A stretch of DNA of 64,000 nucleotides. It comes from a virus. Taxonomy: Duplodnaviria > Heunggongvirae > Uroviricota > Caudoviricetes. The stretch spans positions 1-64,000 of IMG/VR virus record IMGVR_UViG_3300046810_000041, one strand, 5' to 3'. The position numbers and the translations under genes are program-made. Position 1 is the stretch's first letter. Each line of letters starts with the position of its first letter. Below the pieces are notes generated by a model that saw nothing but the letters and a program-made list of their open reading frames with translations, made no database searches and was not told where the DNA came from. Positions 1 through 64,000 of this stretch are shown here, one piece after another.

Positions 1-60
1 TACCTCGTTGGTGGTAAGAACCCTGAGTGGTATAAAAACTTGTAGTACGGATGGTCCACG

Positions 61-127
61 CAGCGCCCACAAATTCCCTTCCAAGGGTCTTTGTGGGCGC
101 TGCAATCATCTTTTTTTTTTTTTTTTT
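61..127 (+). terminator. Hairpin with 13-bp stem (61-73/90-102) and conserved loop CCCTTCCAAGGG, then an 8-nt spacer and a T17 tract (111-127)
   Basis: Inverted repeat cagcgcccacaaa/tttgtgggcgctg read directly, followed by 17 consecutive T. The spacer between stem and T-run is atypical for a classic intrinsic terminator. Confidence 0.4.
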
Positions 128-159
128 GTTTTACTGTAGTACGGCAATTGTGCCAACTG

Positions 160-168
160 TGTTATAAT
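160..168 (+). promoter_or_regulatory. Host-type extended -10 promoter (TGTTATAAT) upstream of the early genes
   Basis: TGnTATAAT read directly at 160-168. There is no good -35 hexamer. Its position upstream of the first genes and the RNAP gene is consistent with host-RNAP early transcription. Confidence 0.3.
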
Positions 169-189
169 AGAATATACTGAAAGCGCAAA

Positions 190-321
190 ATGGAAAAGCA
201 CGCACTCCACTTCATCCTCCTGGCACTCGCTCTGGTGGTATGTACGAAACTCTCCCTTGATGCGGTCATCATTGGAGCAGCGGCTCTCTTCGTATCTCAA
301 GTAAAGGCAATCAAGCTGTGA
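190..321 (+). CDS. Small hydrophobic peptide (43 aa), hypothetical
   Basis: ATG at 190, hydrophobic translation MEKHALHFILLALALVV..., first ORF after the promoter. Too short to appear in the ORF track. Confidence 0.25.
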   Translation: MEKHALHFILLALALVVCTKLSLDAVIIGAAALFVSQVKAIKL

Positions 322-429
322 GCATCATTCTGAGTTTTCTACTGGCCTACTTGGGCTGGCGCTTTATCAATCTCGTACCACGAATCATCGTCCGTTACGA
401 GCAACTCTAAATAAATATATCTGGATACA

Positions 430-2706
430 ATGAAACAAAAATTAGTTGCATCTATCACTGAGCGTCTTCAAACTGAAATCAATCCTCGGAATCCGGTAAA
501 GTTCCTCAAAGAACTCGACGTTTCCGAAATGATCGACGCTGCCACGGTTGTCCTCTATACTTTCACACGTGGAGGACGATCGTCTGGAACTAAGGCAAGG
601 CAAATCCTGATGTCAGAAGTCGTGTGCGCAATTGGCCACGGCATCCGTAATCGAAATCGCCTCAAGAAGGACTCTGCGCTGGCTGCAAGGGCTGGTGCAT
701 TCATTCTCTGGTCCTTTGAGAATCTTGGTATCGTTCTGACCAAGATGGGTAAAGCCGACAACAAGCATGGCACCTTCATTGTTGAAGTGACTGCTGAAGA
801 AGCTCTGGTGCAGCTGTTCGAAGACATCGATATCAAGAAGATCGAGAAGCTTCCTTCGCTGACTCCATATGCACCCTGGACTTCGACCAAGCATGAAACT
901 GGTGCTAATATGGTCAAGACTGCTGATCGGGATGTTCTTGCAATTATCAAACCCGAGACGCATCCGATGGTGTATGAATGCTTGAACAAAGCACAACGTA
1001 CTGGCTGGAATGTCAACAAGGATATTTATGCGATCTTCACGTGGGCTCTCAGAAATAAAACGGATGCGTTTGCAGACATCTGGGAAATGCAGAATCCGGA
1101 AGCCAAGTCCTCAAAGGTACGGGAGGCAAATGCAGTGGGCGCAATTGCAAAGCGCTTCCTCGATGAGACGTTCTATCATCTCTACTATTATGACTTCCGT
1201 GGTCGCAAGTACCCGGCCACTGCTTACTTTCACGAACAAGGAACTGACGCGTCTAAGGGCTTGCTTCTCAGACAAGACAGCTTCCGTATCGGAGAGCACG
1301 GCTTCAACTGGCTCCTCATTTCCATTGCATCCAATTGGGCTGGAAGCGCTGGGCGCGAGGATGGTGCAAAGACCGACAAAATCCCGCTGAAAGATCGTGT
1401 ATGCTGGGCACTCGACAATAAGGAGATTCTGCTGTCGTATGCAGAGAACCCGAAGGTCAATCAGGGCTGGATGAAGGCGGATAAGCCTTGGCAGTTCCTG
1501 GCAGCATGCAATGAATGGATGAAGTTGGAGAAATGGCTTAACGATGGAGGCTGGAAAAGTGAAGATGGAAGGCTTGTACACATTCGAGACCAAGCTGATT
1601 ATGAGTCTCATCTTGAGTGCTTCATCGATGGCAGTAATAACGGCAGTCAGCATTTGTCTGCGCTCACCTTGGACGAAGTTACTGCTCCTCACGTTAATCT
1701 GGTTCCAAGTGATCTCCCTGGTGATCTGTATAAGTATGTTGCTGATCACGTATGGGAAAAGATTACTGATGAAGCTGAGGCAATGCTCCAAGCTCAGGTC
1801 CAGGAACTTGAGCGTGTAATCGACACTGTCACTGACCTGAAGACCCAGATTCAGCAGGCACCGATGAAGTCTGATCGTCGAGAAGAGCTGATCAAACAGA
1901 TTCAAGCCTACAAGCGAGAGAAGAAAGAAGTCATCGCGCAGGCTGCAGTAATCTTCTGGTATCGCGTCACTGATGCCAAACATCGTCGTAAGGTAGTGAA
2001 GCGTAATGTGATGACTCTTCCGTATGGTGGTACTGCGTATGGCCTGGGTCAGCAGCAGATCGATGATGCACGCAAGCACGGCATTGAGTCCCTGATGTCA
2101 ATGGAGCATGCTTGGGGCTCTTACATGGGCCGAGAGGTCTTCGAGGACTGCAAGAAGTCGCTTGAGAAGCCGATGCGTCTGTTGTCTGTGTTTGAGGCTG
2201 CAGGTGAGAAGGCTGGTGCTGAAGGTCGTTTCCTTAGCTGGACTGCACCAATCACCAACTTCCCGGTCGTTCAGCATTACGTGGAAGGCACTACCAAGAA
2301 GATTCACGTTCAATATGGCCCCGCTGTTGGAGAGCGGAGCAAGAGCACTGGATACTACGACAATGATCGACAACTGCACATCTGTGTCATCGAGCAATCG
2401 AAGCCTTCACCGAAGAAGCAATCTACGGGTGCCTCGCCAAATGCAATTCACAGTTTGGACGCTGCTCATCTTACTCTGTGTGTTAATCGTTGTGATTTCC
2501 CTGTCACTACTATTCACGATTCTTTCGGCTGCTTACTTGGTCATATGGCCGATCTGTTTCGTATTGTCCGCGAAACGTTCGTGGAGCTGTACAAATCTAA
2601 ACCGCTAGAAAAGCTGATGCAGGACATCGGTGGTGACATTAGCCAAGTTGAGATTGGTACTCTCGATCTGAACCTCATCCTGGAATCGGAGTATTGCTTT
2701 GCTTAA
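430..2706 (+). CDS. T7-like single-subunit DNA-dependent RNA polymerase (758 aa)
   Basis: Translation contains the DFRGR (T/DxxGR) motif, motif A DGSNNGSQH, motif B RKVVKRNVMTLPYGG and motif C IHDSFG. These are the hallmark catalytic motifs of T7 gene 1 RNAP. Confidence 0.9.
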   Translation: MKQKLVASITERLQTEINPRNPVKFLKELDVSEMIDAATVVLYTFTRGGRSSGTKARQILMSEVVCAIGHGIRNRNRLKKDSALAARAGAFILWSFENLGIVLTKMGKADNKHGTFIVEVTAEEALVQLFEDIDIKKIEKLPSLTPYAPWTSTKHETGANMVKTADRDVLAIIKPETHPMVYECLNKAQRTGWNVNKDIYAIFTWALRNKTDAFADIWEMQNPEAKSSKVREANAVGAIAKRFLDETFYHLYYYDFRGRKYPATAYFHEQGTDASKGLLLRQDSFRIGEHGFNWLLISIASNWAGSAGREDGAKTDKIPLKDRVCWALDNKEILLSYAENPKVNQGWMKADKPWQFLAACNEWMKLEKWLNDGGWKSEDGRLVHIRDQADYESHLECFIDGSNNGSQHLSALTLDEVTAPHVNLVPSDLPGDLYKYVADHVWEKITDEAEAMLQAQVQELERVIDTVTDLKTQIQQAPMKSDRREELIKQIQAYKREKKEVIAQAAVIFWYRVTDAKHRRKVVKRNVMTLPYGGTAYGLGQQQIDDARKHGIESLMSMEHAWGSYMGREVFEDCKKSLEKPMRLLSVFEAAGEKAGAEGRFLSWTAPITNFPVVQHYVEGTTKKIHVQYGPAVGERSKSTGYYDNDRQLHICVIEQSKPSPKKQSTGASPNAIHSLDAAHLTLCVNRCDFPVTTIHDSFGCLLGHMADLFRIVRETFVELYKSKPLEKLMQDIGGDISQVEIGTLDLNLILESEYCFA

Positions 2707-2914
2707 ACATGTTGGTGTTATCATTCGTGAAGCTTATACGCCTAAGGATTTCATAAGTCCACGGTTCCAGATTTATCTGTCGGGGCCTAAGGGTGAAATC
2801 TGCATACCACATCCGAAGGATTCATACGGGTATGGTTCAGCGGAAGCCAGAACGCGAGCTACAGAGATTGCTAATGTACTTGAATGTGGAGTGGAATTCG
2901 ATGGAAAAGGCTGA
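2699..2914 (+). CDS. Hypothetical protein (71 aa)
   Basis: ORF abutting the RNAP stop. It overlaps the next ORF in another frame, so the start and even its existence are uncertain. Confidence 0.3.
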   Translation: MLKHVGVIIREAYTPKDFISPRFQIYLSGPKGEICIPHPKDSYGYGSAEARTRATEIANVLECGVEFDGKG

Positions 2915-3272
2915 TTTCGTAAATAAGCTGCATATGGTTAAGTCGCTGATTGGGCTGATCCATATCGAACATGCACATGACTTGCCTCGTAAGAAGAGTG
3001 TGATCGGTGTATGCGATGAGCTCATGGGTAAGATCGACCATGATGGTATCGACTTTCTGGAGCCTCAGAAGCCTCAAATTGTGGTAAGGGAAGTGCAAGT
3101 GAAGGTTCCGGTAGAAGCACCTATACTGGCACCAAGGGCCGAGCCATGGCCTGCATATGTAAAATGGCACAAAGCTTCTTACTCAGGATTCCCACCTCCA
3201 CCGCTGGAGAAGATGAATGCTGGGCAGAAGGATCGTTATAACATTTGGATGGCAGGATACAACGCAACATGA
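2901..3272 (+). CDS. Hypothetical protein (alternative upstream start at 2793)
   Basis: ORF in the track. An internal ATG at 2901 overlaps the upstream stop (ATG/TGA overlap), which favours the shorter form. Confidence 0.35.
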   Translation: MEKADFVNKLHMVKSLIGLIHIEHAHDLPRKKSVIGVCDELMGKIDHDGIDFLEPQKPQIVVREVQVKVPVEAPILAPRAEPWPAYVKWHKASYSGFPPPPLEKMNAGQKDRYNIWMAGYNAT

Positions 3273-3688
3273 TTACTCTTGGAAACAACATGAATGAAAC
3301 CCACTCGATGTTTGGGCGGGAGGGTTTGACTTATCCACAATGGGCGAAAGTTGTTGGCTTCATTCGCAGGCAGCTGGATGAGATGGGTTGTGACGAGGAA
3401 TCTCCAGACTACTTGGAGAACTTCGGAGGTGTATTTAAGATCGTTGAAGACAATCAAGAAGACTTCACTGATATGATGATGCACATGTCTCCGGACATTC
3501 GTGTGGGCCGTAGTAAAGATGATCTCAGCCGTGGGTTTGACTTTGTACATACGCTGCAACAAGGCGAGCTGTACATCGTGGGTGTCTGCACTAATAATCA
3601 GGGCGGCAACCACTACATTATCACGGGTGAGCTTATCGAAAAGTACCCACTCATCTTGACCCACATGGAATTGCAGGAGGTGTTCTAA
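3245..3688 (+). CDS. Hypothetical protein (147 aa)
   Basis: ORF in the co-directional early gene string with protein-like composition. Confidence 0.45.
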   Translation: MDGRIQRNMITLGNNMNETHSMFGREGLTYPQWAKVVGFIRRQLDEMGCDEESPDYLENFGGVFKIVEDNQEDFTDMMMHMSPDIRVGRSKDDLSRGFDFVHTLQQGELYIVGVCTNNQGGNHYIITGELIEKYPLILTHMELQEVF

Positions 3689-3892
3689 ATGCTCGTCACT
3701 CGTACTTCTGGCTTCACTGGTAAGCGTAACACGATGGATCTCCCGGTAACCCAAGAGCAGCTCACAGAGTATGCTACGGGCAACCGCATGATTCAAGAGG
3801 TATTCCCTAACCTGAATGCAGATCAGCGTGAGTTCATCATGACTGGGTGCACTCCTGAAGAATGGAATGACCTCTTCAAGCAGGAAGAATAA
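3689..3892 (+). CDS. Hypothetical protein (67 aa)
   Basis: ATG immediately after the upstream TAA. It lies just before the first copy of the 21-mer. Confidence 0.4.
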   Translation: MLVTRTSGFTGKRNTMDLPVTQEQLTEYATGNRMIQEVFPNLNADQREFIMTGCTPEEWNDLFKQEE

Positions 3893-3921
3893 AGGACGGG
3901 TGAGTTGAATCCGGGCGGCCG

Positions 3922-3942
3922 CCAACCCGTTAAATTAACCCT
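3922..3942 (+). promoter_or_regulatory. Putative phage-RNAP promoter, exact 21-mer CCAACCCGTTAAATTAACCCT (copy 1)
   Basis: Identical 21-mer present at 5 sites in the window plus one variant. It is flanked by the inverted repeat gggcggcc/ggccgccc and lies upstream of the SSB gene. Confidence 0.6.
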
Positions 3943-4096
3943 AAGGCCGCCCTCCCCAGAGGGAATCCCAGGAGGGAACCCTCAGCTAAACCCTTGGTTA
4001 GTAGTTAGTTATAAACTATTAACTAAGGAGAATTGATTGTAAGAAGCAGTATTAGCATAATGCTAACAGACTAACATTATTTAAAGAGAATACACC

Positions 4097-4705
4097 ATGG
4101 CAATGATCAAAGGCGCAGAAATCCACTACATCAAATGTGACCCGAAGCGTCCGGATGGTACGTACAACAAGAAGAACCCGTCCTGGCAGGTTCAACTTCG
4201 TACTTCGGATACGGCTCAACGTGACAAGTGGAAAGAACAAGGACTGAACGTCAAACTGCTGACTCAGAAGGCAGAAGGCGCGGAAGAAGATGATCCGAAG
4301 ATTCCGGTTCTGACTGCGGATGGCAAGAAGATCTATCGGGTTAACCTGAAGAAGGGCTCGATTAAGAAAGACGGCTCCAAAGCAGAACCGGTGAAGGTGA
4401 TCAACGGTGCTCTCGAAGACATCGATCCGAACACCATCGCAAATGGCTCGATTGCCAATGTCCGTGTCTTCCAGTACGACTACAAGACCGAAGACGGCAA
4501 AGAAGGTATCGCTTCTATGCTGATGGCCATTCAGGTCACTAAGCATATTGTGTATGTGCCTAAAGCACGCGATGACGACTTCGATGTCGAAGAGACCGAG
4601 ACCATCGCAGCACAAGAAGAAATCGGTATGGACGATGATGACCAGCCGAAGGAAAAGAAGAAACCTGCAGCTACTCCGGCAGGTCGCAATGACGATGATT
4701 TCTAA
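4097..4705 (+). CDS. Single-stranded DNA-binding protein, T7 gp2.5-like
   Basis: 202 aa with a highly acidic C-terminal tail ending ...NDDDF (aromatic C-terminal residue as in T7 gp2.5). Position directly after the promoter in the replication module. Confidence 0.65.
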   Translation: MAMIKGAEIHYIKCDPKRPDGTYNKKNPSWQVQLRTSDTAQRDKWKEQGLNVKLLTQKAEGAEEDDPKIPVLTADGKKIYRVNLKKGSIKKDGSKAEPVKVINGALEDIDPNTIANGSIANVRVFQYDYKTEDGKEGIASMLMAIQVTKHIVYVPKARDDDFDVEETETIAAQEEIGMDDDDQPKEKKKPAATPAGRNDDDF

Positions 4706-4720
4706 TCATCAAGTAGTGTA

Positions 4721-4760
4721 GTGTAATACCGGGAGGGTCCTTGAGGCTCTCCCTAATTAT
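4721..4760 (+). repeat. Conserved intergenic element GTAATACCGGG-hairpin-CCCTAATTA (family copy 1)
   Basis: gtaataccgggagggtccttgaggctctccctaattat. Shares its 5' and 3' flanks and a hairpin with the elements at 9404 and 16941. Confidence 0.45.
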
Positions 4761-4777
4761 TGTTATGTGAGAATACA

Positions 4778-5482
4778 ATGAACAACTGGTTTAATGTGCT
4801 GAATCAAGCAGGTAATGTGACTCAGGCAGGTAAAGATTTCAACAAGCTTACGGTGGTCCCTGAAGGACATACTGTGCATATCTTTATTGATGGCAAGCGC
4901 AATACCATCCTCAAGAACCAAGACCAACTCGACGGCTGGCTCGAAGGTCAACAACGTAAATTTGCCTGGAAACCTGAAATGACTGAACAATTTGGACAAC
5001 ATACCATGACTGCAATCGCCCAACTGAATGGTATCGGTACTGACATCAACAATGCAATCAAAGGCCTGAGCAATGCGTTCGGCCCTGTGAGCAACTACAA
5101 TCCACCAAAAGAGCTGATTGGCACTCATGACCTGACGCGCGGTAATGTGGCCAAGATGTCTGACTTGACGGGTACTACCGAAGGGTTCGCAGATAACTAC
5201 GATGCTAAAGGTGGTGCAAGTCATTACAAGGACATTGTGCCGGGTATGCAGTACATGGAAATGATGCAGTACATGCTGGCAAAGTTCACTGGTGTTGAAG
5301 CACACCTGATGGGCCAGCTCTATAAGTATCTGATGCGTTGTGGTAACAAGGATGCCACTCTCCAGGAACTCACCAAGGTTCACTGGTATCTGGAATTCCT
5401 GATGGCATGGCACAAGAATGGTTGCAAGCCGTTCACTCACGAAGAGCAGCTGCGTCTGCTGGCCATGGAATCGGTTCTCTAA
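4778..5482 (+). CDS. Hypothetical protein (234 aa)
   Basis: ORF whose start carries the conserved context GAGAATACAATG. No motif recognised. Confidence 0.55.
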   Translation: MNNWFNVLNQAGNVTQAGKDFNKLTVVPEGHTVHIFIDGKRNTILKNQDQLDGWLEGQQRKFAWKPEMTEQFGQHTMTAIAQLNGIGTDINNAIKGLSNAFGPVSNYNPPKELIGTHDLTRGNVAKMSDLTGTTEGFADNYDAKGGASHYKDIVPGMQYMEMMQYMLAKFTGVEAHLMGQLYKYLMRCGNKDATLQELTKVHWYLEFLMAWHKNGCKPFTHEEQLRLLAMESVL

Positions 5483-5494
5483 GAAAGGCTAAGT

Positions 5495-7384
5495 ATGCCA
5501 CCACATCTGACAAAGAGACTTCTATTCGACATCGAAACTGATGGACTCCTCGTTACAGTAAGTGTAGCTCACATTGTGGGTTACCTGGACCTTGATACAA
5601 ACATCAAGAAAAGCTTCCGTGAAGGTGACGAAGGCTGGCGTGAAGACTTCGACCAGTGCAGACTGTTCGTAGGCCACAACATTATCGGTTATGACTTCCC
5701 GGCAATGTACAAAATCTTCAAGTGGCGTCCACACCCTGCAGCAAACATCCATGATACCATGCTGATGTCCCAAGCTCAGAACTATAGAAGGTTCATGAGC
5801 GGAACTCACAAGCTGGAAGATTGGGGTAATTTCCTGGGTTATCCTAAGGGTGATCATAGTGATTGGTCCAAGTGGACTCCTGATATGCAGATCTATTGGG
5901 AACGAGACATTGACCTGAACAAGAAAGTCTATGACTACTTGCTCGGTGAGTTCCGCGTTCTAATTGGTCGTAACATCTTCTTCAAGAAGTCTCTACAGAA
6001 CGAGCACATGGTTGCTAAGTTCTGTGCTAGAGCGCATGAAGTAGGCTGGCTCTTCGATAAGAAGTCTGGTCATGAGCTGCTGGCTGAAATGAAACAAGCT
6101 CTGCTGGACACGGAAGCAATCATTGTTCCGAAGCTGTTGGTAAAGACTGTAGCAATTGATAAAGTAAAAGGCGAGGTTGAGCCTAAGAAACCGAAGTGGC
6201 TGAAGAACGGCTGCTATGATATCCATACCTGCAAGTATTTCGGGATCACTCCTGAATCCGGTAAGGACGAAGATAATATGCTAGTGGTAGGTCCGTACTC
6301 TCGAATTGAGTTCGTAAATCCTACACTAAAGAATATGGAAGATGTGAAGACTTGGCTCTTCAGCATTGGTTGGGAACCTGACGACTGGAACCTCAAAAAG
6401 GAGCCAGATGGAACATGGCGTAAGGTTTCTCCGAAGCTGTCTGAGTCTTCGCTTCTGGCTTTAGGGCCGGATGGTGAATTGATTAACGACTACACGACTA
6501 CAAAATCTCGACATTCGATCCTGGAAGGCTGGCTGAGTTCCCTGGATGAGAATGATCGAATTCGTGGAGGTTGCTTCACCATTGCAACACCCACAGGTCG
6601 AGCACGGCACTCCGAGGTATGTAATGTACCCGGTGCAGAAGCTCCTTGGGGGAAACAGATCAGGTCGCTGTTCATCGCAGACCCTGGCTGGAAGATTGTT
6701 GGCGCTGACTCGTCTGGTAATCAGTTCCGAGCTTTGTGCCACTATCTGAAGAATGACAAATACACCGAGCTTGTGTTAACAGGTGATGTGCACCAAGAGA
6801 ATGCAAACGTTCTCACGGACATTCTTCAAGACATCGGTGTCTATAACTCCGAGCAGAAGGTGCCTCGTAAGACAGCTAAGCCTTTCATCTATGCATTCTT
6901 ATTTGGTGCAGGCGGTGAGAAGCTGTCGTTGATCGTGCTGGGTACACGTAACAAAAAGATTGGTAACAAGCTGAAGAATGAGTTCATTAAGCGAGTTCCT
7001 GGTCTGGAGCAACTGGTCGATAAAGTAACGAAGTTCTATTACAAGACCGAGCAGTATGGTAAGCCTTACATTCCAGGTGCGGATGGACGTAGGGTGTATT
7101 GTGACTCTCCGCATAAAGCACTGAACTATCTGCTTCAAGATTTTGAGGCTATTAGCTGTAAAGCAGCTGTGGCTTACATTATGGAGAAGTGTGAGAAGGA
7201 AGGTGTGCCATATATCCCACTCATCTGGTATCATGACGAATTTGAAATCATGGTTCCGGAAGAACACGCTGAGAAAGTCAGAGAGTGGAGTATCGAAGCC
7301 TACAGAGAATCAGGCAAGGAGTTTGGCATGATGATTCTGGATGGTGCAGGTAAAGTTGGTGATTCGTGGTATGATGTTCACTAA
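5495..7384 (+). CDS. Family A DNA polymerase with 3'-5' exonuclease domain
   Basis: Exo I motif DIETDGL and Exo II motif HNIIGYDFP. Pol motif A DSSGNQFR, motif B RKTAKPFIYAFLFG, motif C YHDEF. Confidence 0.9.
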   Translation: MPPHLTKRLLFDIETDGLLVTVSVAHIVGYLDLDTNIKKSFREGDEGWREDFDQCRLFVGHNIIGYDFPAMYKIFKWRPHPAANIHDTMLMSQAQNYRRFMSGTHKLEDWGNFLGYPKGDHSDWSKWTPDMQIYWERDIDLNKKVYDYLLGEFRVLIGRNIFFKKSLQNEHMVAKFCARAHEVGWLFDKKSGHELLAEMKQALLDTEAIIVPKLLVKTVAIDKVKGEVEPKKPKWLKNGCYDIHTCKYFGITPESGKDEDNMLVVGPYSRIEFVNPTLKNMEDVKTWLFSIGWEPDDWNLKKEPDGTWRKVSPKLSESSLLALGPDGELINDYTTTKSRHSILEGWLSSLDENDRIRGGCFTIATPTGRARHSEVCNVPGAEAPWGKQIRSLFIADPGWKIVGADSSGNQFRALCHYLKNDKYTELVLTGDVHQENANVLTDILQDIGVYNSEQKVPRKTAKPFIYAFLFGAGGEKLSLIVLGTRNKKIGNKLKNEFIKRVPGLEQLVDKVTKFYYKTEQYGKPYIPGADGRRVYCDSPHKALNYLLQDFEAISCKAAVAYIMEKCEKEGVPYIPLIWYHDEFEIMVPEEHAEKVREWSIEAYRESGKEFGMMILDGAGKVGDSWYDVH

Positions 7385-7389
7385 ATAAA

Positions 7390-7545
7390 ATGGATCCGGT
7401 AGAGTACCTCGAAAGCTTAATAAGCAACGTAACTAAGATGCCAGTTCAAAAGAACGAACTGGAGCTTCTCAAACGATTCATTGAACTGGATCGAGTACGC
7501 AAAGAGGCTGCTCTACTGGCCTCAATTGCACAAACAGGACTTTAG
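7390..7545 (+). CDS. Small hypothetical protein (51 aa)
   Basis: Short ORF immediately after the DNAP stop. Not in the track because it is under 60 aa. Confidence 0.25.
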   Translation: MDPVEYLESLISNVTKMPVQKNELELLKRFIELDRVRKEAALLASIAQTGL

Positions 7546-7550
7546 CATAC

Positions 7551-7739
7551 ATGAACATAAACTTGCTTAGTAAGAAAGCAAAGCTCATCAAACGAACTTA
7601 CAAAGAAGGTTATATCACTGCCCGAAATGGCGATGACTATGGATTTTCGGATGCATGGGAACGAAGTGGTGCCAAAATGGACCATGACGCGTTGTTGAAG
7701 AAGATCGCTAAGCTTAGCCTGAAACACCGTATCAAATAA
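7551..7739 (+). CDS. Hypothetical basic protein (62 aa)
   Basis: ORF in the co-directional string. Confidence 0.4.
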   Translation: MNINLLSKKAKLIKRTYKEGYITARNGDDYGFSDAWERSGAKMDHDALLKKIAKLSLKHRIK

Positions 7740-7774
7740 GTAGTAAAGCGGGTTGTGTAGAATTGCCCTCATGC

Positions 7775-7795
7775 CCAACCCGTTAAATTAACCCT
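7775..7795 (+). promoter_or_regulatory. Putative phage-RNAP promoter, exact 21-mer (copy 2)
   Basis: Exact CCAACCCGTTAAATTAACCCT, flanked by the inverted repeat gccctca/tgagggc. It lies upstream of the lipoprotein gene. Confidence 0.6.
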
Positions 7796-7845
7796 CTTGA
7801 GGGCTTGCAGTACAACATCAATACTAAACTAACTGAAAGTATACA

Positions 7846-8637
7846 ATGAAGAAATTTGCTCTGATGATTATGGTTGCCCTGTCGATGGCAGCATGCACTC
7901 GCGTTCCGACTGGTGAAGTTGGTCTCCGTGTTAACTGGGACAAGACCATCGAAGCGAAAGAGCTGGTTGCTGGTTCGGTCAATCAAACCATCATCGGTGA
8001 CGTCGAGAAATTCCCGATCAAGGAAATCTCGGCAGAAGTGAATGACCTGTCTCCTCTGGCGGCTGACAATAGCACGATGAAGGATTTCGACATCGCAGTT
8101 GTCTACAACCTGAACCCTTCTTCGGTATCCGAACTGTACACCAAGAAGAGTCATTCGTTCCATGCCACCGCAAGGGACACTGGCGATACGTTGCTGATGT
8201 ACTCGTATATCCAGCTGACTGCCCGCAATGCAGTCTTCAAGGAAGCACGAAAGTACGCAGCACTGGAAATGAATGACAAGCGTACTCAGATCGAATCCGA
8301 TATCCTGGCAACCATGAAAGCAACTCTGGCTGCAGAAGGTCTCGGTAACGATATCACCATCTCACAGATCCAGGTCAAGAGCATTGCGCCTTCGGATGCT
8401 GTGAAACAATCGGCTGATGCACTGGTTCGTTCCCAGAATGAACAGAAGCAAAAGCAGATCGAAGTGGGTACTGCGAAGCTGGAATCCGAGCGTATCGCTG
8501 CATTGAACGCCAATGCGGGTGCTATCGGTTACATGCAAGCACAAGCCCAGATGAAAATTGCCGAAGGTATCGCCAATGGCAAGGTTCAAACCGTTGTGGT
8601 GCCTTATGACTTCAAAGGCATGATCAGCGTGAAGTGA
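7846..8637 (+). CDS. SPFH/band-7-like lipoprotein
   Basis: Signal peptide with lipobox MIMVALSMAAC. The segment MKDFDIAVVYNLNP resembles the SPFH core, and a C-terminal coiled coil is typical of HflK/C-like proteins. Confidence 0.5.
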   Translation: MKKFALMIMVALSMAACTRVPTGEVGLRVNWDKTIEAKELVAGSVNQTIIGDVEKFPIKEISAEVNDLSPLAADNSTMKDFDIAVVYNLNPSSVSELYTKKSHSFHATARDTGDTLLMYSYIQLTARNAVFKEARKYAALEMNDKRTQIESDILATMKATLAAEGLGNDITISQIQVKSIAPSDAVKQSADALVRSQNEQKQKQIEVGTAKLESERIAALNANAGAIGYMQAQAQMKIAEGIANGKVQTVVVPYDFKGMISVK

Positions 8638-8783
8638 TGAAAGGTATCCCTTACAAGGATACGTTCGCAGCAAAGGGCTCGGAACTTTATCGAGCTCTTA
8701 CTGAGGGTACTCCTCAACAAGCAAAACAAGTGTACGATGCAACTACGGCTCGTATGAAATCATTAATTGAAAAGAAAGCATAA
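8637..8783 (+). CDS. Small hypothetical protein (48 aa)
   Basis: ATG overlaps the upstream TGA (TGATG). Confidence 0.25.
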   Translation: MKGIPYKDTFAAKGSELYRALTEGTPQQAKQVYDATTARMKSLIEKKA

Positions 8784-8788
8784 ACGAA

Positions 8789-9169
8789 ATGACTACTAAC
8801 ACTACCACCGCTGTTACCAAACCTGCCCGCAAAGTCGCTACTGTCAAGAAAGCAGCAGTGTCGAAGCCTGGCAAACCAGTTGGTGAAGTCAAGATCGTCG
8901 GTGACATCGAGAAATCGAAGCGTCCTCTGATGGTCTCTGACATGGCCTACAAGCAAGTCTTCATCCGTGAAGGCAAGCTGTGCATGCGTGTGATGAATGT
9001 CTGCAATGGCAACATCAAAGGCCGCGCATCGAAGAAAGAACATCTGTGGATCGTCGATCTGGCAGCTGGCAAGACCTTCCTGTCTTCGGACATCCCGGTC
9101 GAACTGGTTGACGTGGAAATCGCGATCACCAACAAGCGCGTTGCTCCCGTCGAGCAAGGTTCGCTGTAA
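8789..9169 (+). CDS. Hypothetical protein with basic N-terminus (126 aa)
   Basis: ORF whose start has the context ATAAACGAAATG, shared with the starts at 11013 and 21677. Confidence 0.5.
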   Translation: MTTNTTTAVTKPARKVATVKKAAVSKPGKPVGEVKIVGDIEKSKRPLMVSDMAYKQVFIREGKLCMRVMNVCNGNIKGRASKKEHLWIVDLAAGKTFLSSDIPVELVDVEIAITNKRVAPVEQGSL

Positions 9170-9203
9170 TACAAACACTGTTCAATAACGTCGAGAGAAT
9201 ACA

Positions 9204-9392
9204 ATGCAACACAAGCAAAAAGCAGTTAGCGCAGTCGGTCAAGAAGCACTGGCACGTCGTCTGAAATCGCCGGGTCACCAGCCGTTCAATCTGGCCCCGA
9301 GCAAGATCAATCGTACGGGCAAGAAGAAAGGCGGCGATCGCACCGTCTATCCGAAGCGCGGCGATTACGCTGTCCAGGCGGTTGCGCAGTAA
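9204..9392 (+). CDS. Small basic protein (62 aa)
   Basis: ORF with the GAGAATACAATG start context. Confidence 0.4.
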   Translation: MQHKQKAVSAVGQEALARRLKSPGHQPFNLAPSKINRTGKKKGGDRTVYPKRGDYAVQAVAQ

Positions 9393-9403
9393 GCTGCAGT
9401 AAA

Positions 9404-9445
9404 GTAATACCAGGGTGGTCTCTAACAAGGGATCACCCTTATTAA
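9404..9445 (+). repeat. Conserved intergenic element GTAATACCAGG-hairpin (AGGGTGGTC...GATCACCCT)-TATTAAT (family copy 2)
   Basis: A 28-nt core agggtggtctctaacaagggatcaccct identical to 16949-16976. It forms a 9-bp stem with a 10-nt loop. Confidence 0.5.
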
Positions 9446-9468
9446 TCTAATCGTGGAATATAGCATAC

Positions 9469-9747
9469 ATGAAGACTCTCAAGAAAGGCGATATTGGTAT
9501 CGCTCAGTTCTTTGATAACTTTCCAGAATACAACGGTCAGGAATGTACTGTCCTGGATGGCCTGGAGTTCCGTGGTTTGATCATGGACGATATGACTACC
9601 CGCGAGAATGTTCTGCGGTATCGTGTACAGTTTCCTGATGGTCAAATCTTGGGGCCGCTCCCGCACCAGCTGCGTCCTCGCCCTGATCCGGATGAGAAGC
9701 ATGCAACGAACGACGAGCAGTACCTTCCAGATGCGGTGGCAGCATGA
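9469..9747 (+). CDS. Hypothetical protein (92 aa)
   Basis: ORF in the co-directional string. Confidence 0.4.
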   Translation: MKTLKKGDIGIAQFFDNFPEYNGQECTVLDGLEFRGLIMDDMTTRENVLRYRVQFPDGQILGPLPHQLRPRPDPDEKHATNDEQYLPDAVAA

Positions 9748-9899
9748 AAAATATCAAGCTCATCACCAGTGTTTGGGATCCAATGTACAACCGTATAATT
9801 CTTGTTGCAGTTTGCGATGACAATACGGTATGGCAAAAGAAAGGTGAGAATGAATGGCGCAGGATTGATGATATCCCGAACAAAGGAATTGTAGAATGA
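9744..9899 (+). CDS. Small hypothetical protein (51 aa)
   Basis: Short ORF whose TGA overlaps the FEN ATG (ATGA). Confidence 0.25.
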   Translation: MKNIKLITSVWDPMYNRIILVAVCDDNTVWQKKGENEWRRIDDIPNKGIVE

Positions 9900-10852
9900 C
9901 CCCGAATATCCAGTTTGATGAAGAAGTACACTTCGTCCCTTTCAACAAAGGTGAAACGCTTGTACTCTTCGATGGTGATGTGATGTGTTTCGTGGCATGT
10001 CCTCCACGTGACTTCATGGATAAGCGGAAGAAGCGTAAGGACGACTTCGAAGTTGTTACCACTCAAACCTTCGATGCACAAGGTAATCGTATCGATGGGC
10101 TCGGTGTGGTGGACACACAAGAAAGTGAGCAGAAGGTGGCGAAGAAGCTGCCCTCGGAATACACGGAAGAAGAAAATGAACAGTACTATGAGACCTGCTG
10201 GGAACACCTGCAGAACAATATCATCAGCACCCGTCAAGGTCTTGATGCTACTGGATTCCTCATGGCTGTCAAGGGCGACGGTAATTACCGGGATGACATC
10301 TTCCCGATCCTTCCGGACGGCACTGGATACAAAGCCAACCGAGCAAAAAATCCTGAACATCGGAATCTGTTCGTACCGAAGCTCCGCAAAGAGCTAGTCA
10401 ATCACAACATTGCTATCGAAGCTGATGGCCGTGAGACTGATGACTTCCTGCGTATCTGGGCTTTCGAAGCGATCGCTGCTGGTGACAAGTTCATCATTGC
10501 AACGATTGACAAAGACCTCGATATGATTCCAGGCCCACATTACCATCTGAAGAAGCTGGTTCGATACACCTCTACGGAGAAGTACTCGACTCGGTTCTTC
10601 TATGAGCAATTGCTTAAAGGTGACCCGACGGATAACATTCCTGGTCTCCCTGGTATTGGCCCAAAGAAGGCCGAAGCGTACCTTGATCCATATGACACTG
10701 AGCAGGAATTCCAGGCTGCAGTGATCGATGGTTACAAGGAAGTCTTCGGCAACGAATGGGAACAGTACCTGCTGGCAAACGGCAAACTGTTGTACTTGCA
10801 GAAGCATATCAACGATCACTTCACCATTCGTGGTTGGGCAAGGTTCAGTTGA
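9896..10852 (+). CDS. 5'-3' exonuclease / flap endonuclease (T7 gp6 / T4 RNase H family)
   Basis: H3TH motif GDPTDNIPGLPGIGPKKAEAY, plus acidic clusters IATIDKDLDM and FDGDVMCF. Confidence 0.85.
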   Translation: MTPNIQFDEEVHFVPFNKGETLVLFDGDVMCFVACPPRDFMDKRKKRKDDFEVVTTQTFDAQGNRIDGLGVVDTQESEQKVAKKLPSEYTEEENEQYYETCWEHLQNNIISTRQGLDATGFLMAVKGDGNYRDDIFPILPDGTGYKANRAKNPEHRNLFVPKLRKELVNHNIAIEADGRETDDFLRIWAFEAIAAGDKFIIATIDKDLDMIPGPHYHLKKLVRYTSTEKYSTRFFYEQLLKGDPTDNIPGLPGIGPKKAEAYLDPYDTEQEFQAAVIDGYKEVFGNEWEQYLLANGKLLYLQKHINDHFTIRGWARFS

Positions 10853-11001
10853 TGTGCGATTGTGCTATCGATGATAACTGCATCTGTGATAACGAGCCTT
10901 TCGAGGAAGGCGACGAGTGTCATGGGTGTGGTTCTGAAGAAGTAAAATGGAACTCTCACCACAGACTTTACATTTGTGATAACTGTGGGTGGGAACACTA
11001 A
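10852..11001 (+). CDS. Small zinc-ribbon protein (49 aa)
   Basis: Two CxxC pairs (CHGCGSEE...CDNCGWEH). ATG overlaps the FEN stop (TGATG). Confidence 0.4.
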   Translation: MCDCAIDDNCICDNEPFEEGDECHGCGSEEVKWNSHHRLYICDNCGWEH

Positions 11002-11012
11002 GGATAAACGAA

Positions 11013-11645
11013 ATGCCTACAGCAGCAGAACTCAAGGCGATGATTAAAGTCATCAAGCCGAAAGTGGCCGAGGTAGAACCAGTAAAGAAGGTTCGAAAAG
11101 GCCGGGTTAGCAAGGACGTCAAAGAACTCAGCTTAAAGCATGAAGACGTCGAAAAGATTCCGAAGGCTAAACGTACCGTTACTCGGCGTAGCGATTACGA
11201 AGGCAACGGGCATTGGGCCTTTGATTCACCTATGGGCGGCAAGGGTAAGTTCGGTTTCATTTATGTGATTCACGATCTGATCAATGATAAGTACTATCTT
11301 GGAAAGAAACAATACCGAGGCACTGGCCAAGAGAATTTTGGAGTCGCTTCCAATTGGCCATGGTATACCTCCAGCCGGGATACCCTCGTAGAATTGATTA
11401 AGGCGCGTGGCAAAGAGCACTTTGAGTTCATTGTGCTTGAAGAGTACTCGTCGAATAAAGCATTGGGTTACGCAGAGACTTGGAGTCTTATGCGGGCAGA
11501 AACACCATCCAACCAAGGTAAATGGTATAACCGACTTGTGAACAAGGTGTCATGGTTCTGTTCAGAGGCAATCACGCAGCGACATAAAGACCGCCTAGAT
11601 GCGATCATCAAAGGTGAAGTGATTATTACTAAAGTGAATATATAA
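11013..11645 (+). CDS. GIY-YIG family endonuclease, possible homing endonuclease
   Basis: GFIYVIHDLINDKYYLGKK matches the GIY...YIG motif, followed by conserved R...H (ARGKEH) and E (LEEY). Free-standing between the FEN and primase genes. Confidence 0.55.
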   Translation: MPTAAELKAMIKVIKPKVAEVEPVKKVRKGRVSKDVKELSLKHEDVEKIPKAKRTVTRRSDYEGNGHWAFDSPMGGKGKFGFIYVIHDLINDKYYLGKKQYRGTGQENFGVASNWPWYTSSRDTLVELIKARGKEHFEFIVLEEYSSNKALGYAETWSLMRAETPSNQGKWYNRLVNKVSWFCSEAITQRHKDRLDAIIKGEVIITKVNI

Positions 11646-11878
11646 TGAACAAGCTTCTTATTGTAGTGTACTTCCTGGCAGCATTTGGTGTTGCCCTTCG
11701 TGGTATGTGGCTCGTAGAGGGTCATTGGGGAACCGTGGAATATCTGCTGTGCTCCTGGTTCTTCATAATGGCAGCTCTGGTGACTTCACTGTTTACTAAG
11801 TGGGTCAAAGACAACAAGTCAACACCTCCGGAAAATAACCCGGAAGAACCTGATGCAGGAGAAGCAGTTCACGTCTAA
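11645..11878 (+). CDS. Small membrane protein (77 aa, two predicted TM helices)
   Basis: Hydrophobic segments LIVVYFLAAFGVAL and LLCSWFFIMAALVTSLF. Confidence 0.4.
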   Translation: MNKLLIVVYFLAAFGVALRGMWLVEGHWGTVEYLLCSWFFIMAALVTSLFTKWVKDNKSTPPENNPEEPDAGEAVHV

Positions 11879-11889
11879 CCGGAGCAACA

Positions 11890-13602
11890 ATGGGTAAGAT
11901 CGTAAAGAAGAATCAGCCGTGTCTCGATGAAAGAAAGTGTGGTTCAAGCGATGCACGGCAAATTTATGAAGCAGGTGATTCATTTTGTTTCGCCTGTTCC
12001 AAAGCATTTCCCGCAGAAGAAGGTAGCATGGCCAAAGCAGATAATGACGATGATTTCGAAATTGAAGAAACGCAGAAGGTAAAGATGTCTGCAGATGGTA
12101 GCGAAGATCATAGCGAACAACTCGCTGAGATTGCTGAATACGTTACCCGTGGTTTCAAAGAACGTAACATCACAAAGACCGTAACTGAATTCTTTGGTGT
12201 TAAAGTCGGCCTCAAGCAAGATGGCAGTATCGATGCACATTACTACCCGTACGGTGATGTCGGTGCTGTTCAAGGATACAAAGTAAGAAAGCTCCCGAAG
12301 GTATTCAGCTATGTAGGCAAGGCTGGTGGCCTCTTCGGTCGCAGTAAGTTTGCTGGTGGTGGTAAGCGTATCATCATCACTGAAGGCGAAATCGATGCAA
12401 TGTCGTTTGCTCAGGCATACCAAGACAAGCATCAAAGGATTTATCCGGTGGTATCACTACCATCGGCTCAAGGTACTGCCCAGCTGATCGCTAACCGCGA
12501 TTGGCTTCGAACGTTTGATGAAGTCATTCTGGCTTTAGACAACGATGAAGTCGGCCAAGCAGCTACCGAGAAAGCAATGAAGATCATTGGCCTGGACAAG
12601 GTCAAGCTGGTCAACTTCGGTGACTACAAGGATGCTAATGAGCTGTTCTTGGCTGAAGGTGGCCAGGCTCTGCTTGTCAAGGTCTACGATGCTCAGATGC
12701 ACAAGCCAGCGGGTATTATGGACCGCAAGGCGATGCGTGAGCAGATGCATGCCAAGAACGAGACCAAGGCTGTACCCTATCCTGACTGCTTGAGGGAACT
12801 CAACGACAAGGTCAAAGGACGTCGCCGTGGTGAGATTGCACTGCATATCTCTGGTACTGGTTCTGGTAAGAGTACTGTTATCCGAGAAATCATCCTCGAT
12901 GATGTGGCTGTACTGGAACCTCATGAGAAGGTTGGTGTTATCTCCTTGGAAGAAACTCCAGGTGATACCGCACGTAACCTTGTCTGTATGCAGCTGAAGA
13001 AGAACCGGAACAAGGTTGAAATCTCTCGCGAAGAGATGGACAAAGGCTTTGACGAGGTATTCGGAACGGACAGTGACGATGAGCGTGTGATTGTTCTTGA
13101 TCACCAAGGCTCGATTAAGGATGCATCTATCCTTGATCAGATTATGTATATGATCCTGATGGGTTGTGTGCACATCTACATCGACCACTTGACCATCCTG
13201 GTTTCAGAAGGTGCTGAAGGTCTAACTGGTAACGAAGCGATCGACAAGATCATGAATGACATGCTGCGTATCGTCAAGAACGAGAACGTTCACATTGGCC
13301 TGGTCTCGCACCTCCGCAAGACTAAAGCAGGTGATAAGTCGTTCGAAGAAGGTTACATGGCAACGATGGACGATATCAAAGGCTCTGGCTCTATCAAGCA
13401 GGTCTGCCTGGATATCTTTGCTTATGCTCGTAACATGAATGCTGAAACGGCTGAAGAGCGTAACACCATCAAGAAAGCAGTGCTGAAATGCCGTGAGACT
13501 GGTGAGACTGGTCCTGTGGCTCCGTCGTACTACGATAGTATGACTGGTCGTCTGGGTAACTCGACCACGGTCAAGATGCCTGAAGAATTCGAGAAAATCT
13601 GA
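11890..13602 (+). CDS. Bifunctional primase-helicase (T7 gp4-like)
   Basis: N-terminal Zn-binding CxxxxxC-GSSD...CFAC as in T7 gp4. TOPRIM segment IIITEGEIDAMS and Walker A HISGTGSGKST of a DnaB-family helicase. Confidence 0.9.
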   Translation: MGKIVKKNQPCLDERKCGSSDARQIYEAGDSFCFACSKAFPAEEGSMAKADNDDDFEIEETQKVKMSADGSEDHSEQLAEIAEYVTRGFKERNITKTVTEFFGVKVGLKQDGSIDAHYYPYGDVGAVQGYKVRKLPKVFSYVGKAGGLFGRSKFAGGGKRIIITEGEIDAMSFAQAYQDKHQRIYPVVSLPSAQGTAQLIANRDWLRTFDEVILALDNDEVGQAATEKAMKIIGLDKVKLVNFGDYKDANELFLAEGGQALLVKVYDAQMHKPAGIMDRKAMREQMHAKNETKAVPYPDCLRELNDKVKGRRRGEIALHISGTGSGKSTVIREIILDDVAVLEPHEKVGVISLEETPGDTARNLVCMQLKKNRNKVEISREEMDKGFDEVFGTDSDDERVIVLDHQGSIKDASILDQIMYMILMGCVHIYIDHLTILVSEGAEGLTGNEAIDKIMNDMLRIVKNENVHIGLVSHLRKTKAGDKSFEEGYMATMDDIKGSGSIKQVCLDIFAYARNMNAETAEERNTIKKAVLKCRETGETGPVAPSYYDSMTGRLGNSTTVKMPEEFEKI

Positions 13603-13609
13603 GGATACA

Positions 13610-13864
13610 ATGCAACACTTTCTGATTAAACGTACTGACACGAAGATCATGCGATTTGCAGTTCGCATGGTGGAAGGTAAGACCAGGAATCACAGCACTC
13701 TGCTGGTGTTCACTAGCCGAGAAGAAGCTCAAGATTACATTGACGATGTGCTCACACCTGAAGCCACCTGGAAAGTTCATCCGGTGACTCTGCGTGGTGC
13801 ACAGGCAATCTTCAACAATATGCGTAATGCTGAATACAAGGCTCAACAAAATGCTCGATCGTAA
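13610..13864 (+). CDS. Hypothetical protein (84 aa)
   Basis: ORF with the GAGGATACAATG start context. Confidence 0.45.
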   Translation: MQHFLIKRTDTKIMRFAVRMVEGKTRNHSTLLVFTSREEAQDYIDDVLTPEATWKVHPVTLRGAQAIFNNMRNAEYKAQQNARS

Positions 13865-14123
13865 ATACATCGTTGTCAAGACCAAAGATACTGGTGAAGA
13901 ACTCATGATCCAGTTCCCGAAGAGCATCAACCACAATGATATGTGGGAGGCTGTACAAAGCATGCGCTGCAACAGCCATGGTCGCAACTGGCATCGCCCA
14001 TTCATCAACGATACGGTGGTGTCGGCAGGTTTCATCAGTCCTATGGGTACCTGCCACGGTAAGAGCGAAAGCCTCAACGTTGCTTCTCGTCCGAAAGAAG
14101 ATACCGCAATCGCGACCAAGTAA
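13851..14123 (+). CDS. Hypothetical Cys/His-containing protein (90 aa)
   Basis: ORF trimmed to the internal ATG that overlaps the upstream stop. Confidence 0.4.
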   Translation: MLDRKYIVVKTKDTGEELMIQFPKSINHNDMWEAVQSMRCNSHGRNWHRPFINDTVVSAGFISPMGTCHGKSESLNVASRPKEDTAIATK

Positions 14124-14234
14124 TTCAACGTAATAAAGTACGGCCATTGGGTGTCCAGTGGTCGTCATAGAAATGTCATATAGAATACACTTAGCCTTGG
14201 TTAGGCATTCGTTTACTGTTCAATTGAGGAATAA

Positions 14235-15215
14235 ATGCCTACCGCAAATATCAAAACTAACAAGGGTGGATACATCGACGAGTATCCAGAGTTCAGCAAG
14301 ATTGCCGATAACCAAGCCAAGATCTTTTGGCCATGGAATGAGATCACTGTGTCGAAAGACAAACAAGATCTTCTGGTCGGCACGAGCGAATCCGAAGCCC
14401 ATGGCATTATCAGTACTCTGAAGCTCTTCACTATCTACGAACTCTTCGTGGGTAAAGAGCAGTGGGGCTCGCGGATTGCTAAGGCTTACCCGCATGTCGG
14501 TCCGGAACGAATGGCAGCAGTGTTTGCTCACGTAGAGCTGAACTCGCATGCCCCGTTCTACAACGAGATCAATAAAGTACTCGGTCTCGGTACTATGGAA
14601 TTCTACAACTCGTATCTGAACGATCCTGTTCTGAAAGCGCGTGTAGACTTCCTGGATAGTCTGGTTGCAAGCGATGACGACGAATTATCCACAGCTTGTT
14701 TCAGTCTGACCGAAGGTGGTATTCTGTACACCTCGTTCGCTTACCTGAAGCACTTCCAGAGCAACGGTAAGAACAAGATTGCGAACATTGTTCGTGGTAT
14801 CAACATGAGTGCTCGCGACGAGAATCTGCACGCTATCGGTGGCGCAGGTCTGGTTAACCAAGCACTCAAGGAGCAAGAACGCTCGACTTACGAGATGCTT
14901 CAGTTCCAACAAGCTGTCGAGGCTGCGGCTGAAAGCGGCTTCAAGCATGAATGTCTGATTGTAGACAAGTTATTTGAGAAAGGCCCAATCGAGGGAATCA
15001 ACGCTCAGCAGCTCAAAGAGTTCGCTAAGAGCCGATTCAACCTTGGTCTTAACAACCTCAATTTGAAATCGATCTTCGAAGTAGAAGATGATACGGTAGC
15101 TGGCTGGTTCTATAAAGGAATCAACAACTACCAGATGAATGATTTCTTCCAGGGTGTAGGTCGCGAATATCAGCGTGATTGGAATCCAAAGCGTTTTGTG
15201 TGGAAGAAGGGCTAA
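14235..15215 (+). CDS. nrdB: Ribonucleotide reductase class I small subunit (NrdB-like, ferritin-like diiron)
   Basis: FWPWNEITVSKD resembles the R2 N-terminal block. Two ExxH diiron motifs are present (VELNSH and RDENLH). It sits immediately upstream of the large subunit. Confidence 0.7.
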   Translation: MPTANIKTNKGGYIDEYPEFSKIADNQAKIFWPWNEITVSKDKQDLLVGTSESEAHGIISTLKLFTIYELFVGKEQWGSRIAKAYPHVGPERMAAVFAHVELNSHAPFYNEINKVLGLGTMEFYNSYLNDPVLKARVDFLDSLVASDDDELSTACFSLTEGGILYTSFAYLKHFQSNGKNKIANIVRGINMSARDENLHAIGGAGLVNQALKEQERSTYEMLQFQQAVEAAAESGFKHECLIVDKLFEKGPIEGINAQQLKEFAKSRFNLGLNNLNLKSIFEVEDDTVAGWFYKGINNYQMNDFFQGVGREYQRDWNPKRFVWKKG

Positions 15216-15218
15216 AGA

Positions 15219-16937
15219 ATGAACCTGTATGAAAAATTGAGGGTAGAACGCAAACAAATGCAAGAAGCTGGTGACATGCCAATGTGGTGGTCTACTGGCG
15301 GCTGGCAGCTGTTCAAAGAGCGTTACCTCTACGCTGTAGATACTCCACGTGAACAAATGTGGCGCATTGCAATCACCCTTGCAAAGCATATCGAAGGCCA
15401 CTACCCGGATTGGTGGTCAGAAGAATACGGTACCAAGACCTGGGCTGAAGTGTTCTTCGATGAAATGTGGTCTGGCCGTCTGTCGCCTTCTACTCCTGTG
15501 TGGAGTAATACTGGCACTGATCGTGGCATGCCTGTTTCGTGCTCCGGTAACGTCATGACTAACAGCATCGACGGTATCTATAAAGCCAAGCGTGAGATTG
15601 CCATCCTGACGAAGAACTCGTTCGGTACCGCAACTTACCTGGGCAACCTGCAATCGCGCGGCACCAAGACCGACAAGGGCGTCAAAGCTTCGGGCATCGT
15701 ACCTGTGGCTGCTGGTCTGGTCAATGACATGGACTATGTGTCTCAGGGTCAGAATCGCCGTGGCGCTGTGGCAACCTACGTCGAGATTACCCACGGTGAC
15801 GCTCCTGAGCTTATGAGCACGCTCGAAGAATTCCCGGATGGTCTGCATGTGGGCTGGCTGATCGAGAAGTCCTTCATCGATGATCTGAACGATGGTAGCG
15901 AGAAGGCTATTGATCTGTTCCAGAACTCGCTGTCGGCAAAGATGAAGACGGGTAAAGGCTACTACAGCTTCATCGATAAAATCAATGGCAACCGTCCTCA
16001 GATGTATGTGGATCGTGGCCTGAAAGTTGTTGCTCCACAGTTGTGTAATGAGATTCACCTGCATTCAAGCGAAGAATATACGTATACCTGTGTCCTTTCG
16101 AGCCAGAACTTGGTTCATTGGGACGATATCAAAGGCAGTAAAGCAACCTTCGTGCATCTGGTCTTCCTGGACTGCGTCAACTCTGAATTCGTGATGCTGG
16201 CCAAAGGTGTACCAGGTCTTGAGAAGGCTGTTCGTTTCGCAGAAGAATCGCGAGCACTCGGTCTGGGTGTTTGTGGTCTGCACACTCTGTTCCAAAAGAA
16301 GCGCCTTCCGTTTGAATCGATGGAAGCACACCTTCTGAACAATGAAATCTTCAATAATCTTCGTGATCAGTCGCTGGAAGCATCTAAGTGGCTGGCACAA
16401 GTTCTGGGAGAACCGCTGTGGTGTAAAGGTTATGGTGTTCGTAATACGCACCGTACTACTTGCCCACCGACCAAGAGCACTGCCCTGATCGCAGGTGGTG
16501 TATCCGAGGGTATTAACCCTGATCCTGGAATGACTTACACTCAGCTGACTCCAGCTGGTGAAGTTGAGCGTGTGAATGTGGAGTTCCTGAAGTGGATGAA
16601 AGAAGCAGGCGTCTACACTAAGGAACATGAACAAGAGATTATCGATGCAGGTGGCTCGGTCCAAGCTTTGGATTGGGTGCCCGACGATATCAAACTCGTG
16701 TTCAAGATCGCATTCGAGATTGATCAACGTGCTATCCTTCGTTTGGGCTCTCAGCGCCAACGTCGACTGTGCCAAGGTCAATCCCTCAATCTGTGGTTCG
16801 CTGCAGATGAGGAAGAGGAATACATTGCTGAAATCGTCTCGGAAGGCTTCCAAGATCCGTGGTGTTTCGGTCTGTATTACTTCTACTCGAAAGCGGGTAT
16901 TGTAGCATCTAAGGGCGAGTGCATGGCTTGCCAATAA
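15219..16937 (+). CDS. nrdA: Ribonucleotide reductase class I large subunit (NrdA-like, no ATP-cone)
   Basis: Active-site-like LCNEI and SSQNL segments, and a C-terminal Cys pair ...GECMACQ as in R1. At 572 aa there is no room for an N-terminal ATP-cone. Confidence 0.75.
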   Translation: MNLYEKLRVERKQMQEAGDMPMWWSTGGWQLFKERYLYAVDTPREQMWRIAITLAKHIEGHYPDWWSEEYGTKTWAEVFFDEMWSGRLSPSTPVWSNTGTDRGMPVSCSGNVMTNSIDGIYKAKREIAILTKNSFGTATYLGNLQSRGTKTDKGVKASGIVPVAAGLVNDMDYVSQGQNRRGAVATYVEITHGDAPELMSTLEEFPDGLHVGWLIEKSFIDDLNDGSEKAIDLFQNSLSAKMKTGKGYYSFIDKINGNRPQMYVDRGLKVVAPQLCNEIHLHSSEEYTYTCVLSSQNLVHWDDIKGSKATFVHLVFLDCVNSEFVMLAKGVPGLEKAVRFAEESRALGLGVCGLHTLFQKKRLPFESMEAHLLNNEIFNNLRDQSLEASKWLAQVLGEPLWCKGYGVRNTHRTTCPPTKSTALIAGGVSEGINPDPGMTYTQLTPAGEVERVNVEFLKWMKEAGVYTKEHEQEIIDAGGSVQALDWVPDDIKLVFKIAFEIDQRAILRLGSQRQRRLCQGQSLNLWFAADEEEEYIAEIVSEGFQDPWCFGLYYFYSKAGIVASKGECMACQ

Positions 16938-16940
16938 CCA

Positions 16941-16981
16941 TGTAACACAGGGTGGTCTCTAACAAGGGATCACCCTTTTTA
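16941..16981 (+). terminator. Conserved element family copy 3: hairpin agggtggtc...gatcaccct followed by TTTTT
   Basis: The same 28-nt core as 9412-9439, here followed by a T5 run. Lies directly after the nrdA stop. Confidence 0.55.
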
Positions 16982-16995
16982 ATTGAGAGTATACA

Positions 16996-17340
16996 ATGTG
17001 GCAGTACGGTTGTGACAAGGATAAAGGAGAAAATTCATTTAGGGCCAATTATGAATATCATATTTGGGAAGGCAAGCGTTCTAACACTATATTCACCTGG
17101 TGCCAAAAGACACCAGCGAGTAAACGAAAGGTATGGGTAGAACAAATATTATTCTGGAGAGAAATCTTTGGTGATAGTATACCTGAGCCTGAATGTAAAG
17201 ATTTCACCTCAACCCGAGGAGCTGTGCACTATAAAGGTGTACATATTATCTCAACACCTCGTATTAGAAAGGACAGAGAAATTATTGCAGCGTACTTAGC
17301 TAAGCTTTTAAACTTGGCTGAGGACAAAGAGCATATGTGA
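16996..17340 (+). CDS. Hypothetical protein in a markedly AT-rich segment (114 aa)
   Basis: ORF whose base composition is visibly more AT-rich than its neighbours. Possible laterally acquired moron or endonuclease. No motif assigned. Confidence 0.4.
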   Translation: MWQYGCDKDKGENSFRANYEYHIWEGKRSNTIFTWCQKTPASKRKVWVEQILFWREIFGDSIPEPECKDFTSTRGAVHYKGVHIISTPRIRKDREIIAAYLAKLLNLAEDKEHM

Positions 17341-17356
17341 CCAAAGGAGATTATCA

Positions 17357-17523
17357 TGCCAAAGAAAGTCGAAGAAGCACTTTACAGGCAGGCTAAGAAG
17401 AAGGGCTTGAATGAAGAGGAAACTAAGCGATATGTATTTGGTACGATGAACAAGCGTGGCTTACTGAACAAAAGCGACAAGATCAAGTCCACAGAACGAT
17501 CTAGAAAATCTGATAAAAAGTAA
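17357..17523 (+). CDS. Small lysine-rich protein (55 aa)
   Basis: Short ORF MPKKVEEALYRQAKKKG... Confidence 0.3.
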
Positions 17524-17533
17524 ATAGGATAAA

Positions 17534-17920
17534 ATGAAACAAGTAATCTTTGTGTTTGGTTCGAACCTGGCTGGTCGTCATGGCAAGGGCGCTGCGGAAT
17601 ACGCCAAGAAACATTGCGGTGCTATTCCAGGGCAAGGAGAAGGACTTCAAGGCCAAAGCTATGCGATCCCTACTAAGGATGGTCGTAACGGTAAGTATCT
17701 TGGAGCTCCTTCCCAAACGCTCTCCTTGGCTCGAATCAGAACGCATGTCAATACCTTCATTGACTTCGCGATCAACAACCCACAAATGTTATTCCATGTA
17801 ACACCAATCGGTTGTGGTCTGGCAGGTTACAAACATGCTCAGATCGCACCACTGTTCTTGAATGCACCCGAGAACTGTTTGCTGCCGCCAGAATTCACGG
17901 CTATCTTGAATCAACAATAA
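17534..17920 (+). CDS. Hypothetical protein with Gly-rich N-terminus (FVFGSNLAGRHGKGAA)
   Basis: ORF. The Gly-rich loop suggests a nucleotide- or phosphate-binding fold, but the family is not recognised. Confidence 0.5.
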   Translation: MKQVIFVFGSNLAGRHGKGAAEYAKKHCGAIPGQGEGLQGQSYAIPTKDGRNGKYLGAPSQTLSLARIRTHVNTFIDFAINNPQMLFHVTPIGCGLAGYKHAQIAPLFLNAPENCLLPPEFTAILNQQ

Positions 17921-17930
17921 GAGGAATACA

Positions 17931-18227
17931 ATGCAATTCGGTCTCACATCGCAAGAGCGGGTAAAGAAGTATATCGTAGGTTGGTGGAAGTTCGCATGGC
18001 TGCCAACAAAGATGTCTGATGGTAGCTGGGTGTGGTTGCAAGAATTTTGGATGCATTATCCTGGAGCCTGGGATGCATACCGTAAGCACTTCTTCCTTTA
18101 CACCATTGGTGGATTTATGGGTGATGGTGAGATTTACCAAAAGAAGTTTGCTACACTGCCGTCTCCAGATTATATGTGCAAATACGCTAACATCACTGAA
18201 TTTGAACTCAAACCTGTCGAAATCTGA
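17931..18227 (+). CDS. Hypothetical protein (98 aa)
   Basis: ORF with the GAGGAATACAATG start context. Confidence 0.45.
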   Translation: MQFGLTSQERVKKYIVGWWKFAWLPTKMSDGSWVWLQEFWMHYPGAWDAYRKHFFLYTIGGFMGDGEIYQKKFATLPSPDYMCKYANITEFELKPVEI

Positions 18228-18235
18228 GAATACAA

Positions 18236-18777
18236 TGAACAAGCTTGAACACCTGAAATCCATCGCTTTCTCCCCGATCTACAACTATGCTGGTATTCCT
18301 GGGCTGACAAGTTCTCTGATCACTCCGGCAACTGAGCATGGTTTGATTCGTATGTTTCACTCGGAACGCGAGCATCACGAAGTACTGATCCCTCATTCGC
18401 ATCGCTATGACTTCCGTTGTGAAGTTCTGCAAGGTCAGGTCGATAACACGATCTGGTATGAGTATGATCGTGGTACTGAAATCGATATGTTCCGTATCAC
18501 CAAGCTGGAATATGGCAAAGAGCCTGGTGATTACAAGCGTGGTATCGAGCGTTATGCAATGATGCAATTCGAGACCAGTCACTACGGTGAAGGCGATACT
18601 TATTCGATGACCTCGAATGAGATTCATAGCATCAAATTCAGAAGAGATACTTATGTGCTCTTCTATGAAGGCCCTAAGGTCAGTGACACTTCAGTGATCA
18701 TTGAGCCTGTGGTTCGTGGTAAAGCAGTACCGACCTTTAAAGTGGAAGATTGGATGTTTGCAAAGGAGTGGAATTAA
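18236..18777 (+). CDS. Hypothetical protein with His cluster (IPHSHRYDF), possibly cupin-like
   Basis: ORF trimmed to the ATG at 18236, which has the GAGAATACAATG context and follows the upstream stop at 18227. Confidence 0.45.
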
Positions 18778-19053
18778 ATGAACCGTGGAACCTCAAAGCA
18801 ACTGGTAGATACTCCGCGTGATGCTCTGGAACGCATCCTCCAGTTGTGCAATAATAGCAGTCAATATACCCGTCGTACGAGCTTCATCCATGAAATTGCA
18901 ATGCAAGGTCTGGGTATGACTGAATCTCAACGTAGCGTAAGGCATGAACGCTGTGAAGAGAAAAGGACTCGTCTTCTGGAGCTGCTGGAGACGAATACGC
19001 GAGGTGAAGCTCGTAAAATCATGCAGGGAGAGTTTGGTCATAACGTAGAATAA
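18778..19053 (+). CDS. Hypothetical protein (91 aa)
   Basis: ORF whose ATG overlaps the upstream TAA (TAAATG). Confidence 0.45.
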   Translation: MNRGTSKQLVDTPRDALERILQLCNNSSQYTRRTSFIHEIAMQGLGMTESQRSVRHERCEEKRTRLLELLETNTRGEARKIMQGEFGHNVE

Positions 19054-19139
19054 TCGTTAAAAGAGCGGTTATAAGGGTATCTTATATGAAGAATGTAAGA
19101 TATCCTTCAATCATTGTGTAGAATATACTGGAATAAATA

Positions 19140-19307
19140 ATGGCAATTAGCAAACCTGTAGCAGTATTACGCGGAATTCCCAAACCCTACAACAAGCTGA
19201 CGCGTGAGGAAAAGGACTATCAGTTCCGACTCAAGCAGATGTCTGATGGGCTCAAGAAAGAAGCGCATGATAACAACCTTCATGTGAAGGATGCTCATCA
19301 TGTTTAA
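19140..19307 (+). CDS. Small hypothetical protein (55 aa)
   Basis: Short ORF preceding and overlapping the ligase start. Confidence 0.25.
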   Translation: MAISKPVAVLRGIPKPYNKLTREEKDYQFRLKQMSDGLKKEAHDNNLHVKDAHHV

Positions 19308-20226
19308 GCCATTGCTCGCACCACGTGATTGTCCAGAAACGAAGCCAGGGTTCTTTGATAAGCTCCCATGGCCTTTAGTGGCATCGCCGAAATACGACGG
19401 CATCCGAGCGCTACCGAAAGATGGTAGTGTGAAGTCGAGAACATTCAAGGACCTGCCTTCCTGGCAAGTTCAAGAGCTGTTCAGCCCATATCAGAATCTC
19501 GATGGTGAGATCATGGTTGGTAGCCCCACAGACTTTGATGTGTACAATCGTACTCAGAGTCATGTGATGTCTTTCGATAAGCCCGCTGAATCGATCAATA
19601 TGTTCGCATTCGACTGGACTGACGAAAGAGCTGCAAATATTCCGTTTAAGGAACGCAGCGAAGAGACGAAGCGTATGGTACATGCGTTTCAAACGAAGGA
19701 CATCGAGAAGGGCTTGAAGCCTAACTTGATCTATGTACCGCATGAAATCATCCCGGATTACCCGACTTTGGTTCTGTATGAGAACGCAATTGTAAGTCAA
19801 GGGTTCGAAGGAATCATGATGCGTGGTTTGAATGGCCGCTACAAGCATGGCCGCGCCACGTACAACGAAGGGATCATTTACAAGCTTAAGCGATTCCAGG
19901 AAGATGAAGGTCAAGTAGTTGACTTCGTCGAAGCAATGATTAATGATAACCCAGAAGAAGTTGATGAGCTGGGTTACATCAAGCGTTCTACTCATCAGGA
20001 AAACATGATCCCAGCTGGTCGTGTTGGTAAGTTTATTGTGCGGTTCCAAGGGCAAGACATCAATGTCGCACCCGGTAACTTCACCCATGCAGAACTGATT
20101 CACATCTGGAATAATCGTAGCAAGTATCTCGGAAGATGGCTTAAATTCCGACACTTCGCCCACGGTGTGAAAGACCTGCCGCGTCACCCACGTGCAATGG
20201 GTTGGCGTGATCCAATGGACATGTAA
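19291..20226 (+). CDS. ATP-dependent DNA ligase
   Basis: Adenylation motif I KYDGIRA (KxDGxR), plus a downstream FEGIMMRG...YKHGRATY...IYKLK block as in T7 ligase. Confidence 0.8.
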   Translation: MLIMFKPLLAPRDCPETKPGFFDKLPWPLVASPKYDGIRALPKDGSVKSRTFKDLPSWQVQELFSPYQNLDGEIMVGSPTDFDVYNRTQSHVMSFDKPAESINMFAFDWTDERAANIPFKERSEETKRMVHAFQTKDIEKGLKPNLIYVPHEIIPDYPTLVLYENAIVSQGFEGIMMRGLNGRYKHGRATYNEGIIYKLKRFQEDEGQVVDFVEAMINDNPEEVDELGYIKRSTHQENMIPAGRVGKFIVRFQGQDINVAPGNFTHAELIHIWNNRSKYLGRWLKFRHFAHGVKDLPRHPRAMGWRDPMDM

Positions 20227-20326
20227 GGCTAATATGAATGAATATCCTTTCATAGCTGCTATTTTAGTAGCATTCATAGCAGGAGTCCGTGTGGGCTACC
20301 TGTTGGCTAAATAATACAGGAATACA

Positions 20327-20620
20327 ATGAACAGTTTGGAAATGCTGTTGGCCCAAGGCGCTGAAGAAGGTAGCGAGTTTGCACAAGCATGTGTGAAGAT
20401 TCTTCGCTTCGGTCCTGATTCTACCTTTCAAGGTGAATCTAATCTCATGCAACTTCGCAAGGAGTTCATTGATGTGTTGGGCGTAGCAAGTCTGTTGCAA
20501 GATGAAGGCCTTCTGCCGAGGATGAATGACCCTGAAGTAGCATTCGGCGTTCAAGCTAAGCGCGAGAAGGTGAAACGTTACATGGATGTGTCCGAGCAGT
20601 TGGGCACCCTGCAGCGTTAA
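20327..20620 (+). CDS. Hypothetical protein (97 aa)
   Basis: ORF with the AGGAATACAATG start context. Confidence 0.45.
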   Translation: MNSLEMLLAQGAEEGSEFAQACVKILRFGPDSTFQGESNLMQLRKEFIDVLGVASLLQDEGLLPRMNDPEVAFGVQAKREKVKRYMDVSEQLGTLQR

Positions 20621-20657
20621 TAGTAGTACATTCAAATATACTGATAGAAAGCATACA

Positions 20658-21497
20658 ATGAACCACGCAATCGAAACCGCAAAACTGAATCAAGTCCTGG
20701 CAACCTTCTTCGGTGTTCCCGAGCACAAGTGGCTGGCAGGTCCTGAAGGTGTGTGGGTTGAGACTCTCAAGCAGGAAATGGCTGAACTCGGCCTGATGCT
20801 GGCAGGTGGCACCATCACCAGTATCTTCACTGGCAAGCACGTCAACGACCTGGACTTCTACATCAAGGACGAGCGTGACCTCAAGAAGGCTCAAGACTTC
20901 TTCCTGCGTGTGTTCCACAACGGGAAGGACATGCCGTATATCTCCCGTAATGCGGCTACCTACAAGCGCAAGTCGGACAAGTCGGCAAAGGTCTGGACGA
21001 TTCAGCTGATCAGCCGTTTCACTGGCAACCCATGGCAGATCATGGGCTGGTTCGATTTCACCATCACCCAAGGTGTGTATGACTTTGGTGCTCGTTGGGA
21101 AATCATCGATGAAAGGAAAGTATTCATCGGAGACTTCTTCTTTGGTGACCGTTTCTTCCAGGACATTGGTAAGCGCAAGCTGGTTTACCTGGGCTCCTCG
21201 AAATATCCGATCTGCGCAATGCATCGGACCAAGAAGTACATTGCCAGGGGTTATGATTGCCCTGGTAGCACTATCATGCACATCGCTCTGTCAATCGTGC
21301 AACTGAAGATCGAGAACTATGGGCAGCTGAAAGATCAGCTCATGGGCATCGATACTTCTTATCTCCAGAACCTGCTGGGTGAAGATCGTTACAACGATGC
21401 TCTCCCGGTTGACTATGGTACTTTCCTCCAGGAAGCTCTGGATTCGATCAACGGCTTCGCTTATGAAGATCACATCGAGGAAGATGGCTCACTGTAA
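20658..21497 (+). CDS. Nucleotidyltransferase-fold protein (Pol-beta superfamily)
   Basis: GGTITSIFTGKHVNDLDFYI fits the minimal nucleotidyltransferase signature G[GS]x(9-13)DhD. Start trimmed to the ATG with the CATACAATG context. Confidence 0.5.
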   Translation: MNHAIETAKLNQVLATFFGVPEHKWLAGPEGVWVETLKQEMAELGLMLAGGTITSIFTGKHVNDLDFYIKDERDLKKAQDFFLRVFHNGKDMPYISRNAATYKRKSDKSAKVWTIQLISRFTGNPWQIMGWFDFTITQGVYDFGARWEIIDERKVFIGDFFFGDRFFQDIGKRKLVYLGSSKYPICAMHRTKKYIARGYDCPGSTIMHIALSIVQLKIENYGQLKDQLMGIDTSYLQNLLGEDRYNDALPVDYGTFLQEALDSINGFAYEDHIEEDGSL

Positions 21498-21676
21498 TCA
21501 AGCAAGAGTCAAAGGTCGGGAGTTGTTTGACGATGTGGAGTTGCTTAATCTCTCCAATAAGTTTGCAACACCCGACGTTGAAGCACCATCAGCACACCGT
21601 ATTAAGATGACTAAACGGGATTTGGTGGCATACACACATGCAGTAATTGTAGAAACTTTAAATAGGATAAACCGAA

Positions 21677-22015
21677 ATGAGCAACCAAGCACAAGTACTC
21701 AAGATTCAAGCAGCAGACCGCACCAAGACCTTTCATTCCCGCGTGGAAGCGAAACGTCGCAGCAACGAGGACATCATTCAGGAGTTGATGCAACACTCCA
21801 AGTTTGGTGGACTGGCTCAAGCGTTCGTGATGGCAGGTCTGCGGGTGTATGCAGAATCGATCGCCTCGACGGAGCGTCCGGAAGCACAGCCGAATGCAGT
21901 AATCGATCCGGCTTTGTGGCACGACATCGCGACCGACACTTTCGAGCGTTTGGAAATGATGTATAAGCAGAACAATGAAGTAGTTGTATCGAGCATCATC
22001 GATCTGGCGGCCTAA
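21677..22015 (+). CDS. Hypothetical protein (112 aa)
   Basis: ORF with the ATAAACCGAAATG start context. Confidence 0.5.
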   Translation: MSNQAQVLKIQAADRTKTFHSRVEAKRRSNEDIIQELMQHSKFGGLAQAFVMAGLRVYAESIASTERPEAQPNAVIDPALWHDIATDTFERLEMMYKQNNEVVVSSIIDLAA

Positions 22016-22083
22016 GTCAGACGATTGCAGTAAGTGGCCTAATAAGCCCACATTCTAATATTACACCAAGAGGAATATTTATC

Positions 22084-22395
22084 ATGACGAAGAAAATCAA
22101 AGACTTAGCAATTCTGGACTTGGCAAATCTGCCGAACGCTCTCAAGACTGTCTACGTTGATCATAACAACGTGATTGTCAAGGTGAACCGCAGCAAAGAT
22201 CTGTTGAAGTCCGCTGCTACTTGTTTGATGCATATGCAAACGAACCAGTATGGCGCAAAATACGCAGAGATTCTTGATGCGGATACTGAGAAGCGTTATG
22301 CGATGATCAAACGTCCGATTCGCGGTGAACTTAAGGTCGAGTACGATTGGGACCCTGAGCAAACCGTGTATGGCGTCAGTGTGTTGTTGAAGTAG
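22084..22395 (+). CDS. Hypothetical protein (103 aa)
   Basis: ORF in the co-directional string. Confidence 0.45.
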   Translation: MTKKIKDLAILDLANLPNALKTVYVDHNNVIVKVNRSKDLLKSAATCLMHMQTNQYGAKYAEILDADTEKRYAMIKRPIRGELKVEYDWDPEQTVYGVSVLLK

Positions 22396-22460
22396 TAGTA
22401 GAAGTAGCCCGGAGCCTCAAAACTCCGGGTTTCACCATGTAATCTTAACTCCACGTTATA

Positions 22461-23297
22461 ATGAAAAATAAACCGCTCGTGATTTACCATGCAAGTTGCC
22501 TCGATGGTTTTGGTGCTGCATTCGCATTCTGGAAGGTGTTCGGCAAGAACGCTGATTATCATCCGGGTGTGTATGGAGACCCTTGCCCCGATGTAACTGA
22601 TCGTGATGTTTATATGTTAGACTTCGGCTACAAGCGTAATGTGGTTGAAGGCATGGTTAAGTTTGCCAAGAGTGTAACGCTGATCGATCACCATGTGACA
22701 ACGATTAATGCTCTGGCAGACGTTGATGGTATCGACCGCTATACCGATATTCATCAATCGGGTGCTGTTTTGGCCTGGAAGTACGCACAAGATGTTCTGT
22801 TCCTGGATGCTGAGATTCCGCAACTGATCAAGCATATTCAGGATCGTGACCTCTGGAATTTCGAATTACCTTTTACGAAGGAAGTTATCGCTGGTTTGTC
22901 CAGTTATGATTTCAACTTCATGGATTGGGATTCGATCATCTACGAAGTGGGTAATGAATTCCTGATCCAGGAAGGCAACACTATTCTCCGCTACCACAAG
23001 AAGAATCTGTTGCAAGTACTCGAAGAATGCACTCGCGAAATGTTCATCGTGGGTGAGCCTGTACCCTGCGCCTCTGTGCCATATTTCATGGCCTCAGATG
23101 CAGGTGAAATTCTGAATAAAGGCAAACCGTTCTCTGCAACGTATTATGACACCGACAAGCATCGTGTGTTCAGTCTTCGTTCTGAGAAAGGTAAGGGTTG
23201 GGATGTGTCTGCAGTTGCTGCTCAATACGGCGGCGGTGGTCACAAGCATGCAGCAGGGTTCATGGTAACCCGTCAGCATCACCTGGCTAAAGTCTAA
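22461..23297 (+). CDS. DHH-family phosphoesterase (NrnA/RecJ-like core)
   Basis: The four DHH-family motifs are present: YHASCLDGFGAA, LDFGY, LIDHH and YGGGGHKHAAG (GGGH). Confidence 0.7.
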   Translation: MKNKPLVIYHASCLDGFGAAFAFWKVFGKNADYHPGVYGDPCPDVTDRDVYMLDFGYKRNVVEGMVKFAKSVTLIDHHVTTINALADVDGIDRYTDIHQSGAVLAWKYAQDVLFLDAEIPQLIKHIQDRDLWNFELPFTKEVIAGLSSYDFNFMDWDSIIYEVGNEFLIQEGNTILRYHKKNLLQVLEECTREMFIVGEPVPCASVPYFMASDAGEILNKGKPFSATYYDTDKHRVFSLRSEKGKGWDVSAVAAQYGGGGHKHAAGFMVTRQHHLAKV

Positions 23298-23310
23298 GTA
23301 GTTTCTTGGT

Positions 23311-23360
23311 GCGCTCCTTAATCGGGGCGCTTGGTGGTGTCTTCGGATGCCACCCTTTTT
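23311..23360 (+). terminator. Two tandem hairpins (gcgctcc-TTAATC-ggggcgc, then ggtggtgtc-UUCG-gatgccacc) followed by TTTTT
   Basis: Inverted repeats read directly. The second has a UUCG tetraloop and a T5 run. Lies directly after the DHH gene. Confidence 0.5.
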
Positions 23361-23387
23361 ATTCGTCAATTGTTAGGATACATTATG

Positions 23388-23606
23388 AGCACTACCAAAG
23401 AAGTCAAGTCGAAATCCCTGGGTGAACTGCAAGAAGCCTCCATCAAGGCAACTCTCCTGTTCCGCAAGGCTCAAGAAGACTTTGTCAAAGCGCAGGAAAA
23501 CCTCAAGGTCCGCCAGAACCAGCATGTTACGGCTATTCTTCAATTGAATGATGAATTCGCCAAGGTTCGCCGCGAGTGCGAGGTTGCCCCGCTGGGCAGT
23601 CTGTGA
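23388..23606 (+). CDS. Hypothetical protein (72 aa)
   Basis: ORF trimmed to the ATG that follows the terminator. Confidence 0.4.
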   Translation, partial: STTKEVKSKSLGELQEASIKATLLFRKAQEDFVKAQENLKVRQNQHVTAILQLNDEFAKVRRECEVAPLGSL

Positions 23607-23732
23607 GCCTGTGATGGGTTTCACCGACCTGTTCTTCCCGCGTGTCACCACGGACCAACCTGGTAGGCAGGTGACGGTGCGTGTGCTCAAGTCCCGGTCT
23701 GAGTTCAGCAGTCCGTACGGTCTGGTTCTCCG

Positions 23733-23753
23733 CCAACCCGTTAAATTAACCCT
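23733..23753 (+). promoter_or_regulatory. Putative phage-RNAP promoter, exact 21-mer (copy 3, tandem pair)
   Basis: Exact CCAACCCGTTAAATTAACCCT followed by GAAAGGGAACGA. It is the first of two copies 64 bp apart. Confidence 0.6.
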
Positions 23754-23796
23754 GAAAGGGAACGACGAGGAAGGTCAGCTGCGGTCTACCGCCAAT

Positions 23797-23817
23797 CCAA
23801 CCCGTTAAATTAACCCT
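23797..23817 (+). promoter_or_regulatory. Putative phage-RNAP promoter, exact 21-mer (copy 4, tandem pair)
   Basis: Exact 21-mer with the same downstream GAAAGGGAACGA. It is the second unit of a roughly 64-bp tandem duplication upstream of the gene at 24004. Confidence 0.6.
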
Positions 23818-24003
23818 GAAAGGGAACGAGGAAGTTCGGCTGGCTTGCTGTCTCCAGGACGCTATGTCTTTTGGACTTCCTCACCTGAACACGCTTTAAC
23901 CTATACTCCGTAAAACTGCGGGTTTATAGGCATCTTATATGAAGAAGGCTCATAAGAGTTGACTTCGAATTCCATTACTTTTAAATTGAAACGAGAATAC
24001 ATC

Positions 24004-24441
24004 ATGACGAACGCAACCGAAAACCAGATCATCGACAACGCAGAAGCAACCGCACCGACCGTCGCCAAGAAGAAAGGCGCTGTCGCCCTGCTGAAGAAGC
24101 GCGCACTGTTCGAAGCTCCGGATGGCACCATCTTCGAAACCCAGAAGGAAGCCACCGAGTACCTGCGCCGCCACCTGAAAGTGGATGCTGTCAATGCTGT
24201 CGCTGCACTGTTCACGGGCGTCGATGCTGAAGGCAACGAGCAGACTCTGGGCCAATTCCTGCTGTCGAACGAAGATGCAATCCGCAAGGCATACGATGCT
24301 GCCAAAGTGGAACGCGCTCCGGTCACGGAAGAAACCAAGGCCAAGATGCGTGCTGCACGCGCCAAGCTGAAAGGTGAAGTCGCTCCGGCAGACCAAACCC
24401 CGGCTGATGCAGAAACCCAAGGCGATGCTCAAGCTGAGTAA
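24004..24441 (+). CDS. Hypothetical acidic/Ala-Lys-rich protein (145 aa)
   Basis: ORF trimmed to the ATG with the GAGAATACATCATG context. Confidence 0.5.
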   Translation: MTNATENQIIDNAEATAPTVAKKKGAVALLKKRALFEAPDGTIFETQKEATEYLRRHLKVDAVNAVAALFTGVDAEGNEQTLGQFLLSNEDAIRKAYDAAKVERAPVTEETKAKMRAARAKLKGEVAPADQTPADAETQGDAQAE

Positions 24442-24820
24442 TCGCGATCTAAGGAAAGTAGTTCGACTATAGAGATACTATAGCGGATCGAAATCCTTGG
24501 ACTACCCTTTGTTGAGCTTGCACTCAACTCCCGGCCCTATATAGACCTGAAATCTGTATAGGGCCACCTTTCTAATCTAATCTTAGACGATAAATAGTTA
24601 TGATCTGGCCGTAGTGTATTGAGTACATTTGAATAGACGATAATTGGATGAGTGACGCCTTTAGGGCATTGATAAGATTAGAGTGCCAGAATGGGTCTGG
24701 TATTCGCTTTGTTAAATATAATTAATATGATTTGGCGTTAGATTAGGGGGCATCGACCGAGTGTGGAGCTAACGGGATGCCCTCATTAACTAACGTAGTA
24801 GGATTTACCTAACAGAAACC
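24442..24820 (+). repeat. Repeat-rich non-coding region: palindromes CTATAG...CTATAG and ggccctata...tatagggcc, direct repeat TAGACGATAA x2, several further hairpins
   Basis: No protein-like ORF is present. Multiple inverted and direct repeats are read directly. Confidence 0.4.
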
Positions 24821-24892
24821 GCCACAGGTAAATCTACAGTAGCTCTTTATTGAGTTGCCGTAGATTTACCTGTGGCCTTTTTTTTTTTTTTT
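24821..24892 (+). terminator. Strong intrinsic terminator: perfect 17-bp stem (gccacaggtaaatctac/gtagatttacctgtggc) followed by T15
   Basis: Perfect inverted repeat with a T-tract immediately after it. It closes the replication module. Confidence 0.7.
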
Positions 24893-24915
24893 CGTTCCCT
24901 TTGTAAATAGCTGAG

Positions 24916-25182
24916 ATGAATACACCGCAACCTATCCCTGCAATCGCTTCGGAAGCAGAAACCTACGATAGTGAATTTCTGCTCAATCGTGCAACTATGA
25001 TGAAACGCCGTAAAGGTTTCATTAGTGGTACCAAGATTAAGAATCCAGATGGCTCTTATACAGTCACCTGGGTTCCAGCATCACCTGCAATTAAGGTTGG
25101 TGGTAGTAAGAAGAGGATTCGTCCTCGGATCAGTAGTAATGCAGTTCGTAATACCTTCTCACCTGGTGCAAGCCAGCTGTAA
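24916..25182 (+). CDS. Hypothetical protein (88 aa), first gene of the AT-rich island
   Basis: ORF. Confidence 0.4.
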   Translation: MNTPQPIPAIASEAETYDSEFLLNRATMMKRRKGFISGTKIKNPDGSYTVTWVPASPAIKVGGSKKRIRPRISSNAVRNTFSPGASQL

Positions 25183-25187
25183 CACCT

Positions 25188-25209
25188 AGCGTCCCTTAAT
25201 TGGGGCGCT
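25188..25209 (+). promoter_or_regulatory. Hairpin agcgtccc-TTAATT-ggggcgct carrying the exact palindrome CCCTTAATTGGG
   Basis: The same 12-mer occurs in the loop of the 28832-28901 hairpin, with variants at 23316 and 78-89. Confidence 0.4.
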
Positions 25210-25226
25210 TAATTATTGAGGATGTA

Positions 25227-25424
25227 ATGCTTCCTATTAACGAAGTAAAGAAGTTTGAGTATAAGGGTGAGTTGTTTGACACTTATGCTGAAGCTGAAAG
25301 AGCAAAATACGTGGATGAAATTGAAACGTATCTTGGCCGGGAATGCAATCTTGAATCCTGGCAACTAGAAGGCGTGTTAGAGGCACTCTTAAAACAGTAC
25401 GATATCACGCTTAAGACTAAATAA
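25227..25424 (+). CDS. Hypothetical protein (65 aa)
   Basis: ORF trimmed to the ATG after the hairpin. Confidence 0.35.
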   Translation: MLPINEVKKFEYKGELFDTYAEAERAKYVDEIETYLGRECNLESWQLEGVLEALLKQYDITLKTK

Positions 25425-25439
25425 TCTTTAGGATAAATC

Positions 25440-25946
25440 ATGGAACACAACCAGCAACCGAAGCCTACGAACCACACCTCGCCAGTAACTTACAATCTCC
25501 GCCGTGAAGAACGTCACATGGTTGATATGATTGCTCAGGCGCAAGGGACTCCAGGTGGGCCATCGGGCAGTAAATCCCAAGTAGTAAGGGATGCTATTCG
25601 CTTCTATGCCATCGCGCATGACCAGCAAGCCCAAGGTCATCGTATGGTGTTCATCGGTGCAGACGGTAAGACAACGGAGATCAGTGAACTCTGGCACAAG
25701 CCAATCAGTAGTATGGCTGCTCCTGGATTCCCTCCCGCTCCAATCCCTGCTGTGGCGAATCAAGATGTACCCGCTGTACCTGCTGTGGTAGCACCTGCAA
25801 CTGCAGTAACGAGGGCTCCTGATGATGTTCAAGCATTGCTCAAGGCGATGTTGACGATCAACAAGGATCCTGGGTTTGAAACCATGGTTAACTCCATGGG
25901 TGTGGAAGTTCTCATCAACATCGGTAAGCAACTGCTGAATAAGTAA
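25440..25946 (+). CDS. Hypothetical protein, possible ribbon-helix-helix DNA-binding regulator
   Basis: KSQVVRDAIRFYAIAH resembles RHH/Arc-MetJ-type strand-helix segments. Weak evidence. Confidence 0.4.
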   Translation: MEHNQQPKPTNHTSPVTYNLRREERHMVDMIAQAQGTPGGPSGSKSQVVRDAIRFYAIAHDQQAQGHRMVFIGADGKTTEISELWHKPISSMAAPGFPPAPIPAVANQDVPAVPAVVAPATAVTRAPDDVQALLKAMLTINKDPGFETMVNSMGVEVLINIGKQLLNK

Positions 25947-25957
25947 TAGGATATAAA

Positions 25958-26752
25958 ATGGAACACAAGGAATATCGCCTCGTCTGCAACAATCGTCGTT
26001 ATATCATCAAGCTGGATCCTACCAAAGTTCTGGAAACGACTTCGGTAACGACTGATAGCTCAAGTAAGATGTCTCTGTCTTACTTCGGTCTGAACGGCAG
26101 TGTCACCAGCTCGTTCTCGACTAACGACGAGGAGAGCAAGAAAAGCGTCACGGCATTCTTGTGGCGTGAGTTGGCTCGTATGCATCATCGCGAGTTGGGT
26201 GAACGTCAGCCGGAACCTCCGCGTGTCGTTGGTATCCGCACCTTAACGAATACACGTCCTCGCCCGAATCCGAATGGTGGCCGTGCTTACGCACAAGCTA
26301 TTCTGGACAATGGTGGTTTGGAAGGTATGGCCAAGCTTGCTCACCAGGCTTTTGAGTTGCGCATCAAACAGCTGGAGCAAGAATTGGCTGAGAAGGATGA
26401 GCGTCTCAACAACGCAATGGCTGCAATTGATTCCCGCGATGTAACTATCCGGGCTCAACGTGCAGAGAACATGCGTCTGCAGCATGAGTACCGCGCTCAG
26501 GCCTTCAATGAAGTGAAGAAGGAATTTGAAGAGCGTGAGAAGAAGCTGCATGCATCGGTTGATACGTGCCACCAGAAGGTTCGTATGTTTGATGAAGCTT
26601 GCAAGCGTGCTATCCTGGGCTCCCGTGGTTTGGTTATCATCGATACCAGTGAACAGGCCGATGAAGAAACCAAGATCGGTAATGCCGGGACGGTCGCTGA
26701 AGTGCAAGATCGTCTGCTGCAAGCCTGCAATCGTCGTATGGGAGAATTCTGA
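25958..26752 (+). CDS. Hypothetical coiled-coil protein (264 aa)
   Basis: ORF with a long heptad-like region LRIKQLEQELAEKDERLNNAMAA... Confidence 0.5.
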   Translation: MEHKEYRLVCNNRRYIIKLDPTKVLETTSVTTDSSSKMSLSYFGLNGSVTSSFSTNDEESKKSVTAFLWRELARMHHRELGERQPEPPRVVGIRTLTNTRPRPNPNGGRAYAQAILDNGGLEGMAKLAHQAFELRIKQLEQELAEKDERLNNAMAAIDSRDVTIRAQRAENMRLQHEYRAQAFNEVKKEFEEREKKLHASVDTCHQKVRMFDEACKRAILGSRGLVIIDTSEQADEETKIGNAGTVAEVQDRLLQACNRRMGEF

Positions 26753-27147
26753 TGAGCAACTCTATCAAACCCTCTACGATTCTGATGCGTGCTTGTAACG
26801 CAATCGGTGTTGGTGAAGAGCATGGCATTCGTGTATTCTGCTGTAACGCGATCACGAAGGTTGTGTTTGACTATGTGCATGCGGGCAAGAAAGTCAAACC
26901 GCATTGGGATGAGCAGACGCATGAAGAGCTGGCGTACCTGCGTAATCTGTCCGAGTATAAAGCAGCTATGAAGTATCTGCTGATGTTCGCTCCGGATTGG
27001 GTTGTGGCGGACATGCTGACTTCCAACCCTCTGCATGAGAAGATGGAAGACGCTGTGTGGTTCCGTTATAGCACTCCTGGTTGTTTCGATGAGCGTATCA
27101 TTGCTCTGTCGATGGCTGCTTATATGGCCAAATCTGAAGGTAACTAA
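26752..27147 (+). CDS. Hypothetical protein (131 aa)
   Basis: ORF whose ATG overlaps the upstream stop. Confidence 0.45.
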   Translation: MSNSIKPSTILMRACNAIGVGEEHGIRVFCCNAITKVVFDYVHAGKKVKPHWDEQTHEELAYLRNLSEYKAAMKYLLMFAPDWVVADMLTSNPLHEKMEDAVWFRYSTPGCFDERIIALSMAAYMAKSEGN

Positions 27148-27265
27148 CCTGTAGTACTGTAGTCGAGGGCGCTTTCATAGGCCCTCAGTTGTTTAATTGT
27201 TTATTGTTTAACTGTTCGTATATTTCCGTTATTAGGATAAGCTAACATTATAAAAGGAAGTCATA

Positions 27266-27772
27266 ATGGCTCAATGGTCCATGCTACTAGATTCATCTCG
27301 TTCGCCAATGTATGGAGCAATAGTTGCACGCTCTGTACCTGAAGCAAAGCGAAAGTGTCTGATTCGGGGAGTGCCTGAGAACCTGATTCTAGAGTTTTAC
27401 CTGGGTATAAATCAGCCAACTGGTTTAGACTTTGCTAAATGGCTCGTCAAAGTTGATCAAGACTTTAATGGCGGGTTCATCCCAAAACATTTCACCTTCT
27501 ATGTACATTCGCAGAATGAAGAGGGGCGTGAAGCGATTAACACTTTGTTGAACGACTACCTGGAGGAACGTCGTAATAAATGGATTCAAGAGTTAGGCTT
27601 TGAAGATCGTAGAGACCGAAGGTCGAAAGAATATGTCCTCGAAGAGCGCCGCAAAAATCCTCCGAAGTTAGGTAGAAGGATTAAGCCAAGCATCTTATGG
27701 GGTAATCTTGATGGTTCAGACTTTGCTTTACACACTCGAAACAAACTGATTGAAGACAAAAGGAAACACTAA
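27266..27772 (+). CDS. Hypothetical protein (168 aa), AT-rich
   Basis: ORF. Confidence 0.45.
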   Translation: MAQWSMLLDSSRSPMYGAIVARSVPEAKRKCLIRGVPENLILEFYLGINQPTGLDFAKWLVKVDQDFNGGFIPKHFTFYVHSQNEEGREAINTLLNDYLEERRNKWIQELGFEDRRDRRSKEYVLEERRKNPPKLGRRIKPSILWGNLDGSDFALHTRNKLIEDKRKH

Positions 27773-27774
27773 GA

Positions 27775-27966
27775 ATGAAAAAGTTGTTTGTTACCACTTA
27801 TAACAAAACTACGGGTCACCTGAGCAGTAAAGTTGTTGAATTTCATACGAAGGCTGGTGCAGACGCGTTTATTAAATTGGCAGAGGAAAGGACTGTCAGT
27901 GATAACTATCCAATTGGTTATCAAGTAGTACCGATGTATGACGAAGAGCAGGGTTATTCATTTTAG
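27775..27966 (+). CDS. Hypothetical protein (63 aa)
   Basis: ORF. Confidence 0.35.
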   Translation: MKKLFVTTYNKTTGHLSSKVVEFHTKAGADAFIKLAEERTVSDNYPIGYQVVPMYDEEQGYSF

Positions 27967-27983
27967 GTATTAGGAGGTGTATC

Positions 27984-28355
27984 ATGAGTATCTTCGGTAG
28001 GGCAAAGGACAAGGTCGTAGAGAAATCATCTGATCTTGCCCGTCAAGCAGTAAGAGCAGTGAAGGGTCGTCCGAATGTTCAAACGAATCTCTCGGATGAA
28101 ACGGAGAAGGGTGGTAGAAAGAAGGTAGCACCGCAGTATCGGTCTGGGGCGAAAACTTCTCAGAATCAACAGAGGTCTAGCTCCAAGAACGCTTCTCCGA
28201 AAGGCTATAGTGAAAGGCTTCCGAAAGACTTGCCTCCTCCGGTATCACCTAATGATCCTCCCACAAAGGAACTAAGGGTGATACCAAGGCAGTTCTCGAA
28301 AGTGATGGATAGAATCACTCCTAAAGCCATACGGGATAGAAAGGAACATGATTAG
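27984..28355 (+). CDS. Hypothetical basic, low-complexity protein (123 aa)
   Basis: ORF with S/K/P/Q-rich composition. Confidence 0.35.
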   Translation: MSIFGRAKDKVVEKSSDLARQAVRAVKGRPNVQTNLSDETEKGGRKKVAPQYRSGAKTSQNQQRSSSKNASPKGYSERLPKDLPPPVSPNDPPTKELRVIPRQFSKVMDRITPKAIRDRKEHD

Positions 28356-28489
28356 TTTTTCGTTGCTAATTGTGGTAAGTAAATGCTTGAGAATAAAAAT
28401 CTGAAAGAGACAGAAGGTAGAGCACTTCCTTAATAATTCTACCAAGAGTTATTAATCAGTGCTCTACCTTCATCAACCCGAGACTTAAA

Positions 28490-28819
28490 ATGAAAAATAA
28501 ATTGTATCGAGTAGTAACTGGTAAGCCGTTTGTGGATAAATTCTACCATGCATTCTTCAAGGGCACTTTGGTGAAAACTAAAGATGAACCTGTGTATGGT
28601 ATGGTGTATGTTGTTGGAGAACATCCGCCTCATAGTGGTACAGCCTTAGGGCAGACTGTGAGGGAGAAAGATCTTGTGCTCGTATGTGAGTTCAACGATT
28701 CAAGAAACAAACGAGAAGGTAGTTTTAAGAAGCGTCGTGAGAAGAAAGCCCGAAAGGGCATCGTGGTAGTAGATATTGAAGCAGTACCAAATGCTGTACT
28801 CATGAAGTTAGCAGCATAA
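28490..28819 (+). CDS. Hypothetical protein (109 aa)
   Basis: ORF. Confidence 0.45.
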   Translation: MKNKLYRVVTGKPFVDKFYHAFFKGTLVKTKDEPVYGMVYVVGEHPPHSGTALGQTVREKDLVLVCEFNDSRNKREGSFKKRREKKARKGIVVVDIEAVPNAVLMKLAA

Positions 28820-28831
28820 GATTTCTCCTTT

Positions 28832-28916
28832 GGCGGCCCTAGGCTCCCTCTCTAAACATTCCCTTAATTGGGTTTGTTTAGAGAGGGAGCCTAGGGCCGC
28901 CTATTTTTTTTTTTTT
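28832..28916 (+). terminator. Very strong terminator: perfect 27-bp stem (28832-58/28875-901), loop containing CCCTTAATTGGG, then T13
   Basis: Perfect 27-bp inverted repeat ggcggccctaggctccctctctaaaca/tgtttagagagggagcctagggccgcc, followed by TAT and then T13. Confidence 0.7.
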
Positions 28917-29171
28917 GTTCTCTCAACAATAATGCTCTACGGTTACGCCTAATCCAGAGTATTGCCAGGAGCAAAGCTTGTGTCGGTCTAGGACGAGGGC
29001 TCAGACGCCTCACGAACGCTGTGCCTCGGACCAACCTGCTAGGCCTCCGGTCCAACCTGTCACCGAGAAACGGGCCAGCTAGCCAGGGCAACCGAGGGTC
29101 AATATAGAGCAATAGATCTTAGTTGTAGTTGTATAATAAAAGATAGAAAATCCCAATACGACTACCCTCGT

Positions 29172-29192
29172 CCAACCCGTTAAATTAACCCT
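29172..29192 (+). promoter_or_regulatory. Putative phage-RNAP promoter, exact 21-mer (copy 5) with a leader homologous to the region downstream of copy 1
   Basis: Exact 21-mer. The downstream sequence CTAAGCGCCGCCTCCCCTAGAGGAAC... parallels 3943-3975 CTAAGGCCGCCCTCCCCAGAGGGAAT... Confidence 0.6.
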
Positions 29193-29356
29193 AAGCGCCG
29201 CCTCCCCTAGAGGAACCTAAGAGGGTAATCCCTGGCTATTCTTCCCGGCCTATCTTATAGAGGAACCCCAGGGAGGCCTAAGGGATGACTAACTGTATTA
29301 TTAGTTATTATTAAACCTATTAAGAGAGAATCCTGAAGGATGACTCTAAAGATATC

Positions 29357-29731
29357 ATGGAACAAATAACCTTTAATGTTGTATCAAAGCCGAAATATGG
29401 TAAAGCCTTTAAATGGAACGGAGATAACTCTCTAGAGTTTCATACAGAATTAGCGAAAGCGTACTCTAGCAGATTTATGCTGACAGAGACTGAATCACTG
29501 ATATACCGAGAGAAGATCCTCCGAGTACGTGATTTCAAAATGGAATCCGAAGTAGTTGTTCACAAGAACGACTTCTTTATGGTCACAGACACAAATAGCT
29601 GTTGTTTGAGGCCTCATGAATTTGAAAGGTATTGGACTGTCAATGCATTTCATGATGTAGATTTTAAAGAAATATCTACGAAAGCAATTCCTGCTATTGC
29701 CTTTGTGAGGGCTCCGAGTGAGTTCTCCTGA
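29357..29731 (+). CDS. Hypothetical protein (124 aa)
   Basis: ORF, first gene after promoter copy 5. Confidence 0.45.
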   Translation: MEQITFNVVSKPKYGKAFKWNGDNSLEFHTELAKAYSSRFMLTETESLIYREKILRVRDFKMESEVVVHKNDFFMVTDTNSCCLRPHEFERYWTVNAFHDVDFKEISTKAIPAIAFVRAPSEFS

Positions 29732-29809
29732 GAGGTTTGGCAGGGTTTTTGAGTGGCCTAAGTGGTTGATTTTCTTGGGGTCGCTCTGATTTTCAACCCG
29801 GAACTTAAC

Positions 29810-30307
29810 ATGGATAATATAGAACAACCCAAAGCCAAGGGAGGTCGTCCCAAAGGCTCCAAGAACTTACGATCAAAAGAGGCATCGAGAGTATTAGCAC
29901 AATTAGGCTTTGACCCTATTGCCATGCTTGTGCGTACTCATGATGATGCACTCCGAAAGATTGCTATTGAAGAGCGTAAACAGAAGCCCTCTATGATTGC
30001 AATCGCTCAGTTGCTTGCTATTCAACAGAAAGCATGTGCTGAACTTATGAGGTATGGTTACGCACGTACCACAGAGACTCAGGAAGTCCTCACAAGAGAA
30101 CTACCTCCATTGCAAGTTACACTGACTCCTAAAGGATGGAAGCCTGGTGACCCTGTGCCTGGTCAATCTGGTGATCCTAATGAAGATGCTGTGTATGACC
30201 CTAGTGCTGCACCCGATGAAGAATATCCTGAGTATGATGGCCGCCCTGATCCTCTTGAGAATCTCCCTCCTGTGTTGAAGCACGATGACTTTGATGTAGT
30301 AGATTAA
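29810..30307 (+). CDS. Putative terminase small subunit
   Basis: N-terminal KAKGGRPKGSKN basic motif followed by helical segments, typical of TerS N-termini. The assignment rests on this N-terminal motif alone. Start trimmed to the ATG at 29810. Confidence 0.45.
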   Translation: MDNIEQPKAKGGRPKGSKNLRSKEASRVLAQLGFDPIAMLVRTHDDALRKIAIEERKQKPSMIAIAQLLAIQQKACAELMRYGYARTTETQEVLTRELPPLQVTLTPKGWKPGDPVPGQSGDPNEDAVYDPSAAPDEEYPEYDGRPDPLENLPPVLKHDDFDVVD

Positions 30308-30318
30308 TCGAGATAATC

Positions 30319-30510
30319 ATGTTTGATGTAACTGTGAAGAATAAACGCAAGCTGCAACCTCCTAAAGGTCGTAAGGCTGATTACCAAAACGATCGTGAAA
30401 AGAAGATCAAGCGTAATCCCAAAGATAAGCCAGAGCATGCCCGAGGAATTATTCCTGAAGGTTGGCCTAAGAAGCAACCTGCGTGGATTCTTCAGGAAGA
30501 AGGCGAATAA
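30319..30510 (+). CDS. Hypothetical basic protein (63 aa)
   Basis: ORF. Confidence 0.3.
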   Translation: MFDVTVKNKRKLQPPKGRKADYQNDREKKIKRNPKDKPEHARGIIPEGWPKKQPAWILQEEGE

Positions 30511-30511
30511 A

Positions 30512-30781
30512 ATGATCAATGCATACTGTGTTGGTAAAGAAGTGATGCCTGACTGGCTGTTTGAATTGATGAATGACAATAAAGTCGTTCTTACAATTCC
30601 CTTCCGAGGTATTGGTGTATCATCGGCATCTGTGCAAACTACTAAAGATGGCATCCAGGTAGCACAACGAGGGGATTACATTAAGCAATACCTTTGTGGT
30701 ACTCTGACGGTAGAGCGTGTAGGTAGTGTCAAGGTTAATGCTAGTGCCTTTGCTGTGCATAGCTCTCTGAATGGAATCTAA
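30512..30781 (+). CDS. Hypothetical protein (89 aa)
   Basis: ORF trimmed to the ATG following the upstream stop. Confidence 0.4.
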   Translation: MINAYCVGKEVMPDWLFELMNDNKVVLTIPFRGIGVSSASVQTTKDGIQVAQRGDYIKQYLCGTLTVERVGSVKVNASAFAVHSSLNGI

Positions 30782-30782
30782 A

Positions 30783-31187
30783 ATGATCGATAAGATTAAA
30801 GATATGCTGGGCCTCAATGCAGTAACGGTCCAGAATAACATCGTAGCAGGTGATCTGGTAGTAGGTGATCTTGTGAAATCTGTGCGAGGTCCTTGCTACC
30901 CTAACGGAGACCATATTGTACGTACTAAAGAAGCTGTTCGTGAGCACCTCAACAAGCCGAACATTTGCATTGTCGCTCGTAATATTAATATTGCGTATGA
31001 CTATGCTAAGCGCCTTGGTCTTGACCCTAAGTGGCGGTTTGTACGGTCTGCAATGTATCTTCGGGGTCTTGCAAGTGGAACTCCTATCTACGTCGTTGGT
31101 GAAAGGCGTGATATCGAGGATCTTGATGAGATAACCCGCGAGTGTCGTATCAGGAATTACACCCTGATGTTCATCAACGATCGCTAA
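30783..31187 (+). CDS. Hypothetical protein (134 aa)
   Basis: ORF; the stop abuts the first tRNA. Confidence 0.45.
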   Translation: MIDKIKDMLGLNAVTVQNNIVAGDLVVGDLVKSVRGPCYPNGDHIVRTKEAVREHLNKPNICIVARNINIAYDYAKRLGLDPKWRFVRSAMYLRGLASGTPIYVVGERRDIEDLDEITRECRIRNYTLMFINDR

Positions 31188-31192
31188 GAGAT

Positions 31193-31269
31193 ACCACTAT
31201 AGCTTAACTGGATAGAGCAAGAGTCTTCTACACTCCTGGTTGCAGGTTCGAGTCCTGCTAGTGGTGCCA
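31193..31269 (+). tRNA. tRNA-Arg (anticodon TCT)
   Basis: Cloverleaf folded by hand. 7-bp acceptor accacta/tagtggt, D-arm gctt..gagc, anticodon loop cTTCTAc, T-arm gcagg-ttcgagt-cctgc, encoded CCA. Confidence 0.7.
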
Positions 31270-31284
31270 AAAATTTTGGCTGGT

Positions 31285-31305
31285 CCAACCCGTTAGATTA
31301 ACCCA
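31285..31305 (+). promoter_or_regulatory. Variant of the 21-mer promoter motif (CCAACCCGTTAGATTAACCCA, 2 mismatches)
   Basis: Lies between tRNA-Arg and the Trp-like tRNA. Confidence 0.3.
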
Positions 31306-31309
31306 CAAC

Positions 31310-31395
31310 GTGCAGGTGGTAGAGCGGTCGAATACAATGGTCTCCAAAACCATCATCGAAAGATCACCTAGGTTCGAATCCTAGTCTGCATGCCA
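31310..31395 (+). tRNA. tRNA-like gene, anticodon CCA (Trp), with an unusually long 14-nt variable arm
   Basis: Acceptor gtgcagg/tctgcat, perfect anticodon stem atggt/accat with loop cTCCAaa, extra arm atc-gaaa-gat, T-arm ctagg-ttcgaat-cctag, CCA. 86 nt. Confidence 0.5.
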
Positions 31396-31440
31396 TTATC
31401 AACTCGTCATATTCTACGAGTCCCAAAAAGAATAACCCGG

Positions 31441-31516
31441 TGTCTTGTAGCTCAGCTGGTAGAGCAGATGACTGTTAATCATTTGGTCCTTGGTTCGATT
31501 CCAAGCTAGACAGCCA
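31441..31516 (+). tRNA. tRNA-Asn (anticodon GTT)
   Basis: tgtcttg...ctagaca acceptor with one mismatch, gctcagctggtagagc D-arm, anticodon loop ctGTTaa, T-arm cttgg-ttcgatt-ccaag, CCA. Confidence 0.7.
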
Positions 31517-31593
31517 CGATCAATATCCCCGTCGTACTCGAACGAACCGACTTAGAAGAATGCTAAGTGGGGATGCCAATTTAAAGGATCTGT

Positions 31594-31770
31594 ATGATAC
31601 AAGAAAAGAAGCACTTTATGAAGACGTGCAAGGCTGGCGGCGGTAGAGGCTTCCATTGTACTTGTTGCTATCCAGGTCCTCGTAGAAAAGATCGGAAGTT
31701 ATTTATGAGGAATGCACGTCGTAAATACAACCGAGAAATTAGCAAGTTAGTCCAAAGCGATTTAAACTAA
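31594..31770 (+). CDS. Small basic Cys-rich protein (58 aa; HCTCCYPGP)
   Basis: Short ORF between tRNA genes. Not in the track. Confidence 0.25.
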   Translation: MIQEKKHFMKTCKAGGGRGFHCTCCYPGPRRKDRKLFMRNARRKYNREISKLVQSDLN

Positions 31771-31774
31771 CAGT

Positions 31775-31850
31775 TGCGGGGTAGCTCAGCTGGTAGAGCA
31801 GTAGACTTTGACTCTATTGGTCGTTGGTTCGAATCCAACTCCCGCTGCCA
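31775..31850 (+). tRNA. tRNA-Gln (anticodon TTG)
   Basis: gcggggtagctcagctggtagagc 5' half, anticodon stem gtaga/tctat with loop cTTTGac, T-arm gttgg-ttcgaat-ccaac, CCA. Positions 1-72 are a U-U mismatch. Confidence 0.65.
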
Positions 31851-31951
31851 AGCCAGTCCTAGTGTACATACGTAAGTCCGCTCTTGAGGTGGTACGTCTA
31901 GTTGTAAGTAACTGTACAAGTGAAGGGAACACACTTTAAAAACCACACACT

Positions 31952-32029
31952 CTTTTCGTAGCTCAGTCAGTGTAGAGCACTTGGTTTGGGACCAAGGGGT
32001 CGTAGGTTCGAATCCTACCGGGAAGACCA
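31952..32029 (+). tRNA. tRNA-Pro (anticodon TGG)
   Basis: Acceptor cttttcg/cgggaag with G-U pairs, anticodon stem cttgg/ccaag with loop tTTGGga, T-arm gtagg-ttcgaat-cctac, CCA. Confidence 0.7.
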
Positions 32030-32135
32030 AACATGTAACACGTACCGAATGGACCTCGAAGGAGGCTTGTATTGGTGTATAGTCAAGGTGAAGATCTTAC
32101 TATGCCGTCACTCTACGAAACAGAGTAAGAACATT

Positions 32136-32212
32136 AGCGGTGTAATTCAGTGGTCAGAAGAGGAGCCTCATAAGCTCTGCGTCATTGGTTCGAATCCAAT
32201 CATCCGCTACCA
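32136..32212 (+). tRNA. tRNA-Met-like (anticodon CAT) with imperfect acceptor stem
   Basis: Anticodon stem ggagc/gctct with loop cTCATaa and T-arm attgg-ttcgaat-ccaat are clear. The acceptor pairs for only about 5 of 7 positions, so the boundaries are approximate. Confidence 0.5.
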
Positions 32213-32261
32213 AACATGGTCTGGAAACGACCCGGCAAGTGAAATGCTTGCAACAAACAAT

Positions 32262-32354
32262 GTATGTCAGCTGAATATTGGCTTAAGTCAGCCCGGTCTG
32301 TAACACCGGAGTCTCCTAGAGAGGGTTGGGGTTCGATTCCCTGGACATACACCA
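32262..32354 (+). tRNA. tRNA-Tyr (anticodon GTA), type II with long variable arm
   Basis: Perfect 7-bp acceptor gtatgtc/gacatac, D-stem ctga/tcag, anticodon stem ccggt/accgg with loop ctGTAac, variable arm tctc-cta-gaga, T-loop ttcgatt, CCA. Confidence 0.65.
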
Positions 32355-32754
32355 TCTACGCTTAGCACAGAACCGCAAGGCCAGCGGGCCACTGTGGAAG
32401 CTGATTGTGATAATTCACATGACTTTGCAGATTAGAAAGAAATCTGACCGATACCCATACCATCCATGGTGGAAGTGGTATTTGGAGGTGGCTCTACAAA
32501 CTAGTCTCATTCGGAAACTCCTATTAGCACGACGAACGGAAAGCCGAGATAGTTACGTGCGAAGCGTAGCGATGAGTATTAGAGAGCTCCCTGCCAAATA
32601 GTACTTCCTGTTGTTTAACTAAATGAAAGCTTCAAATGAGCTCTAAAACAATCCGTCGTCACCCGAAACCAATGCCTCAACCTGTATTCCGTCCTCGCCC
32701 TAAGTTTCTGGCCTGGGCTGTACAGAACATCTGCCGCACCTGGAGTAACATCAA

Positions 32755-32934
32755 ATGAACAACTTCATCTACTGGATCTCAGTCGGTTTGATGATTTTCT
32801 TTGTGCTCCGTAACAGTGCAAATAGCCCTCGCTCGAATGGTCTTAGTACTATTCTTGGGCTGCTTTTCGCGTTTGTCCCTTACATGAATACGATCGCAGT
32901 AGTGATCAACATTCTTCACTACAACAGGAAATAA
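32755..32934 (+). CDS. Small membrane peptide (59 aa), paralog of the next ORF
   Basis: Hydrophobic ORF MNNFIYWISVGLMIFFVLRNS... between tRNA genes. Confidence 0.3.
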   Translation: MNNFIYWISVGLMIFFVLRNSANSPRSNGLSTILGLLFAFVPYMNTIAVVINILHYNRK

Positions 32935-32936
32935 TC

Positions 32937-33098
32937 ATGTGGATTCTCTATTGGGTCTCTATGGTGGTTTGCCTCATCACTATCTTCCGTAATTCCAAAT
33001 ATCTAGGTGTTGATCGCTATTTCTTCTTTGCGATTATCCTCTCGCTTATTCCTGGTCTTAACACACTATTAGCCCTCTATGCTGTAGTGAGCGATTAA
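32937..33098 (+). CDS. Small membrane peptide (53 aa), paralog of the previous ORF
   Basis: MWILYWVSMVVCLITIFRNS... Shares the Y-W-hydrophobic-RNS architecture with 32755-32934. Confidence 0.3.
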   Translation: MWILYWVSMVVCLITIFRNSKYLGVDRYFFFAIILSLIPGLNTLLALYAVVSD

Positions 33099-33104
33099 CA
33101 ATAA

Positions 33105-33180
33105 GCCCTCTTAGCTCAGTTGGTAGAGCAGTTGATTTGTAATCATCTGGTCAGGGGTTCGAGTCCTCTAGAGGGCACCA
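33105..33180 (+). tRNA. tRNA-Thr (anticodon TGT)
   Basis: Perfect acceptor gccctct/agagggc, gctcagttggtagagc D-arm, anticodon loop ttTGTaa, T-arm agggg-ttcgagt-cctct, CCA. Confidence 0.7.
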
Positions 33181-33190
33181 AACAATCAGT

Positions 33191-33267
33191 TCTTCCATAG
33201 CTCAGTTGGTTAGAGCGCTGTCTTGATAAGGCAGAGGTCATAGGTTCAAGCCCTATTGGGAGTACCA
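33191..33267 (+). tRNA. tRNA-Ile (anticodon GAT)
   Basis: gctcagttggttagagc D-arm, anticodon stem ctgtc/ggcag with loop ttGATaa, T-arm atagg-ttcaagc-cctat, CCA. Positions 1-72 are a mismatch. Confidence 0.65.
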
Positions 33268-33273
33268 AACAAC

Positions 33274-33348
33274 GCGGGTGTAGTTTAATGGTAAAACAGT
33301 AGCCTTCCAAGCTTCGGTCGTAGGGTTCGATTCCCTCTTCCCGCTCCA
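33274..33348 (+). tRNA. tRNA-Gly (anticodon TCC)
   Basis: Acceptor gcgggtg/ttcccgc, short D-arm, anticodon stem gtagc/gcttc with loop cTTCCaa, T-arm taggg-ttcgatt-ccctc, CCA. Confidence 0.65.
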
Positions 33349-33360
33349 TTACATAATATT

Positions 33361-33642
33361 ATGACAACTTTTCCTTTCAAAGACTTCGAGAGTAAGCCAA
33401 TCACACGGCAAGCTTTCCAGATTAAGCCTGATGTACTCATCAAAAAGACTCCCAACGAGTCTGAGTACGAAGCTCACGTGATCGTCCATGGTGACCCTGC
33501 TACTGCAGCCGTTGCTCGGACTATCACGTTTAAAGCTTACGAAGAACCTCAACAGAATGATTGGATTGTTCGTCTTACTGAGACTGACACTTACCACGTC
33601 ACTGATAAAGTCTTCCGTGAGCGCAACATTGTAAACGACTAA
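33361..33642 (+). CDS. Hypothetical protein (93 aa)
   Basis: ORF directly after the tRNA cluster. Confidence 0.4.
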   Translation: MTTFPFKDFESKPITRQAFQIKPDVLIKKTPNESEYEAHVIVHGDPATAAVARTITFKAYEEPQQNDWIVRLTETDTYHVTDKVFRERNIVND

Positions 33643-33643
33643 C

Positions 33644-33847
33644 ATGAAAGCACTCATTATGTTCTTTCTCGCTACTCTGGCAGGTGTTCTCGGTGGTGCT
33701 CTTATGCATCTCTGGCGGGGTAACTTTATCCTGGACTTCCTGGTAGGTATTCTGTGCTGGATTCTCGTCTGTGTATTCCTGGGTGGAAGCACTGGACGTT
33801 CTTCTGGTCAATCTTCATTCGACTTCGACGTAGACTTCGATGATTAA
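33644..33847 (+). CDS. Small membrane protein (67 aa, two TM segments), holin-like architecture
   Basis: Hydrophobic segments LIMFFLATLAGVLGGALM and FLVGILCWILVCVFLGG. Function unproven. Confidence 0.35.
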   Translation: MKALIMFFLATLAGVLGGALMHLWRGNFILDFLVGILCWILVCVFLGGSTGRSSGQSSFDFDVDFDD

Positions 33848-33913
33848 CTTCTTACTAGGTATTGGTGCTACACTCCTTGTAGTGTTCGTCATTTACCTGT
33901 ACATAACCCTGAA

Positions 33914-34285
33914 TTGGAATTTTCACTAATGGATGAAACCAAAGTAGAAAAAGAACTGCAGGCTGCTGGTTGTACTGGTCCTCGGCTTACTCCCGATATG
34001 ATTAGTGCGGCTATCAAGACTGCTCAGTACTATGTCTTCCCTGGAACTACTCTGACTGTTTGCTGCGTTACGCTGCAGAATGGTTATACTGTTCTGGGTG
34101 AATCGGCTTGTGCTGATCCGGCTAACTACCGGAAAGACCTGGGCGAGAAATATGCCTATGAGAATGCTAAGAATAAAATCTGGGCGCTCGAAGGCTATCT
34201 GCTCAAGGAAGCAATTCATCAGATTCAGCTTCAAAATCTTACTGCACAAGCAATGCAAGCGAAGATCGATAGCATGGATCGATAA
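33914..34285 (+). CDS. Hypothetical protein, resembles the Gp49/Gp66-type family often found next to terminase genes
   Basis: Conserved-looking block YYVFPGTTLTVCCVTLQNGYTVLGESACADPANY. Lies immediately upstream of the large terminase. Confidence 0.45.
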   Translation: MEFSLMDETKVEKELQAAGCTGPRLTPDMISAAIKTAQYYVFPGTTLTVCCVTLQNGYTVLGESACADPANYRKDLGEKYAYENAKNKIWALEGYLLKEAIHQIQLQNLTAQAMQAKIDSMDR

Positions 34286-34293
34286 GGAGCCAT

Positions 34294-35622
34294 ATGCATA
34301 CCATTTTACATCCAGGTCAATCCGAGATTTATTCTGATCTCTTTATTGAAATGAATTGTAGGTATGCTGTGGCGGTGTGTAGCCGTGGATGGGGTAAATC
34401 CTATTTCGCGGCTGCATGTGCAACTACGGCTATCTTCGAGCTACTACAACTAGCTACTTACGTGCCGAACAAGATTGTATACATCATTGCACCAACGTAT
34501 GCTCAGGTGACTGACATCTATTACCCTCTTTTGGCCTATGAAATGGGTCTTGAGAATTACTGTATTCGCAGTAGTAAAGATGCAGGACGCTTCTGGTTCC
34601 CTAAAGGCGTAGAACTAAGACTTGTCTCTTACGAGGCAGTTGAGCGTTTACGTGGTACGGGTGCATACTTTGTTGTTATGGACGAGGTCCGAGATTGGAC
34701 CAAAGGCTCAGGCTTTAAAGAAGCTTGGGAATCTATCATTCAGCCTTGCATTAACACGCGTTGGTCTCGGAAACGAGCTAAACAGTTATTTGCCAAGTCT
34801 CCTGGTAGAGCCCTCTGTATTTCGACCCCTAAGGGTTACGACTACCTCTATGAAATGTACCACTTCGAAGAGTCAGACTCTGATTGGAAGTCTTACCATT
34901 TCGACTATCGATCTTCTCCATACTTGGATGAGGCCGAAATCGAGAAGGTAATGCATACGATCGATCCTCTGAAGTTCGCAAGAGAGTACAAGGCTTCATT
35001 TGAGGATTCTGGCAATAATGTCTTCTACTGTTTTAATAGGAAAGTCCATGTTCAGAAAGATGTTCCCGATCTCGTTGAGGGTGAAGATGTCCATATTGGC
35101 ATTGACTTCAACGTTGGCCTCCAGTGTTCCTCGGTTTTCGTCATTCGAGGAAATCAAGTACACTTCATTGATGAGCTCAAAGGGCACCCCGATACCGAGC
35201 AGCTCGCGATTGCAATCAAAGCACGCTACAAGGGACACAAAATCTTCGCATACCCAGATCCATCGGGTAGGTCACGGAAGACGTCGGCCCCGGTAGGTGT
35301 GACTGACTTCTCTATCTTGCGCTCTTATGGAATCATCTGTCTAGCTCACAAGAAAGCACCACCGATCGTTGATTCTGTGGCTGCTGTGAACAAGATGCTT
35401 AAGACTGCTGCGGGTGGAGTAAGTATTTATATTCATCCTCGTTGTGTTGGTGTGATTCAATCCCTTGAGCGTACTGCTTGGGTGGATAATAACGCCGATA
35501 CCGCAACGATCGATAAGAAAGAAGGCAATGAGCACTTCTCTGATGGTATCAGGTATGCAATTGAATTCCTGTTCCCGATCAAGGCTCACAAGAAAACTGT
35601 GGAAAGAGGCTTTGGCTTCTAA
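34294..35622 (+). CDS. Terminase large subunit
   Basis: Walker A CSRGWGKSYFAA and Walker B VVMDEVRDW, a downstream nuclease-type acidic block, and a size of 442 aa. Confidence 0.8.
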   Translation: MHTILHPGQSEIYSDLFIEMNCRYAVAVCSRGWGKSYFAAACATTAIFELLQLATYVPNKIVYIIAPTYAQVTDIYYPLLAYEMGLENYCIRSSKDAGRFWFPKGVELRLVSYEAVERLRGTGAYFVVMDEVRDWTKGSGFKEAWESIIQPCINTRWSRKRAKQLFAKSPGRALCISTPKGYDYLYEMYHFEESDSDWKSYHFDYRSSPYLDEAEIEKVMHTIDPLKFAREYKASFEDSGNNVFYCFNRKVHVQKDVPDLVEGEDVHIGIDFNVGLQCSSVFVIRGNQVHFIDELKGHPDTEQLAIAIKARYKGHKIFAYPDPSGRSRKTSAPVGVTDFSILRSYGIICLAHKKAPPIVDSVAAVNKMLKTAAGGVSIYIHPRCVGVIQSLERTAWVDNNADTATIDKKEGNEHFSDGIRYAIEFLFPIKAHKKTVERGFGF

Positions 35623-35647
35623 CATTAACCAATTTTGAAAGTATATT

Positions 35648-35953
35648 ATGACCGACCAAGTTCAAGCTCCTGTGCTGAATAAACCTGTTGTGGCAAATGC
35701 TGCAGTCAAACCTGCTGAACCTATTGTTCAAGCAAATGCAGAAGTTAAAGAGCCTCCGAAGGAAGTCCCTAAGGAAGCTGCTCAGAAGTATCGTGTGACG
35801 CCTGGTACTCTGCTGCCTGCTGATCTGATTCCCGCCAATTGGGTCATCGAGACTACCTCGGAAGAGAATGTCATCTATGCCCGTAATGGTGTGACCAACA
35901 AAGAATTCGTGGGTCCGAAGAAAGACCTGGGTCGCTACCTCCGGGGTGAATAA
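35648..35953 (+). CDS. Hypothetical protein (101 aa)
   Basis: ORF between TerL and the putative portal. Confidence 0.45.
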   Translation: MTDQVQAPVLNKPVVANAAVKPAEPIVQANAEVKEPPKEVPKEAAQKYRVTPGTLLPADLIPANWVIETTSEENVIYARNGVTNKEFVGPKKDLGRYLRGE

Positions 35954-37596
35954 TGATCGTTACCGTTCCTAAAGCGACAGACGGTGCGGAAAGTAAAAAG
36001 AGTGTAGCTGATCCTACAACCTCTTACCTTACTATGCTCCCTCTGTGGGGCAAAAGCAGGGCTGTATGCAATGGTGAACGGGCTGTAAAAGAGTATGATG
36101 ATATTCTTGATTTAGTCGGATTCACTAACCTGCTGATTCCGTTCTCGCCCTCGATGTCCCCTGAACAGTACCAATGGTACAAATCAGAAGCAGAACTTCC
36201 TGGTATTGTCTCTCAGTATGCTAAGGTAATTGTGGGGGGATTGCTCCGTAAGAAGCCTTCCCTCGAACTACCTGAAGATGCTCCTGAAGATGCAATGGAC
36301 TGGATCATGAACCAATTCGCACAAGATGGTTCTCCTTTGGTTAACTTCCTAGATCAAGCTCTCTGGGAAGAAATGCAGACTTCTCGCGCTTGGGTTTACA
36401 TTGACTACCCTGCTGTAGAAGATGCAAAAGCCAATGCGATGACAAAGGAAGACTTCCTGGAATTGAAGCCTTATCCGGTAATCTGGAATGCTGAGTCCAT
36501 TGTTAACTACCGTGTTGGTGTTAGCTCTGAGACTGGTAATCAAGAACTCAAAATGGTTATTGTGCGTAACTATGAAGAGGACTATAAGGAAGGTGAATAT
36601 CACCCTACTCTAGTCGATACTGTCTGGGTTCATGAACTCAAAGACAATAAGTATCAGATTACCAAGTACCAGAATAAATCTGGGAAGGCTGGTATTCCTG
36701 TAATCAATGGTGCTATCCAGCAGAATTACACTGAGTCTGCTTCTGGCTTCGAACAAGATGGTGAAATCATCTATCCGAAGATTCAGGGCGAGCCTATGAC
36801 TGTAATCCCTGCATGGCCTCTGAATGGTTCGATTGGAATGGTTGATCCTATTCTGAACGCACTGATCGATCGCGAGCTTAGCCTGTACAACAAGCTTTCT
36901 CGTCGTAATCACCTTCTGTATGGCGCATCTACGTATACTCCTTGGATTGCCTCGGATATGCCTGATGAAGACTTCGAGAAGGTAGTAGGTCGTGGACTTG
37001 GTTCCTGGATTCACATCCCTAGTGGTGATACAATTGGCGTCCTTGAGACTCCGACTGCAGCACTACAAGATATGGATCGTGCTATCTCTGCCACTCTTGA
37101 AGAAATGGCGAAGATGGGCATTCGTATGCTGTCTCCTGAAGTGGACCAATCTGGTATTGCTTTGGAGATTCGCAATGCAGCTCAGACTGCTCAACTTGGT
37201 ACGTTAAATACTAAGGTCAGCAATCAGATGTCTAGCATCATCGCTTTCATGCTCAACTGGCGGTATGGTACGGATTACAAACCAGCTGATGTCAAATTCA
37301 AGCTTTCGGATGACTTCAATCCTGCCCCTCTGGGTGCTGATTGGCTGCGTCTGATTACTGAATGGTACCAGGCAGGTCTGATTCCACGTACTGTGTGGCT
37401 GTCGATCATGAAACAGAACGATATCGTACCTCCGGAATACGACGACAAGGAAGGCCAGAAAGAAATTAATGGTGACCCTCTGGTTGTTACTCCAAGGGAA
37501 GATATGCAGTTCGCAGCTCAATTGCAGAAAGAAGTTACGGCTCAAAAGACCGGACAACCAACTGCAAAACCAGCTGTTCCACCAGCGAAGAAGTAA
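35953..37596 (+). CDS. Putative portal protein
   Basis: 547 aa, placed between the large terminase and the MuF-domain minor head protein, which is the canonical portal position in SPP1/lambda-like modules. Assignment by synteny and size only. Confidence 0.5.
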   Translation: MIVTVPKATDGAESKKSVADPTTSYLTMLPLWGKSRAVCNGERAVKEYDDILDLVGFTNLLIPFSPSMSPEQYQWYKSEAELPGIVSQYAKVIVGGLLRKKPSLELPEDAPEDAMDWIMNQFAQDGSPLVNFLDQALWEEMQTSRAWVYIDYPAVEDAKANAMTKEDFLELKPYPVIWNAESIVNYRVGVSSETGNQELKMVIVRNYEEDYKEGEYHPTLVDTVWVHELKDNKYQITKYQNKSGKAGIPVINGAIQQNYTESASGFEQDGEIIYPKIQGEPMTVIPAWPLNGSIGMVDPILNALIDRELSLYNKLSRRNHLLYGASTYTPWIASDMPDEDFEKVVGRGLGSWIHIPSGDTIGVLETPTAALQDMDRAISATLEEMAKMGIRMLSPEVDQSGIALEIRNAAQTAQLGTLNTKVSNQMSSIIAFMLNWRYGTDYKPADVKFKLSDDFNPAPLGADWLRLITEWYQAGLIPRTVWLSIMKQNDIVPPEYDDKEGQKEINGDPLVVTPREDMQFAAQLQKEVTAQKTGQPTAKPAVPPAKK

Positions 37597-37599
37597 AGA

Positions 37600-37622
37600 G
37601 AAGTCCCTCTTCGGAGGGCTTC
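37600..37622 (+). terminator. Hairpin gaagtccctc-UUCG-gagggcttc after the portal gene
   Basis: Inverted repeat with a UUCG tetraloop. Only a weak T-tract (ttgaaat) follows. Confidence 0.3.
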
Positions 37623-37699
37623 TTGAAATAACTCATGAATTGGGTTATTTCAGGAAGATTCAAATTCAATTGATTAACTAACATAAGAGGCGGGTATAA

Positions 37700-40600
37700 A
37701 TGGCTGAGATTAATGCTAACACTGCCATCTATGACAAGTCCGTAGATCGATCAGCAATGATTCGATTCTATGAGGAACGTGTCGGCGGTAAAATCAAAGA
37801 GGTAATGAAAGGGCATGAGCTTGATGTGATGAAGCTTATTGCTAGCACTCCCAAGAATGATCCAAAGCTCCGTGAAGAGCTGGATAAACTCTTGATTAAG
37901 AATTATGGCAACATGCATGATATCTCGAAGCGTTCCTTGATGGATCTCATCTTCGATCAGACATCTTACATGGTGCAGAGCCTGACTAAAGCTATTGGTG
38001 ACATCTGGTCTGTCAATAAGCCTCAGTACAGGATTGCAGAAGAGATTGCTCTCAATCGTCCTCTGTATAACGATGCTACCCTACTCCAAGGATGGCAAGG
38101 TGTATCGATCGCTGAAAGAAAACGCCTCGAAGCAGTAATCCGTAAAGGTATTGCTCAAGGTCAATCAGAAGCTGAGATTGCTTTGGAAGTCCGTAAGGGT
38201 AATGTGTTCAACATTTCCAGAACTCAATCGCTTGGTCTTGTGCGTACTGCCATGACTAGTGTTGTGGTTCAAACAGATCATGAAGTCTACAAAGCAAATG
38301 AAAAGGCCTTACAAGGTTGGCAGTATATTGCTGTGCTCGATAGTCGTACTACTCCTATTTGTGCTCATCGTGATGGTACAATCTACGATATTAGCGATAC
38401 TGAACATCTACCACCTTCGCACTGGAACTGCCGATCGACTACTGTCCCTGTTGTCAAGCACTGGTCTGACTTACTTAAGCTTGATGGTGTGGCACAGATT
38501 CGTAGGAAGAACCTGGAGAGCCTGACAGATAAGCAGAAAGCGTACTATGATGGTTTGACTCCTTCGAAAGAGTCTTATCAAGATTGGCTTTCTCGTCAGC
38601 CTACACTTGTTCAGTTGAAGCATCTTGGTGATTACGCCAAAGTAGAAGCCTTCCAACAAGGTAAACTGACTGTAGATAAATTTACAAACGATGATGGTAA
38701 ATCCATCGGTATTAAAGAACTGAGACAGTTGACCAATGAGACCTTCACGGCTCCTGGTGATACTACTCGATTCGGTAATGCCAAAGAAAAGCTGGATGCT
38801 ATTCGCTTAGGTGTGAATCGTCCAGAAGACCTGATCAACAACCCTGATCTGCAGGCTGCACTCAAGGAATACTACTTGCTTCAAGCAGGTGATCTTGATG
38901 GTACTCTGTCGCTCACTAGTTATCGTGGTACGCTTGTTGGTAACAAGAAAGCTACTAAGACTCGTGTTCTTAACTCTCCTCCAAGGGAAGAGAATTTGAA
39001 GTACAATCCTGTGACTGGTCGTTATGATGATTCTCGTATGTATCAGCCTTCTGCTGAGGCACTTGAGAACTCTCTGCGTCTGGTTAATGAAGCTGCCTCT
39101 TTGAAAGACGAGGATAAAGTCTTCATTAATAACTTTATTGCAGGTATGGAGAACTTTGTAGGCACTAACGAAAGAGCTGTGATTACAGAAAATCTGCGTA
39201 TTGTGTTTACTCGATTCCGCGATAACAAAGAGCCTTGGGCTAATTTCAAAGCAGTCCTGAACTCTCAGATGAAGTTTGACGTGATGAACGTTTCTGACTA
39301 TATCGAGACTCAGCTGCGTAAAGACGGTAATCTCCTGACTCGTTTGAAGCAAGACAACTACATTGACCCTGTCCTTGGTGTTGTTCAGCTTGACGATCTT
39401 GAGAAGACCTTCATTGACAACATTAAGGAAAAGAATGCTTGGGAAGATAAGACCGCCCCTAAGATCGCGAAAGAGCTTCGTGGACTTCTTGATCTGGACA
39501 TTCCTCTGCGAATTAGGACACGCCTTAGTAATGATGATCTCGAAGCTTTTTATCTTCGTTTTGCTAACCGCTTGTCTGTTGCTGATACTCCTGACCGTGA
39601 CCAACTGGCAGTCTCTTTGGGACGGGACCTTTACAATTCCGCTAACTGGCGTGGTGACAGACGTGCATGGTTCGACTTAGGTTCTAAGCTGCTGAATAGC
39701 CCTCGGGTGAAAAGCTACTGGAAGCAAGAGACAACGATGACTACTAAGCGTCGTATGAAGAGTAGACTTTCGGGTCAATACTTCGGTCCTTACTATGACT
39801 CGTTCACTGTCAATATTCGTATTGTCGATCCAAGGATTCAGCGCTATGCACAACTTACCCGAAAAGTCGATGTTGGACTCCGATTGGGAGTCTTTAATGA
39901 GCGTAATAAGCTCTACATCCGACCCGGCTTTAAGACTTACTGGACTAAAGGTATTCTTGGCTACGAGGACACAAGAATTCCCATTACCTCCACGAATTCT
40001 TTCTCAGATTTCCCAGAAGAACTGGTTGACAACAATCTGTCCGACGCTCTTAACTGGGCATCAACCACTAAGTACAAAGTAGACCCTGAGTTCCACGACT
40101 TCATCGAGAAATTGCTGATGTTCGAGGACGATAAGGGTAAAGCTCAGTACTATCATGGTTTGAATCAGTATCGTAGTTACATCGCTGAACGTGGTGATGC
40201 CTATGAACGATTTAAAGCTATGAAGTGGCTTCGGGATAAAGAAATTGGATTTGCTAATCATGCATTCGTAGACCATCGTGCTCGTATTTACGACCGTGGT
40301 ATGATTAGCCCTCAGTCTGGTGAAACATTCCGTCCATTCCTTAATACGAGTGAGCCTGTGAATTTCTCCCCAGAAGAGTTTGACAACTTGCAGGATCAGA
40401 TAGGTGCTTTCTTAGGAGGTCTCTCAGACCACTTTGAAGGAAGGTACAATTCCCTGTCTATCCTTGGTCGTCAGAAGATCGCTGAGATGTGGAGAGATGA
40501 ACTGGTCAAGATCGGTAACCATATCCTGAGAAATAAACCTGGAGATATTCGTGCTGTCCTGGAGTCTGACTTCCTGGCACATATCGAAGGTGAAGAGCAA

Positions 40601-42619
40601 GGTAAAGCTATGCGCTTCGCTCTGGAAATGGCAAAGATCGATAAGTATCTGAAAGAGAAGGCTAGTGTAGTCTTCCAAGAACCTGACCTGAGCTTTATTC
40701 GTGATGGTGATGAGTACATTGACATTAACAAAGTACACCAGTTGGCTCACTTGAAGCCGATTGAGAAAGTTAATGTGGATGATGTCAACATCTTCGTGGA
40801 TGAAACTCTTTCAGAGCACTCCGCAAGGAAGCTCCCTAAAGGTGATGAGAAACGAATTAAGAAAGCAGACTTGGATGCACCTGTGGTTGTGGAGTTAGAT
40901 GAAGGCCAATACGGTCAACAAGACTTCAAATACCACTGGCTCGATGGTTACCACCGCTTAGTGAAAGCAAAGCGTGATGGCATCAAAGAGATTCAAGTAC
41001 AAGTGCTCTCTGCAAAAGATGTGAAGAAGGCCCGAGTGCAGCACTACGATCAGTTGACTGAAGGTAATCCCAAAGAGATTCTGTGGGGTAAGCCGATCAA
41101 CCCGTATTCGCCGCTTAACTTGAGGCACCTCAACAACTACAAAATCAGTGTCGCTCTGGAGCAGGATGCTTCCTCCTCTGGTGCACAGATTATTGCTCTG
41201 ACTACGAAGAACAAACAGCTCGCCAATCTGTCTAATGTTATTCCAACTAACCAGAAGCAACGTCTGTATGACGAGATTGCAGCAGCTACCTACCAAGATC
41301 CTCGTTTCCAAGAACTGAATAAGCGATTGGGACTCTCCGAGAAGGATCTACGTAAGGCTGCTAAAGCTCAGAACATGGTTACTTTCTATGGTGCTGGTGA
41401 ACGTACTGGTATTCTGAATGTGGAAGGTAAGCTCGCGAAAGCCCTTAGCAAACAACCTGGAACAATGGTGGTTAAGGCTTCTGACCGAGACAAAGTACTT
41501 AACGAAATCTCGGCTCGTATGGCTCGATATGAAAAATTCGATCCAGACACATATGAAGAACTTAAGGCTCTTCGTCAAGACGTGCGTGACATCTTCAACA
41601 AAGGCCAACAGCCTAGTGATGACATCATGTACCAATTGTATTTCTTAGAGCCTAAAACGAGAGACCTGGTGGATAAGATGACGCGTCAGTACGACAATGT
41701 TGTTACTCCGCAGGACTTCTCAACAATTGCAAAGATTATGAGCGAGAATCTTTCAATCCAAGTCCCAATCCTCAAAGACTTCACCAGATTCTTCGGAAGA
41801 CTGGCGGAAGACTTCGTAACAAACGCTAAACCTGGGGATAGCAAGAAAGATCTTGCAGAAGTACTCAAAGAGAAAGCCTTTGGTCAGCGCAAAGGACAGC
41901 CTCCAGAACTCCTTAACCGGATTCCGGGATGGCATCCAGGAAGTCCTTTGTCTGAAATGCTCTATGGCGTGCGTGAGAAGAAACTACCTAAGAAATGGAC
42001 TAACATTCCTTGGGTTAACTTTGATGGTAAGACAATTGAACAGAACTTCACTCAAGTGTTCGAGGAGCGTTTGACTTACAAGGACAAGAATGGTAAGTGG
42101 GTGACTAATATCCTGCAAGTACCACAGAAAACTGATCCCACATTCTGGGATGAGCTTGTGAATAAGAGCGACCTCTTCAATGATATTGTTGATGCTCAGA
42201 AAGCAAGAACTGCATTTGCGGTTAACGGTAATCACTCAAATGATGCTGTGATCGTTAAGCGTTTCCATCTGTGGGGCAAAGAGAAGGATATTCCGACTTC
42301 TACTATCCATGATGCGTTCTTTACAAATGCTGCTAAGCTGCTTGAGGCTAGAAGCGCACTCAGAGAAATCTATGGTGACATCGTTACGACCAATCCTGTT
42401 CAAAATACTCTCGATGAGATGTATAAACGAGGTTTACCAAAAGAGCTCTACAAGAAATACTTAAATGAAGCTATCGACATTGGCCTGATACCTGTGGTTG
42501 GAAGGTCGCGTGTTGGCGGTAAGCTCATTACCGAGGATGACATCCTCACGAAGGAAGATATTCTAGCGCCTATCCCTAAAGGGTTCAAAGAGAACCTTGG
42601 ATGGTATGGCATTGGATGA
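37700..42619 (+). CDS. Giant minor-capsid fusion protein: N-terminal Mu-F/SPP1-gp7-like head domain, central region, C-terminal T7/N4-like single-subunit RNA polymerase domain with a ParB-like insertion (candidate virion RNAP)
   Basis: MuF motif ...TTPICAHRDGTIYDISDTEHLPPSHWNCRSTTVP (about 38340-38445). RNAP motifs: DHRARIYDRG...SPQSG (T/DxxGR region, 40271), motif A QDASSSGAQ (41165), motif B KAQNMVTFYGAG (41363-41392), a HSND block, and motif C IHDAFF (42308). ParB-like WLDGYHRLVKA at 40937-40969. Confidence 0.8.
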   Translation: MAEINANTAIYDKSVDRSAMIRFYEERVGGKIKEVMKGHELDVMKLIASTPKNDPKLREELDKLLIKNYGNMHDISKRSLMDLIFDQTSYMVQSLTKAIGDIWSVNKPQYRIAEEIALNRPLYNDATLLQGWQGVSIAERKRLEAVIRKGIAQGQSEAEIALEVRKGNVFNISRTQSLGLVRTAMTSVVVQTDHEVYKANEKALQGWQYIAVLDSRTTPICAHRDGTIYDISDTEHLPPSHWNCRSTTVPVVKHWSDLLKLDGVAQIRRKNLESLTDKQKAYYDGLTPSKESYQDWLSRQPTLVQLKHLGDYAKVEAFQQGKLTVDKFTNDDGKSIGIKELRQLTNETFTAPGDTTRFGNAKEKLDAIRLGVNRPEDLINNPDLQAALKEYYLLQAGDLDGTLSLTSYRGTLVGNKKATKTRVLNSPPREENLKYNPVTGRYDDSRMYQPSAEALENSLRLVNEAASLKDEDKVFINNFIAGMENFVGTNERAVITENLRIVFTRFRDNKEPWANFKAVLNSQMKFDVMNVSDYIETQLRKDGNLLTRLKQDNYIDPVLGVVQLDDLEKTFIDNIKEKNAWEDKTAPKIAKELRGLLDLDIPLRIRTRLSNDDLEAFYLRFANRLSVADTPDRDQLAVSLGRDLYNSANWRGDRRAWFDLGSKLLNSPRVKSYWKQETTMTTKRRMKSRLSGQYFGPYYDSFTVNIRIVDPRIQRYAQLTRKVDVGLRLGVFNERNKLYIRPGFKTYWTKGILGYEDTRIPITSTNSFSDFPEELVDNNLSDALNWASTTKYKVDPEFHDFIEKLLMFEDDKGKAQYYHGLNQYRSYIAERGDAYERFKAMKWLRDKEIGFANHAFVDHRARIYDRGMISPQSGETFRPFLNTSEPVNFSPEEFDNLQDQIGAFLGGLSDHFEGRYNSLSILGRQKIAEMWRDELVKIGNHILRNKPGDIRAVLESDFLAHIEGEEQGKAMRFALEMAKIDKYLKEKASVVFQEPDLSFIRDGDEYIDINKVHQLAHLKPIEKVNVDDVNIFVDETLSEHSARKLPKGDEKRIKKADLDAPVVVELDEGQYGQQDFKYHWLDGYHRLVKAKRDGIKEIQVQVLSAKDVKKARVQHYDQLTEGNPKEILWGKPINPYSPLNLRHLNNYKISVALEQDASSSGAQIIALTTKNKQLANLSNVIPTNQKQRLYDEIAAATYQDPRFQELNKRLGLSEKDLRKAAKAQNMVTFYGAGERTGILNVEGKLAKALSKQPGTMVVKASDRDKVLNEISARMARYEKFDPDTYEELKALRQDVRDIFNKGQQPSDDIMYQLYFLEPKTRDLVDKMTRQYDNVVTPQDFSTIAKIMSENLSIQVPILKDFTRFFGRLAEDFVTNAKPGDSKKDLAEVLKEKAFGQRKGQPPELLNRIPGWHPGSPLSEMLYGVREKKLPKKWTNIPWVNFDGKTIEQNFTQVFEERLTYKDKNGKWVTNILQVPQKTDPTFWDELVNKSDLFNDIVDAQKARTAFAVNGNHSNDAVIVKRFHLWGKEKDIPTSTIHDAFFTNAAKLLEARSALREIYGDIVTTNPVQNTLDEMYKRGLPKELYKKYLNEAIDIGLIPVVGRSRVGGKLITEDDILTKEDILAPIPKGFKENLGWYGIG

Positions 42620-42688
42620 AAATTGCAGTAGGGCTGTGCCTTATTGTGTATTAATTAACTAGCGGGCTGTGCCCATGGAAGAAACAAA

Positions 42689-43369
42689 ATGAACACGACT
42701 GATAAATTCCTTGAAGATGGAGTTACACCGAATCCGCATTACATCGACCCGAATCAAGAGACAGAAGAACAGCGTATTGAACGCCTGGCTCAAGAACGTG
42801 CTGATGCAAAGCTGAAAGAGATCAAAGCCAAGCTGGATAATGCGTACTCTGCGCGTGATGCTGCTCTGGCCGAAGCGGAGAAGCTGAAGCTGAAAGAACA
42901 AGAAGCACTCAAGAAGCAACTGGAAGAACAAGGTAAGTACAAGGAATTGTATGAACTTCAACTCCAGGAACAGAAAGATCGTGCTGCTCAACTGGAAGCA
43001 GAGAAAGCTGCTCTGTCTGCTCGTAATACGGAACTTACTCGCGATAATATGCTCCGTGATGCACTGAAGGGTTTCGACTTCCGCAATGATCGTGCTGCCG
43101 AAATGGCGTATCGTGAAATTGTTGGTGAACTGATTCAAGATGCCAATGGCAATTGGATTCACAAGTCGGGCGTCTCTATCAAAGACTTCGCTGTAGCATT
43201 CTCCAAGGACGATACTCAATCGTTCCTGTTCAAAGCAAAACAAAATGGCGGTGGCGGTACCAGCAATACTAATCACAAACCGAATGTGAATGCTGGTAAG
43301 AAACTCACCGAAATGTCCCAGAAGGAAGTCCTTGACGGGATTGCCAAAGGGACAATCAAAACCCGATAA
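42689..43369 (+). CDS. Putative scaffolding protein
   Basis: 226 aa, strongly coiled-coil and charged (...KLKEIKAKLDNAYSARDAALAEAEKLKLKEQEALKKQLEEQ...), immediately upstream of the capsid gene. Confidence 0.5.
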   Translation: MNTTDKFLEDGVTPNPHYIDPNQETEEQRIERLAQERADAKLKEIKAKLDNAYSARDAALAEAEKLKLKEQEALKKQLEEQGKYKELYELQLQEQKDRAAQLEAEKAALSARNTELTRDNMLRDALKGFDFRNDRAAEMAYREIVGELIQDANGNWIHKSGVSIKDFAVAFSKDDTQSFLFKAKQNGGGGTSNTNHKPNVNAGKKLTEMSQKEVLDGIAKGTIKTR

Positions 43370-43386
43370 TGTAAAGGAAACACAAT

Positions 43387-44568
43387 ATGGATATGACCAC
43401 TGGTCTGGCAGGCGCTTCTAATTACGTCCTGCAATCGGCTATCACTGCTTATGCAGATGAAGCTTACACTAATGCTCGCAAACTGTCGGGCACTGGCATC
43501 GCTGGTACTGATGCTCGTATCGATCCTTCGACTGAGACCTTCATTGGTCAAATGCGCTGGTTCAAGCCTCTGAATCCTGTGATCAACGTCGCATCGCTGA
43601 CTGATCCGACCAAAGGTACGCCGACTACCTACGCTTCGGAATTCGCGACCTACGTGAAATCGACTCGTACCCACGGTGCAGAGAAGGTCAATCTGCAGCA
43701 CATCGTTACTCAAGACGATGGTCTGGCTAAGGTTGGTCGTGACTTCGCTGAGACTCGTGCTCAAGATGAACACAATGCAATGCTGGCCATCATGAAAGGT
43801 GTCGCAATCTCGGAAGCCCTGATGGGTGCTGCCGCTGGTTCGGGCACTGGTGGTCTGGGTGGTCAAACCTTCGACAACGATCCGACTGACAAGCGTTACG
43901 GCTTCTATGTCGATCTGGGTACAAGCTCGCTGGTCAATGCTGCTACGGCTTCGAGCCAAGGCGCACAGCGTGCAGAACAGTTCCTGAATGCTCTGGGAAT
44001 GGGCTGGAAGGACTACGAGCCTGAATACGCTTACCTGGTGACTTCGCCGCAGATGGTCGCTATGCTGCGTTCGGCTAACCTGGTCGATCAAACCAAAGTG
44101 TCGGAAGCGAACATCATGTTCGAAACCATCTTTGGTGGTAAGTTCCGTCTGATCCAGACTCGCGCTACTCAGTCGCTGTCGGCTGGTCAAATGTCGAAGA
44201 TCAATTCGGGCAATGGTGTCGATATCGTCGGTACCAAGACTTCGTTCATCGTTCTGCCTGGCGCTATCGCTATGGCTGGCCTGAACATCGAAGTCCCGAC
44301 CGAGATTACTCGCGATGGTTCGACCTACAACGGTGGTGGTTCGACCAACATCTGGCATCGTTGGGGCTATGTGGCTCACCCTTCGGGCTACAACTGGAAA
44401 GGCGCTGACGACAAGTTCGCTTCGGACGCTGACTACCAGAAGGCTCTGACTGGTGGTACTGCACTGAACCTGATCGACAGCGTTGTGGATAACACCACTG
44501 TCGGTACCTGGGAACGTAAGACGAACTCGGCTCTGGGTCTGTCGATCCTGCCTGTGTTCCACTCGTAA
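43387..44568 (+). CDS. Putative major capsid protein
   Basis: 393 aa, positioned after the scaffold and before the head-tail genes. Assignment by synteny and size. Confidence 0.55.
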   Translation: MDMTTGLAGASNYVLQSAITAYADEAYTNARKLSGTGIAGTDARIDPSTETFIGQMRWFKPLNPVINVASLTDPTKGTPTTYASEFATYVKSTRTHGAEKVNLQHIVTQDDGLAKVGRDFAETRAQDEHNAMLAIMKGVAISEALMGAAAGSGTGGLGGQTFDNDPTDKRYGFYVDLGTSSLVNAATASSQGAQRAEQFLNALGMGWKDYEPEYAYLVTSPQMVAMLRSANLVDQTKVSEANIMFETIFGGKFRLIQTRATQSLSAGQMSKINSGNGVDIVGTKTSFIVLPGAIAMAGLNIEVPTEITRDGSTYNGGGSTNIWHRWGYVAHPSGYNWKGADDKFASDADYQKALTGGTALNLIDSVVDNTTVGTWERKTNSALGLSILPVFHS

Positions 44569-44580
44569 TCCGAGGTTACC

Positions 44581-45054
44581 ATGGCACTCGTCCCTGGAGT
44601 AAATTCATTCGTCTCTGTTCAAGAGTTCGATGATTTCTGCGGGGAACGTCTAGATATGGCAGCGGCATTCAATGCTGATGTGACCGCAAAGTCTGCAGCT
44701 TTGGTGTCCGCTACCGATCTTCTGAATGAGCTTCCTTGGACGGGTGTAGTGGTTGATCCTTCTCAACAACTCGCCTTTCCTAGAAGTGGTTGGTACTTCG
44801 ATCCACGAAGAGGTGGTCGTGTGAGTATGGAAGGAATTCCTGCTCGTATTAAACAAGCCACCTTTGAGCTTGCGCATCATCTTCTAGCGAATGAAGGTGT
44901 GCAGGACTCTTCCGGAGGAGTTCGGGGTTTGCAAGTGGGGCCAATCTCACTGAGCAATATCCGTGCTACTCCGGTAATTCCATCTAAGGTGTCCAATATC
45001 ATTCGTCCGATTCTTGTGAATCAAGGAGCGAGCGGGTGGTGGAGGGCTAATTAA
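44581..45054 (+). CDS. Head-tail joining/adaptor protein (hypothetical)
   Basis: ORF in the head-completion position. Confidence 0.4.
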   Translation: MALVPGVNSFVSVQEFDDFCGERLDMAAAFNADVTAKSAALVSATDLLNELPWTGVVVDPSQQLAFPRSGWYFDPRRGGRVSMEGIPARIKQATFELAHHLLANEGVQDSSGGVRGLQVGPISLSNIRATPVIPSKVSNIIRPILVNQGASGWWRAN

Positions 45055-45422
45055 TGGACTTCCGAAGACTTACCAAAGCTCAAGTCAAAAAGGCGTTCTC
45101 TTTGGTTAAATCTCTTGCTTATGACGTGACATTCCGAAAGGATGTTCCTGTTGGGTTTGACTTCAATAGTCAGACTGCTACAACTGGTCCTGTCAGTACG
45201 GTAACCCTTTCTGGTATTCCGGCAGGTAACGAAACAAGGCAAAGAGATACTGTACTTCAAAATGCAGAGGTCCAGAAGCTACTGTTTATCGCAGAAGGCT
45301 TCCCTGACCTGAAGCTATATTCGTCTGCCCAATTCAATGATTTAGATTGGAAGATTAGTGGACCCCAAAGTAATGATGGCTACGTCGTTACTGTTACCTT
45401 CGTGAGGGAGCGTAATGGGTAA
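45054..45422 (+). CDS. Head-tail connector/completion protein (hypothetical)
   Basis: ORF in the head-completion position; start and stop overlap the neighbouring genes. Confidence 0.4.
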   Translation: MDFRRLTKAQVKKAFSLVKSLAYDVTFRKDVPVGFDFNSQTATTGPVSTVTLSGIPAGNETRQRDTVLQNAEVQKLLFIAEGFPDLKLYSSAQFNDLDWKISGPQSNDGYVVTVTFVRERNG

Positions 45423-45822
45423 ATACACTGATCTAAGCGCGAATATCTTCTCTGTATTTGGCTCACCTGAATGGTCACTAGAGAAAATAAAAACATTCCC
45501 TTCTGACTTCACAGGTAAGGATGCGGGTACAGAGTATCTCAGAGTAACAATCATCCCTAGTGGTCATCAGGCTGCTAATACTCTTACATCCGTGAGTGGC
45601 ATTCTCATGGTAGAGATATTTACTGCTGCAGGTTTTGGCCCCAATCGAGCCTTAACTATCGCAGATAAGCTAGACACATACCTCGCAGGAAAAGTCTTCC
45701 GACTTGGTGAAGGGCAAACACAATTTGCTTCTTCGACTCTTGCAGGTGGAGCTCTTGATAAGGCTAACTCAAGCCTCTATCGAGACCTCTACTCAATTCC
45801 TTTTAATCACTTTGGAGTGTAA
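45415..45822 (+). CDS. Tail completion/terminator protein (hypothetical)
   Basis: ORF immediately upstream of the major tail gene. Confidence 0.4.
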   Translation: MGKYTDLSANIFSVFGSPEWSLEKIKTFPSDFTGKDAGTEYLRVTIIPSGHQAANTLTSVSGILMVEIFTAAGFGPNRALTIADKLDTYLAGKVFRLGEGQTQFASSTLAGGALDKANSSLYRDLYSIPFNHFGV

Positions 45823-45826
45823 ATTT

Positions 45827-46420
45827 ATGGCTCATATTAATTCTATCGGTACTGCAATGTTCACCGACCTGTCGGTTGCTACTGGCGTGGTCGCTTCGGG
45901 TGTCGCTGCTTCTCCGGCCCCGGCAACTCTGGACGCTGCTGGCTTCCAGGCTCTGTTCAGCACTGAAACCTCGGCTGCTGGTGGCTTCTCGCGCGTGAAG
46001 AACGTCCGTGACTTCCCGGCAATTGGTACGCCTGCAAACATCGTCAACGTTCCGGTCTATGGTTCGACGACTTCGCAGACCGTGCAGGGTCAGGCTGACG
46101 CTCCTTCGCTGGAAGTCACCATCAACTACGTCCCGGCTGATTGGGCTAAGGGCGTCGGTGGTACTGCTCTGGGTAACATGGTTGGTGACGGTACTCAACG
46201 TGCATGGCGCTTCACCCTGGCTCAGACCGACAGTCTGGGTACCACTGCTGCTACCAAGTATGCGTCGGTGGCTGCTGGTCTGGGCACGATCCAGAACTCG
46301 CAGTTCTTCTTCGTCGGTAAGCTGGAATCGCTGCTGGTGACTCCGTCGCTGACTGACGCTACCACTGCTACCCTGGCGTTCTCGATCCAGTCGCAGTTCT
46401 ACGGCCCGTTCACGTCGTAA
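45827..46420 (+). CDS. Putative major tail (tube) protein
   Basis: 198 aa, Ala/Thr/Gly-rich and beta-rich. Lies between the head-completion genes and the chaperone/TMP genes. Start trimmed to the ATG at 45827. Confidence 0.5.
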   Translation: MAHINSIGTAMFTDLSVATGVVASGVAASPAPATLDAAGFQALFSTETSAAGGFSRVKNVRDFPAIGTPANIVNVPVYGSTTSQTVQGQADAPSLEVTINYVPADWAKGVGGTALGNMVGDGTQRAWRFTLAQTDSLGTTAATKYASVAAGLGTIQNSQFFFVGKLESLLVTPSLTDATTATLAFSIQSQFYGPFTS

Positions 46421-46483
46421 TTAAGTAATACATGGAGGGTGTTCTTAGGAGCATCCTCCGCCTATCCCAATAAAGGAAATAAA

Positions 46484-46705
46484 ATGACAGTCAATAGCAC
46501 TGATGAAAAGGCTAAGCCGTTTAGCCGTGAGTATGTGTTGCGCACCACTGCGCGTCATATGCTGAAAGCTGTGGATACCAGCATCAATAAGACAATGGCA
46601 CGTATGCAAGAATTCGAAGGGAACCCTGAAATGGCCCAAGAACTTCTGCGCACTCTGTCCGATCTGAATGCTCTCAAAGCACGGATCAATCTGAACCCGG
46701 TCTAA
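46484..46705 (+). CDS. Hypothetical protein (73 aa)
   Basis: ORF trimmed to the ATG following an AGGAAAT Shine-Dalgarno-like context. Confidence 0.35.
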   Translation: MTVNSTDEKAKPFSREYVLRTTARHMLKAVDTSINKTMARMQEFEGNPEMAQELLRTLSDLNALKARINLNPV

Positions 46706-46755
46706 TAGACCTATTTGTAGTACATCAATCATTCAAATTTAAAGGAAATATCATC

Positions 46756-47067
46756 ATGGCTATCAATTCGTTCGCAGCACTGGTTGGCAAGAAAGTTCAA
46801 AAGACCGTCAAGTTCATGGGTCAAGACGTCGACATCACCAAACTGACCGTCGCTCACGTGGAAGCTATTCAAGAACAAGCAAAGGAAATCGAGAAGAATC
46901 CTGAAAAGGGTTTCGATGTCCTGAAGCAGATCATCCGTTCGTCGGCCGTTGGCGCTGAAGATATCTCGGATGAAGACTTCGCAAATATGCCTATGGATGA
47001 GCTGACCAAGCTGTCCAATGAGATCATGAAGTTCTCGGGCGTTGCTGGTGAAGGCGCGGGAAAGTAA
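46756..47067 (+). CDS. Tail assembly chaperone (lambda G-like), normal-frame product
   Basis: 103-aa acidic protein ending in a slippery heptamer. Lies immediately upstream of the TMP region. Confidence 0.55.
   Translation: MAINSFAALVGKKVQKTVKFMGQDVDITKLTVAHVEAIQEQAKEIEKNPEKGFDVLKQIIRSSAVGAEDISDEDFANMPMDELTKLSNEIMKFSGVAGEGAGK
47058..47064 (+). promoter_or_regulatory. -1 programmed ribosomal frameshift site G GGA AAG (the same heptamer as lambda G/GT)
   Basis: The heptamer is in the correct phase of the 46756 ORF, 1 nt before its stop codon. The -1 frame is open from 47052 through to 47438. Confidence 0.55.
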
Positions 47068-47438
47068 TACTCACTGCTGAAGAGATGAATATCTACGAAC
47101 TTGCCTTCCTTCTGCATAAGACGGTAGGTGAGGTTGTAGGTATGACATACGCTGAATACTTAGGTTGGCAAGCGTACTTTGCTGCAAGACCTGTAGGTTG
47201 GCGAGAAGACCAACGAGTTATGCCACTACTCCAAATTAAAGGAGTCAAGGCTAAACCTCATGAAATCTTCCCGTCTCTTATCCCAATCTACAATCCAGAA
47301 GAACCTGGAACTGTGGAAGACGGTATGGTCAAGGCATCTTCGCTCAAAAAGTCTGCGCTGTTCAGCAAGCTTATTGGTGCAACTGGTGGTGATAACGTTG
47401 ATATCTTTGGTACTAAAGGAGCAGAAAATGCGAGTTAA
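47064..47438 (+). CDS. Frameshift extension (T part) of the tail assembly chaperone; the GT fusion is 46756-47064 joined to 47064-47438
   Basis: The track ORF 47085-47438 is the downstream part of the -1 frame that opens at 47052. Confidence 0.5.
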   Translation, partial: VILTAEEMNIYELAFLLHKTVGEVVGMTYAEYLGWQAYFAARPVGWREDQRVMPLLQIKGVKAKPHEIFPSLIPIYNPEEPGTVEDGMVKASSLKKSALFSKLIGATGGDNVDIFGTKGAENAS

Positions 47439-47751
47439 AGTAACAGGTATTGACGCCACTATGAAGAGTATTCGTGCTCAGATCAAAGCCCAAACAAAGG
47501 CTAAGCTACCCGGTGTAGCTAGTAATCTGATCGATGCTCTTCATGATGCAACCCCAAAAGATACTGGTCATGCGGCTAACTCTTGGCGGTATGAAATTGT
47601 AGGTGATAAGGCAGTAATCACCAACCCTGTAGATTACATTGATGATCTTAACAGGGGAAGCTCTCAACAAGCTCCTGCTTTCTTTATCGAGAAAACGATT
47701 TTAGAAAACAAAGATGTAGTACCCGTTGGTGCTATTGTGTCCTACCGCTGA
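47428..47751 (+). CDS. Hypothetical protein (107 aa)
   Basis: ORF trimmed to the ATG at 47428. Confidence 0.4.
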   Translation: MRVKVTGIDATMKSIRAQIKAQTKAKLPGVASNLIDALHDATPKDTGHAANSWRYEIVGDKAVITNPVDYIDDLNRGSSQQAPAFFIEKTILENKDVVPVGAIVSYR

Positions 47752-47790
47752 CAAAGCCCTCTGATGGCTGACCTAATACGTCAATCGTCG
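47745..47790 (+). terminator. Hairpin agccctc...gagggct followed by TTTT
   Basis: Inverted repeat with a large loop and a T4 run, directly before the TMP start. Confidence 0.3.
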
Positions 47791-47820
47791 GAGGGCTTTT
47801 AACATTTAAGGAGGCTTGAT

Positions 47821-50800
47821 ATGTCAGGCGTAGCAATTGACGTACAAACAAGGTCTGACTCAGCGGAACGCGACCTTAAGAAAATAAACGAGTCGTTGAC
47901 AGGGATCCAAAAGACAACCGAAGGTGTGACTAAATCTTTGGCTAATATGGCCAAATCGATTGCACTATCTGCTGCATCGGTTGGTGGATTCGCTGCTATC
48001 GTACAAATCTCAGATCAGTTTACCAACCTCGGCAATAAGATTGCTCTGGTCACTGGTCGTACTAATGACATGGTCTATGCACAGACTAAGCTGCTGGACA
48101 TCACGGAAAGAACTCGTGGTTCCATCGATGATGCAGCTATGGCATTCGGTACATTTGGTAAAGCGCTGAAAGGCTCTGGTGCTTCTGTTGACTCTCTGCT
48201 CAAGGCTACTGAAGCTGTGCAGAAGGCTGTGGCAATCTCTGGCTCGTCCGCTGAGTCTGCTCAGGCCGCAATCATCCAGCTTGGCCAGGGTCTTAGCTCT
48301 GGTGTGCTGCGTGGTGAAGAGTTCAACTCGATCATGGAACAGACGCCCCGTATCGCCGTAGCTCTGGCAGACAGCCTGAATGTGTCTCTGGGTAACCTGC
48401 GTGCTATGGCCGCCGAAGGTAAGCTGACTTCGGATGTGGTGTTCAAAGGTCTGTTAAGCCAGACTAATCAGCTGAACAAAGAATTTGCTCTGCTTGCTCC
48501 TACTATGAGCCAAGGTGTACGTGCTAGTAAACAAGCCGTATCTGAGTTCGTAAATGAACTCTTAATTGGTCTTGGCGCAAGCGAGGCTGTAGGTGGTGTA
48601 ACAATGAAGATGGCTTCGGCTATTCGTGATCGTGCTAAGACAATCGCTGTCGATGCTGCAATCTTCATGGCTAACCTGCGAATGATGCTGGCCAACATTT
48701 CTGTGATTGGTAAACCGATCATCGACCTGTTCAAAGCAATCGGTACTCAAATCAAAGCTGCATTCCCTTCTTTCTGGATTTCTCGTACTCTGACGGGTGA
48801 TCTGGAATACGCTCTCCGTAAGATCGACCTTATGTTCGGTGGTACTCTGGAGATTATGGAGAAAGATGCAGAACACTTCTGGGACGACTTCCTGACAATT
48901 GACAGCCCTGTAGAGAAGGCTGTTAAGAAACTTAAACGTCTGACTCCTACTGAATGGTTCCACGAAGGTGTCCATAGTGGTGAGCTGAAAGCATTCTTCA
49001 GTACAGAAATGATGTATCTGTATGCTGATGCTTTGCGTGACCTTGCTACTGCCGTTGCTGACAATAGTAATAGCATGTACGCTTCGTACCGTGACTTCGG
49101 TCGTAAGATCACTGGTGTCTTCAAAGATGTTCAGATGTATTTCGGTCTCATTCCAGATACGCTGATTCGTATGCGAGTTGGTGCAGTAGATGCACTGATG
49201 TGGACTGTTGCACAATTGATCCGTGGCTTTACCGAGCTGGGAATCAAGGTGTATGACATCCGTCGTTACGTAAGTGAGACTCTGGGTGACACATATGTGG
49301 GTGTTGTGAATGCATTGAAAGATGTGTTTATGAACGCACCACGAATGCTCTTCAATGGTATCAAATCTGTGTTCGAGTATCTGGTCCGTGTAGCTGTTAA
49401 TACCGCTCAGATTATTGAGGACGCATGGAACAACAAGATTTATGGACCTATGGCTCTTGTCATTATGGGCATCCAAAAGATTGCTCGATTGATGAATGGT
49501 CTGGGTGAACAGAATCGTGCTGCTGAATTCTTCAAGACAGTTATCGCAATGTCGGTACGTATGGCTCAGGAAGCTGGTCGTGCTATTCAAGAATTTAGTG
49601 TAAAGATCATTCAGTACTTCTTCGAAATCTGGGATGCTGTTATTGGCCACTCCTGGTGGACTGATACTGTGGAGAGTGTGATCAACACCTCTGCTAGCCT
49701 GCTGTCTGATGTTGCAGGCCCTTTGACTAAGTTCTCCAAGTTTGTTGTAGGTCTCTTCAAGGATATCTGGAACAAGACGACTAATGGAGAAGGCTTCGCT
49801 GCTGTGGCTGATGCTATCGTTGCTGGTGTGGATAACATGGCAACCAACATTCGTCCAGGTTTTGCCAAGTTTAAGAAGACTGTTGTCGATGGTTATAAGT
49901 CGCTGGCTCAAGTCAGTACCTTCACGAATCCGCTGAAGAGCGTAGCTGGTTGGTATACTGGTAAGGTTGTAAAGCGCGAAATCTCGTATGACGTGTCTTG
50001 GGAACCGAGTGCAATGCAGAAGATGCTGCACAACTTTGATGTGATGACTTTCCAAGTGATGTTCAAGACTGCAATGATGGTCGACAAAGCTGGTAAGGCA
50101 ATCCATAAGTTCTGTGCTTATGTCATCGCTGAGTTCCGTGAAGTGTGGGATGCTGTTATCGGCCACTCTTGGTGGACTGATACGATCGATGGTGTGGTGG
50201 ATCAATCGAATAGCTTGATCAAGCGTACTAAAGATGCATTCAGTACTTTCAAGAACATGGTTGCTGACACATTCGATGCTCTGGCAGGCGCTGCAGGTAT
50301 GAAAACTACCTTCGCTAGTAGTCTCCAAGGACTCGGTCAACTGTTCGGTATCGTGGCTAACGACTTCAGTGATAAACTGGTAGCGGGTCTGGAAGTATTC
50401 AAAGACGAAATGCCACAAATCCTTAAGGCTGTCGGTATTGCTGCTGCTGGTTTTGCTGCACTGCTGTTACCTCTGGGTCCGTTTAAGAAAGCTGTTGTCT
50501 TTGCAATTGTTGATTCGCTCATCACTGCTTCGACACTGGTTTCTGAGAAGTTCTCGGAAGGTGTGTTCGGTGCTAGCTTCACCTTAGGTGCTGGTCGCGC
50601 AATCGGTCATGTAATCGCTTCTGTGGTTGCAAACTTCATTGCTGATCTTCCACAAATGCTGAATGCAATCGTAGGTCTTGTAAGCGGTTTTATTGAAGGT
50701 ATTACTAGCGGTCTTGCTTCGAAGATTCCGGTTATCGGTACTCTGATTGCTAAAGTCTTTGATGTAATTAACTTTACAGGATTGACTGGACCTTTAGGTA

Positions 50801-53800
50801 TTTTGGGTATGTACCTGTACGGTAATAGTATCCTGTCGTTCTTCGCTAAGCTCGGTATCTTTACAGACCGGATTGGTGCTCTGCAGTTGAGCTTGGAGAA
50901 TCTGGGTAAAATGCGTACTGACCTGTCTAGCCAGCAAGGTATTCTGGGTAAACTCATCTACGGTACCGTTGGTGCTAAATCGACTGTTGCTGGTATTGGC
51001 CTGATTTTGTCTTCGCTGGGTGCTTTCGATAGTATCTTCGCTGGTTCGTGGATCATGAAGATGGCTGCTAATGGTGGTCTGCTGACTGTGATGCTGGCTG
51101 GTGATAAAGGCATCGACAAGATTGCTGATACATTCTACAGCAAAGTCATGGGTCCATTGATGCTCAAGATCCAAGAAATGACTAAGAAGGTTAGTGTTGG
51201 TGGTAGCACGTTGAATGACATGCTGTTTGGGCCTGCTGGTTCTAACTTGGCAATCGTTGAAAGGGGTCGTGAGACTCTCGGTAAATGGATCGGCAAGATG
51301 GAAGACTACATTGTCGAGCAAGGCGCTAAATGGGGCAAGAAGGGTATGGACTTCATGACCATCCTTGTGATGGGTAGTGAACAAGATACCACTGTCAACC
51401 AGTTCAAATCTATGATGGATAAGATCGTAGATGTTGCCAAGAACGCTCTGAAGAAGATTGGCGAATACGCTATGAAGAGTGACTTCCTCAAGAAGGCATT
51501 CACAGGTGAAGACGGTAATGGCGGTCTGGTAGGCAAGTTCAAAGAGTTCATGGCTCGTCGTCGTACCCAAGCACCGCAGACTCAAGGTAGCCTCTTCGGC
51601 GGTTCTATCGATGAGCAAATTCGTCACGCTCAACGTCCAGCTAACCAGTCGCACGACCTGGTAAATCAGGGTGACCTGCTGGGTGGCGTTCCGATGATCA
51701 CTCGTCAGGCTGAAGCTGGTATGCAACGTGTCACTGTTGCTGCTAACCAGGCCAACCAAGCTGCTGCACGTATCGGTGGACCTACGGGTCTTCTGGGTCG
51801 TGTTGTGTTTGGTAAGTGGGGTCTGATTGGTCTGACTGCGGCTGTGGCTCTGGCATTCTCGTCGTTTGCAAAAGCTGCTGAAAATCAGCCTTACACGAAG
51901 AGCAACAAAGACTTCGGTATCTTTGACGGTATCAAAACTGTTCTGCAGTCGTTCATGGAGAATGATCCAATCAAAACCTATGTCACTGGTGCTCTCGTAA
52001 TTCTGGGTACTTTGACTGCATTCTTCCCTGGCACTATGGTTCCCGCAATTGGTGGAGCTATGAGTCTGGTTGGTAGCATTATCGCAAGCGCTTTCAGCCC
52101 TGGTGTACTTGCTGCATTTGGTACTGCATTTAGCGCGCTGACTGCCTTTATTGGTGCTAATGCAATGCGTTTGAAACTGGCTCTTGGCGGTATGATTGCT
52201 GGTGGTGCTGCTGGTGCTGCTTTAGGTGCTAACAATAATGATATGATGCTGCTTATGGGTATGGCTACAATGGCTTCTCAAGCTATTATGGCGATTCCTG
52301 CAGTAACAAGAGCTGCTCTTCTGGCATCTTTGGCATCGTTTGGTAAATGGGTTGCTGGTGTTATCGCTGGATTTATGGCGATTGAAGCTGCTGCTATCGA
52401 AGCATGGGCTGTCGCTCTGTGGCCGTTCGTTCTCGGTGCCGCTGCTATTGCTGGTACATTCGCTACTATTCTGCAACTGTTTGGTGAAGGCGAAGGATTC
52501 CTGGAAAAGTGGGACAACTTCATGGACAGTATTTACCAGAAGTTTGGTTGGCTGGAGAAAGGTGTTAGCCGAGTCCGTAAGAATATCGAGAACAAGATTG
52601 ATCCAAAAGATCGTAAGTTCGAAGGTATGGACCTGTCTTACAGCTTGGATGGTATTGATCTGAAAGCGATCGATGTCGGTATTACCAAGAGCCTGGACAA
52701 AGTCACTGACAAGATGGCTGAAGCTGTTAAGCAAGCTAAAGAACAGAAAGACCTGCAAGGCGAAGTTGAAGATAGTACAATGAAGACTATCCGCGAACTG
52801 AAGAAGCAACTGGATAACGTGATTGCGAAAGCACGAGCTGCATCCCGTAAGGATCTGGGTGATCAACTGAAAGATGCTAACGCATCCAATCAGCATGACC
52901 CTGATCGTGAGCGTGGTTTCTTTGGTCGTATGAAAGATAGCTTCCTGAACTACAGTCTGCATAAGAAGTATGACAGCGATGAAGCTCGTTTGAAGCGTAT
53001 TCTGGAACGTGATCCTGGTAATACTCAAGCTATTAAAGAGCTGGATGATATCAAAGGTAAGCGTCAAACTGAGTACAAAGCAAACTACAACTTTGCTGAT
53101 GACTTCACGAAAGATCTTCAAGCTACTTGGAACAAGATTGACCCGACATTCTCTATTGTGGCTGACATCAATCAGTCGTCTACTGAGAAGACGGACAATA
53201 CTCGTCTCAAGGACAATTTCGAAGCTGCTGTGGCTAACCTGAACAAGGCTAACCGCAGGGTCTTAGAAGTAGAAGATAGTGGCTACTCTAACTCCAGCGG
53301 TAGAAAGAGCATTGCTTACCGTACTGCTGATATGAATCGTGATAGCGCGAGAGCTGCTGTTAAGATGCTGTCGGAACAGTATTTGGCTGCACAGCAGGCT
53401 GAGAAGGCGATTCAAGAATACCAAGCTGGTCTCGGTACTCTGGATACTCAACTCAAAGAACTGAATATCACGTATGAAGCTGGTGGTCTTTCGGCGGCTG
53501 GTGATACTGTGTATGCAACTGCTGAAGCTCAAAGAGCCCGTGCAGAAGCTATGAAAGCTGGTAAGACTGAGGAAGAAGTCAACAAGGCTTCCCAGGATGC
53601 GTACGAAGAAGCTTACCAGAATAGTCTCAACCGATACAAAGGTACTGTAGCTATCTTGGCTCAACTTCAGAAATCGTTGAAGCGTACTAAGAATGGTTAC
53701 CAAGACCTTCAGAAGCAGCTTGAACTGCGTGATGGTAAAGCGGAGAATGCGGTCGATGTTCGTCAAGGGCAAGATCGTAATCAGCTGAATCCTGACCAAC

Positions 53801-56571
53801 TGCTGGAAGTAAGTAATGCTAAGGCCAACACTGGCTTTGGTATTGACTTCAAAGCTCTTCATGATATCCCTTCGGCATTTAAGCTGGAAATGAATGAGCT
53901 GATTCAGCAACTGGAAAAGCAGAAGTTGCGTCTGACTTATCGTGACCTGATTGTCACTACGGATATGTCTGCTGATGCTAAGAGAGACGCCGATAAGAGA
54001 ATGGCTGAAGCGCTTGCCGCTATTGGTCAAACTCAAGATGCTATCCGGAAGAAATTCCAAGATGCATACGACATGGCTCCTGGTGTTATGGGTCGAGTTC
54101 AAGCAATGAAAGGGTATGGTGTTGATGAGACGCCTGAACCAGTGTTTACGGACCTGAGCCCTGAAAAGCAACGAGCTTATACCGACAAACAGATGCATCT
54201 CAAAGAACTGAAAGACATTCTGTCGAGTATCCAAGATGGTACCGCGAGCTTTAAGTTCGATGACAAGAAAGTTGAAGATAAGTTCTTCGGTGATCTCCGT
54301 AAAGGAATCCGCGATACGACTGCAGAGCTGGCAGAAATGCTTCCTACTGCAACTAATGCTCTGGGTATCCTTGAGCGTATGGGTCGTATTGGTTTCAATG
54401 TAAACGCAAACCAGTTGTACCGTCTTCCGAAGAAACTTCGTGATGATGCTGCAGCTAAGGGCGATGAGTACAAAGAAATCAACTTCAAGCTGACACGTGA
54501 AGGTAGTCAGAATCTGTCGGATGACGAGAAGAAAGCACTGATTGCGAAACAAGATGCTCTGCGTAAGTGGGGTGAAGAGCAATCGGCTAAGCTTCCTAAA
54601 TCGTTCTCGGACAAGATGGCTGCTGTTTCGGCTGCTGGTGTTAATCTTGATATGGGCACAGCTTTCCGCTTGCCGCCTGGTATCATTGATCAATACATGA
54701 AGATCGCTGATGAGATTGGTGTCATCACACGACAGGCTGCTCGTCTGGATGAATCGTCTACTCCTGCTCAAGTTTCGGCTTTGGGTAAGAGCTACGAGGA
54801 ACTGGTCAAGAAGTTGCGTTCGCTGAGTGAAGCAAACATGAACTACGGAGAGAAACTCAACTTCGTCAATAGCAACCTCCAGGACGCTAAAGTGACGGGT
54901 GATGAGTGGGCTCGTATGACCAACAAGCAACGTGATGCTATGATTGAGCTTGCAAAAGCACATCGTGATTACGAAGAGCAGTTGGAACGTTCGAAGAACC
55001 CTAACTCGAAGAAAGCTCAAGAATTGCGTGCTCGTATTCGTGAACTCGAAGAACAGTCGAAGGACAATCCAGGACGTACTCTAGGTGGTGCTGCTTCTGA
55101 TTCGATCAATCGTGCTGGTGTATCCACAAGTGAGTCTGTTGTAGGTCGTATGAATGTTGATGATCAAGTTAATCTGAAGAAGATGGCTGATCAAATCAAC
55201 TTGCAGAAGGCAAAGAATCTTCAGGAAATGAACCCACAAGTTCGTCGTGCTGGAGAAGATATTGTCGCTGATCTGACTGAAAAGCTGACTAACGCTGTGG
55301 CTGCATCTACTGTCACTTCAGGTATCACTGCAATCTCTGGTGCTGGTGTTAATATCACCCAAGCAGGTTACAATCTGGTGGATGAAGCTAATCGTGCTAT
55401 GCTGCAAGGTATGGCTGGTGAGATTCGTCGTCAACAAGGGATTGTGGCTACTACTCTGGATCCTGTTGCTCGTATGGCAGCTCAGAAGAAGCTCAATGAA
55501 TTGACAATTTCTTTGCAGAATCAAGTTGCAAAGCTGACAATGGATCGTGCTAATTCGGGTGCTTACCAAGCAGGTCAAACTCTGGCGCAGAATATGCATC
55601 AGAATATGACTCAAGGTATTTCTGATGTCCTGAAAGGGAAATCAACAATCAAGGATGCATTACTCGGTGTTGTGGACACGTTCACAAATGGAATCATCGA
55701 TAGCTTCGTTGGTGGTATGACTTCTGCTATCAGTGGCAAAGGTGGTATCCTGGATACTATGATGGGTGGTGTTGGCGAAGGTGTATTCGGTTGGGCTAAA
55801 GGTTTGTTCGGTGGAAACACTCAGAACGAGAAAGACTATGCAACTCAAGCAATGCAAGAAGCTGCTTCGGCAATGAAAGCGTTGGTAGCTGCAATCTCTG
55901 GTGTAATGCCAGGAGGTCTGAATCCTTTCAGCACACCTGATACTTCGGCATCTACCGCACCAATCAAGGCAGGTCTGGACAGCATGGGTGAGAAGATCAG
56001 AGACGGTAACACTTCTCTGGCTACGATCCTGGGCGGTTCTTTGACTAGCCTTGGAGGAATGATTACAGCAGGTCTGCAAGGGCTGATGACTGTGATGGTT
56101 CCAGGTAGCGGCGGCGGTGGTGGCTGGCTCGGTATCGCAATGGCTGGCCTGAGTGCTATGTCTGGCTCTGGCATGTTTGGCGCGGCTGCAGGTGCTGCTG
56201 GTAGCGCAAGTACGATGCTGACTGCTGCTGACTTGTCTCTCCCTGCTTCGATGATTCGTGAGAATGCTTCGTTCATGGACAGCCTGTCTCAGCTGCCAGA
56301 CTTCAAACCTGCAGGGCAATTTGCTATCGGTGGAGTGATCCCTGGTACACGTGGTATGCCTGTTCCGATCATCGGTCACGGTGGTGAGGTCATTCTGAAT
56401 GCAGCACAACAGAATGCTCTTCTGCATGGTGGCGGTGCTAAATCGGAAGCAACCTTCAATCTGCATATTACTGGTGATGTGTCTACGCAAACTCGTCAAG
56501 AGATTGCTCGGATGATTCCTCAGATTGCAGCAGGTGTTAACCAAACCAACCTTGAGAAAGGAAGAAGATGA
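47821..56571 (+). CDS. Tail tape measure protein (2916 aa)
   Basis: Classic N-terminal tape-measure block [58 protein letters not shown]. Long coiled-coil regions and Gly/Ala-rich membrane-like segments. Position after G/GT. Confidence 0.8.
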   Translation: [2916 protein letters not shown]

Positions 56572-56701
56572 GATACGCTAACACTTTGAAAGGAGGTGAT
56601 CCCATCTACTCATTGGTCTAACTGACTAATGTTTCGTAAGACTTCGCTAATGATCCTTAGTGAGGTCTTACCTTAGATTAGTCAACAAATAAGGATATAA
56701 A

Positions 56702-57331
56702 ATGAAAATCGGAATTTTGAAATCAAGTGTCAACACAGGTCTCGATACAGAGATCAAGTTCGAGCTGGTTACTCCTCTGAATATTGTTTCTAATCAACCT
56801 GCATTTGCAAGTGAAATGATGAGCTTGCGTAGAAATATTATTTCAATGAATACCCAGCGATGGGAAGTTACAGCAAACGTTATGCCGTCTAACGATGACA
56901 GCTCTGCTAACTTCCTGGTGCATGCAGTTACCTATGGCTACAATCGTAAAGTATATTTGCGAGTACCCCAGATTTATCGCGGGAGTGCACCAACCCCTGC
57001 CTATACTGATATCACGCTAACAAGTCCTGTAGTGAGAGGAGCTTCTGTGCTTCCTCTGACAGGCAACAATAGTAAGAAGATCAAAGATGGCGAGTTTATT
57101 AACGTGACGGGTCATGACAAAGTATACCTTGTTACAGAAGTCACTGCGGATGGATCGGCAATCACTATCGAGCCACCTCTGCGGAAAGATACTCTGAATG
57201 GTGTGAAGATTGCTTATGGTTCCCGTACCACCATGGTTTGCAAATATGGTATGGACTCTGTGCTTGGAATCAAGTACACTGACGGTATTTTGGCGGACCC
57301 TGGTGCTTTCACATTTATCGAGGATATCTAA
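56702..57331 (+). CDS. Tail-tip assembly protein (lambda M/L-like position), hypothetical
   Basis: 209-aa ORF directly after the TMP. Confidence 0.4.
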   Translation: MKIGILKSSVNTGLDTEIKFELVTPLNIVSNQPAFASEMMSLRRNIISMNTQRWEVTANVMPSNDDSSANFLVHAVTYGYNRKVYLRVPQIYRGSAPTPAYTDITLTSPVVRGASVLPLTGNNSKKIKDGEFINVTGHDKVYLVTEVTADGSAITIEPPLRKDTLNGVKIAYGSRTTMVCKYGMDSVLGIKYTDGILADPGAFTFIEDI

Positions 57332-57948
57332 TGAAATATGTAAGCCCCGCAGTTCAAGTTCTCCTGCAATCGGGAGATATTATGTATTACCATTTAGTCA
57401 AGATCGGCCCATTCCGAGACTTCAATGGTAATCTACAGACTTGGCGGCATACTCAGGTTCCTGGTGGTATCAGCATTGACGGTGAGTACTTCACTGATGA
57501 TAATACGCTTATGCATATTGATCCACCAAGACAATCTGCTGCTGTAGACCGCGAGTCTTTCAAGATCGCTTACTCTGATAATGGATTCGATCTACGACCA
57601 TACTTCGAAGGTAACTTCTCAGGTATCCCTGTTGAAATCTATATCGGCTTTTATAACACTTCTGATCAAGTGCTGAGTGGTGTCGCCCCTGGAATGCCAC
57701 TGAATACCCGAAGCGATCTGATGATGGTTTATGCAGGTAACACTGATGCACCTTCTTACAATATTGATACTAGAAGTGAAGTGATTGTCACCATTGAGTG
57801 CACATCACCTATGGGTGCATTGCAGATGATTCGTACTTTGAATACAAACAAAGAGTCTCTTCAACTGAGAAATCCGAATGATACTGCCTATGATGAACTG
57901 TATGTAGGTTCCAAAGGCCTAACCCTGTTGTGGGGAAAGAGGACTTAA
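57331..57948 (+). CDS. Tail-tip assembly protein (lambda L/K-like position), hypothetical
   Basis: 205-aa ORF; ATG overlaps the upstream stop. Confidence 0.4.
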   Translation: MKYVSPAVQVLLQSGDIMYYHLVKIGPFRDFNGNLQTWRHTQVPGGISIDGEYFTDDNTLMHIDPPRQSAAVDRESFKIAYSDNGFDLRPYFEGNFSGIPVEIYIGFYNTSDQVLSGVAPGMPLNTRSDLMMVYAGNTDAPSYNIDTRSEVIVTIECTSPMGALQMIRTLNTNKESLQLRNPNDTAYDELYVGSKGLTLLWGKRT

Positions 57949-57949
57949 C

Positions 57950-60900
57950 ATGCCATTTTTAACTCCTGTTATTATCGCTTGGATTTCATTCGCTATTACG
58001 GTAGCGAGTACGATTTACCAACGAGAAAGACAAAGAAAATTAGCTTCTCAAGCTGCAGATGCGGCTGACAAGCAAAAGGGCTTCCAGCTAACAGCTGAAG
58101 GTCAAGTTGCACCGTTGAATGTGTTCTACGGTCGTAACAAAGTGGGCGGTACCCGAGTCTTCCATAAAGTCTCTGGTAATTACTACTATGGGCCGCCTAC
58201 TGCTGGTGGTACTGCATTTACCACTAAGGGTAATGCAACATACATGTCTCGTAAGACATCGCTTCAAATCCAACAGATGTCGATGTATTTGCCTGACAAC
58301 TTTGATGGCCATGGATCGGCTGCTAAGAGCGGTGTAGTGGTGACAGGGGTAGGCGCTTCGCTTGATGCAACTACTATGACATTTACTATCCCGGCAAACT
58401 CGACGATCATTCCACTGATTCAGGCTGGGGCAGATAATGCAGCAGGTTATATTACTCTGTCGCACACTCCTCTGTTTGATTTCGATATGAATGTTGCTAG
58501 CTTTCACTTCGAAGGCTCTATCGGGGAACTTGAGGATCACAATTACCGAATCCTGTCCTACGATGCTGTTACTCGTAAGATGGTGGTTCAACTACCATTT
58601 ACTGTGTCTGATGCTCTTAGCACGGGTATGGCAAAGACTGTTACAAATACTAAGAACGAATTCCTGTTTATTCAGCAGGTGATTGGCTATAAAGGTATCA
58701 ACAAGATCTATAGTGTTGATATCAATGGTCAAGACTACCGTGACCCTTCTTTCGGCGACTCTGGCCGTATCCATGTGTATACTGACGGTAATGTATCAGA
58801 TAACATGATGGCCCAGAACTTTGCTGAGCGTAGCAAGGCTTACTTTACTGATGCTGCATACGCATCTATGGTATTCAGGTTGAATCGTGATGATCCTCAG
58901 TACAATGGTATTCCTGAAGTTCAGTTCTATATCGAAGGCCAGAAGATTTATCGAGTAGTGAAGAATGCAGATGGGTCTTATGGTCTCTCCGCTACCCGTA
59001 CTTACTCGAATACTCCTTCGCTGTGTCTTCTGGACTACCTTCTGAATTCTGCATACGGTAAAGGCGTACCACTCGATAAGATCGATCTGGAATCCTTTTA
59101 CCATGCAACTACAATTTGCGAGCGTTTGGTTCCGGTTAACGGTAGCTATGGCTTGGAAATTGGCGGTAAGCTGTGGGAAACTAAAAGCTTAACCACTACT
59201 CGTACTATTCAGTTGTATGAATGCAATATGGGTATCGATACCTCGAAGACTATTCGTGATAACATCGATGTGCTGCTCGAAACCATGGGTCGTGCTGAAC
59301 TCGTATGGTCTGGTGGTAAGTACAAATTGCAGCTCGAATACCCGATGGAATTTGGTAAGGCGCATACCGAGAACAAAGCACTAGTAGGTGTTTCTGGTAT
59401 TGGTATGGCAGATGGTCCTGGTGCTTACCATGCAGGTGACATTGTTCAGTACCCTCCTGGATATGACAACACAGTTGATCTGTATCGCAGCACTGTAGAT
59501 AATAACGTGTCCACTCCTGGTGTAAGTAACACTTGGGTGAGAAATGTGGTCTCCGCTTATTTGTCTGACGATGATATCTTGAAAGACGAAGCTATCACTC
59601 AGACGTGGCCTTCAAGCCAGAATAAACTGAACTTCTACACAGTACGCTTCAATAACGAGGCTAAAGACTTTGCGGAAGACAGTGTGTCATGGCCGCCTAA
59701 GAATGGTGATAATGGTGTCTATCTGGCGTATCTAGCGGAAGATAACAATCAGCAACTTGAGGGTGAAACCTTCCAGTCTGGTGATACAACTTACTACCAT
59801 GCTCTCGCAACAGCAGAAGAGAAAGTACGTGCATCACGTTCTCAAGTGGTCTACAAGTTTGGAGTCTCTACAGAGTTCTCTTACTTGGAGCCTGGTGATT
59901 TTATCAAGATCAACAGTGAAGTGCTCAATATTGATGGTGAGTTGCTGCAGATCGAAGAAATCTCAGTTGAAGATGCGAGCACTGCGGTTATCCAGGCAGT
60001 TAAGTACGATGCTCGTAATTTGGCTTGGAATGCCAAAGATAACGAAGTAGTTAGACAGCGTAATGTTTATGACTCTTCGTTAGACCAAGCAAGTAACCTT
60101 GTGTTCACTCCGGTGACTTCTGCTCAGCCTGGTATTGATAGTTTGTCTTCGGGTATTCTGTCTTGGGTTCGTGCTCGGGATACACGTGTACGCCGTTACA
60201 GTGTGAAGGTCACTCAGAAGTCTCTGTCTGAAGTTAATGAGAATACTGAATGGCTTGACTTGGGAAGCACAGATGGGACGACTATGTCGATTCCAATCTT
60301 GCAGCCTGGTTACTTCACGTTTACCGTGGTAGCAATGAATGACAATGGAGTTCTTGCTCCATTCTACAATCCGTTGACGGGTTCTACTTGGCCTCTGCTG
60401 AATGCGAACTCCTCTTTGTCGGCTCTTGGTCTTTCTACTGCTAGCCTCAGCATCTATATGCGATCGAAGACTAAACCACCAACTCCAAAGAATGCTGCAG
60501 AACCTTTTGGTGGTACCTACGACTTCTTGACTTCGGTAATGACAAGCTTGCCTGCAGACTGGTCTACAGTTGTTCCAGAAGGAGAAGACAGTCTGTATAT
60601 CTCGAATGCGATGGTGACTGTACGTTATCCGGATACACTCTGCAAGAATATTACTTGGTCTGATCCAAAGGCTTTCTACTTGAGTGGTATTGAGACTCAC
60701 GTCATGACAGCCTACGCTCGCGGTGCTCCTACGAAAGCGCCCACAGGTGGCTCGTATACGTTCCCTGCTGGTACCGCTGCAAACCCATTAGGGGTACCAC
60801 CAACGAGCGATGACGGCACGACCTGGGCTATGTCTGACCCTGGTGGTGCAGGCGCTTTGTGGTCCTCAGTCGCTCTGGCTTCAGGGCCGCATACCGGGCT

Positions 60901-62314
60901 GAACACAAATCAGCTTGTATGGTCTACACCAACAGTGATGATTCAGCCGAATGACCTTGTAGCAGAGGTTTACATGTATGTTTGGGGCCCAATTGCTCCG
61001 AATGTAACTGCGGGTAAGACTAAGTACACTTGGGGTACTGGCTCTCATACAGTTACCACATCGGTTACAGGTGCTAATAGCGTTGTCTGGAGTCTGGATG
61101 TCCCTACTAACTCGAATGCAAATAATATCTATTTGTATAGAGCAAAGAAACGAGTAGTCGCTCCGAGTGGTTCTGTGTTTACAGATATCGACTGGACTAT
61201 CGGTGTCACCATTGAGCAGATCAGTAAAGAGGGTGTTCCAGGCCTCAAGACAGCTAACCTGAAAGCCTACCAATGGGCTCTTAGCGCACCAACTGTGACC
61301 GCCACTCCGGATACCTATAACTGGACTACCAAAGCTGCTGGTGCTGTTCCCACTGGTTGGGCTTTAACAGCACCTGCTGCACCGTCTCCAGGATTTACTC
61401 TTTGGACGGTGGAGGTGGTTGTCACTGAATCTACTACCGTGAATACTACTGCGTTTAACTGGAATATTGGCCGCATCTCTGCCGCTGGTTACGCAGGTTT
61501 GAATGGTAGCAGCTTGAACACTTGGGTTATGTACTCTGATAATTCAGATGGTTCTGGTATGTATGCGACCCCAACTACAACAACCTTGTATATTGGTATT
61601 GCAGTTAACCAAGCATCAGCAACTAAAGGCACAAACCCAGCTTCGTACACTTGGAGTAAGTTCAAAGGCGACCAAGGTGTTAAGGGCGACAATATGTATA
61701 CTTGGATTAAGTATGCTGATAGCTCTGCAGGTGCAGGTTTAAGTGATGATCCTACTGGTAAAACATATATCGGTATGGCTTTCAATAAAATTACTGCAAC
61801 TGAATCTACAGTAGCTACTGACTACGTTTGGTCTCTGATCAAAGGTGGTGATGGCGCTAAGGGTGATTCTTACCGTACTTGCTACGCTAAAACAACTGCT
61901 AGTAGTATGGCCGGGACCCCTGCTACTGTTACAACAGCTGGTAGCTCTTCATTCCCGGCTGTAGGTACTTGGTCAACAGGTGCTACATGGTCAGCTAATC
62001 CTCCTGCTCTTGCTGCTGGTGAATCGCTGTACCAATCGGACGGTGTTTACTCCACGTCTACTGGAAATACTATCTGGACTGTTCCTTACTTGAGTTCTCT
62101 CAAAGTAGGCAGTCTTAACGCAATCACAACCAATACTGGTGACTTGACGGTTACTGGTACCTTATCGAGCGGAAATGGAAACTTTTCAACTGACTCAACG
62201 GGTAAAACAGTTATTCGTTCGGCTTCCACAGGTGATCGTACAGAGCTATCAAACGATGGTATCATTATTTACGCGGCTGGGGCAATTCGTATCAGGATTG
62301 GTAAACTTATTTAA
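57950..62314 (+). CDS. Host-specificity / central tail fibre protein (lambda J-like), 1454 aa
   Basis: SLCLLDYLLNSAYGKGVPLDKIDLESFYHATTICERL parallels the lambda J block AWCLWDMLTHPRYGMGKRLGAADVDKWALYVIGQYCDQ. A fibronectin-III-like segment (YSVKVTQ...FTFTVVAMNDNG) is present. Confidence 0.65.
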   Translation: MPFLTPVIIAWISFAITVASTIYQRERQRKLASQAADAADKQKGFQLTAEGQVAPLNVFYGRNKVGGTRVFHKVSGNYYYGPPTAGGTAFTTKGNATYMSRKTSLQIQQMSMYLPDNFDGHGSAAKSGVVVTGVGASLDATTMTFTIPANSTIIPLIQAGADNAAGYITLSHTPLFDFDMNVASFHFEGSIGELEDHNYRILSYDAVTRKMVVQLPFTVSDALSTGMAKTVTNTKNEFLFIQQVIGYKGINKIYSVDINGQDYRDPSFGDSGRIHVYTDGNVSDNMMAQNFAERSKAYFTDAAYASMVFRLNRDDPQYNGIPEVQFYIEGQKIYRVVKNADGSYGLSATRTYSNTPSLCLLDYLLNSAYGKGVPLDKIDLESFYHATTICERLVPVNGSYGLEIGGKLWETKSLTTTRTIQLYECNMGIDTSKTIRDNIDVLLETMGRAELVWSGGKYKLQLEYPMEFGKAHTENKALVGVSGIGMADGPGAYHAGDIVQYPPGYDNTVDLYRSTVDNNVSTPGVSNTWVRNVVSAYLSDDDILKDEAITQTWPSSQNKLNFYTVRFNNEAKDFAEDSVSWPPKNGDNGVYLAYLAEDNNQQLEGETFQSGDTTYYHALATAEEKVRASRSQVVYKFGVSTEFSYLEPGDFIKINSEVLNIDGELLQIEEISVEDASTAVIQAVKYDARNLAWNAKDNEVVRQRNVYDSSLDQASNLVFTPVTSAQPGIDSLSSGILSWVRARDTRVRRYSVKVTQKSLSEVNENTEWLDLGSTDGTTMSIPILQPGYFTFTVVAMNDNGVLAPFYNPLTGSTWPLLNANSSLSALGLSTASLSIYMRSKTKPPTPKNAAEPFGGTYDFLTSVMTSLPADWSTVVPEGEDSLYISNAMVTVRYPDTLCKNITWSDPKAFYLSGIETHVMTAYARGAPTKAPTGGSYTFPAGTAANPLGVPPTSDDGTTWAMSDPGGAGALWSSVALASGPHTGLNTNQLVWSTPTVMIQPNDLVAEVYMYVWGPIAPNVTAGKTKYTWGTGSHTVTTSVTGANSVVWSLDVPTNSNANNIYLYRAKKRVVAPSGSVFTDIDWTIGVTIEQISKEGVPGLKTANLKAYQWALSAPTVTATPDTYNWTTKAAGAVPTGWALTAPAAPSPGFTLWTVEVVVTESTTVNTTAFNWNIGRISAAGYAGLNGSSLNTWVMYSDNSDGSGMYATPTTTTLYIGIAVNQASATKGTNPASYTWSKFKGDQGVKGDNMYTWIKYADSSAGAGLSDDPTGKTYIGMAFNKITATESTVATDYVWSLIKGGDGAKGDSYRTCYAKTTASSMAGTPATVTTAGSSSFPAVGTWSTGATWSANPPALAAGESLYQSDGVYSTSTGNTIWTVPYLSSLKVGSLNAITTNTGDLTVTGTLSSGNGNFSTDSTGKTVIRSASTGDRTELSNDGIIIYAAGAIRIRIGKLI

Positions 62315-62324
62315 AGGTGATAAT

Positions 62325-64000
62325 ATGGCTTTGGATCAAGGAATTCAAATCTTCCGCCAGGATCAGACCATTAATATGGATCAGAATAGTAAAGGCGGAG
62401 TGTTTATGGAAGTCCTTACCATGGCTCAAGGCTCCGGAGGATCGAAGACTTATTCTTTGGTTCCCGGAGGTTCTTACTTGAGACTATATGGAGTCACTAC
62501 AAATATGCATTCAATCTCTATTGGCACAGATGCTAATGGAAATGCAGTAGTGACTTGGACTCCTATTAGTACGAATACCCATGTCTTGTACGTTCCGAAT
62601 AGTGTCTACTTTGTATTTGCTACCAAGCTCAAAGAAGACCCTTATGGTGCTACTATCTACGGAGGTGATGGTAGTATTTTGGCAGATTTCAGGTACCCAA
62701 CTCCGCAGTATCTTGGTGTACTTACCCCTAACTCGCAACCTATTCCTACAGATATGGAAGATGGTTATACTCGTTATAATCATACCATTACCTCTAGTTT
62801 AGGCTCTGGCAGAGAACGTTTCTTTGCCGTTTACATGCCAGACTCTGGTGTTGATGATGTATGGTACTCCAACCCCTCTGGTTGTTACATGTCTAAAACA
62901 GTTACAGGAACTTATAGTTTCTCATTCTATGTAATTACCAAGAAGGGTGCTCCATACAAAATCCCAAACATCTTGGTGTATGCGGTAGATGCTCCACCAA
63001 CACCGTCTCCGGACATTTATGGGTTTAGACTATACGATGCAGCTAGTACACTGACATTTGATGCTGGATTGAATAACATCTTTCCAGTAGATAACTTTGC
63101 ATTGTCCTACCCAGAATTTGGAAGTACAAATACGTATGTATCTTCTGCTAGTACTGGTATGGCCTTGACTCTCTCAGAGCATTACGAAGAGTACTATGCG
63201 AGTGGCAAGAAGTATACACTCTTAGGGGCCTGTAAGAGAGTTGGCAATCAAGTTACTTTCAAACAATTCTCAGCAGCTAGTGAGAGCTCGACTGCATTTT
63301 CGAATACAATCAATCGTGATGCAGGATTCTGTGCTGTGTTCGATATGTCTAACTTCACTGCTGCTCCAGCTTTAAGTACTCCTAAAGTAACTCAGCAACC
63401 ATCTGATGCTAATGTAGTATGGGGAACCTCTTATACGCTTACTTGTGCGGCTACTGCATACCCTGATCCAACATATCAGTGGTATAAAGCAGATGTCGCT
63501 ATTCCAGGCGCAGTTAACCCTAGTTATACAATTACTAGCTTCAAAGAGGTTGATATTTCATTGTACAAATGTCATATCACTAACTCGATCGGTGTAGCGG
63601 ATACTCGTTATGCAGCCTTGAATATCTTGCCTGATGGTCAGGTTCCTCAAGTTACTGTGAGTCCTTCGAATGCATCAGGTCATGTTGGTGGTTCTGTCAC
63701 ATTCTCAGCTACCTTCACAGGTACTAACTTGCAGTATTTTGCGATCATTAATAATGGTCCTGAGATTTCAATTCCAGGTCCTTCGTATACGTTTACGAAT
63801 GTCCAATCGAATCAGGATAACACCGCAATTTTCTTCAGAGCTAAGAATACAGTTTACGGACAGCCACAATCAGCAGACTCGTTGTATGCATACATGAGGG
63901 TGGACACTCCGATCACTGTTTCCAATCAGCCAAGTAACTGGTCTGGTGATGCAGGACAGAATATGCACTTTCACTTTGGTGTAAACGGGTACCCTCAACC
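62325..64000 (+). CDS. Tail fibre / receptor-binding protein with Ig-like domains (3'-partial; continues beyond the window)
   Basis: Frame opening at ATG 62325 has no stop to the window end. It contains an I-set Ig-like signature TYQWYKADVAIPGAVNPSYTITSF...YKCHITNSIGVADTRYAALNI. Confidence 0.55.
   Translation, partial: MALDQGIQIFRQDQTINMDQNSKGGVFMEVLTMAQGSGGSKTYSLVPGGSYLRLYGVTTNMHSISIGTDANGNAVVTWTPISTNTHVLYVPNSVYFVFATKLKEDPYGATIYGGDGSILADFRYPTPQYLGVLTPNSQPIPTDMEDGYTRYNHTITSSLGSGRERFFAVYMPDSGVDDVWYSNPSGCYMSKTVTGTYSFSFYVITKKGAPYKIPNILVYAVDAPPTPSPDIYGFRLYDAASTLTFDAGLNNIFPVDNFALSYPEFGSTNTYVSSASTGMALTLSEHYEEYYASGKKYTLLGACKRVGNQVTFKQFSAASESSTAFSNTINRDAGFCAVFDMSNFTAAPALSTPKVTQQPSDANVVWGTSYTLTCAATAYPDPTYQWYKADVAIPGAVNPSYTITSFKEVDISLYKCHITNSIGVADTRYAALNILPDGQVPQVTVSPSNASGHVGGSVTFSATFTGTNLQYFAIINNGPEISIPGPSYTFTNVQSNQDNTAIFFRAKNTVYGQPQSADSLYAYMRVDTPITVSNQPSNWSGDAGQNMHFHFGVNGYPQ

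Follow-up and report, generated by a model that had tools for sequence, protein, structure and literature searches.

Intrinsic terminators, and likewise the class I terminator T-phi of bacteriophage T7, consist of a G-C-rich stem–loop on the sense strand, located right after a stop codon and followed by a U-rich tract, and T-phi is likewise preceded by stops in several frames (TAACTAGCATAAC). Stabilizer hairpins and REP attenuators, such as those of malEFG, Rhodobacter puf and pap, are intergenic hairpins within a transcription unit that set unequal mRNA levels, and these systems work mainly via decay after an endonuclease cut; REP elements begin with a GTAG head. The RNase III sites of T7 are intergenic hairpins with a helix of about 20 bp and internal loops, while the promoter–stem-loop (PeSL) cassettes of T4 are near-identical modules located at unrelated junctions, which fits spread by recombination.

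The DNA analyzed here, a stretch of 64,000 nt (sample SRR26076577) referred to below as the window, is a portion of the genome of an uncultured siphovirus, which carries the gene of a T7-type, single-subunit RNA polymerase at 430-2706 and also encodes a second polymerase-type protein, a fusion of a head protein and an RNA polymerase. The short repeats found in this window are real; they are copies of an RNA hairpin of the ordinary kind seen at gene ends, which is common to a group of uncultured phages. They share with intrinsic terminators and T-phi the G-C-rich stem–loop right after the stop codon and the U-rich tract that follows it; the base of the stem is likewise G-C rich, and the clade often has UUCG or GNRA loops. 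In contrast to those terminators, the U tract usually contains two or three interrupting A's (UUUUAAUU) and leads into the next ribosome-binding site, and there is a soft 5′ preference, TAA-YAC, which has no counterpart there. Two of the copies (1 and 2) also differ from intrinsic terminators in falling below a score trained on E. coli. Like the stabilizer hairpins and REP attenuators, the repeats occur several times in one genome and are proposed to set unequal mRNA levels from within a transcription unit, but neither a cognate transposase among the proteins scanned nor host copies, as known for REP elements, were found. Similarly to the RNase III sites of T7, they are intergenic hairpins in a phage with a single-subunit polymerase, and cutting would leave a 3′ hairpin, but their stems are simple and have 9–12 bp, in contrast to the approximately 20 bp with an internal loop in T7. 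As in the PeSL cassettes, near-identical modules are located at unrelated junctions; in two related phage loci (L028 and L039) the hairpins are fused to a promoter-like box, as in the cassettes, whereas copies 1–3 of the window have no attached promoter.

A family of hairpins located at the 3′ ends of genes

An earlier note on this DNA had described three copies of an intergenic element, in which a hairpin is placed between shared flanks. Copy 1 directly follows the SSB gene (stop codon 4703-4705), and its hairpin at 4731-4753 indeed keeps the shared flanks, with positions 4723-4762 reading GTAATACC-GGGAGGGTC-cttga-GGCTCTCCC-TAATTATTG. The 5′ spacer of this copy, TAGTG-TAGTG-TAATAC (4714-4729, + strand), contains stops in three frames and includes the GTAATAC head (4723-4729). 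The + strand stem–loop has 9 bp including two G·U pairs, a CUUGA loop and a predicted folding energy of −14 kcal/mol. The U/A tract of the tail (4754-4762, + strand) is sub-threshold as a terminator (T-score 1.9, d = −23), and feeds into the ribosome-binding site of the downstream gene (4778-5482).

The 28-mer AGGGTGGTCTCTAACAAGGGATCACCCT is identical in copies 2 (9412-9439) and 3 (16949-16976), as claimed, and is confined to the + strand; with up to three mismatches allowed, the window contains no other copy (chance expectation 0). The identity of the two copies comprises 36 nt with a single mismatch (35/36; 9411-9446 versus 16948-16983), and beyond that it ends sharply, with unrelated flanking DNA. 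Copy 2 has the GTAATAC head at 9404-9410, the TAA of which is in frame with the real stop codon at 9390-9392, and an interrupted U tract, TATTAATC, at 9440-9447 (d = −16; both + strand). Copy 3 directly follows the gene of the ribonucleotide reductase large subunit and has on the + strand a GTAACAC head at 16942-16948 and the tail TTTTAATTG at 16977-16985, which together with T16976 forms a run of five T's (16976-16980; d = +10). The sole difference between the tails of the two copies is TTATTAAT versus TTTTTAAT. Among the three noted copies, only that at 16949 is followed by a T-run, in agreement with the earlier note, and it is also the only one whose score is that of a canonical intrinsic terminator. 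The proposed three-copy consensus does not hold exactly for copy 3, where the head is GTAACAC-A and not GTAATACC, and the tail is CCCTTTTTA and not CCCTWATTA. Copies 2 and 3 probably arose by a recent duplication of one terminator module of about 40 nt; duplication of neighboring genes was rejected, because the downstream ORFs are unrelated and the DNA identity ends at the element.

The family is not limited to the three noted copies. A fourth copy, GTAACAC-CT-AGCGTCCC-ttaatt-GGGGCGCT-TAATTATTG, is located at 25179-25218 (+ strand); its tail is identical to that of copy 1, and the TAA of its head is the stop codon of the ORF at 24916-25182. A fifth copy, GTAATAC-A-TGGAGGGTGTTC-ttag-GAGCATCCTCCG, is located at 46425-46460 (+ strand) after the major tail protein gene. 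Its stem core resembles that of copies 2 and 3 (AGGGTGKTC / GAKCAYCCT), while a U tract is absent altogether behind its hairpin at 46433. Two variants with a GTAGTAC head were also found on the + strand. In the one at 27151-27186, which is preceded by three-frame stops (27141-27154), the head is followed after 7 nt by the hairpin GAGGGC..GCCCTC. The other, at 42-127, has a long hairpin (core 60-103) and then a run of 17 T's (111-127; d = +25), and is the strongest terminator of the window, located where the late region ends, upstream of the RNA polymerase gene. All family members are intergenic and on the + strand, with the hairpin starting 6–26 nt past the upstream stop codon. The 28-mer thus belongs to a larger family, but this family has no member in coding sequence, into which the earlier note had considered that it might reach. 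Of all strong hairpins in the window, 12 out of 24 are located in non-coding DNA, which makes up 10% of the sequence.

Strand-specific folding

The stem–loops of the three noted copies have predicted energies between −14 and −18.4 kcal/mol for 23–28 nt. The fold of the + strand is better than that of the − strand by 6–7 kcal/mol, which is owing to two or three G·U pairs in each stem. The 28-mer, which had been described as a 9-bp stem with a 10-nt loop, is indeed a hairpin, but it folds better into 12 bp, including two G·U pairs, with a 4-nt AACA loop (−18.4 kcal/mol, z = −5.0 for copy 2). A search of the + strand for complements to the 10-nt loop gave none above chance. The loops of other members (CTTGA, TTAATT and TTAG) are unlike that of copies 2 and 3. 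The stems of the noted copies have 9–12 bp, and 17 bp are attained only in copy 2, provided that A-U pairs beyond a 2-nt bulge are included; these pairs are not conserved in copies 1 and 3. Pairing between the flanks as an extended helix was seen in copy 2 alone and was rejected as a feature of the element.

Conservation of the hairpins in related phages

The comparison set consisted of 84 sequences, which were 83 related loci and the window, with 343 intergenic hairpins. Of 66 related phage loci, 39 have a hairpin at the position of copy 1, after the SSB gene, with compensatory changes in 9 of its 11 pairs. The loops of these hairpins are often UUCG or GAAA, which are also the commonest loops among the 343 hairpins (50 and 22, respectively), and their tails are of the TTTTAAT type. 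By score, 12 of the 39 are canonical intrinsic terminators, and most others have TTTAAA-type tails. Across the clade, the median distance from the stop codon to the hairpin is 10–14 nt, and where 80–150 nt separate a stop from the next start (n = 105), the median distances of the hairpin are 14 nt to the stop and 57 nt to the start. The hairpins of relatives, which precede the next start by 62–211 nt, are linked to the upstream stop codon. In relatives, a hairpin with a T tract adjoins candidate promoter boxes.

A covariance model (R2) trained on 28 post-SSB hairpins of relatives, without any sequence of the window, was used to scan both strands of the 64 kb. The top match was copy 3 (21.2 bits, E about 0.004) and the second was copy 2 (18.1 bits, E about 0.03), while the fifth copy was matched weakly (9.7 bits) and copy 1 was missed unless it was added to the training set. 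In relatives, R2 matches were also found at junctions other than that of SSB, and identical hairpins are repeated within L028, L039 and L051. The loop sequence varies across the family. In the loci found via the ribonucleotide reductase gene (L001-L005) the elements are absent, save one hairpin in L002. Searches of Rfam returned tRNAs alone at the gathering score and nothing at E ≤ 1 in 4000-17500, and megablast of 4000-18000 against phage records gave no match.

The hairpins as probable leaky terminators and stabilizers of 3′ ends

The noted elements had been proposed to be terminators or pause sites of the phage polymerase, set apart from generic intrinsic terminators. Because they are RNA-level 3′-end hairpins in a phage that encodes a single-subunit RNA polymerase, they are best read as terminator-type elements, while the data do not favor a special class. 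We consider it probable that the hairpins are leaky intrinsic terminators as well as 3′ stabilizers, and that they belong to an archetype shared by a large, uncultured siphovirus group whose members encode a T7-type RNA polymerase; the most likely role of each hairpin would be to halt or thin transcription and to shield the upstream message. During transcription of the + strand, the G-C-rich hairpin would fold a few nucleotides past the upstream stop codon, and the weak RNA:DNA hybrid formed by the U/A-rich tract would allow a fraction of polymerases to be released. This release is predicted to be efficient at 16949, which has five U's, whereas the interrupted U tracts at 4731 and 9412 would make it leaky. 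With the hairpin remaining at its end, the upstream message would then be shielded from 3′ exonucleases, and the outcome would be a step-down in expression across neighboring genes, for example with SSB high and the downstream genes lower.

All copies have a stable G-C-rich stem–loop on the sense strand, and, read in the direction of transcription, all mark the 3′ end of a gene or operon. At least four uninterrupted U's after the stem are present in copy 3, in contrast to copies 1 (TAATTATTG) and 2 (TATTAATC), and a rough terminator score trained on E. coli is between −16 and −24 for copies 1 and 2 and for the hairpin of the fourth copy at 25188. Canonical tracts of four or five U's are found in copy 3 and in many of the orthologous post-SSB hairpins. 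A family of candidate promoter 20-mers was found in the window, and its sites at 3922 and 7775 flank the SSB gene together with copy 1, and a block of four genes together with copy 2, respectively. As the window has no candidate phage promoter from 7775 to 23733, termination at copies 2 and 3 would have to be inefficient, unless there are promoters that are still unknown. Sites similar to sigma-70 promoters were as frequent as expected (23 versus 24), with none at the elements on the + strand.

The value of these data is chiefly in annotation, as they provide a first sketch of transcription units for this large siphovirus group, which is uncultured and encodes T7-type RNA polymerases. They also show that when such genomes carry near-identical short repeats, these need not be special signals but can be terminator modules that were duplicated.

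Alternative roles of the hairpins

The hairpins could alternatively act in processing and stability only. Transcription would then read through, a host endonuclease would cut either in the A/U tail, as RNase E does, or on the stem, as RNase III does, and the hairpin would block exonucleases, giving segment-specific half-lives. This is a possible, though doubtful, explanation. It is in line with the weak U tracts of copy 1, copy 2 and the fourth copy (25188), with the lack of a U tract at the hairpins at 46433, 14140, 22406 and 24533, with the modest T content of tails across the clade (just 0.37–0.44), and with the A/U-rich single-stranded tails beside a stable stem; read-through would also be required over the 16 kb without a candidate promoter. 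On the other hand, the canonical tracts of four or five U's argue against it, and 9–12 bp is short for RNase III. The latter argument also makes the RNase III sites proposed in the earlier note unlikely, as even the longest helix, the 17 bp of copy 2, compares with about 20 bp in the T7 sites.

It is rather improbable that the elements are signals for a phage factor, in which the head (GTAAYAC, or AAACAA in relatives), the hairpin and UUUUAAU form a dedicated terminator or pause site of the polymerase, or an operator for an RNA-binding protein. Conservation of flanks and loop had been taken to argue for such a sequence-specific function, but the loop is common to the two near-identical copies only, and the flanks consist mostly of stem base, U/A tract and spacer. 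Their RGG and CCCT parts are the G-C base of the stem (AGGG/CCCT), WATTA is a U/A tract running into the ribosome-binding site of the next gene, and the 5′ flank is a spacer rich in stop codons. The family as a whole shares only the 7 nt of GTAAYAC and 5–6 nt of the tail. The terminator reading accounts for the GTAAYAC head only in part, which counts against that reading. In the 84 sequences, 16 of the 211 occurrences of the head on the + strand lead into a hairpin, as compared with 2 of 242 on the − strand, YAC after a stop triplet is about threefold enriched beside hairpins of relatives, and the head is located 0–3 nt from the hairpin regardless of the distance to the real stop. Head and tail occur together at 12 of the 343 hairpins, as compared with about 3 expected; the same composite is present in L013, L019, L029 and L042, and L012 has shared flanks of its own, TTCGTAGCA..TTAATCC. 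The alternative that the 5′ flank provides stops in three frames failed, as clade hairpins (n = 179) close 1.23 frames versus 1.19 in shuffled sequences, although three-frame stops do occur at 4714-4726, 46418-46428 and 27141-27154. Against a factor-specific signal, no base exceeds 0.45 at any flank position across the clade, the enrichment of YAC is modest, stems and loops vary freely, the tail blends with the next ribosome-binding site, and uniformity within this genome is explicable by intragenomic copying. The ATCTGTT motif, which in T7 class II pause and termination signals precedes a U run, was observed 10 times in the window, with 12 expected, and never near any copy.

A similarly low likelihood is assigned to the idea that head, AGGG..CCCU stem and UUUUAAU tail co-evolved as a signal with the single-subunit RNA polymerases of the group, possibly including the virion polymerase fused to the head protein. 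If true, such a signal would represent a sequence-assisted class of terminators apart from T7 classes I and II. If the soft 5′ motif is functional, it would define how termination works in a branch of single-subunit polymerases that has not been studied, knowledge of use in building orthogonal transcription parts. Two other sequence matches were discarded. The resemblance of GGATCACC in copies 2 and 3 to the 16S 3′ end, as in Shine-Dalgarno or anti-Shine-Dalgarno mimicry, is not reflected in a 5′/3′ polarity of GGAG or CCTCC in the arms of clade hairpins, and the T7 primase sites GGGTC and TGGTC in the stems are missing from the other copies and were regarded as coincidental.

It is very unlikely that the element is a neutral or selfish palindromic repeat, which spreads by recombination among intergenic regions in the manner of bacterial REP elements or the PeSL cassettes of T4, and serves no function. 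The 35/36 identity of copies 2 and 3 with sharp edges and unrelated neighbors, the GTAR head reminiscent of the GTAG head of REP, and the identical hairpins repeated in relatives would fit such a repeat. However, position, orientation and structure are kept clade-wide with compensatory changes. REP-like elements would have many copies in host genomes and a Y1 transposase, whereas an exact search for the 28-mer in viral and metagenome contigs and in 185,579 species genomes gave 0 matches, and no transposase-like gene was found among the proteins scanned, which were a subset of the ORFs.

The least credible alternative is that, as in phage N4, the hairpins serve as promoters of a second RNA polymerase that is carried in the virion. 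Promoters of the N4 type are short, perfect DNA hairpins that have a conserved loop and precede early genes. The phage does encode the head-protein–RNA polymerase fusion, and the three noted hairpins with shared flanks are directly upstream of genes, but the G·U pairs become C·A mismatches on the template strand, the loops differ, the hairpins of relatives follow upstream stops at 62–211 nt before the next start, the copies are located in the replication and tail regions and not in the early region, and better promoter candidates are present. A T7-type promoter would require about 17–23 nt of contiguous conservation, as compared with GTAAYAC and the 5–6-nt tail shared here. The candidate promoter 20-mers are a better fit to that role than the hairpin elements.

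Hairpin family in the window

The intergenic element that the earlier note had described in three copies, with hairpins at 4731–4753 (copy 1), 9412–9439 (copy 2) and 16949–16976 (copy 3), is real and was correctly seen, but it is ordinary: the copies are members of a clade-wide archetype of terminator-type hairpins, one of which is duplicated. Copies 2 and 3 indeed share an exact 28-mer core, and no further copies of this 28-mer were found in the window with up to three mismatches allowed. Their identity spans 36 nt, one mismatch included, and goes no further; the DNA around them and their downstream ORFs are unrelated. Copy 1, at 4723–4762, has the flanks reported for it around a different hairpin, while the reported consensus is slightly off for copy 3, which contains GTAACAC-A and CCCTTTTTA. 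The family is, however, larger than three copies. The fourth copy (25179–25218, + strand) has a GTAACAC head, located just 5' of the hairpin, and shares its U/A-rich 3' tail exactly with copy 1; the fifth (46425–46460, + strand), headed by GTAATAC, is related to copies 2 and 3 in its stem core. Two + strand hairpins are headed by GTAGTAC instead, one at 42–127, where the hairpin is followed by T17, and the other at 27165–27186. GTARTAC occurs 26 times in the window versus 8.6 expected, and each hairpin-linked copy lies between genes on the + strand.

Evidence for RNA structures tied to the upstream gene

Several observations indicate that the copies are RNA structures that belong to the upstream gene. 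Because each stem holds two or three G·U pairs, the + strand RNA folds 6–7 kcal/mol better than the − strand. Strong hairpins were located in non-coding DNA in 12 of 24 cases, although such DNA makes up 10% of the window. Among 343 intergenic hairpins from 84 sequences (83 related phage loci and the window) the commonest loops were UUCG (50) and GAAA (22), two tetraloops whose stabilising effect is specific to RNA; their reverse complements were not common. The hairpins were placed at a median of 14 nt from the stop codon and 57 nt from the next start (n=105, stop-to-start spacing 80–150 nt). The full composite of head, hairpin and tail, present in four related loci (L013, L019, L029 and L042), begins 7–9 nt past the last base of the stop codon, with 62–211 nt left to the next start. 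Of 211 GTAAYAC sites on the + strand, 16 led directly into a hairpin, versus 2 of 242 on the − strand.

The archetype was defined 3' of the SSB gene, where copy 1 is also located (gp2.5-like SSB, 4097–4705, + strand). A hairpin was present within 70 nt past the SSB stop in 39 of 66 distinct related loci, typically as (AAA)GGGCTACTC-loop-GGGTAGCCC(TTT)-TTAATTG, and EBPR siphovirus 1 (JF412302) has the same layout 3' of its gp9. The RNAalifold consensus of 28 relatives contained 11 pairs, with compensatory double changes in 9 of them. A covariance model (R2) trained on these 28 relatives only was used to search the whole window on both strands with no filters. With E-values that are rough, the best match was copy 3 (16943–16986; 21.2 bits, E about 0.004), followed by copy 2 (9405–9450; 18.1 bits, E about 0.03), a site at 29544–29587 inside predicted ORF 29357–29731 (15.6 bits, E about 0.12), and the fifth copy (46427–46470; 9.7 bits, E 4.6). 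The match inside the ORF is either due to chance or a sign that this ORF was wrongly called. Copy 1 was not picked up by the relatives-only model, and was detected only once it was included in training. In the relatives, R2 also matched junctions other than the post-SSB one, with 18–28 bits. The post-SSB archetype and the R2 matches therefore allow another reading of the flanks, whose conservation the earlier note had taken, together with the loop, as a sign of sequence-specific function: 'RGG' and 'CCCT' form the base of the stem, rich in G-C, and 'WATTA' is the U/A tract. This tract leads straight into the GGAG of the next gene in many relatives and into GAGAG or GAGGA in the window, and AATACC and AACAC are the counterparts of 'aaaAcaA', the 5' consensus of R2.

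Resemblance to terminators

Resemblance to terminators was scored with a rough d'Aubenton-Carafa score (d), which is E. coli-trained and was calculated with modern energy parameters, a positive d denoting a canonical intrinsic terminator. The values were +25 for the T17 element (42–127), +10 for copy 3, −16 for copy 2, −21 for the fourth copy (25188), −23 for copy 1, and −40 for the fifth copy (46433), which has no U tract. Among the relatives' post-SSB hairpins d was positive in 12 of 39, and about 10 more were within about 14 units of zero. A role in processing only is a less probable alternative to leaky termination.

The strongest terminator of the window consists of a 14-bp G-C core hairpin and T17 (111–127), 3' of which are a second TGTAGTACGG and an extended −10-like TGTTATAAT at 159–167. 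This region (42–178) precedes a small ORF (190–321) and the polymerase gene, and its TAGAATATACTG recurs at about 19120.

Probable duplication, loop and head sequences

The conserved loop had been taken as a sign of function. Because the loops of other family members are unrelated, the loop shared by copies 2 and 3 is no proof of a loop-sequence function. The 28-mer had no match in collections of viral sequences, metagenomes and the genomes of 185,579 species. Repeats of identical hairpins are frequent in the group (three copies in locus L028, four in L039 and two in L051), and we infer that copies 2 and 3 are a duplicated module of about 40 nt. The GTAAYAC head lies 0–3 nt from the hairpin independently of the distance to the true stop, and recurs in four relatives. 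Across the relatives as a whole, YAC after a hairpin-adjacent stop triplet is about threefold enriched (11 of 123). Flank conservation is weak overall across the clade, and the uniformity of the head in the window may reflect copying within the genome; a signal read by a phage factor is improbable. A role of the head as a three-frame stop fits three of the window copies, but its clade-wide frequency is no higher than in shuffles.

Other readings fared worse. The suggested RNase III processing site is unlikely, the stems being too short, and an N4-type hairpin promoter is contradicted by the G·U pairs, the variable loops and the anchoring to the upstream stop. No T7 class II signal was found near the elements, sigma-70 promoter-like sites were present without enrichment, and the elements matched no Rfam family.

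The phage and its polymerases

All long ORFs of the window are on the + strand. Among their products are a family A DNA polymerase, a primase-helicase and the two subunits of ribonucleotide reductase. A T7-type single-subunit RNA polymerase (430–2706, + strand), together with terminase, portal, major head, major tail and a 2916-aa tape measure protein, indicates that the phage is, by gene content, a siphovirus with its own polymerase. No DNA-level similarity to the window was found in phage records; the nearest cultured relatives are roseophages DSS3_VP1 and DSS3_PM1 (34% polymerase identity), and metagenomes contain a large group of relatives with 51–69% polymerase identity and the same gene order. 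The only contig with an exact copy of one window protein comes from run SRR26076577.

Directly after the portal gene, a 1639-aa ORF (37700–42619) joins a head-morphogenesis domain of the Mu F / SPP1 gp7 type (aa 55–360) to a region of T7-type RNA polymerase (Pfam RNA_pol, 45 bits versus a cutoff of 22). Its QDASSSG and IHDAF line up with polymerase motifs in the free-standing enzyme. The product is a candidate second polymerase carried in the virion. C-terminal homologues in phage records were found only in EBPR siphovirus 1 (58%), in which an HNH gene interrupts it, and in the Naomiviridae DSS3_VP1 and DSS3_PM1 (34%), and are annotated there only as head, minor head or hypothetical proteins.

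Candidate promoters

As a phage promoter, the best candidate is the 20-mer CCAACCCGTTAAATTAACCC, present at 3922–3941, 7775–7794, 23733–23752, 23797–23816 and 29172–29191, and with one mismatch at 31285–31304. Every copy in the window is intergenic and on the + strand, and one lies between tRNA-Arg and tRNA-Trp. Many copies of the 20-mer have a C-rich box of type GRCGYCCCYCCC a few nucleotides 3'. Exact CCAACCCGTTAAATTAACCC was found in 17 stretches of viral contigs and 21 of metagenome contigs. At least 5 of these contigs are those of retrieved polymerase loci, whose polymerases are only 56–60% identical to that of the window; it is unusual for a sequence to be conserved exactly when the polymerases diverge this much. 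The SSB gene lies between the candidate promoter at 3922 and copy 1, and four genes lie between the one at 7775 and copy 2. The next CCAACCCGTTAAATTAACCC copy, at 23733, lies past a double hairpin with a T tract at 23311–23354. Since there is none in between, many polymerases would pass copies 2 and 3, unless other promoters exist; such read-through fits leaky termination, a stability role, or both.

A second clade-wide motif, (A/T)GCGGAAAA-N4-6-GGTATCTTATATGAAG, is located at 19069–19103 and 23916–23944, and also in L022, L042, L050, L055, L056, L064, L077 and other related loci, where 1–3 copies lie mostly 1–3 kb upstream of the polymerase gene; some copies are within a hairpin with a conserved loop. 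Its end, ATAT-GAAG, resembles TATA-GAAG, the start region of the SP6 promoter. The motif may represent an early promoter class, possibly for the candidate virion polymerase. The repeated hairpins of L028 (5520–5600, 6000–6080 and 6980–7060) and L039 (within 183–1760) are identical early-region modules fused to a promoter-like box, in which the hairpin GAAGCCA-TTAGAAATA-GTGGCTTC is followed by AATAATGTGTTAATGGTGACACAGAC. The latter contains GGTGACAC, identical to SP6 promoter positions −12 to −5, and the modules look like terminator-promoter cassettes. The two clade-invariant promoter-like motifs and the head-protein-polymerase fusion may outweigh the hairpin finding in interest.

Other features of the window

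A SegE-type GIY-YIG homing endonuclease gene (11013–11645) is located between the exonuclease and primase-helicase genes, with an equivalent in L009. A cluster at 31193–33348 contains 9–10 tRNA genes, called by ARAGORN as Arg, Trp, Asn, Gln, Pro, Tyr, Thr, Ile and Gly; Rfam gave an extra match at 32137–32208, and the Tyr call (32262–32354) was absent from its matches. GAG(A/G)ATACAATG is the initiation context common to many genes of the replication region (4766–4780, 9192–9206, 13598–13612, 16984–16998, 20315–20329 and others), while late genes have AAGGAG or AAAGGA, a difference that points to a class-specific translation initiation region. The slippery heptamer G GGA AAG (47058–47064), identical to that of the lambda G/GT site, lies directly 5' of the stop of ORF 46756–47067; the −1 frame from it is open for at least 91 codons, spanning an apparent 192-nt gap, and it is probably a tail assembly chaperone frameshift site.

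Follow-up and report, generated by a model that had tools for sequence, protein, structure and literature searches.

A repeated sequence at early and middle gene starts

Why should 13 genes that are unrelated to one another all begin behind nearly the same short sequence? The window analysed here is a 64,000-nt stretch of an uncultured, siphovirus-like phage whose transcription and replication genes are of T7 type. In it, RRG-N-ATACA (GAGAAUACAAUG in RNA form) stands, nearly identical, directly 5' of the ATG of 13 early/replication genes. The + strand has 14 occurrences of ATACA followed by 0 or 2 nt and ATG and the - strand has none, with ~2.5 expected, and 13 of the 14 lie exactly at gene starts. 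For AGAATACAATG with at most one mismatch there are 11 matches, all on the + strand; 100 dinucleotide shuffles gave 1.3 +/- 1.2, and none of the 100 reached 11. Exact ATACAATG is found 11 times on + and not on - (Markov-1 expectation 1.3, P ~1e-7), and exact GAGAATACA five times on + and not on -, every copy 0-2 nt 5' of an ORF-opening ATG. The fourteenth ATACA copy, CGAATACAATG (31329..31339, +), is within a tRNA-Trp (31310 to 31392 or 31395; an ARAGORN call around the ATG at 31337, with 51 bits in Rfam) and is not a gene start; its ATACAATG is the approximately one copy that chance predicts.

The gene-start copies span positions 430 to 24004, the left arm, where they precede 13 of 40 genes as against none of the 36 later genes (Fisher p = 9e-5). 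The original prediction of a distinct, over-represented context abutting early and middle ATGs, and missing from late genes, thus holds. The ten starts that it listed all carry the motif, with two corrections of position: the ATG listed at 18236 belongs at 18235, and the GAGAATACA before 24004 does not abut the ATG, from which it is separated by 2 nt (TC). Three further sites, 430, 4097 and 23385, are added here. The motif is a discrete repeat of 9-12 nt, with no copy decaying away from the ATGs. Just upstream of the window, in an identical assembly, there are two clear and two looser copies; AGGAGAAATACA-ATG and GGAGAATAC-ATG there have fuller Shine-Dalgarno (SD) sequences on the same spacer.

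The leftmost copy in the window, TGGATACA-ATG (421..432; this and all following copies are on the + strand), opens the gene for a T7-like single-subunit RNA polymerase (430-2706). A gp2.5-like SSB gene (4097-4705) has GAGAATACA-CC-ATG (4086..4099), with a 2-nt spacer, and a DUF3310/nucleotide-kinase-like gene (4778-5482) has GAGAATACA-ATG (4769..4780), 16 nt 3' of a hairpin at 4731-4753. AAGTATACA-ATG (7837..7848) begins an SPFH/Band-7 lipoprotein gene (7846-8637), and GAGAATACA-ATG (9195..9206) a 62-aa gene (9204-9392) with orthologues in two relatives (L123, L124). At the 84-aa gene 13610-13864, GAGGATACA-ATG (13601..13612) overlaps the TGA that ends the primase/helicase gene. There follow GAGTATACA-ATG (16987..16998), 10 nt 3' of a terminator-like hairpin (16949-16976), on a 114-aa gene (16996-17340); AGGAATACA-ATG (17922..17933) on a 98-aa gene (17931-18227); and GAGAATACA-ATG (18226..18237) on a 180-aa gene (18235-18777), overlapping the TGA stop of the gene upstream. 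AGGAATACA-ATG recurs (20318..20329) at a MazG-like NTP pyrophosphohydrolase gene (20327-20620), and AAGCATACA-ATG (20649..20660) opens a 279-aa gene (20658-21497). The last two copies have 2-nt spacers: AGGATACA-TT-ATG (23374..23387), directly 3' of a terminator hairpin (GGTGGTGTCTTCGGATGCCACC with a T-run), at a 73-aa gene (23385-23606), and GAGAATACA-TC-ATG (23993..24006) at a 145-aa gene (24004-24441), the last before a large terminator region. Degenerate relatives of the motif are found at a 62-aa gene (7551-7739; TTAGCATAC-ATG, 7542..7553) and, 3' of one copy of a repeated hairpin (9411-9446), at a 92-aa gene (9469-9747; ATAGCATAC-ATG, 9460..9471).

The adjoining ATGs as start codons

Do these genes really start where the motif stands? 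Independent gene calls on a 100% identical assembly (L126) chose the same motif starts, including that of the RNA polymerase gene at 430. Orthologues in relatives start at the same residue as the motif genes. For example, the start MKQK of the RNA polymerase is conserved, orthologues of the MazG-like protein start at the same residue, and so does the orthologue of 20658 in L111, where the start is preceded by AGAAAGTAACAAACA. Homology of the products extends to the N-terminus. The concern that the true starts lie elsewhere therefore finds no support in the gene calls or the orthologue N-termini, and the motif-adjoining ATGs are, on this comparative evidence, true start codons. Motif genes also have a larger gap to the upstream stop (median 47 vs 7.5 nt, p = 0.04). 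The repeat would be the region for translation initiation on those genes of the early/replication arm that are initiated independently.

A probable weak ribosome-binding site with an invariant spacer

How might a ribosome read these starts? From 5' to 3', the motif comprises an RRG core at -9 to -7 (GAG, AGG, GGA or AAG), the place of the SD core in other genes; a free position -6, which carries no information; an invariant, A-rich AUACA; and then, after 0 or 2 nt, the AUG. Of 14 aligned sites, 13 have G at -7. The duplex energy with the 16S 3' tail does not differ from that of late genes (p = 0.9), anti-SD pairing is better than at internal ATGs (p = 0.009), and SD enrichment is seen in all gene classes of the genome. 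That the motif has no canonical GGAGG, as originally remarked, is literally so, but an SD-like purine triplet stands at the normal distance from the ATG and pairs with the anti-SD as late genes do, and the description as a non-SD context is not supported. The second context, AAGGAAAT or TAAGGAT before 43387, 46484, 46756, 47821, 56702 and 25958, is as first described but is not confined to structural genes. Typical of it are the ordinary SD context of the major capsid gene (AAAGGAAACACAAT-ATG, 43373..43389, +), whose orthologues in relatives retain AAGGAA/AAGGAT, and the ordinary strong SD of the tape measure gene (TAAGGAGGCTTGAT-ATG, 47806..47823, +). AGGA/AAGGA-type contexts also precede the middle genes 11013, 14235, 17534 and 21677, so this class is not specific to structural genes. 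The two start contexts differ by spacer identity, not by SD dependence, and the motif very probably works as a weak ribosome-binding site whose spacer is unusually constant. Ordinary genomes conserve the SD and let the spacer vary; in this phage it is the spacer that stays fixed, while the SD triplet differs between copies.

The context had been read as a sign of a host whose ribosomes ignore the SD, for example one of the Bacteroidota. The lack of GGAGG would fit, as would A at -3 (10 of the 10 ATG-abutting copies) and often at -6 (5 of 10), resembling the Kozak-like A-3/A-6 context described in Bacteroidota and E. coli (Baez et al. 2019, PMC6847099). The motif shares with that context A at -3 and a low pairing propensity around the start. 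However, the Kozak-like context is a single-position statistical preference in SD-poor genomes, whereas here there is a discrete repeat in an SD-using genome, and the A-rich tract at -11 to -14 was not found at motif sites. Complementarity to the anti-SD is enriched at starts genome-wide, with the motif class equal to late genes, and strong SDs exist (AGGAGGTG before 3689 and 27984; AAGGAGG before 47821). Moreover, relatives that share the promoters lack the motif, distant cultured cousins of the relatives infect Alphaproteobacteria, and one relative was binned with a Beijerinckiaceae MAG. The host is probably a proteobacterium, and an SD-ignoring host is scarcely credible.

A separate candidate promoter

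Could the repeat act in transcription or RNA processing instead? It might be a promoter for the phage or host RNA polymerase, a transcript 5' end, or a processing site giving leaderless or near-leaderless mRNAs. Like T7/T3-type promoters, it is short, conserved, on the transcribed strand only and repeated 5' of genes in a phage that encodes a polymerase, and single-subunit RNA polymerases can use short promoters. TACAAT is similar to a -10 hexamer. In one version, a MazF-type ACA-specific endoribonuclease would cut just 5' of the AUG; ACA does lie directly 5' of AUG, and the phage has a gene for a MazG-like protein, but no MazF-like gene was seen among the scanned proteins. A much better promoter candidate is the 21-mer CCAACCCGTTAAATTAACCCT, which has six intergenic copies with 50-200-nt leaders and is common, exactly, to >117 related contigs. 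This 21-mer is the candidate phage promoter; the start motif is not. The first gene after each of the three left-arm promoter sites is a motif gene: SSB at 4097 after the copy at 3922, SPFH/Band-7 at 7846 after that at 7775, and 24004 after tandem copies at 23733 and 23797. A sigma-70-type scan showed no promoter excess and no promoter coinciding with motif sites, and a -10 at TACAAT would put the transcription start within the gene. Unlike T7/T3-type promoters, the motif has no conserved sequence further 5' (7-mers are common to at most 2 of 13 upstream regions), stands against the ATG and, at 13610 and 18235, overlaps the stop codon of the closely packed gene before it. Conserved purines at -9 to -7 and the tolerated 2-nt shift suit ribosome binding rather than a fixed transcription start. 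A promoter or 5'-end role is thus very unlikely.

Origin of the repeat

When did the repeat arise? The full motif is carried by one genome only, as two identical assemblies. Relatives without it, at 50-75% protein identity, have AAGGA/GGAG/AGAAAG start contexts with a variable spacer. Among the 12 motif genes tested for homologues (23385 was recognised only later), 7 have homologues in relatives and 5 are lineage-specific accessory genes. The motif is absent at the five orthologous starts readable in relatives (RNA polymerase, SSB, 4778, 20327 and 20658), so it arose within this phage's lineage. When k-mers before ATG were scanned in 120 related loci, the window's ATACA ranked first, and the other top k-mers inspected were not at gene starts. 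Looser versions, GAGGAATAC-ATG and GAATAC-ATG, are found in the nearest relative, L001.

One possible origin is that initiation regions were copied through recombination at short homologies during the gain and reshuffling of gene cassettes, leaving an identity that was never selected. Several pairs of sites look alike beyond the motif: TGAGAATACAATGAACAA is identical at 4767 and 18224, AAATCTGAG[G/A]ATACAATG is found at 13610 and 18235, and TA[A/T]ACT[A/G]A..GAAAG[T/C]ATACAATGAA at 7846 and 20658. Other initiation-region "families" exist as well, for example TAAATAGGATAAA (twice) and the pair 25417/25935. Homology between the window and L001 ends precisely at the junction that follows the primase gene, and the five accessory genes would suit such gains. 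However, the seven other motif genes tested are ancestral, and the different context at their five readable orthologous starts implies that the initiation region changed in place. The upstream regions offer no flanking homology to drive gene conversion, and every copy is still perfectly placed on its ATG. Unselected copying is therefore improbable as the source of the identity.

What reads the spacer?

The purine triplet very probably serves the ribosome as a weak SD, with the spacer A's at -1, -3, -5 and usually -6 favouring initiation. What, then, holds the spacer constant? It may be that the ribosome is the sole reader, and that the motif is simply this lineage's preferred ribosome-binding site of moderate strength: a weak SD followed by a G-free, unstructured, A-rich spacer, its copies fixed by ordinary selection for genes that initiate efficiently on their own. 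The SD-like triplet is correctly spaced and pairs as well as that of other genes, the motif region is less structured than other starts (0.62 vs 0.52 unpaired, p = 0.007), and in E. coli and F. johnsoniae A at -3/-6 promotes initiation (PMC6847099). The very efficient T7 gene 10 site (GGAGATATACAT-ATG) is similar. In its canonical SD context (AAGGAGATATACAT-ATG), as here, a purine core at about -7 to -11 is followed by a G-poor, A/U-rich spacer, and that spacer contains ATACA. Such favourable A-rich spacers, together with the T7 gene 10 site, make a purely cis explanation viable, and the looser versions in L001 are consistent with it. On the other hand, many A/U-rich spacers should do equally well, and the same genome does use others (GGATAAA, GGATATAAA and GGAAATAAA), so identity at five positions on 13 genes is unexpected if the ribosome alone is the reader. 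T7, with 50 genes, has no repeated spacer and only one ATACA(N0-2)ATG. The motif is missing from the late genes with the highest expression (capsid, tail), and from relatives that have the same promoters and hence, probably, similar hosts. We consider the ribosome as sole reader possible but doubtful.

We tentatively prefer, while giving it somewhat less than an even chance, that the repeat is an mRNA-level start-associated sequence on early/middle mRNAs that is read by a specific factor too. Five spacer bases that cannot pair with 16S rRNA and are nevertheless the same on 13 unrelated genes point to such a reader, and sequence-specific recognition of AUACA is our preferred reason for the invariance, with similarly guarded confidence. 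The likeliest reader would be an RNA-binding protein or endoribonuclease encoded by the phage or, less likely, by the host, which would handle early/middle mRNAs as a single post-transcriptional class. Its effect could be a timed shut-off or boost of their translation, as with T4 RegA and RegB, whose targets are the initiation regions of early mRNAs (Uzan and Miller 2010, PMC3014915). The parallel is one of function alone: class-wide post-transcriptional control at early/middle initiation regions. RegA sites are unstructured, A+U-rich and overlap or abut the AUG, and RegB cuts in the SD of early but not late mRNAs (PMC3014915). However, RegA operators are far more degenerate than the motif (SELEX consensus AAAAUUGUUAUGUAA), and RegB requires GGAG, which most motif copies lack. 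Neither RegA nor RegB, nor any other recognisable domain for RNA binding or RNase activity, was detected in the 30 early/middle proteins scanned against Pfam, 10 of them also against PHROGs, and many small ORFs are unannotated; the lack of a regulator candidate in these scans favours the ribosome as sole reader.

The closest analogue, by comparison of arrangement, is the Start-Associated Sequence (SAS) of Cluster K mycobacteriophages (Pope et al. 2011, PMC3203893; 2025 survey, PMC12699233). The sequences differ (GGGATAGGAGCCC vs RRG-N-ATACA), as do the settings: the SAS host is an actinobacterium and its phage temperate, whereas here the host is probably a proteobacterium and the phage siphovirus-like. 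The core of the SAS is a strong AGGAG, and the SAS lies 3-7 nt from the start, whereas here the core has 3 nt and the motif abuts the ATG (0 or 2 nt). About half of SAS have 17-bp inverted repeats (ESAS), with none comparable upstream of the motif, and the SAS is conserved in most subclusters, whereas the motif is absent from relatives. Nevertheless, the SAS is a short asymmetric repeat with 11-19 copies per genome, compared with 13 in the window plus the upstream copies here. Both occur in a single orientation a few nucleotides from start codons, mostly ATG, only in the non-structural half of the genome and on genes from unrelated families. Both lie at the ribosome-binding site and join an SD core to conserved positions that are unable to pair with 16S rRNA.

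A conserved motif at the start codons of left-arm genes

In this phage the start codons of 13 left-arm genes (430–24004) are directly preceded by a shared motif, RRG-N-ATACA. With up to one mismatch, AGAATACAATG has 11 matches, all on the + strand, where 1.3 are expected, and none of 100 shuffles reached 11. Exact ATACAATG likewise occurs 11 times on the + strand and 0 times on the − strand (Markov expectation 1.3, P about 1e-7). Allowing a 2-nt gap adds three copies, giving 14 occurrences of ATACA(N0,2)ATG on the + strand of the window and 0 on the − strand. Exact GAGAATACA is found five times on the + strand and not on the − strand, each time 0–2 nt upstream of an ATG that opens an ORF. In all, 13 of the 14 copies sit at gene starts, 0 or 2 nt before the ATG, and the remaining one, with its ATG at 31337, lies inside a genuine tRNA gene and equals the single copy expected by chance. 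The original prediction listed ten motif starts, and the motif is present at every one. Its coordinates hold with two corrections: the start placed at 18236 is at 18235, and at 24004 the motif sits 2 nt off the ATG rather than abutting it. Three motif starts had been overlooked, at 430 (RNA polymerase), 4097 (SSB) and 23385.

The ATGs next to the motif are the true starts, because three kinds of evidence agree. First, L126, an independently assembled Logan contig (run SRR26076577) found via the RNA polymerase, is 100% identical to the window over 12.7 kb, and its gene calls, made by the collection's own caller, pick identical starts at 430, 4097, 4778, 7846 and 9204, as well as at the degenerate sites 7551 and 9469. 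Second, the RNA polymerase, the SSB, 20327 and 20658 share their starting residue with their orthologues in related contigs. Third, profile matches of the motif-gene products extend to their N-termini. In annotating this genome, the motif can be relied on to mark start codons. L126 also reaches 9.6 kb upstream of the window, where it adds two clear copies (AGGAGAAATACA-ATG and GAGGATACAAC-ATG) and two looser ones, among them GGAGAATAC-ATG.

Distribution along the genome

All confident genes of the window lie on the + strand. By PHROG and Pfam matches they include a T7-like single-subunit RNA polymerase (430–2706), a gp2.5-like SSB (4097), a family-A DNA polymerase (5495), a 5'-3' exonuclease (9896), a SegE-like GIY-YIG endonuclease (11013), a primase/helicase (11890), ribonucleotide reductase (14235 and 15219), a ligase (19291) and a MazG-like protein (20327), followed further along by the portal (35953), a 1639-aa head protein (37700–42619), the major capsid protein (43387) and a 2916-aa tape measure (47821–56571). 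An ORF at 34294 in the terminase region, unannotated here, has homologues in 14 related loci. With this gene content and nine or ten tRNAs, the window is that of an uncultured phage, siphovirus-like and equipped with a T7-type module for transcription and replication. The window takes in ~80% of the genome, given a source JGI contig of 78,554 bp.

The motif is found on 13 of the 40 genes up to 24004 and on 0 of the 36 later genes (Fisher p = 9e-5), which bears out the claim of a distinct start context specific to early and middle genes. The boundary matches a non-coding region of 474 nt (24442–24915) ending in a long hairpin and a T-run. Motif genes are those that need to initiate on their own. 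A median of 47 nt separates them from the upstream stop codon, versus 7.5 nt for the rest of the left-arm genes (p = 0.04). At each of the three promoter sites of this arm, the first gene downstream bears the motif (4097, 7846 and 24004), and the motif genes 4778, 16996 and 23385 lie directly past terminator-like hairpins.

Several hairpins punctuate this layout. The region at 24442–24915, which marks the end of the motif-bearing arm, and another at 28820–29356 (537 nt) each have a long perfect hairpin followed by 13–15 T; both are probably strong terminators that split the genome into transcription blocks. A 36-nt hairpin with T-run, CAGGGTGGTCTCTAACAAGGGATCACCCTT(A/T)TTAAT, occurs twice with 97% identity (9411–9446 and 16948–16983), both copies just upstream of a gene with an ATAC(A)-ATG-type start context.

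Relation to the Shine-Dalgarno sequence

When the sites are aligned on ATACA, which is identical at all 13 sites, G occupies −7 in 13 of 14 and purines occupy −8 and −9, so that the Shine-Dalgarno (SD) triplet varies (GAG, AGG, GGA, AAG). Position −6 carries zero information and positions upstream of −10 essentially none (~0.1–0.7 bit). The purine triplet sits where the other genes of this genome have their SD core. Computed with a generic 16S 3' tail, which may differ from the host's, the mean duplex energy of the motif class comes to −4.65 kcal/mol, versus −5.10 kcal/mol for late genes (p = 0.9) and −3.47 kcal/mol for internal ATGs (p = 0.009), and in all gene classes of the window anti-SD pairing is above that of internal ATGs. 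The motif is therefore not SD-free: it couples a minimal SD to an invariant spacer. With GAG aligned on the CUC of the generic anti-SD, which again may not match the host's 16S, ATACA has no complementarity to the adjoining bases in a check by hand. The two AAG variants fall within GAAAG/AGAAAG, which complements the CUUUCU with which non-enteric 16S rRNA typically ends; the same sequence recurs in relatives and, as AGAAAGG, upstream of the DNA polymerase gene. Motif starts are predicted to be less structured than other starts (0.62 vs 0.52 unpaired, p = 0.007).

As in a canonical SD region, a purine stretch lies ~5–10 nt before the start, but the spacer, non-conserved in such a region, is conserved here. 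T7 shows the opposite arrangement: its SD is conserved and its spacers vary, whereas here the spacer is fixed and the SD triplet varies. In T7, ATACA(N0-2)ATG is found at one of 50 genes, the gene 10 site GGAGATATACAT-ATG.

It had been proposed that the start context is real and class-specific, as it proves to be, and that it may point to an SD-independent host such as a member of the Bacteroidota. The latter reading is hardly credible. On the start-context features of Bacteroidota-type initiation the picture is mixed: each of the ten motif copies directly next to the ATG has A at −3 and five have A at −6, and no A-rich tract is seen at −11..−14. Anti-SD pairing is raised in every gene class, the motif itself contains an SD, and explicit SD sites, AGGAGGTG and AAGGAGG, occur in the window. 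The absence of GGAGG should not count as evidence of an SD-independent host. The second context that was described, AAAGGAAA, AAGGAT or AAGGAGG, is present as reported; these are ordinary SDs, and the one at the capsid gene is kept across relatives. Its supposed restriction to structural genes does not stand, since it is also found on 11013, 14235, 17534 and 21677. The contrast between middle and structural genes is therefore true for ATACA and not for AAGGA.

Across this genome, initiation regions tend to group into small families. The region TAAATAGGATAAA occurs twice (17521–17546 and 21659–21684), and two 34-nt stretches that are 76% identical (25417–25450 and 25935–25968) span the starts of the adjacent genes 25440 and 25958, whose products both begin MEHK.

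Promoters

Could the motif act in transcription instead? A promoter, an RNA-processing site or a leaderless mRNA 5' end are very improbable explanations. The better candidate for the phage promoter is a distinct 21-mer, CCAACCCGTTAAATTAACCCT, which has six copies, all on the + strand and all intergenic. Written as CCAACCCGTTA(A/G)ATTAACCC(T/A), it lies at 3922–3942, 7775–7795, 23733–23753, 23797–23817, 29172–29192 and 31285–31305. Its exact 18-mer core occurs in >117 IMG/VR contigs of related phages, which share ~65–70% nucleotide identity with the window in the RNA polymerase, DNA polymerase, capsid and head-protein genes; for relatives this distant, the core is unusually strictly conserved. 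The 21-mer is likely to be the promoter of the phage's single-subunit RNA polymerase. The motif has ~9–12 conserved nt, against the ~20 bp of a promoter for such a polymerase, and abuts the ATG. Two motif copies overlap an upstream stop codon. As for host sigma-70 promoters, a consensus scan was at background, with no match coinciding with motif sites, and if GAGAAT or TACAAT were a −10 element, transcription would start inside genes.

Other candidate signals were seen in the window. The 21-mer copies at 3922 and 29172 have a further 67-nt leader in common (73% identity). Extended −10-like elements, TGTGTTATAAT and, twice, TGTGTAGAAT, come after a run of ~25 T, and the small genes 190 and 19140 are each preceded by a repeat, TAGAATATACTG; these elements and the repeat (103–128 and 150–180; 7755–7768; 19105–19125) are possible host-polymerase promoters for the earliest genes. 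GTAGTA(C) occurs in intergenic positions right after stop codons or before hairpins (42, 136, 7740, 20623, 27151 and 46717), with two copies within the first 150 nt; as a second signal it is only weakly enriched (25 on the + strand vs 15 on the − strand).

Relatives and the origin of the motif

The motif is not a family-wide feature. Over 1.06 Mb of relatives that share the promoter, ATACAATG is not enriched, with 33 copies on the promoter strand vs 29 on the opposite one. A scan of every 5-mer before ATG in 120 loci ranked the window's ATACA first and found no equivalent motif at gene starts elsewhere; the other top matches inspected were out-of-frame coding patterns or tandem repeats. In searches for close relatives, an IMG/VR scan with TGAGAATACAATGAACAA returned only two unrelated chance matches, and a metagenome scan with the primase gave no match. 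Orthologous starts in the related contigs L123 (compared over an 18-kb syntenic stretch of its 76.6 kb), L124, L125 and others lack the motif; they carry ordinary AAGGA, GGAG or AGAAAG, and their spacers vary. The nearest fragment, L001, with an 83% identical primase, is the only relative with looser versions: GAGGAATAC-ATG, GAATAC-ATG and AGGAGGCTACA-ATG.

The motif evolved recently in this lineage. Homologues in relatives were found for 7 of the 12 motif genes tested (RNA polymerase, SSB, 4778, 9204, 20327, 20658 and 24004), and the other 5 of 12 are lineage-specific. With ancestral genes carrying the motif here and not in relatives, the sequences argue that it was installed in place on unrelated genes within the lineage, by convergence and not by shared gene descent. 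A different route would be the spread of whole initiation regions by copy and paste. A few extended identities, such as an 18-mer common to 4778 and 18235, favour this route, which is nonetheless improbable.

Mechanism

The motif is very probably an mRNA-level translation-initiation module of independently initiated early and middle genes, with RRG as a weak SD. Specifically, the RRG triplet would act as a weak SD for the ribosome, and the A-rich spacer (A at −1, −3, −5 and often −6) would favour initiation. A Kozak-like effect of A on initiation has been measured in E. coli and F. johnsoniae (PMC6847099).

What might hold the spacer constant? Our preferred answer, a sequence-specific reader that treats motif mRNAs as one class, falls a little short of an even chance. 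Such a reader would be a phage-encoded RNA-binding protein or endoribonuclease, acting on early mRNAs in the manner of RegA or RegB. Alternatively, the spacer may work in cis only, as a lineage-specific optimum read by the ribosome alone, a plausible explanation that we do not favour. Bearing on spacer identity, the same genome uses other A/U-rich spacers elsewhere, ATACA is not used by the most highly expressed late genes, and relatives do without it. In the early and middle proteins scanned with Pfam and PHROGs, a scan that leaves small ORFs without annotation, there are no RegA-, RegB- or MazF-like domains or other RNA-binding or RNase domains. Nor is there a sign of a phage-encoded antisense or sRNA partner: non-coding regions hold no GU-tolerant complement, the best duplexes lie inside coding genes, and an Rfam search found tRNAs and no other known RNA family. 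The orthologous genes in relatives lack the motif, so comparison with relatives could identify a reader.

In its most specific form, the reader model would make GAGAAUACA(AUG) the operator of a lineage-specific, previously unrecognised post-transcriptional regulon on at least 13 early and replication mRNAs; this is rather doubtful, and we offer it tentatively. A phage RNA-binding protein or endoribonuclease, probably an unannotated small early protein, would recognise the invariant spacer in the motif-bearing RNA (UGAGAAUACAAUGAAC), and translation of motif mRNAs would be switched on or off as a block. If true, this would be the first start-associated sequence in a phage of a Gram-negative host, and it would mean that such elements can arise de novo in one lineage, with many initiation regions converging through point changes.

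Comparison with known systems

To our knowledge, conserved sequences that abut start codons and are not accounted for by rRNA pairing have not been described outside Cluster K mycobacteriophages. The Start-Associated Sequence (SAS) of those phages is a 13-bp asymmetric repeat with 11–19 copies in one orientation, 3–7 bp from mostly ATG starts, confined to the non-structural half of the genome; it combines an SD core with conserved bases unable to pair with rRNA, and its reader has gone unexplained since 2011 (PMC3203893). As of 2025, its function was still without a test (PMC12699233). The window motif shares every one of these architectural features: it is a short asymmetric repeat with 14 copies in one orientation in the window, lies 0 or 2 nt before the ATG of a gene in 13 of them, is limited to the non-structural part of the genome, and has an SD core plus conserved positions without 16S rRNA pairing. 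However, it is not a member of the SAS family. RRG-N-ATACA differs from the consensus GGGATAGGAGCCC by more than two mismatches, and it abuts the ATG, whereas SAS lies 3–7 bp away. SAS is conserved across the cluster in the same gene families; the window motif is not conserved among relatives. A subset of SAS, the ESAS, has 17-bp inverted repeats immediately upstream, which the window motif lacks: there are no ESAS-like upstream repeats, and no 7-mer is common to more than 2 of the 13 upstream regions. The window motif is an independent second example in an unrelated phage, siphovirus-like with a T7-type RNA polymerase, DNA polymerase and primase, which suggests that phages may have turned to class-specific initiation signals repeatedly.

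Phage T4 offers a second parallel. T4 RegA acts as a repressor at the initiation regions of ~30 early mRNAs, and RegB cleaves the SD of early mRNAs and spares that of late ones (PMC3014915). Like the targets of these proteins, the motif lies in unstructured A+U-rich initiation regions of early and middle but not late mRNAs; unlike in T4, no RegA or RegB homologue was found with Pfam and PHROGs among the early and middle proteins scanned.

Other features of the phage

No near DNA match to the window was found among cultured phages. The closest cultured phages by protein, at 34–54% identity, are Roseobacter CRP-7, Ruegeria DSS3_VP1/PM1, Pelagibacter Kolga and EBPR siphovirus 1, and the closest DNA polymerases are at most 74% identical. 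The host is probably a proteobacterium. The sole host hint found is a relative's 5.7-kb contig, L128 (JBIPLL010000628.1), which encodes a major capsid protein of 62% identity and was assigned to a Beijerinckiaceae MAG from Lake Mendota; this binning is either a weak hint of an alphaproteobacterial host or a mis-binned phage fragment.

For the DNA polymerase (P0001, 5495–7384), the Logan call and orthologues back a start at ATG 5495, behind AGAAAGGCTAAGT; the JGI call of 602 aa begins at GTG 5576, 27 codons downstream. Homing-endonuclease genes lie inside the replication and transcription module (window 11013–11645; L123 1283–1804): a SegE-like GIY-YIG gene precedes the primase in the window and in L123, where an additional NUMOD4 gene adjoins a shortened RNA polymerase call. 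The tRNA cluster (31193–33348) has 9–10 genes by ARAGORN and Rfam, which disagree at one gene, Rfam alone calling 32137–32208 and ARAGORN alone a tRNA-Tyr at 32262–32354. Its tRNA-Trp (31310–31395) is atypical, at 86 nt with a 3-bp D stem and a long variable arm, and starts ~5 nt past a promoter copy.

The 1639-aa protein (37700–42619), conserved in ~50 related loci, has an SPP1 gp7-like head-morphogenesis domain at its N-terminus, and its residues 1145–1248 match phage RNA polymerase profiles (phrog_414, E = 4e-20). It may be a second, virion-packaged RNA polymerase beside the T7-like one in a siphovirus-like phage. The tape measure (47821–56571), at 2916 aa, is among the longest known and, by the usual rule of 0.15 nm of tail length per residue, implies a very long tail of roughly 0.4 micrometre.

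What the first reader, a model, noticed from the sequence alone, without database searches (positions are those of the whole stretch)
24893..28831. AT-rich accessory island of nine small genes insulated between two very strong terminators
The segment between the T15 terminator (24821-24892) and the 27-bp-stem terminator (28832-28916) is visibly lower in GC than the flanking replication and structural modules. It encodes only small unknowns: a possible RHH regulator at 25440, a 264-aa coiled-coil protein, and low-complexity basic proteins. It has no 21-mer promoter inside. This is the signature of a moron or accessory cassette (host-takeover, anti-defence or superinfection functions) with its own transcriptional control.
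Basis: partly seen in the sequence, partly recalled or inferred. Interest (0 to 1): 0.5.

Follow-up and report, generated by a model that had tools for sequence, protein, structure and literature searches.

The report
Terminator-bounded accessory gene block in phage
Nine small, mostly unique phage genes sit between two very strong transcription stop signals in a spot where related phages keep fast-changing accessory genes, including known immune-evasion genes. The block is not unusually AT-rich and has no promoter of its own, so it is an ordinary kind of feature with new contents.

Summary
Two very strong hairpin+T-run terminators (24821-24892, 28832-28916) enclose nine tightly packed plus-strand genes, and no copy of the phage's 21-mer promoter lies between them. 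The compositional part fails. The block's GC is 45.7% against 46.6% for the window (30th percentile), and codon usage is indistinguishable from the rest.

The phage carries a T7-type RNA polymerase and is distantly related to roseophage DSS3_VP1 (Naomviridae). The layout tandem promoters, 145-aa gene, terminator, promoterless block, terminator, late promoter, small-terminase-like gene is conserved in the closest relative found. That relative shares only gp1, gp3 and gp5 (24-39% identity). A second relative shares gp5-gp9. More distant relatives fill the slot with unrelated genes, including Acb3 (anti-CBASS) and Tad3 (anti-Thoeris).

Only one island protein has a family: a divergent cREC domain that has lost three of four conserved acidic residues. 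All nine proteins are singletons among 15 billion proteins.

Best reading: this is the lineage-specific filling of a clade-wide accessory bay, expressed by terminator read-through. It is probably host-takeover or anti-defence cargo. It is not a recently acquired, self-transcribed moron. It is a new member of a known kind, of modest interest.

The parts
23733..23817 (+). Tandem phage-RNAP promoters (21-mers at 23733-23753 and 23797-23817). They are the nearest upstream transcription starts that can feed the block.
   Evidence: Exact copies of CCAACCCGTTAAATTAACCCT, with 0 expected by chance. A tandem pair is also found upstream of the homologous gene in the closest relative and in L049.
24004..24441 (+). 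Conserved 145-aa gene of unknown function. With the promoters and T2 it forms a strongly expressed unit directly upstream of the block.
   Evidence: Homologues lie in the same position in REL1 (59% identity), L013, L018, L047, L048, L059 and L062. No Pfam or PHROG family matches.
24442..24820 (+). 379-nt untranslated, strongly structured stretch between the 145-aa gene and T2.
   Evidence: RNA fold -121.1 kcal/mol, z = -4.9 against shuffles. No Rfam family. No similar DNA in any relative.
24821..24892 (+). Terminator T2: long hairpin plus T15. It forms the 5' boundary of the block and is the proposed attenuator.
   Evidence: -41.3 kcal/mol. One of only three T-runs of 8 or more in the window. 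The closest relative has an equivalent hairpin+T15 at the same position. Weaker hairpin+T6-7 sites occur in L013, L018 and L062.
24916..25182 (+). gp1, 88 aa, basic (pI 10.7).
   Evidence: ORF and independent gene call. Homologue in REL1 at 39% identity over 38 aa. No family.
25188..25209 (+). 8-bp hairpin with CCCTTAATTGGG at its apex and no T-run. It lies between gp1 and gp2.
   Evidence: -15.2 kcal/mol. The same 12-mer forms the apex of T3. There are 2 copies against 0.15 expected.
25227..25424 (+). gp2, 65 aa, acidic (pI 4.6). An alternative TTG start lies at 25200.
   Evidence: GAGGA ribosome-binding site before the ATG. Gene call of 65 aa. No homologue anywhere.
25440..25946 (+). gp3, 168 aa. 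The N-terminus has a ribbon-helix-helix-like pattern, so it is a candidate DNA-binding regulator.
   Evidence: The motif TYNLR...G..SKSxxxRxAIxxY is conserved with the REL1 homologue (27% identity, E 8e-15). Weak phrog_4986 match. No Pfam RHH hit. AF2 pLDDT 37.5. ParD matched at only E = 1.7.
25958..26752 (+). gp4, 264 aa, central coiled-coil-like segment (about residues 125-215). An ORFan.
   Evidence: Only a self hit in 5.8 billion clusters. Sub-threshold hits to coiled-coil families, all in residues 125-227. Only a weak positional analogue in REL1 (E 0.006 in a tiny database).
26752..27147 (+). gp5, 131 aa, predicted all-helical. It is the only island gene shared with both relatives.
   Evidence: 37-39% identity to L046:83-469. 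24% identity to REL1 (E 3e-6). No family and no PDB hit. AF2 pLDDT 42.3.
27165..27211 (+). 6-bp GC hairpin followed by a T-rich tract, forming a weak terminator-like element in the 118-nt gap before gp6.
   Evidence: Sequence and fold. It coincides with the step in GC from 50% to 42%.
27266..27772 (+). gp6, 168 aa. Divergent cREC (cyclic-phosphate-processing receiver) domain in residues 1-105, followed by a basic C-terminal extension carrying a conserved WGNLxGxDFxxHT motif.
   Evidence: PF20274 at 46.6 bits against a cutoff of 27. phrog_1479. 344 relatives, but only 2 are close. D10S, D43E, H44F and D45Y replace residues that are 92-97% conserved among the 151 aligned cREC sequences (query plus the 150 best hits). 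The C-terminal motif is conserved within the 3-member subclade.
27775..27966 (+). gp7, 63 aa.
   Evidence: 40% identical homologue in the same position in L046. No family.
27984..28355 (+). gp8, 123 aa, basic (pI 10.5), low complexity.
   Evidence: The C-terminal 56 aa are 50% identical to L046:1655-1936. No family.
28413..28471 (+). Perfect 14-bp inverted repeat (GAAGGTAGAGCACT / AGTGCTCTACCTTC) in the 134-nt gap before gp9, with no T-run.
   Evidence: Sequence. One arm resembles a tRNA D-arm. No tRNA or Rfam call.
28490..28819 (+). gp9, 109 aa, basic (pI 9.9).
   Evidence: 40-44% identical to L046:2033-2473. No family and no PDB hit.
28832..28916 (+). Terminator T3: 27+3-bp hairpin plus T13. 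It is the clade-conserved end of the middle transcription unit.
   Evidence: -68.7 kcal/mol. Equivalents lie just upstream of the late promoter and TerS-like gene in L006/REL1, L013, L018, L021, L028 and L046, with stem changes that preserve pairing.
29172..29192 (+). Late phage promoter, which restarts transcription toward the TerS-like gene, the tRNAs and the structural genes.
   Evidence: Exact 21-mer. The same element follows the T3 equivalent in L046, L013, L018, L017, L010, L030 and REL1 (as a variant).

Best explanation
The interval is the lineage-specific filling of a clade-wide accessory gene bay in a lytic phage that has a T7-type RNA polymerase and is related to the Naomviridae.

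The bay lies at the distal end of the middle (replication-phase) transcription region. It follows a conserved, strongly promoted 145-aa gene and precedes a conserved junction made of a giant terminator, the late promoter and the small-terminase-like gene.

The block has no promoter. Its first gene begins 23 nt after the T15 run. It must therefore be transcribed by polymerases that start upstream (at 23733/23797 and earlier) and read through terminator T2. T2 would act as an attenuator that sets a low dose of the block relative to the 145-aa gene. T3 then stops everything before the late promoter takes over. The anatomy is shown; the read-through step is inferred.

The contents are soluble, rapidly evolving, dispensable-looking proteins. 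gp1, gp3 (a possible ribbon-helix-helix DNA binder) and gp5 form an older 'head' shared with the closest relative. gp5-gp9 are shared with a second relative. gp2 and gp4 are unique.

gp6 is a cREC-fold protein whose acidic pocket is degenerate and which has gained a basic tail. It more likely binds a cyclic-phosphate ligand or RNA end than hydrolyses it (inferred).

By position and by analogy with relatives, whose bays hold Acb3 and Tad3, the cargo most likely serves host takeover or counter-defence (inferred, not shown).
For: Anatomy: terminators, gene packing and absence of promoters.

The same architecture occurs in the closest relative, REL1 (IMGVR_UViG_3300023063_000002; TerL 79%, MCP 76%, portal 69% identical). 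Its order is tandem promoters 8311/8382, 145-aa homologue (59%), hairpin+T15 at 9426-9440, first ORF 11 nt later, homologues of gp1, gp3 and gp5 in order, about 16 unrelated ORFs, hairpin+T16 at 16947-16962, a variant promoter at 17110, then the TerS-like gene. No 21-mer with up to 4 mismatches lies inside its block.

L046 keeps gp5-cREC-gp7-gp8-gp9-T3-promoter in order, with three extra genes.

The stretch upstream of the TerS-like gene is hypervariable across 19 relatives; only the TerS-like gene and TerL recur. That slot contains Acb3, Tad3, a dCMP deaminase, a GNAT, HNH endonucleases, SPFH proteins and a cyclase.

The product of window 20658-21497, 3.4 kb upstream on the conserved backbone, carries a precomputed Gad2 family hit.

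Composition and codon usage match the rest of the genome.

cREC data. The published prediction for cREC is Iyer et al. 2021, PMC7824862.
Against: No expression data exist, so read-through at T2 is inferred. A T15 run with a hairpin of about 24 bp could terminate almost completely. That would leave the block nearly silent, or dependent on a promoter type I cannot recognise, such as a second phage promoter class or a non-consensus host promoter.

No island protein matches any known anti-defence family (Pfam, PADLOC, PHROGs, NCBIfam).

gp6 has none of the partners that define cREC contexts (RNA ligase, PNK, NAD/ADPr enzymes) within the 64-kb window.

Comparative coverage is thin. Only two relatives share any island gene. 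For most of the 40 IMG/VR relatives only 10 kb upstream of TerL was examined.
Confidence: 0.65

Rival explanations
1. One reading: a recently acquired, compositionally foreign moron or accessory cassette with its own promoter-terminator control.
For: It is flanked by strong terminators. The contents are ORFans. The internal GC mosaic of 42/50/42% has steps at small hairpins, which could reflect piecemeal acquisition. L046 has two extra genes enclosed between an internal terminator and T3.
Against: Overall GC and codon usage do not differ from the genome. No phage 21-mer and no + strand sigma-70-like site lies inside the block, and the first ATG is 23 nt after the T-run. The bounded block and several of its genes are shared with relatives at 24-65% identity, which implies long residence.
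Confidence: 0.12
2. An RNA-repair or tRNA-protection module. In this model gp6 (cREC) and its neighbours process 2',3'-cyclic phosphate ends made by host anticodon nucleases, working with the nine to ten tRNA genes 2.4 kb downstream.
For: cREC is predicted to process cyclic phosphates and is linked to RNA ligases (PMC7824862). In Ochrobactrum phage vB_OspM_OC the homologue lies between a polynucleotide kinase and RNA ligase 1. The gp6 tail is basic and could bind RNA. A tRNA cluster lies nearby.
Against: No RNA ligase, PNK, 2H, Macro or NADAR domain was found among the other window ORFs. The 311-aa ligase-like protein matches DNA-ligase domains. Three of the four conserved acidic residues are replaced (S10, E43, Y45), and only 3 of the 151 aligned cREC sequences carry this state.
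Confidence: 0.12
3. Fast-evolving but functionally core proteins, for example DNA-condensing or packaging-accessory proteins or internal virion proteins, expressed just before the packaging genes.
For: The block lies immediately upstream of the late promoter and the TerS-like gene. gp1, gp8 and gp9 and the gp6 tail are strongly basic. gp1, gp3 and gp5 are retained in REL1.
Against: No homologue was found in five more distant relatives whose slots are fully covered (L013, L018, L028, L047, L048/L007), nor in DSS3_VP1. The block is separated from the late operon by the strongest terminator in the window.
Confidence: 0.08

Closest known systems
Hypervariable accessory regions and anti-defence gene hotspots of lytic phages (for example the T4 hyperplastic regions and the clustering of anti-CRISPR and anti-defence genes; named from my own knowledge)
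   Same: A fixed genomic slot between conserved modules. It is filled with small, fast-evolving, mostly unknown genes that differ between relatives. Relatives carry bona fide anti-defence families there (Acb3, Tad3).
   Different: Here the slot is framed by two exceptionally strong terminators and lacks any promoter, and this framing is conserved in the closest relative. No island gene itself matches a known anti-defence family.
Morons of lambdoid phages (Juhala/Hendrix definition: an inserted gene with its own promoter and terminator, often of deviant composition; from my own knowledge)
   Same: Extra genes sit between conserved neighbours. Terminators and hairpins follow gene groups. Genes are present or absent between relatives.
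   Different: There is no promoter of its own, no deviant composition, a multigene block rather than single genes, and the host is a lytic T7-type phage rather than a temperate one.
T7 T-phi terminator and read-through expression of downstream genes (from my own knowledge)
   Same: A hairpin+U-run terminator follows a heavily transcribed gene. The downstream genes on the same strand have no promoter directly after the terminator.
   Different: In T7 the downstream genes are essential structural genes with additional promoters further on. Here the downstream genes are accessory, and a second and stronger terminator closes the unit 4 kb later.
cREC (cyclic-phosphate-processing receiver) domain proteins, Pfam PF20274 (Iyer et al. 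2021, Viruses 13:63, PMC7824862)
   Same: gp6 residues 6-96 match above the gathering score. The HSxN motif and the overall receiver-like pattern are retained. The protein is phage-encoded, as in the jumbo phages where the family was defined.
   Different: The DD...DHD acidic signature is reduced to D-S...E-F-Y. A C-terminal extension carrying a conserved WGNLxGxDFxxHT motif is added (about 60 aa in gp6 and P0002, about 27 aa in P0004). There is no RNA-ligase or NAD-processing neighbour, and the phage genome is 78.5 kb rather than jumbo-sized.
Roseophage DSS3_VP1 (Naomviridae, Noahvirus)
   Same: Collinear core genes: RNAP 34%, DNAP 37%, primase-helicase 46%, TerL 63%, portal 44%, MCP 41% identical. 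It also has a long stretch of unrelated small genes between the nucleotide-metabolism genes and the terminase.
   Different: No island gene is shared. VP1 fills the equivalent region with other genes, including RNA ligase 2, NAMPT and glutathionylspermidine synthase.

Membership tests
Moron (promoter-gene-terminator insertion) | Own promoter upstream of the inserted gene(s) | tested here: not met
   No 21-mer with up to 4 mismatches and no + strand sigma-70-like site in 24893-28831. The first ATG is 23 nt after the T-run.
Moron (promoter-gene-terminator insertion) | Own terminator downstream | tested here: met
   T3 at 28832-28916 (-68.7 kcal/mol, T13) plus small internal hairpins.
Moron (promoter-gene-terminator insertion) | Base composition or codon usage deviating from the surrounding genome | tested here: not met
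   GC 45.7% against 46.6% (30th percentile). RSCU distance within the null distribution (58% of blocks at least as distant).
Moron (promoter-gene-terminator insertion) | Present in one genome and absent between the same flanking genes in a relative | tested here: met
   gp2, gp4 and gp6-gp9 are absent from REL1 between the same terminators. gp1-gp9 are absent from the slots of L013, L018, L028, L047 and L048.
cREC domain, Pfam PF20274 | Sequence match above the curated gathering score | tested here: met
   46.6 bits against 27, residues 6-96. 344 relatives at E <= 1e-3.
cREC domain, Pfam PF20274 | Conserved aspartates of the receiver-type acidic pocket (DD after beta-1, DxD after beta-3), on which the catalytic prediction rests | tested here: not met
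   gp6 retains D9, but D10 is S, D43 is E and D45 is Y. In the 151 aligned sequences (query plus the 150 best hits) these positions are D in 140/145, 145/149 and 137/149. Only gp6, P0002 and P0004 carry this state.
cREC domain, Pfam PF20274 | Gene-neighbourhood link to RNA ligase/PNK or NAD+/ADP-ribose-processing genes | tested here: not met
   None found in the 64-kb window. About 14.5 kb of the 78.5-kb genome lies outside the window. The link does hold for the homologue in phage vB_OspM_OC.
Ribbon-helix-helix (CopG/Arc/MetJ) regulators, for gp3 | Match to an RHH family model or to a solved RHH protein | tested here: inconclusive
   No Pfam hit at E <= 0.1. A profile of gp3 plus the REL1 homologue hits the antitoxin ParD at only E = 1.7. 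The beta-strand, helix, G-x-S, helix pattern is conserved between the two homologues.
Ribbon-helix-helix (CopG/Arc/MetJ) regulators, for gp3 | Beta-alpha-alpha fold forming an intertwined dimer | tested here: inconclusive
   Single-sequence AlphaFold2 model has pLDDT 37.5. It places helices at 22-36 and 45-64 but is not usable.
Intrinsic / class I (T7-type) terminator, for T2 and T3 | Stable GC-containing hairpin immediately followed by a U-run on the transcribed strand | tested here: met
   -41.3 kcal/mol with T15 and -68.7 kcal/mol with T13, both on the coding strand.
Intrinsic / class I (T7-type) terminator, for T2 and T3 | Measured termination, and its efficiency, for the phage and host polymerases | not testable with these tools
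   Requires Term-seq or in vitro transcription.
Phage anti-defence gene hotspot | Known anti-defence genes at the same locus in relatives or adjacent in this genome | tested here: met
   Acb3 at L017:5119-5943 (4e-37), Tad3 at L036:5702-6310 (2.7e-23), and a Gad2 family hit on the product of window 20658-21497.
Phage anti-defence gene hotspot | The genes in question inhibit a defence system | not testable with these tools
   No island protein matches Pfam anti-defence families or PADLOC models. Functional assays are needed.

The most novel reading that the evidence does not exclude
The conserved layout of a strong promoter pair, one gene, a terminator, a promoterless block and a giant terminator may be a dedicated accessory bay. 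In this reading, terminator read-through doses a changing arsenal of potentially toxic counter-defence proteins. Within it, gp6 would represent a new pseudo-enzymatic branch of the cREC fold, with the acidic pocket lost and a WGNLxGxDFxxHT basic tail gained. It would act as a binder or sponge for a cyclic-phosphate immune signal or for cleaved tRNA ends rather than as a phosphoesterase.
Probability: 0.15. Interest if true: 0.6.

Novelty: new member of a known kind. Interest (0 to 1): 0.3.

Why it matters
Practical value. This clade contains at least 40 uncultured relatives in IMG/VR. It keeps a positionally fixed slot that is easy to find: it lies between a conserved 145-aa gene and the junction of giant terminator, late promoter and TerS-like gene. 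Relatives hold Acb3 and Tad3 there. The slot can therefore be used as a guilt-by-location source of new anti-defence candidates. The nine ORFans here and the roughly 140 ORFs catalogued from relatives are such candidates.

The degenerate cREC subclade gives a concrete test of whether cREC proteins are enzymes or binders.

Beyond that, the feature is typical phage genome plasticity. It does not by itself challenge current understanding.

Tried and rejected
1. Megablast of the island against 50,697 phage records found no match.

2. Single-protein scans of IMG/VR with the DHH phosphoesterase and with gp6 found nothing. Relatives were reached only with a TerL alignment and with the promoter 21-mer.

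3. A concatenation of the eight non-cREC proteins as one query to the search for homologous proteins returned nothing, not even self hits. I treat this as a tool artefact from a saturated candidate list, not as evidence. It cost one of three searches, so gp1-3, gp5 and gp7-9 were never individually searched in that database. Exact-cluster look-up did show that all nine are singletons.

4. I first concluded that none of the 40 relatives has any island homologue. That was an artefact of the 10-kb flank limit. Fetching the missing 2.3 kb of the closest relative revealed the T2 equivalent and homologues of gp1, gp3 and gp5. The conclusion was revised.

5. AlphaFold2 on gp3 and gp5 without alignments gave pLDDT 37.5 and 42.3, so no fold searches were run.

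6. PDB sequence searches with gp3, gp5, gp9 and a gp3 profile gave nothing significant.

7. PADLOC and NCBIfam gave only sub-threshold coiled-coil noise.

8. Rfam returned only spurious sub-threshold miRNA-hairpin matches on the terminators.

9. CTGTAGTAC, considered as a possible operator shared with the early region, is not enriched (16 matches against 11 expected).

10. An 11-mer search for a second promoter class shared between island gaps and other intergenic regions found nothing convincing.

11. IMG/VR scans with gp5 and gp9 alignments, and bacterial-genome scans with the cREC subclade and with gp3, found no relatives.

12. I initially read the 311-aa protein at 19291 as a possible RNA ligase partner for cREC. 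It matches DNA-ligase domains.

Full report
WHAT THE WINDOW IS.

All long ORFs lie on the + strand. PHROG and Pfam scans identify these genes:
- a T7-type single-subunit RNA polymerase (430-2706)
- a family-A DNA polymerase (5495-7384)
- a 5'-3' exonuclease (9896-10852)
- a primase-helicase (11890-13602)
- ribonucleotide reductase (14235-16937)
- a DNA-ligase-like protein (19291-20226)
- a DHH phosphoesterase (22461-23297)

Downstream of the finding lie a small-terminase-like gene (29762-30307), nine to ten tRNA genes (31193-33348), TerL (34294-35622), the portal (35953-37596) and the major capsid protein (43387-44568).

The nearest cultured relative is roseophage DSS3_VP1 (Naomviridae). Its core genes are collinear but only 26-63% identical. 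The same phage is present in public data as one 78,554-bp JGI contig and as fragments of one Logan assembly, SRR26076577.

CHECKING THE OBSERVATION.

The two terminators are real and extreme. T2 (24821-24892) folds at -41.3 kcal/mol and ends in T15. T3 (28832-28916) has a 27+3-bp stem, folds at -68.7 kcal/mol and ends in T13. Together with T1 (60-127, T17), they are the only T-runs of 8 or more in 64 kb, and all are on the coding strand.

Nine ORFs fill the interval (gp1-gp9; 88, 65, 168, 264, 131, 168, 63, 123 and 109 aa). An independent public gene call gives the same nine. Seven have AGGA/GGAG ribosome-binding sites. The genes are packed with gaps of -1 to 44 nt, apart from gaps of 118 nt (before gp6) and 134 nt (before gp9).

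It has five exact copies (3922, 7775, 23733, 23797, 29172) and one 2-mismatch copy (31285), against 0 expected by chance. None lies in the interval, even allowing 4 mismatches. The consensus scan finds no + strand sigma-70-like site there either.

The compositional claim fails:
- GC is 45.67% against 46.64% for the window, the 30th percentile of equal-length windows.
- The downstream 5 kb is lower still (45.3%).
- The interval is a 42.2 / 50.4 / 42.0% mosaic.
- GC3 (0.454 against 0.478) and synonymous codon usage are unremarkable. The RSCU distance is 0.0745, and 58% of equal-sized blocks are at least as distant.
- The run of small genes extends from 23331 to 34285, so gene size does not single out the interval.

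WHAT THE GENES ARE.

Pfam, PHROGs, NCBIfam and PADLOC give one solid assignment. gp6 (27266-27772) matches PF20274 cREC_REC at 46.6 bits (cutoff 27) and phrog_1479.

cREC was defined computationally by Iyer et al. 2021 (PMC7824862). It is a divergent receiver domain linked to RNA ligases and NAD+/ADP-ribose enzymes. It is predicted to hydrolyse cADPR or 2',3'-cyclic phosphates through its conserved aspartates. I reproduced that context for one homologue: in Ochrobactrum phage vB_OspM_OC the homologue lies between a polynucleotide kinase and RNA ligase 1.

gp6 departs from the family in three ways:
1. Acidic residues. An exhaustive HMMER search found 344 relatives. In an alignment of the query with the best 150, the acidic positions are D in 144/145, 140/145, 145/149 and 137/149 sequences. 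gp6 has D, S, E and Y at these positions, and F in place of the usual H. Only gp6 and its two nearest relatives share this state: P0002 (65% identical) and P0004 (61%).
2. C-terminal extension. The three share a basic C-terminal extension with a conserved WGNLxGxDFxxHT motif.
3. Neighbourhood. No RNA ligase, PNK, Macro, NADAR or 2H domain was found in the other ORFs of the window.

Family membership by sequence is therefore met. The features that underpin the catalytic prediction and the RNA-repair context are not.

The N-terminal pattern TSPxTYNLR...G...SKSxxxRxAIxxY is conserved in its only homologue. It resembles the strand, helix, G-x-S, helix signature of CopG/ParD-type proteins as I know it. 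However, no Pfam RHH model matches, a two-sequence profile reaches ParD at only E = 1.7, and the AlphaFold2 model is unusable (pLDDT 37.5).

gp4 has a coiled-coil-like centre, with sub-threshold hits to Fib_alpha, JetC/MukB-like and Cbp1 in residues 125-227. It has no homologue in 5.8 billion protein clusters.

None of the nine has a convincing transmembrane segment. gp9 has a borderline hydrophobic C-terminus (maximum KD19 1.62). All nine are singletons at 90% identity among about 15 billion proteins.

RELATIVES AND THE SLOT.

A TerL alignment retrieved 40 IMG/VR contigs, 56-79% identical apart from one 24% outlier. Clustering all ORFs in the 10 kb upstream of TerL in 19 of them shows that only TerL and the TerS-like gene recur. 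Nearly everything else is a singleton.

The promoter 21-mer is itself conserved in several of these phages. Using it as a probe recovered the other side of the slot. The conserved backbone is: DNA-ligase-like gene, Gad2-like gene, DHH phosphoesterase, promoter(s), 145-aa gene, variable genes, giant hairpin+T-run, late promoter, TerS-like gene.

T3 equivalents lie directly upstream of the late promoter in L006, L013, L018, L021, L028 and L046. Some have the same CCCTTAATTGGG apex, and their stem changes preserve pairing.

Three relatives are informative.

(a) REL1 (IMGVR_UViG_3300023063_000002) is the closest: TerL 79%, MCP 76%, portal 69%, RNR 70% identical. I first missed its 5' slot because of the 10-kb flank limit. 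After fetching the missing 2.3 kb it reads as follows:
- tandem promoters (8311, 8382)
- the 145-aa homologue (59% identical)
- hairpin+T15 (9426-9440, about -39 kcal/mol)
- the first ORF 11 nt later
- homologues of gp1 (39% over 38 aa), gp3 (27%, E 8e-15) and gp5 (24%, E 3e-6), in order
- about 16 unrelated ORFs
- hairpin+T16 (16947-16962)
- a variant promoter (17110)
- the TerS-like gene

No promoter-like 21-mer lies inside this block.

(b) L046 is a 4.2-kb JGI contig found through P0002. It reads as follows:
- gp5 (37%)
- an extra 117-aa gene
- cREC (65%)
- gp7 (40%)
- gp8 C-terminus (50%)
- gp9 (40%)
- an internal terminator
- two extra genes
- T3
- tandem promoters
- a homologue of the gene at 29357

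(c) Five more distant relatives have fully covered slots (L013, L018, L028, L047, L048+L007). None contains a homologue of any island gene by tblastn at 1e-3 or by phmmer at E <= 1. Three relatives (L013, L018 and the short contig L062) nevertheless have a weaker hairpin+T6-7 after the 145-aa gene.

So the double-terminator, promoterless frame is conserved in this sub-lineage, while the contents are mosaic. gp1, gp3 and gp5 form an older head. gp5-gp9 are shared with L046. gp2 and gp4 are unique. Shared island genes are 24-65% identical, whereas backbone genes are 47-79% identical, so the island genes evolve faster.

WHAT FILLS THE SLOT ELSEWHERE.

I scanned 144 ORFs: 141 lying within 6.5 kb upstream of the TerS-like gene in 17 relatives, plus the three extra L046 genes. 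Few have Pfam families, but these do:
- Acb3, a CBASS inhibitor (L017:5119-5943, 4e-37)
- Tad3, a type I Thoeris inhibitor (L036:5702-6310, 2.7e-23)
- a GNAT acetyltransferase (L036)
- a dCMP deaminase (L018)
- an adenylate/guanylate cyclase domain (L010)
- an outer-membrane beta-barrel protein and SPFH/Band_7 proteins
- three HNH endonucleases

Acb3 is described in the literature as anti-CBASS protein 3 (bioRxiv 10.1101/2025.06.06.658234).

In the window itself, the product of 20658-21497 carries a precomputed Gad2 family hit. To my knowledge Gad2 is an anti-Gabija family. This supports reading the slot as an accessory or counter-defence bay. It does not show that any of the nine genes has such a function.

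HOW IT MOST LIKELY WORKS.

Shown:
- The block has no recognisable promoter.
- Its first ATG is 23 nt after the T15 run (11 nt in REL1).
- The nearest transcription starts are the tandem promoters 1.1 kb upstream, which drive the conserved 145-aa gene.
- A second, stronger terminator closes the block 256 nt before the late promoter.

Inferred: the block is transcribed by read-through of T2. T2 therefore acts as an attenuator, giving low, middle-phase expression relative to the 145-aa gene. T3 insulates the late operon. This is the same logic as read-through at T7 T-phi (my own knowledge). Alternatively, T2 may stop only host polymerase, in which case the phage polymerase would pass it efficiently. 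In both cases the block depends on upstream promoters.

The small hairpins coincide with the GC steps and gaps. They lie at 25188-25209, at 27165-27186 (followed by a T-rich tract) and at 28413-28471. They may be processing or stability elements, or scars of piecemeal gene exchange. This is speculative.

The cargo is most likely host-takeover or counter-defence proteins. gp3 may act as a DNA-binding regulator. gp6 more likely acts as a binder than as an enzyme.

COMPARISON AND VERDICT.

The feature works like the hypervariable accessory regions and anti-defence hotspots known in many phages. It fails two of the four defining features of a moron: its own promoter and deviant composition. It is a new instance of a known kind. 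Its reusable results are a well-defined, conserved regulatory frame and an unusual cREC variant. Interest is modest (0.3).

The most novel reading still open has two parts. The frame may be a selected dosing device for toxic counter-defence cargo. gp6 may be a pseudo-enzymatic cREC sponge. I give this about 0.15 probability.

Noticed in passing
window 24442-24820: A 379-nt untranslated stretch lies between the 145-aa gene and T2. It folds far better than shuffled controls (-121.1 kcal/mol, z = -4.9). It has no Rfam family and no similar DNA in any relative. It could be a structured 3' UTR or a non-coding RNA co-transcribed with the highly expressed gene.
   Followed up: partly
window 20658-21497: The 279-aa product carries a precomputed Pfam Gad2 hit (PF26128; to my knowledge an anti-Gabija family). 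It is conserved at 28-53% identity in several relatives, in the backbone 3.4 kb upstream of the block. My Pfam copy did not report it.
   Followed up: partly
window 25193-25204 and 28861-28872; L006 ~6100; L028 ~8680: The palindrome CCCTTAATTGGG forms the apex of two hairpins in the window (2 copies against 0.15 expected). It, or CCTTAATTGG, recurs at the apex of the T3-equivalent terminators of relatives. L046 has CCCTTATATGGG. It may be a protein- or RNase-recognition loop.
   Followed up: partly
window 23733-24441: Two promoters 64 nt apart drive a conserved 145-aa Ala/Lys/Glu-rich protein of unknown function. JGI labels it YicC-like, which I did not verify. Tandem promoters also precede its homologue in REL1 and L049. 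It is probably one of the most highly expressed middle genes.
   Followed up: partly
window 60-170: A third giant terminator (stem 60-103, T17 at 111-127) is followed directly by an extended -10 host-type promoter (TGTTATAAT, about 160-168). This lies ahead of a small ORF and the RNA polymerase gene, and probably marks the host-RNAP early start.
   Followed up: no
window 37700-42619: The 1639-aa virion-protein-like ORF has a precomputed Phage_Mu_F hit and a 'faint' hit to PF00940 (T7-type RNA_pol). If real, it would suggest a virion-associated polymerase domain reminiscent of N4. Not tested.
   Followed up: no
window 31285-31305 and 32137-32208: A 2-mismatch variant of the phage promoter sits between tRNA-Arg and tRNA-Trp. 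Rfam calls a tenth tRNA at 32137-32208 that ARAGORN does not report.
   Followed up: no
window 28413-28471: A perfect 14-bp inverted repeat with a 31-nt loop lies in the gap before gp9. One arm (GGTAGAGCACT) resembles a tRNA D-arm. There is no T-run, and no tRNA or Rfam call.
   Followed up: partly
L046 2480-3335: In the relative that shares gp5-gp9, a strong terminator (hairpin+T13 at 2539-2551) follows the gp9 homologue. Two extra genes (140 and 113 aa) are enclosed between it and T3. This suggests that terminator-delimited units are the pieces being gained and lost.
   Followed up: partly
window 7846-8637; L007, L012, L031 slots: An SPFH/Band_7 protein is encoded in the window's replication region behind its own promoter (7775). 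The same family appears inside the variable slot of three relatives, so the gene occupies different positions within the clade.
   Followed up: no
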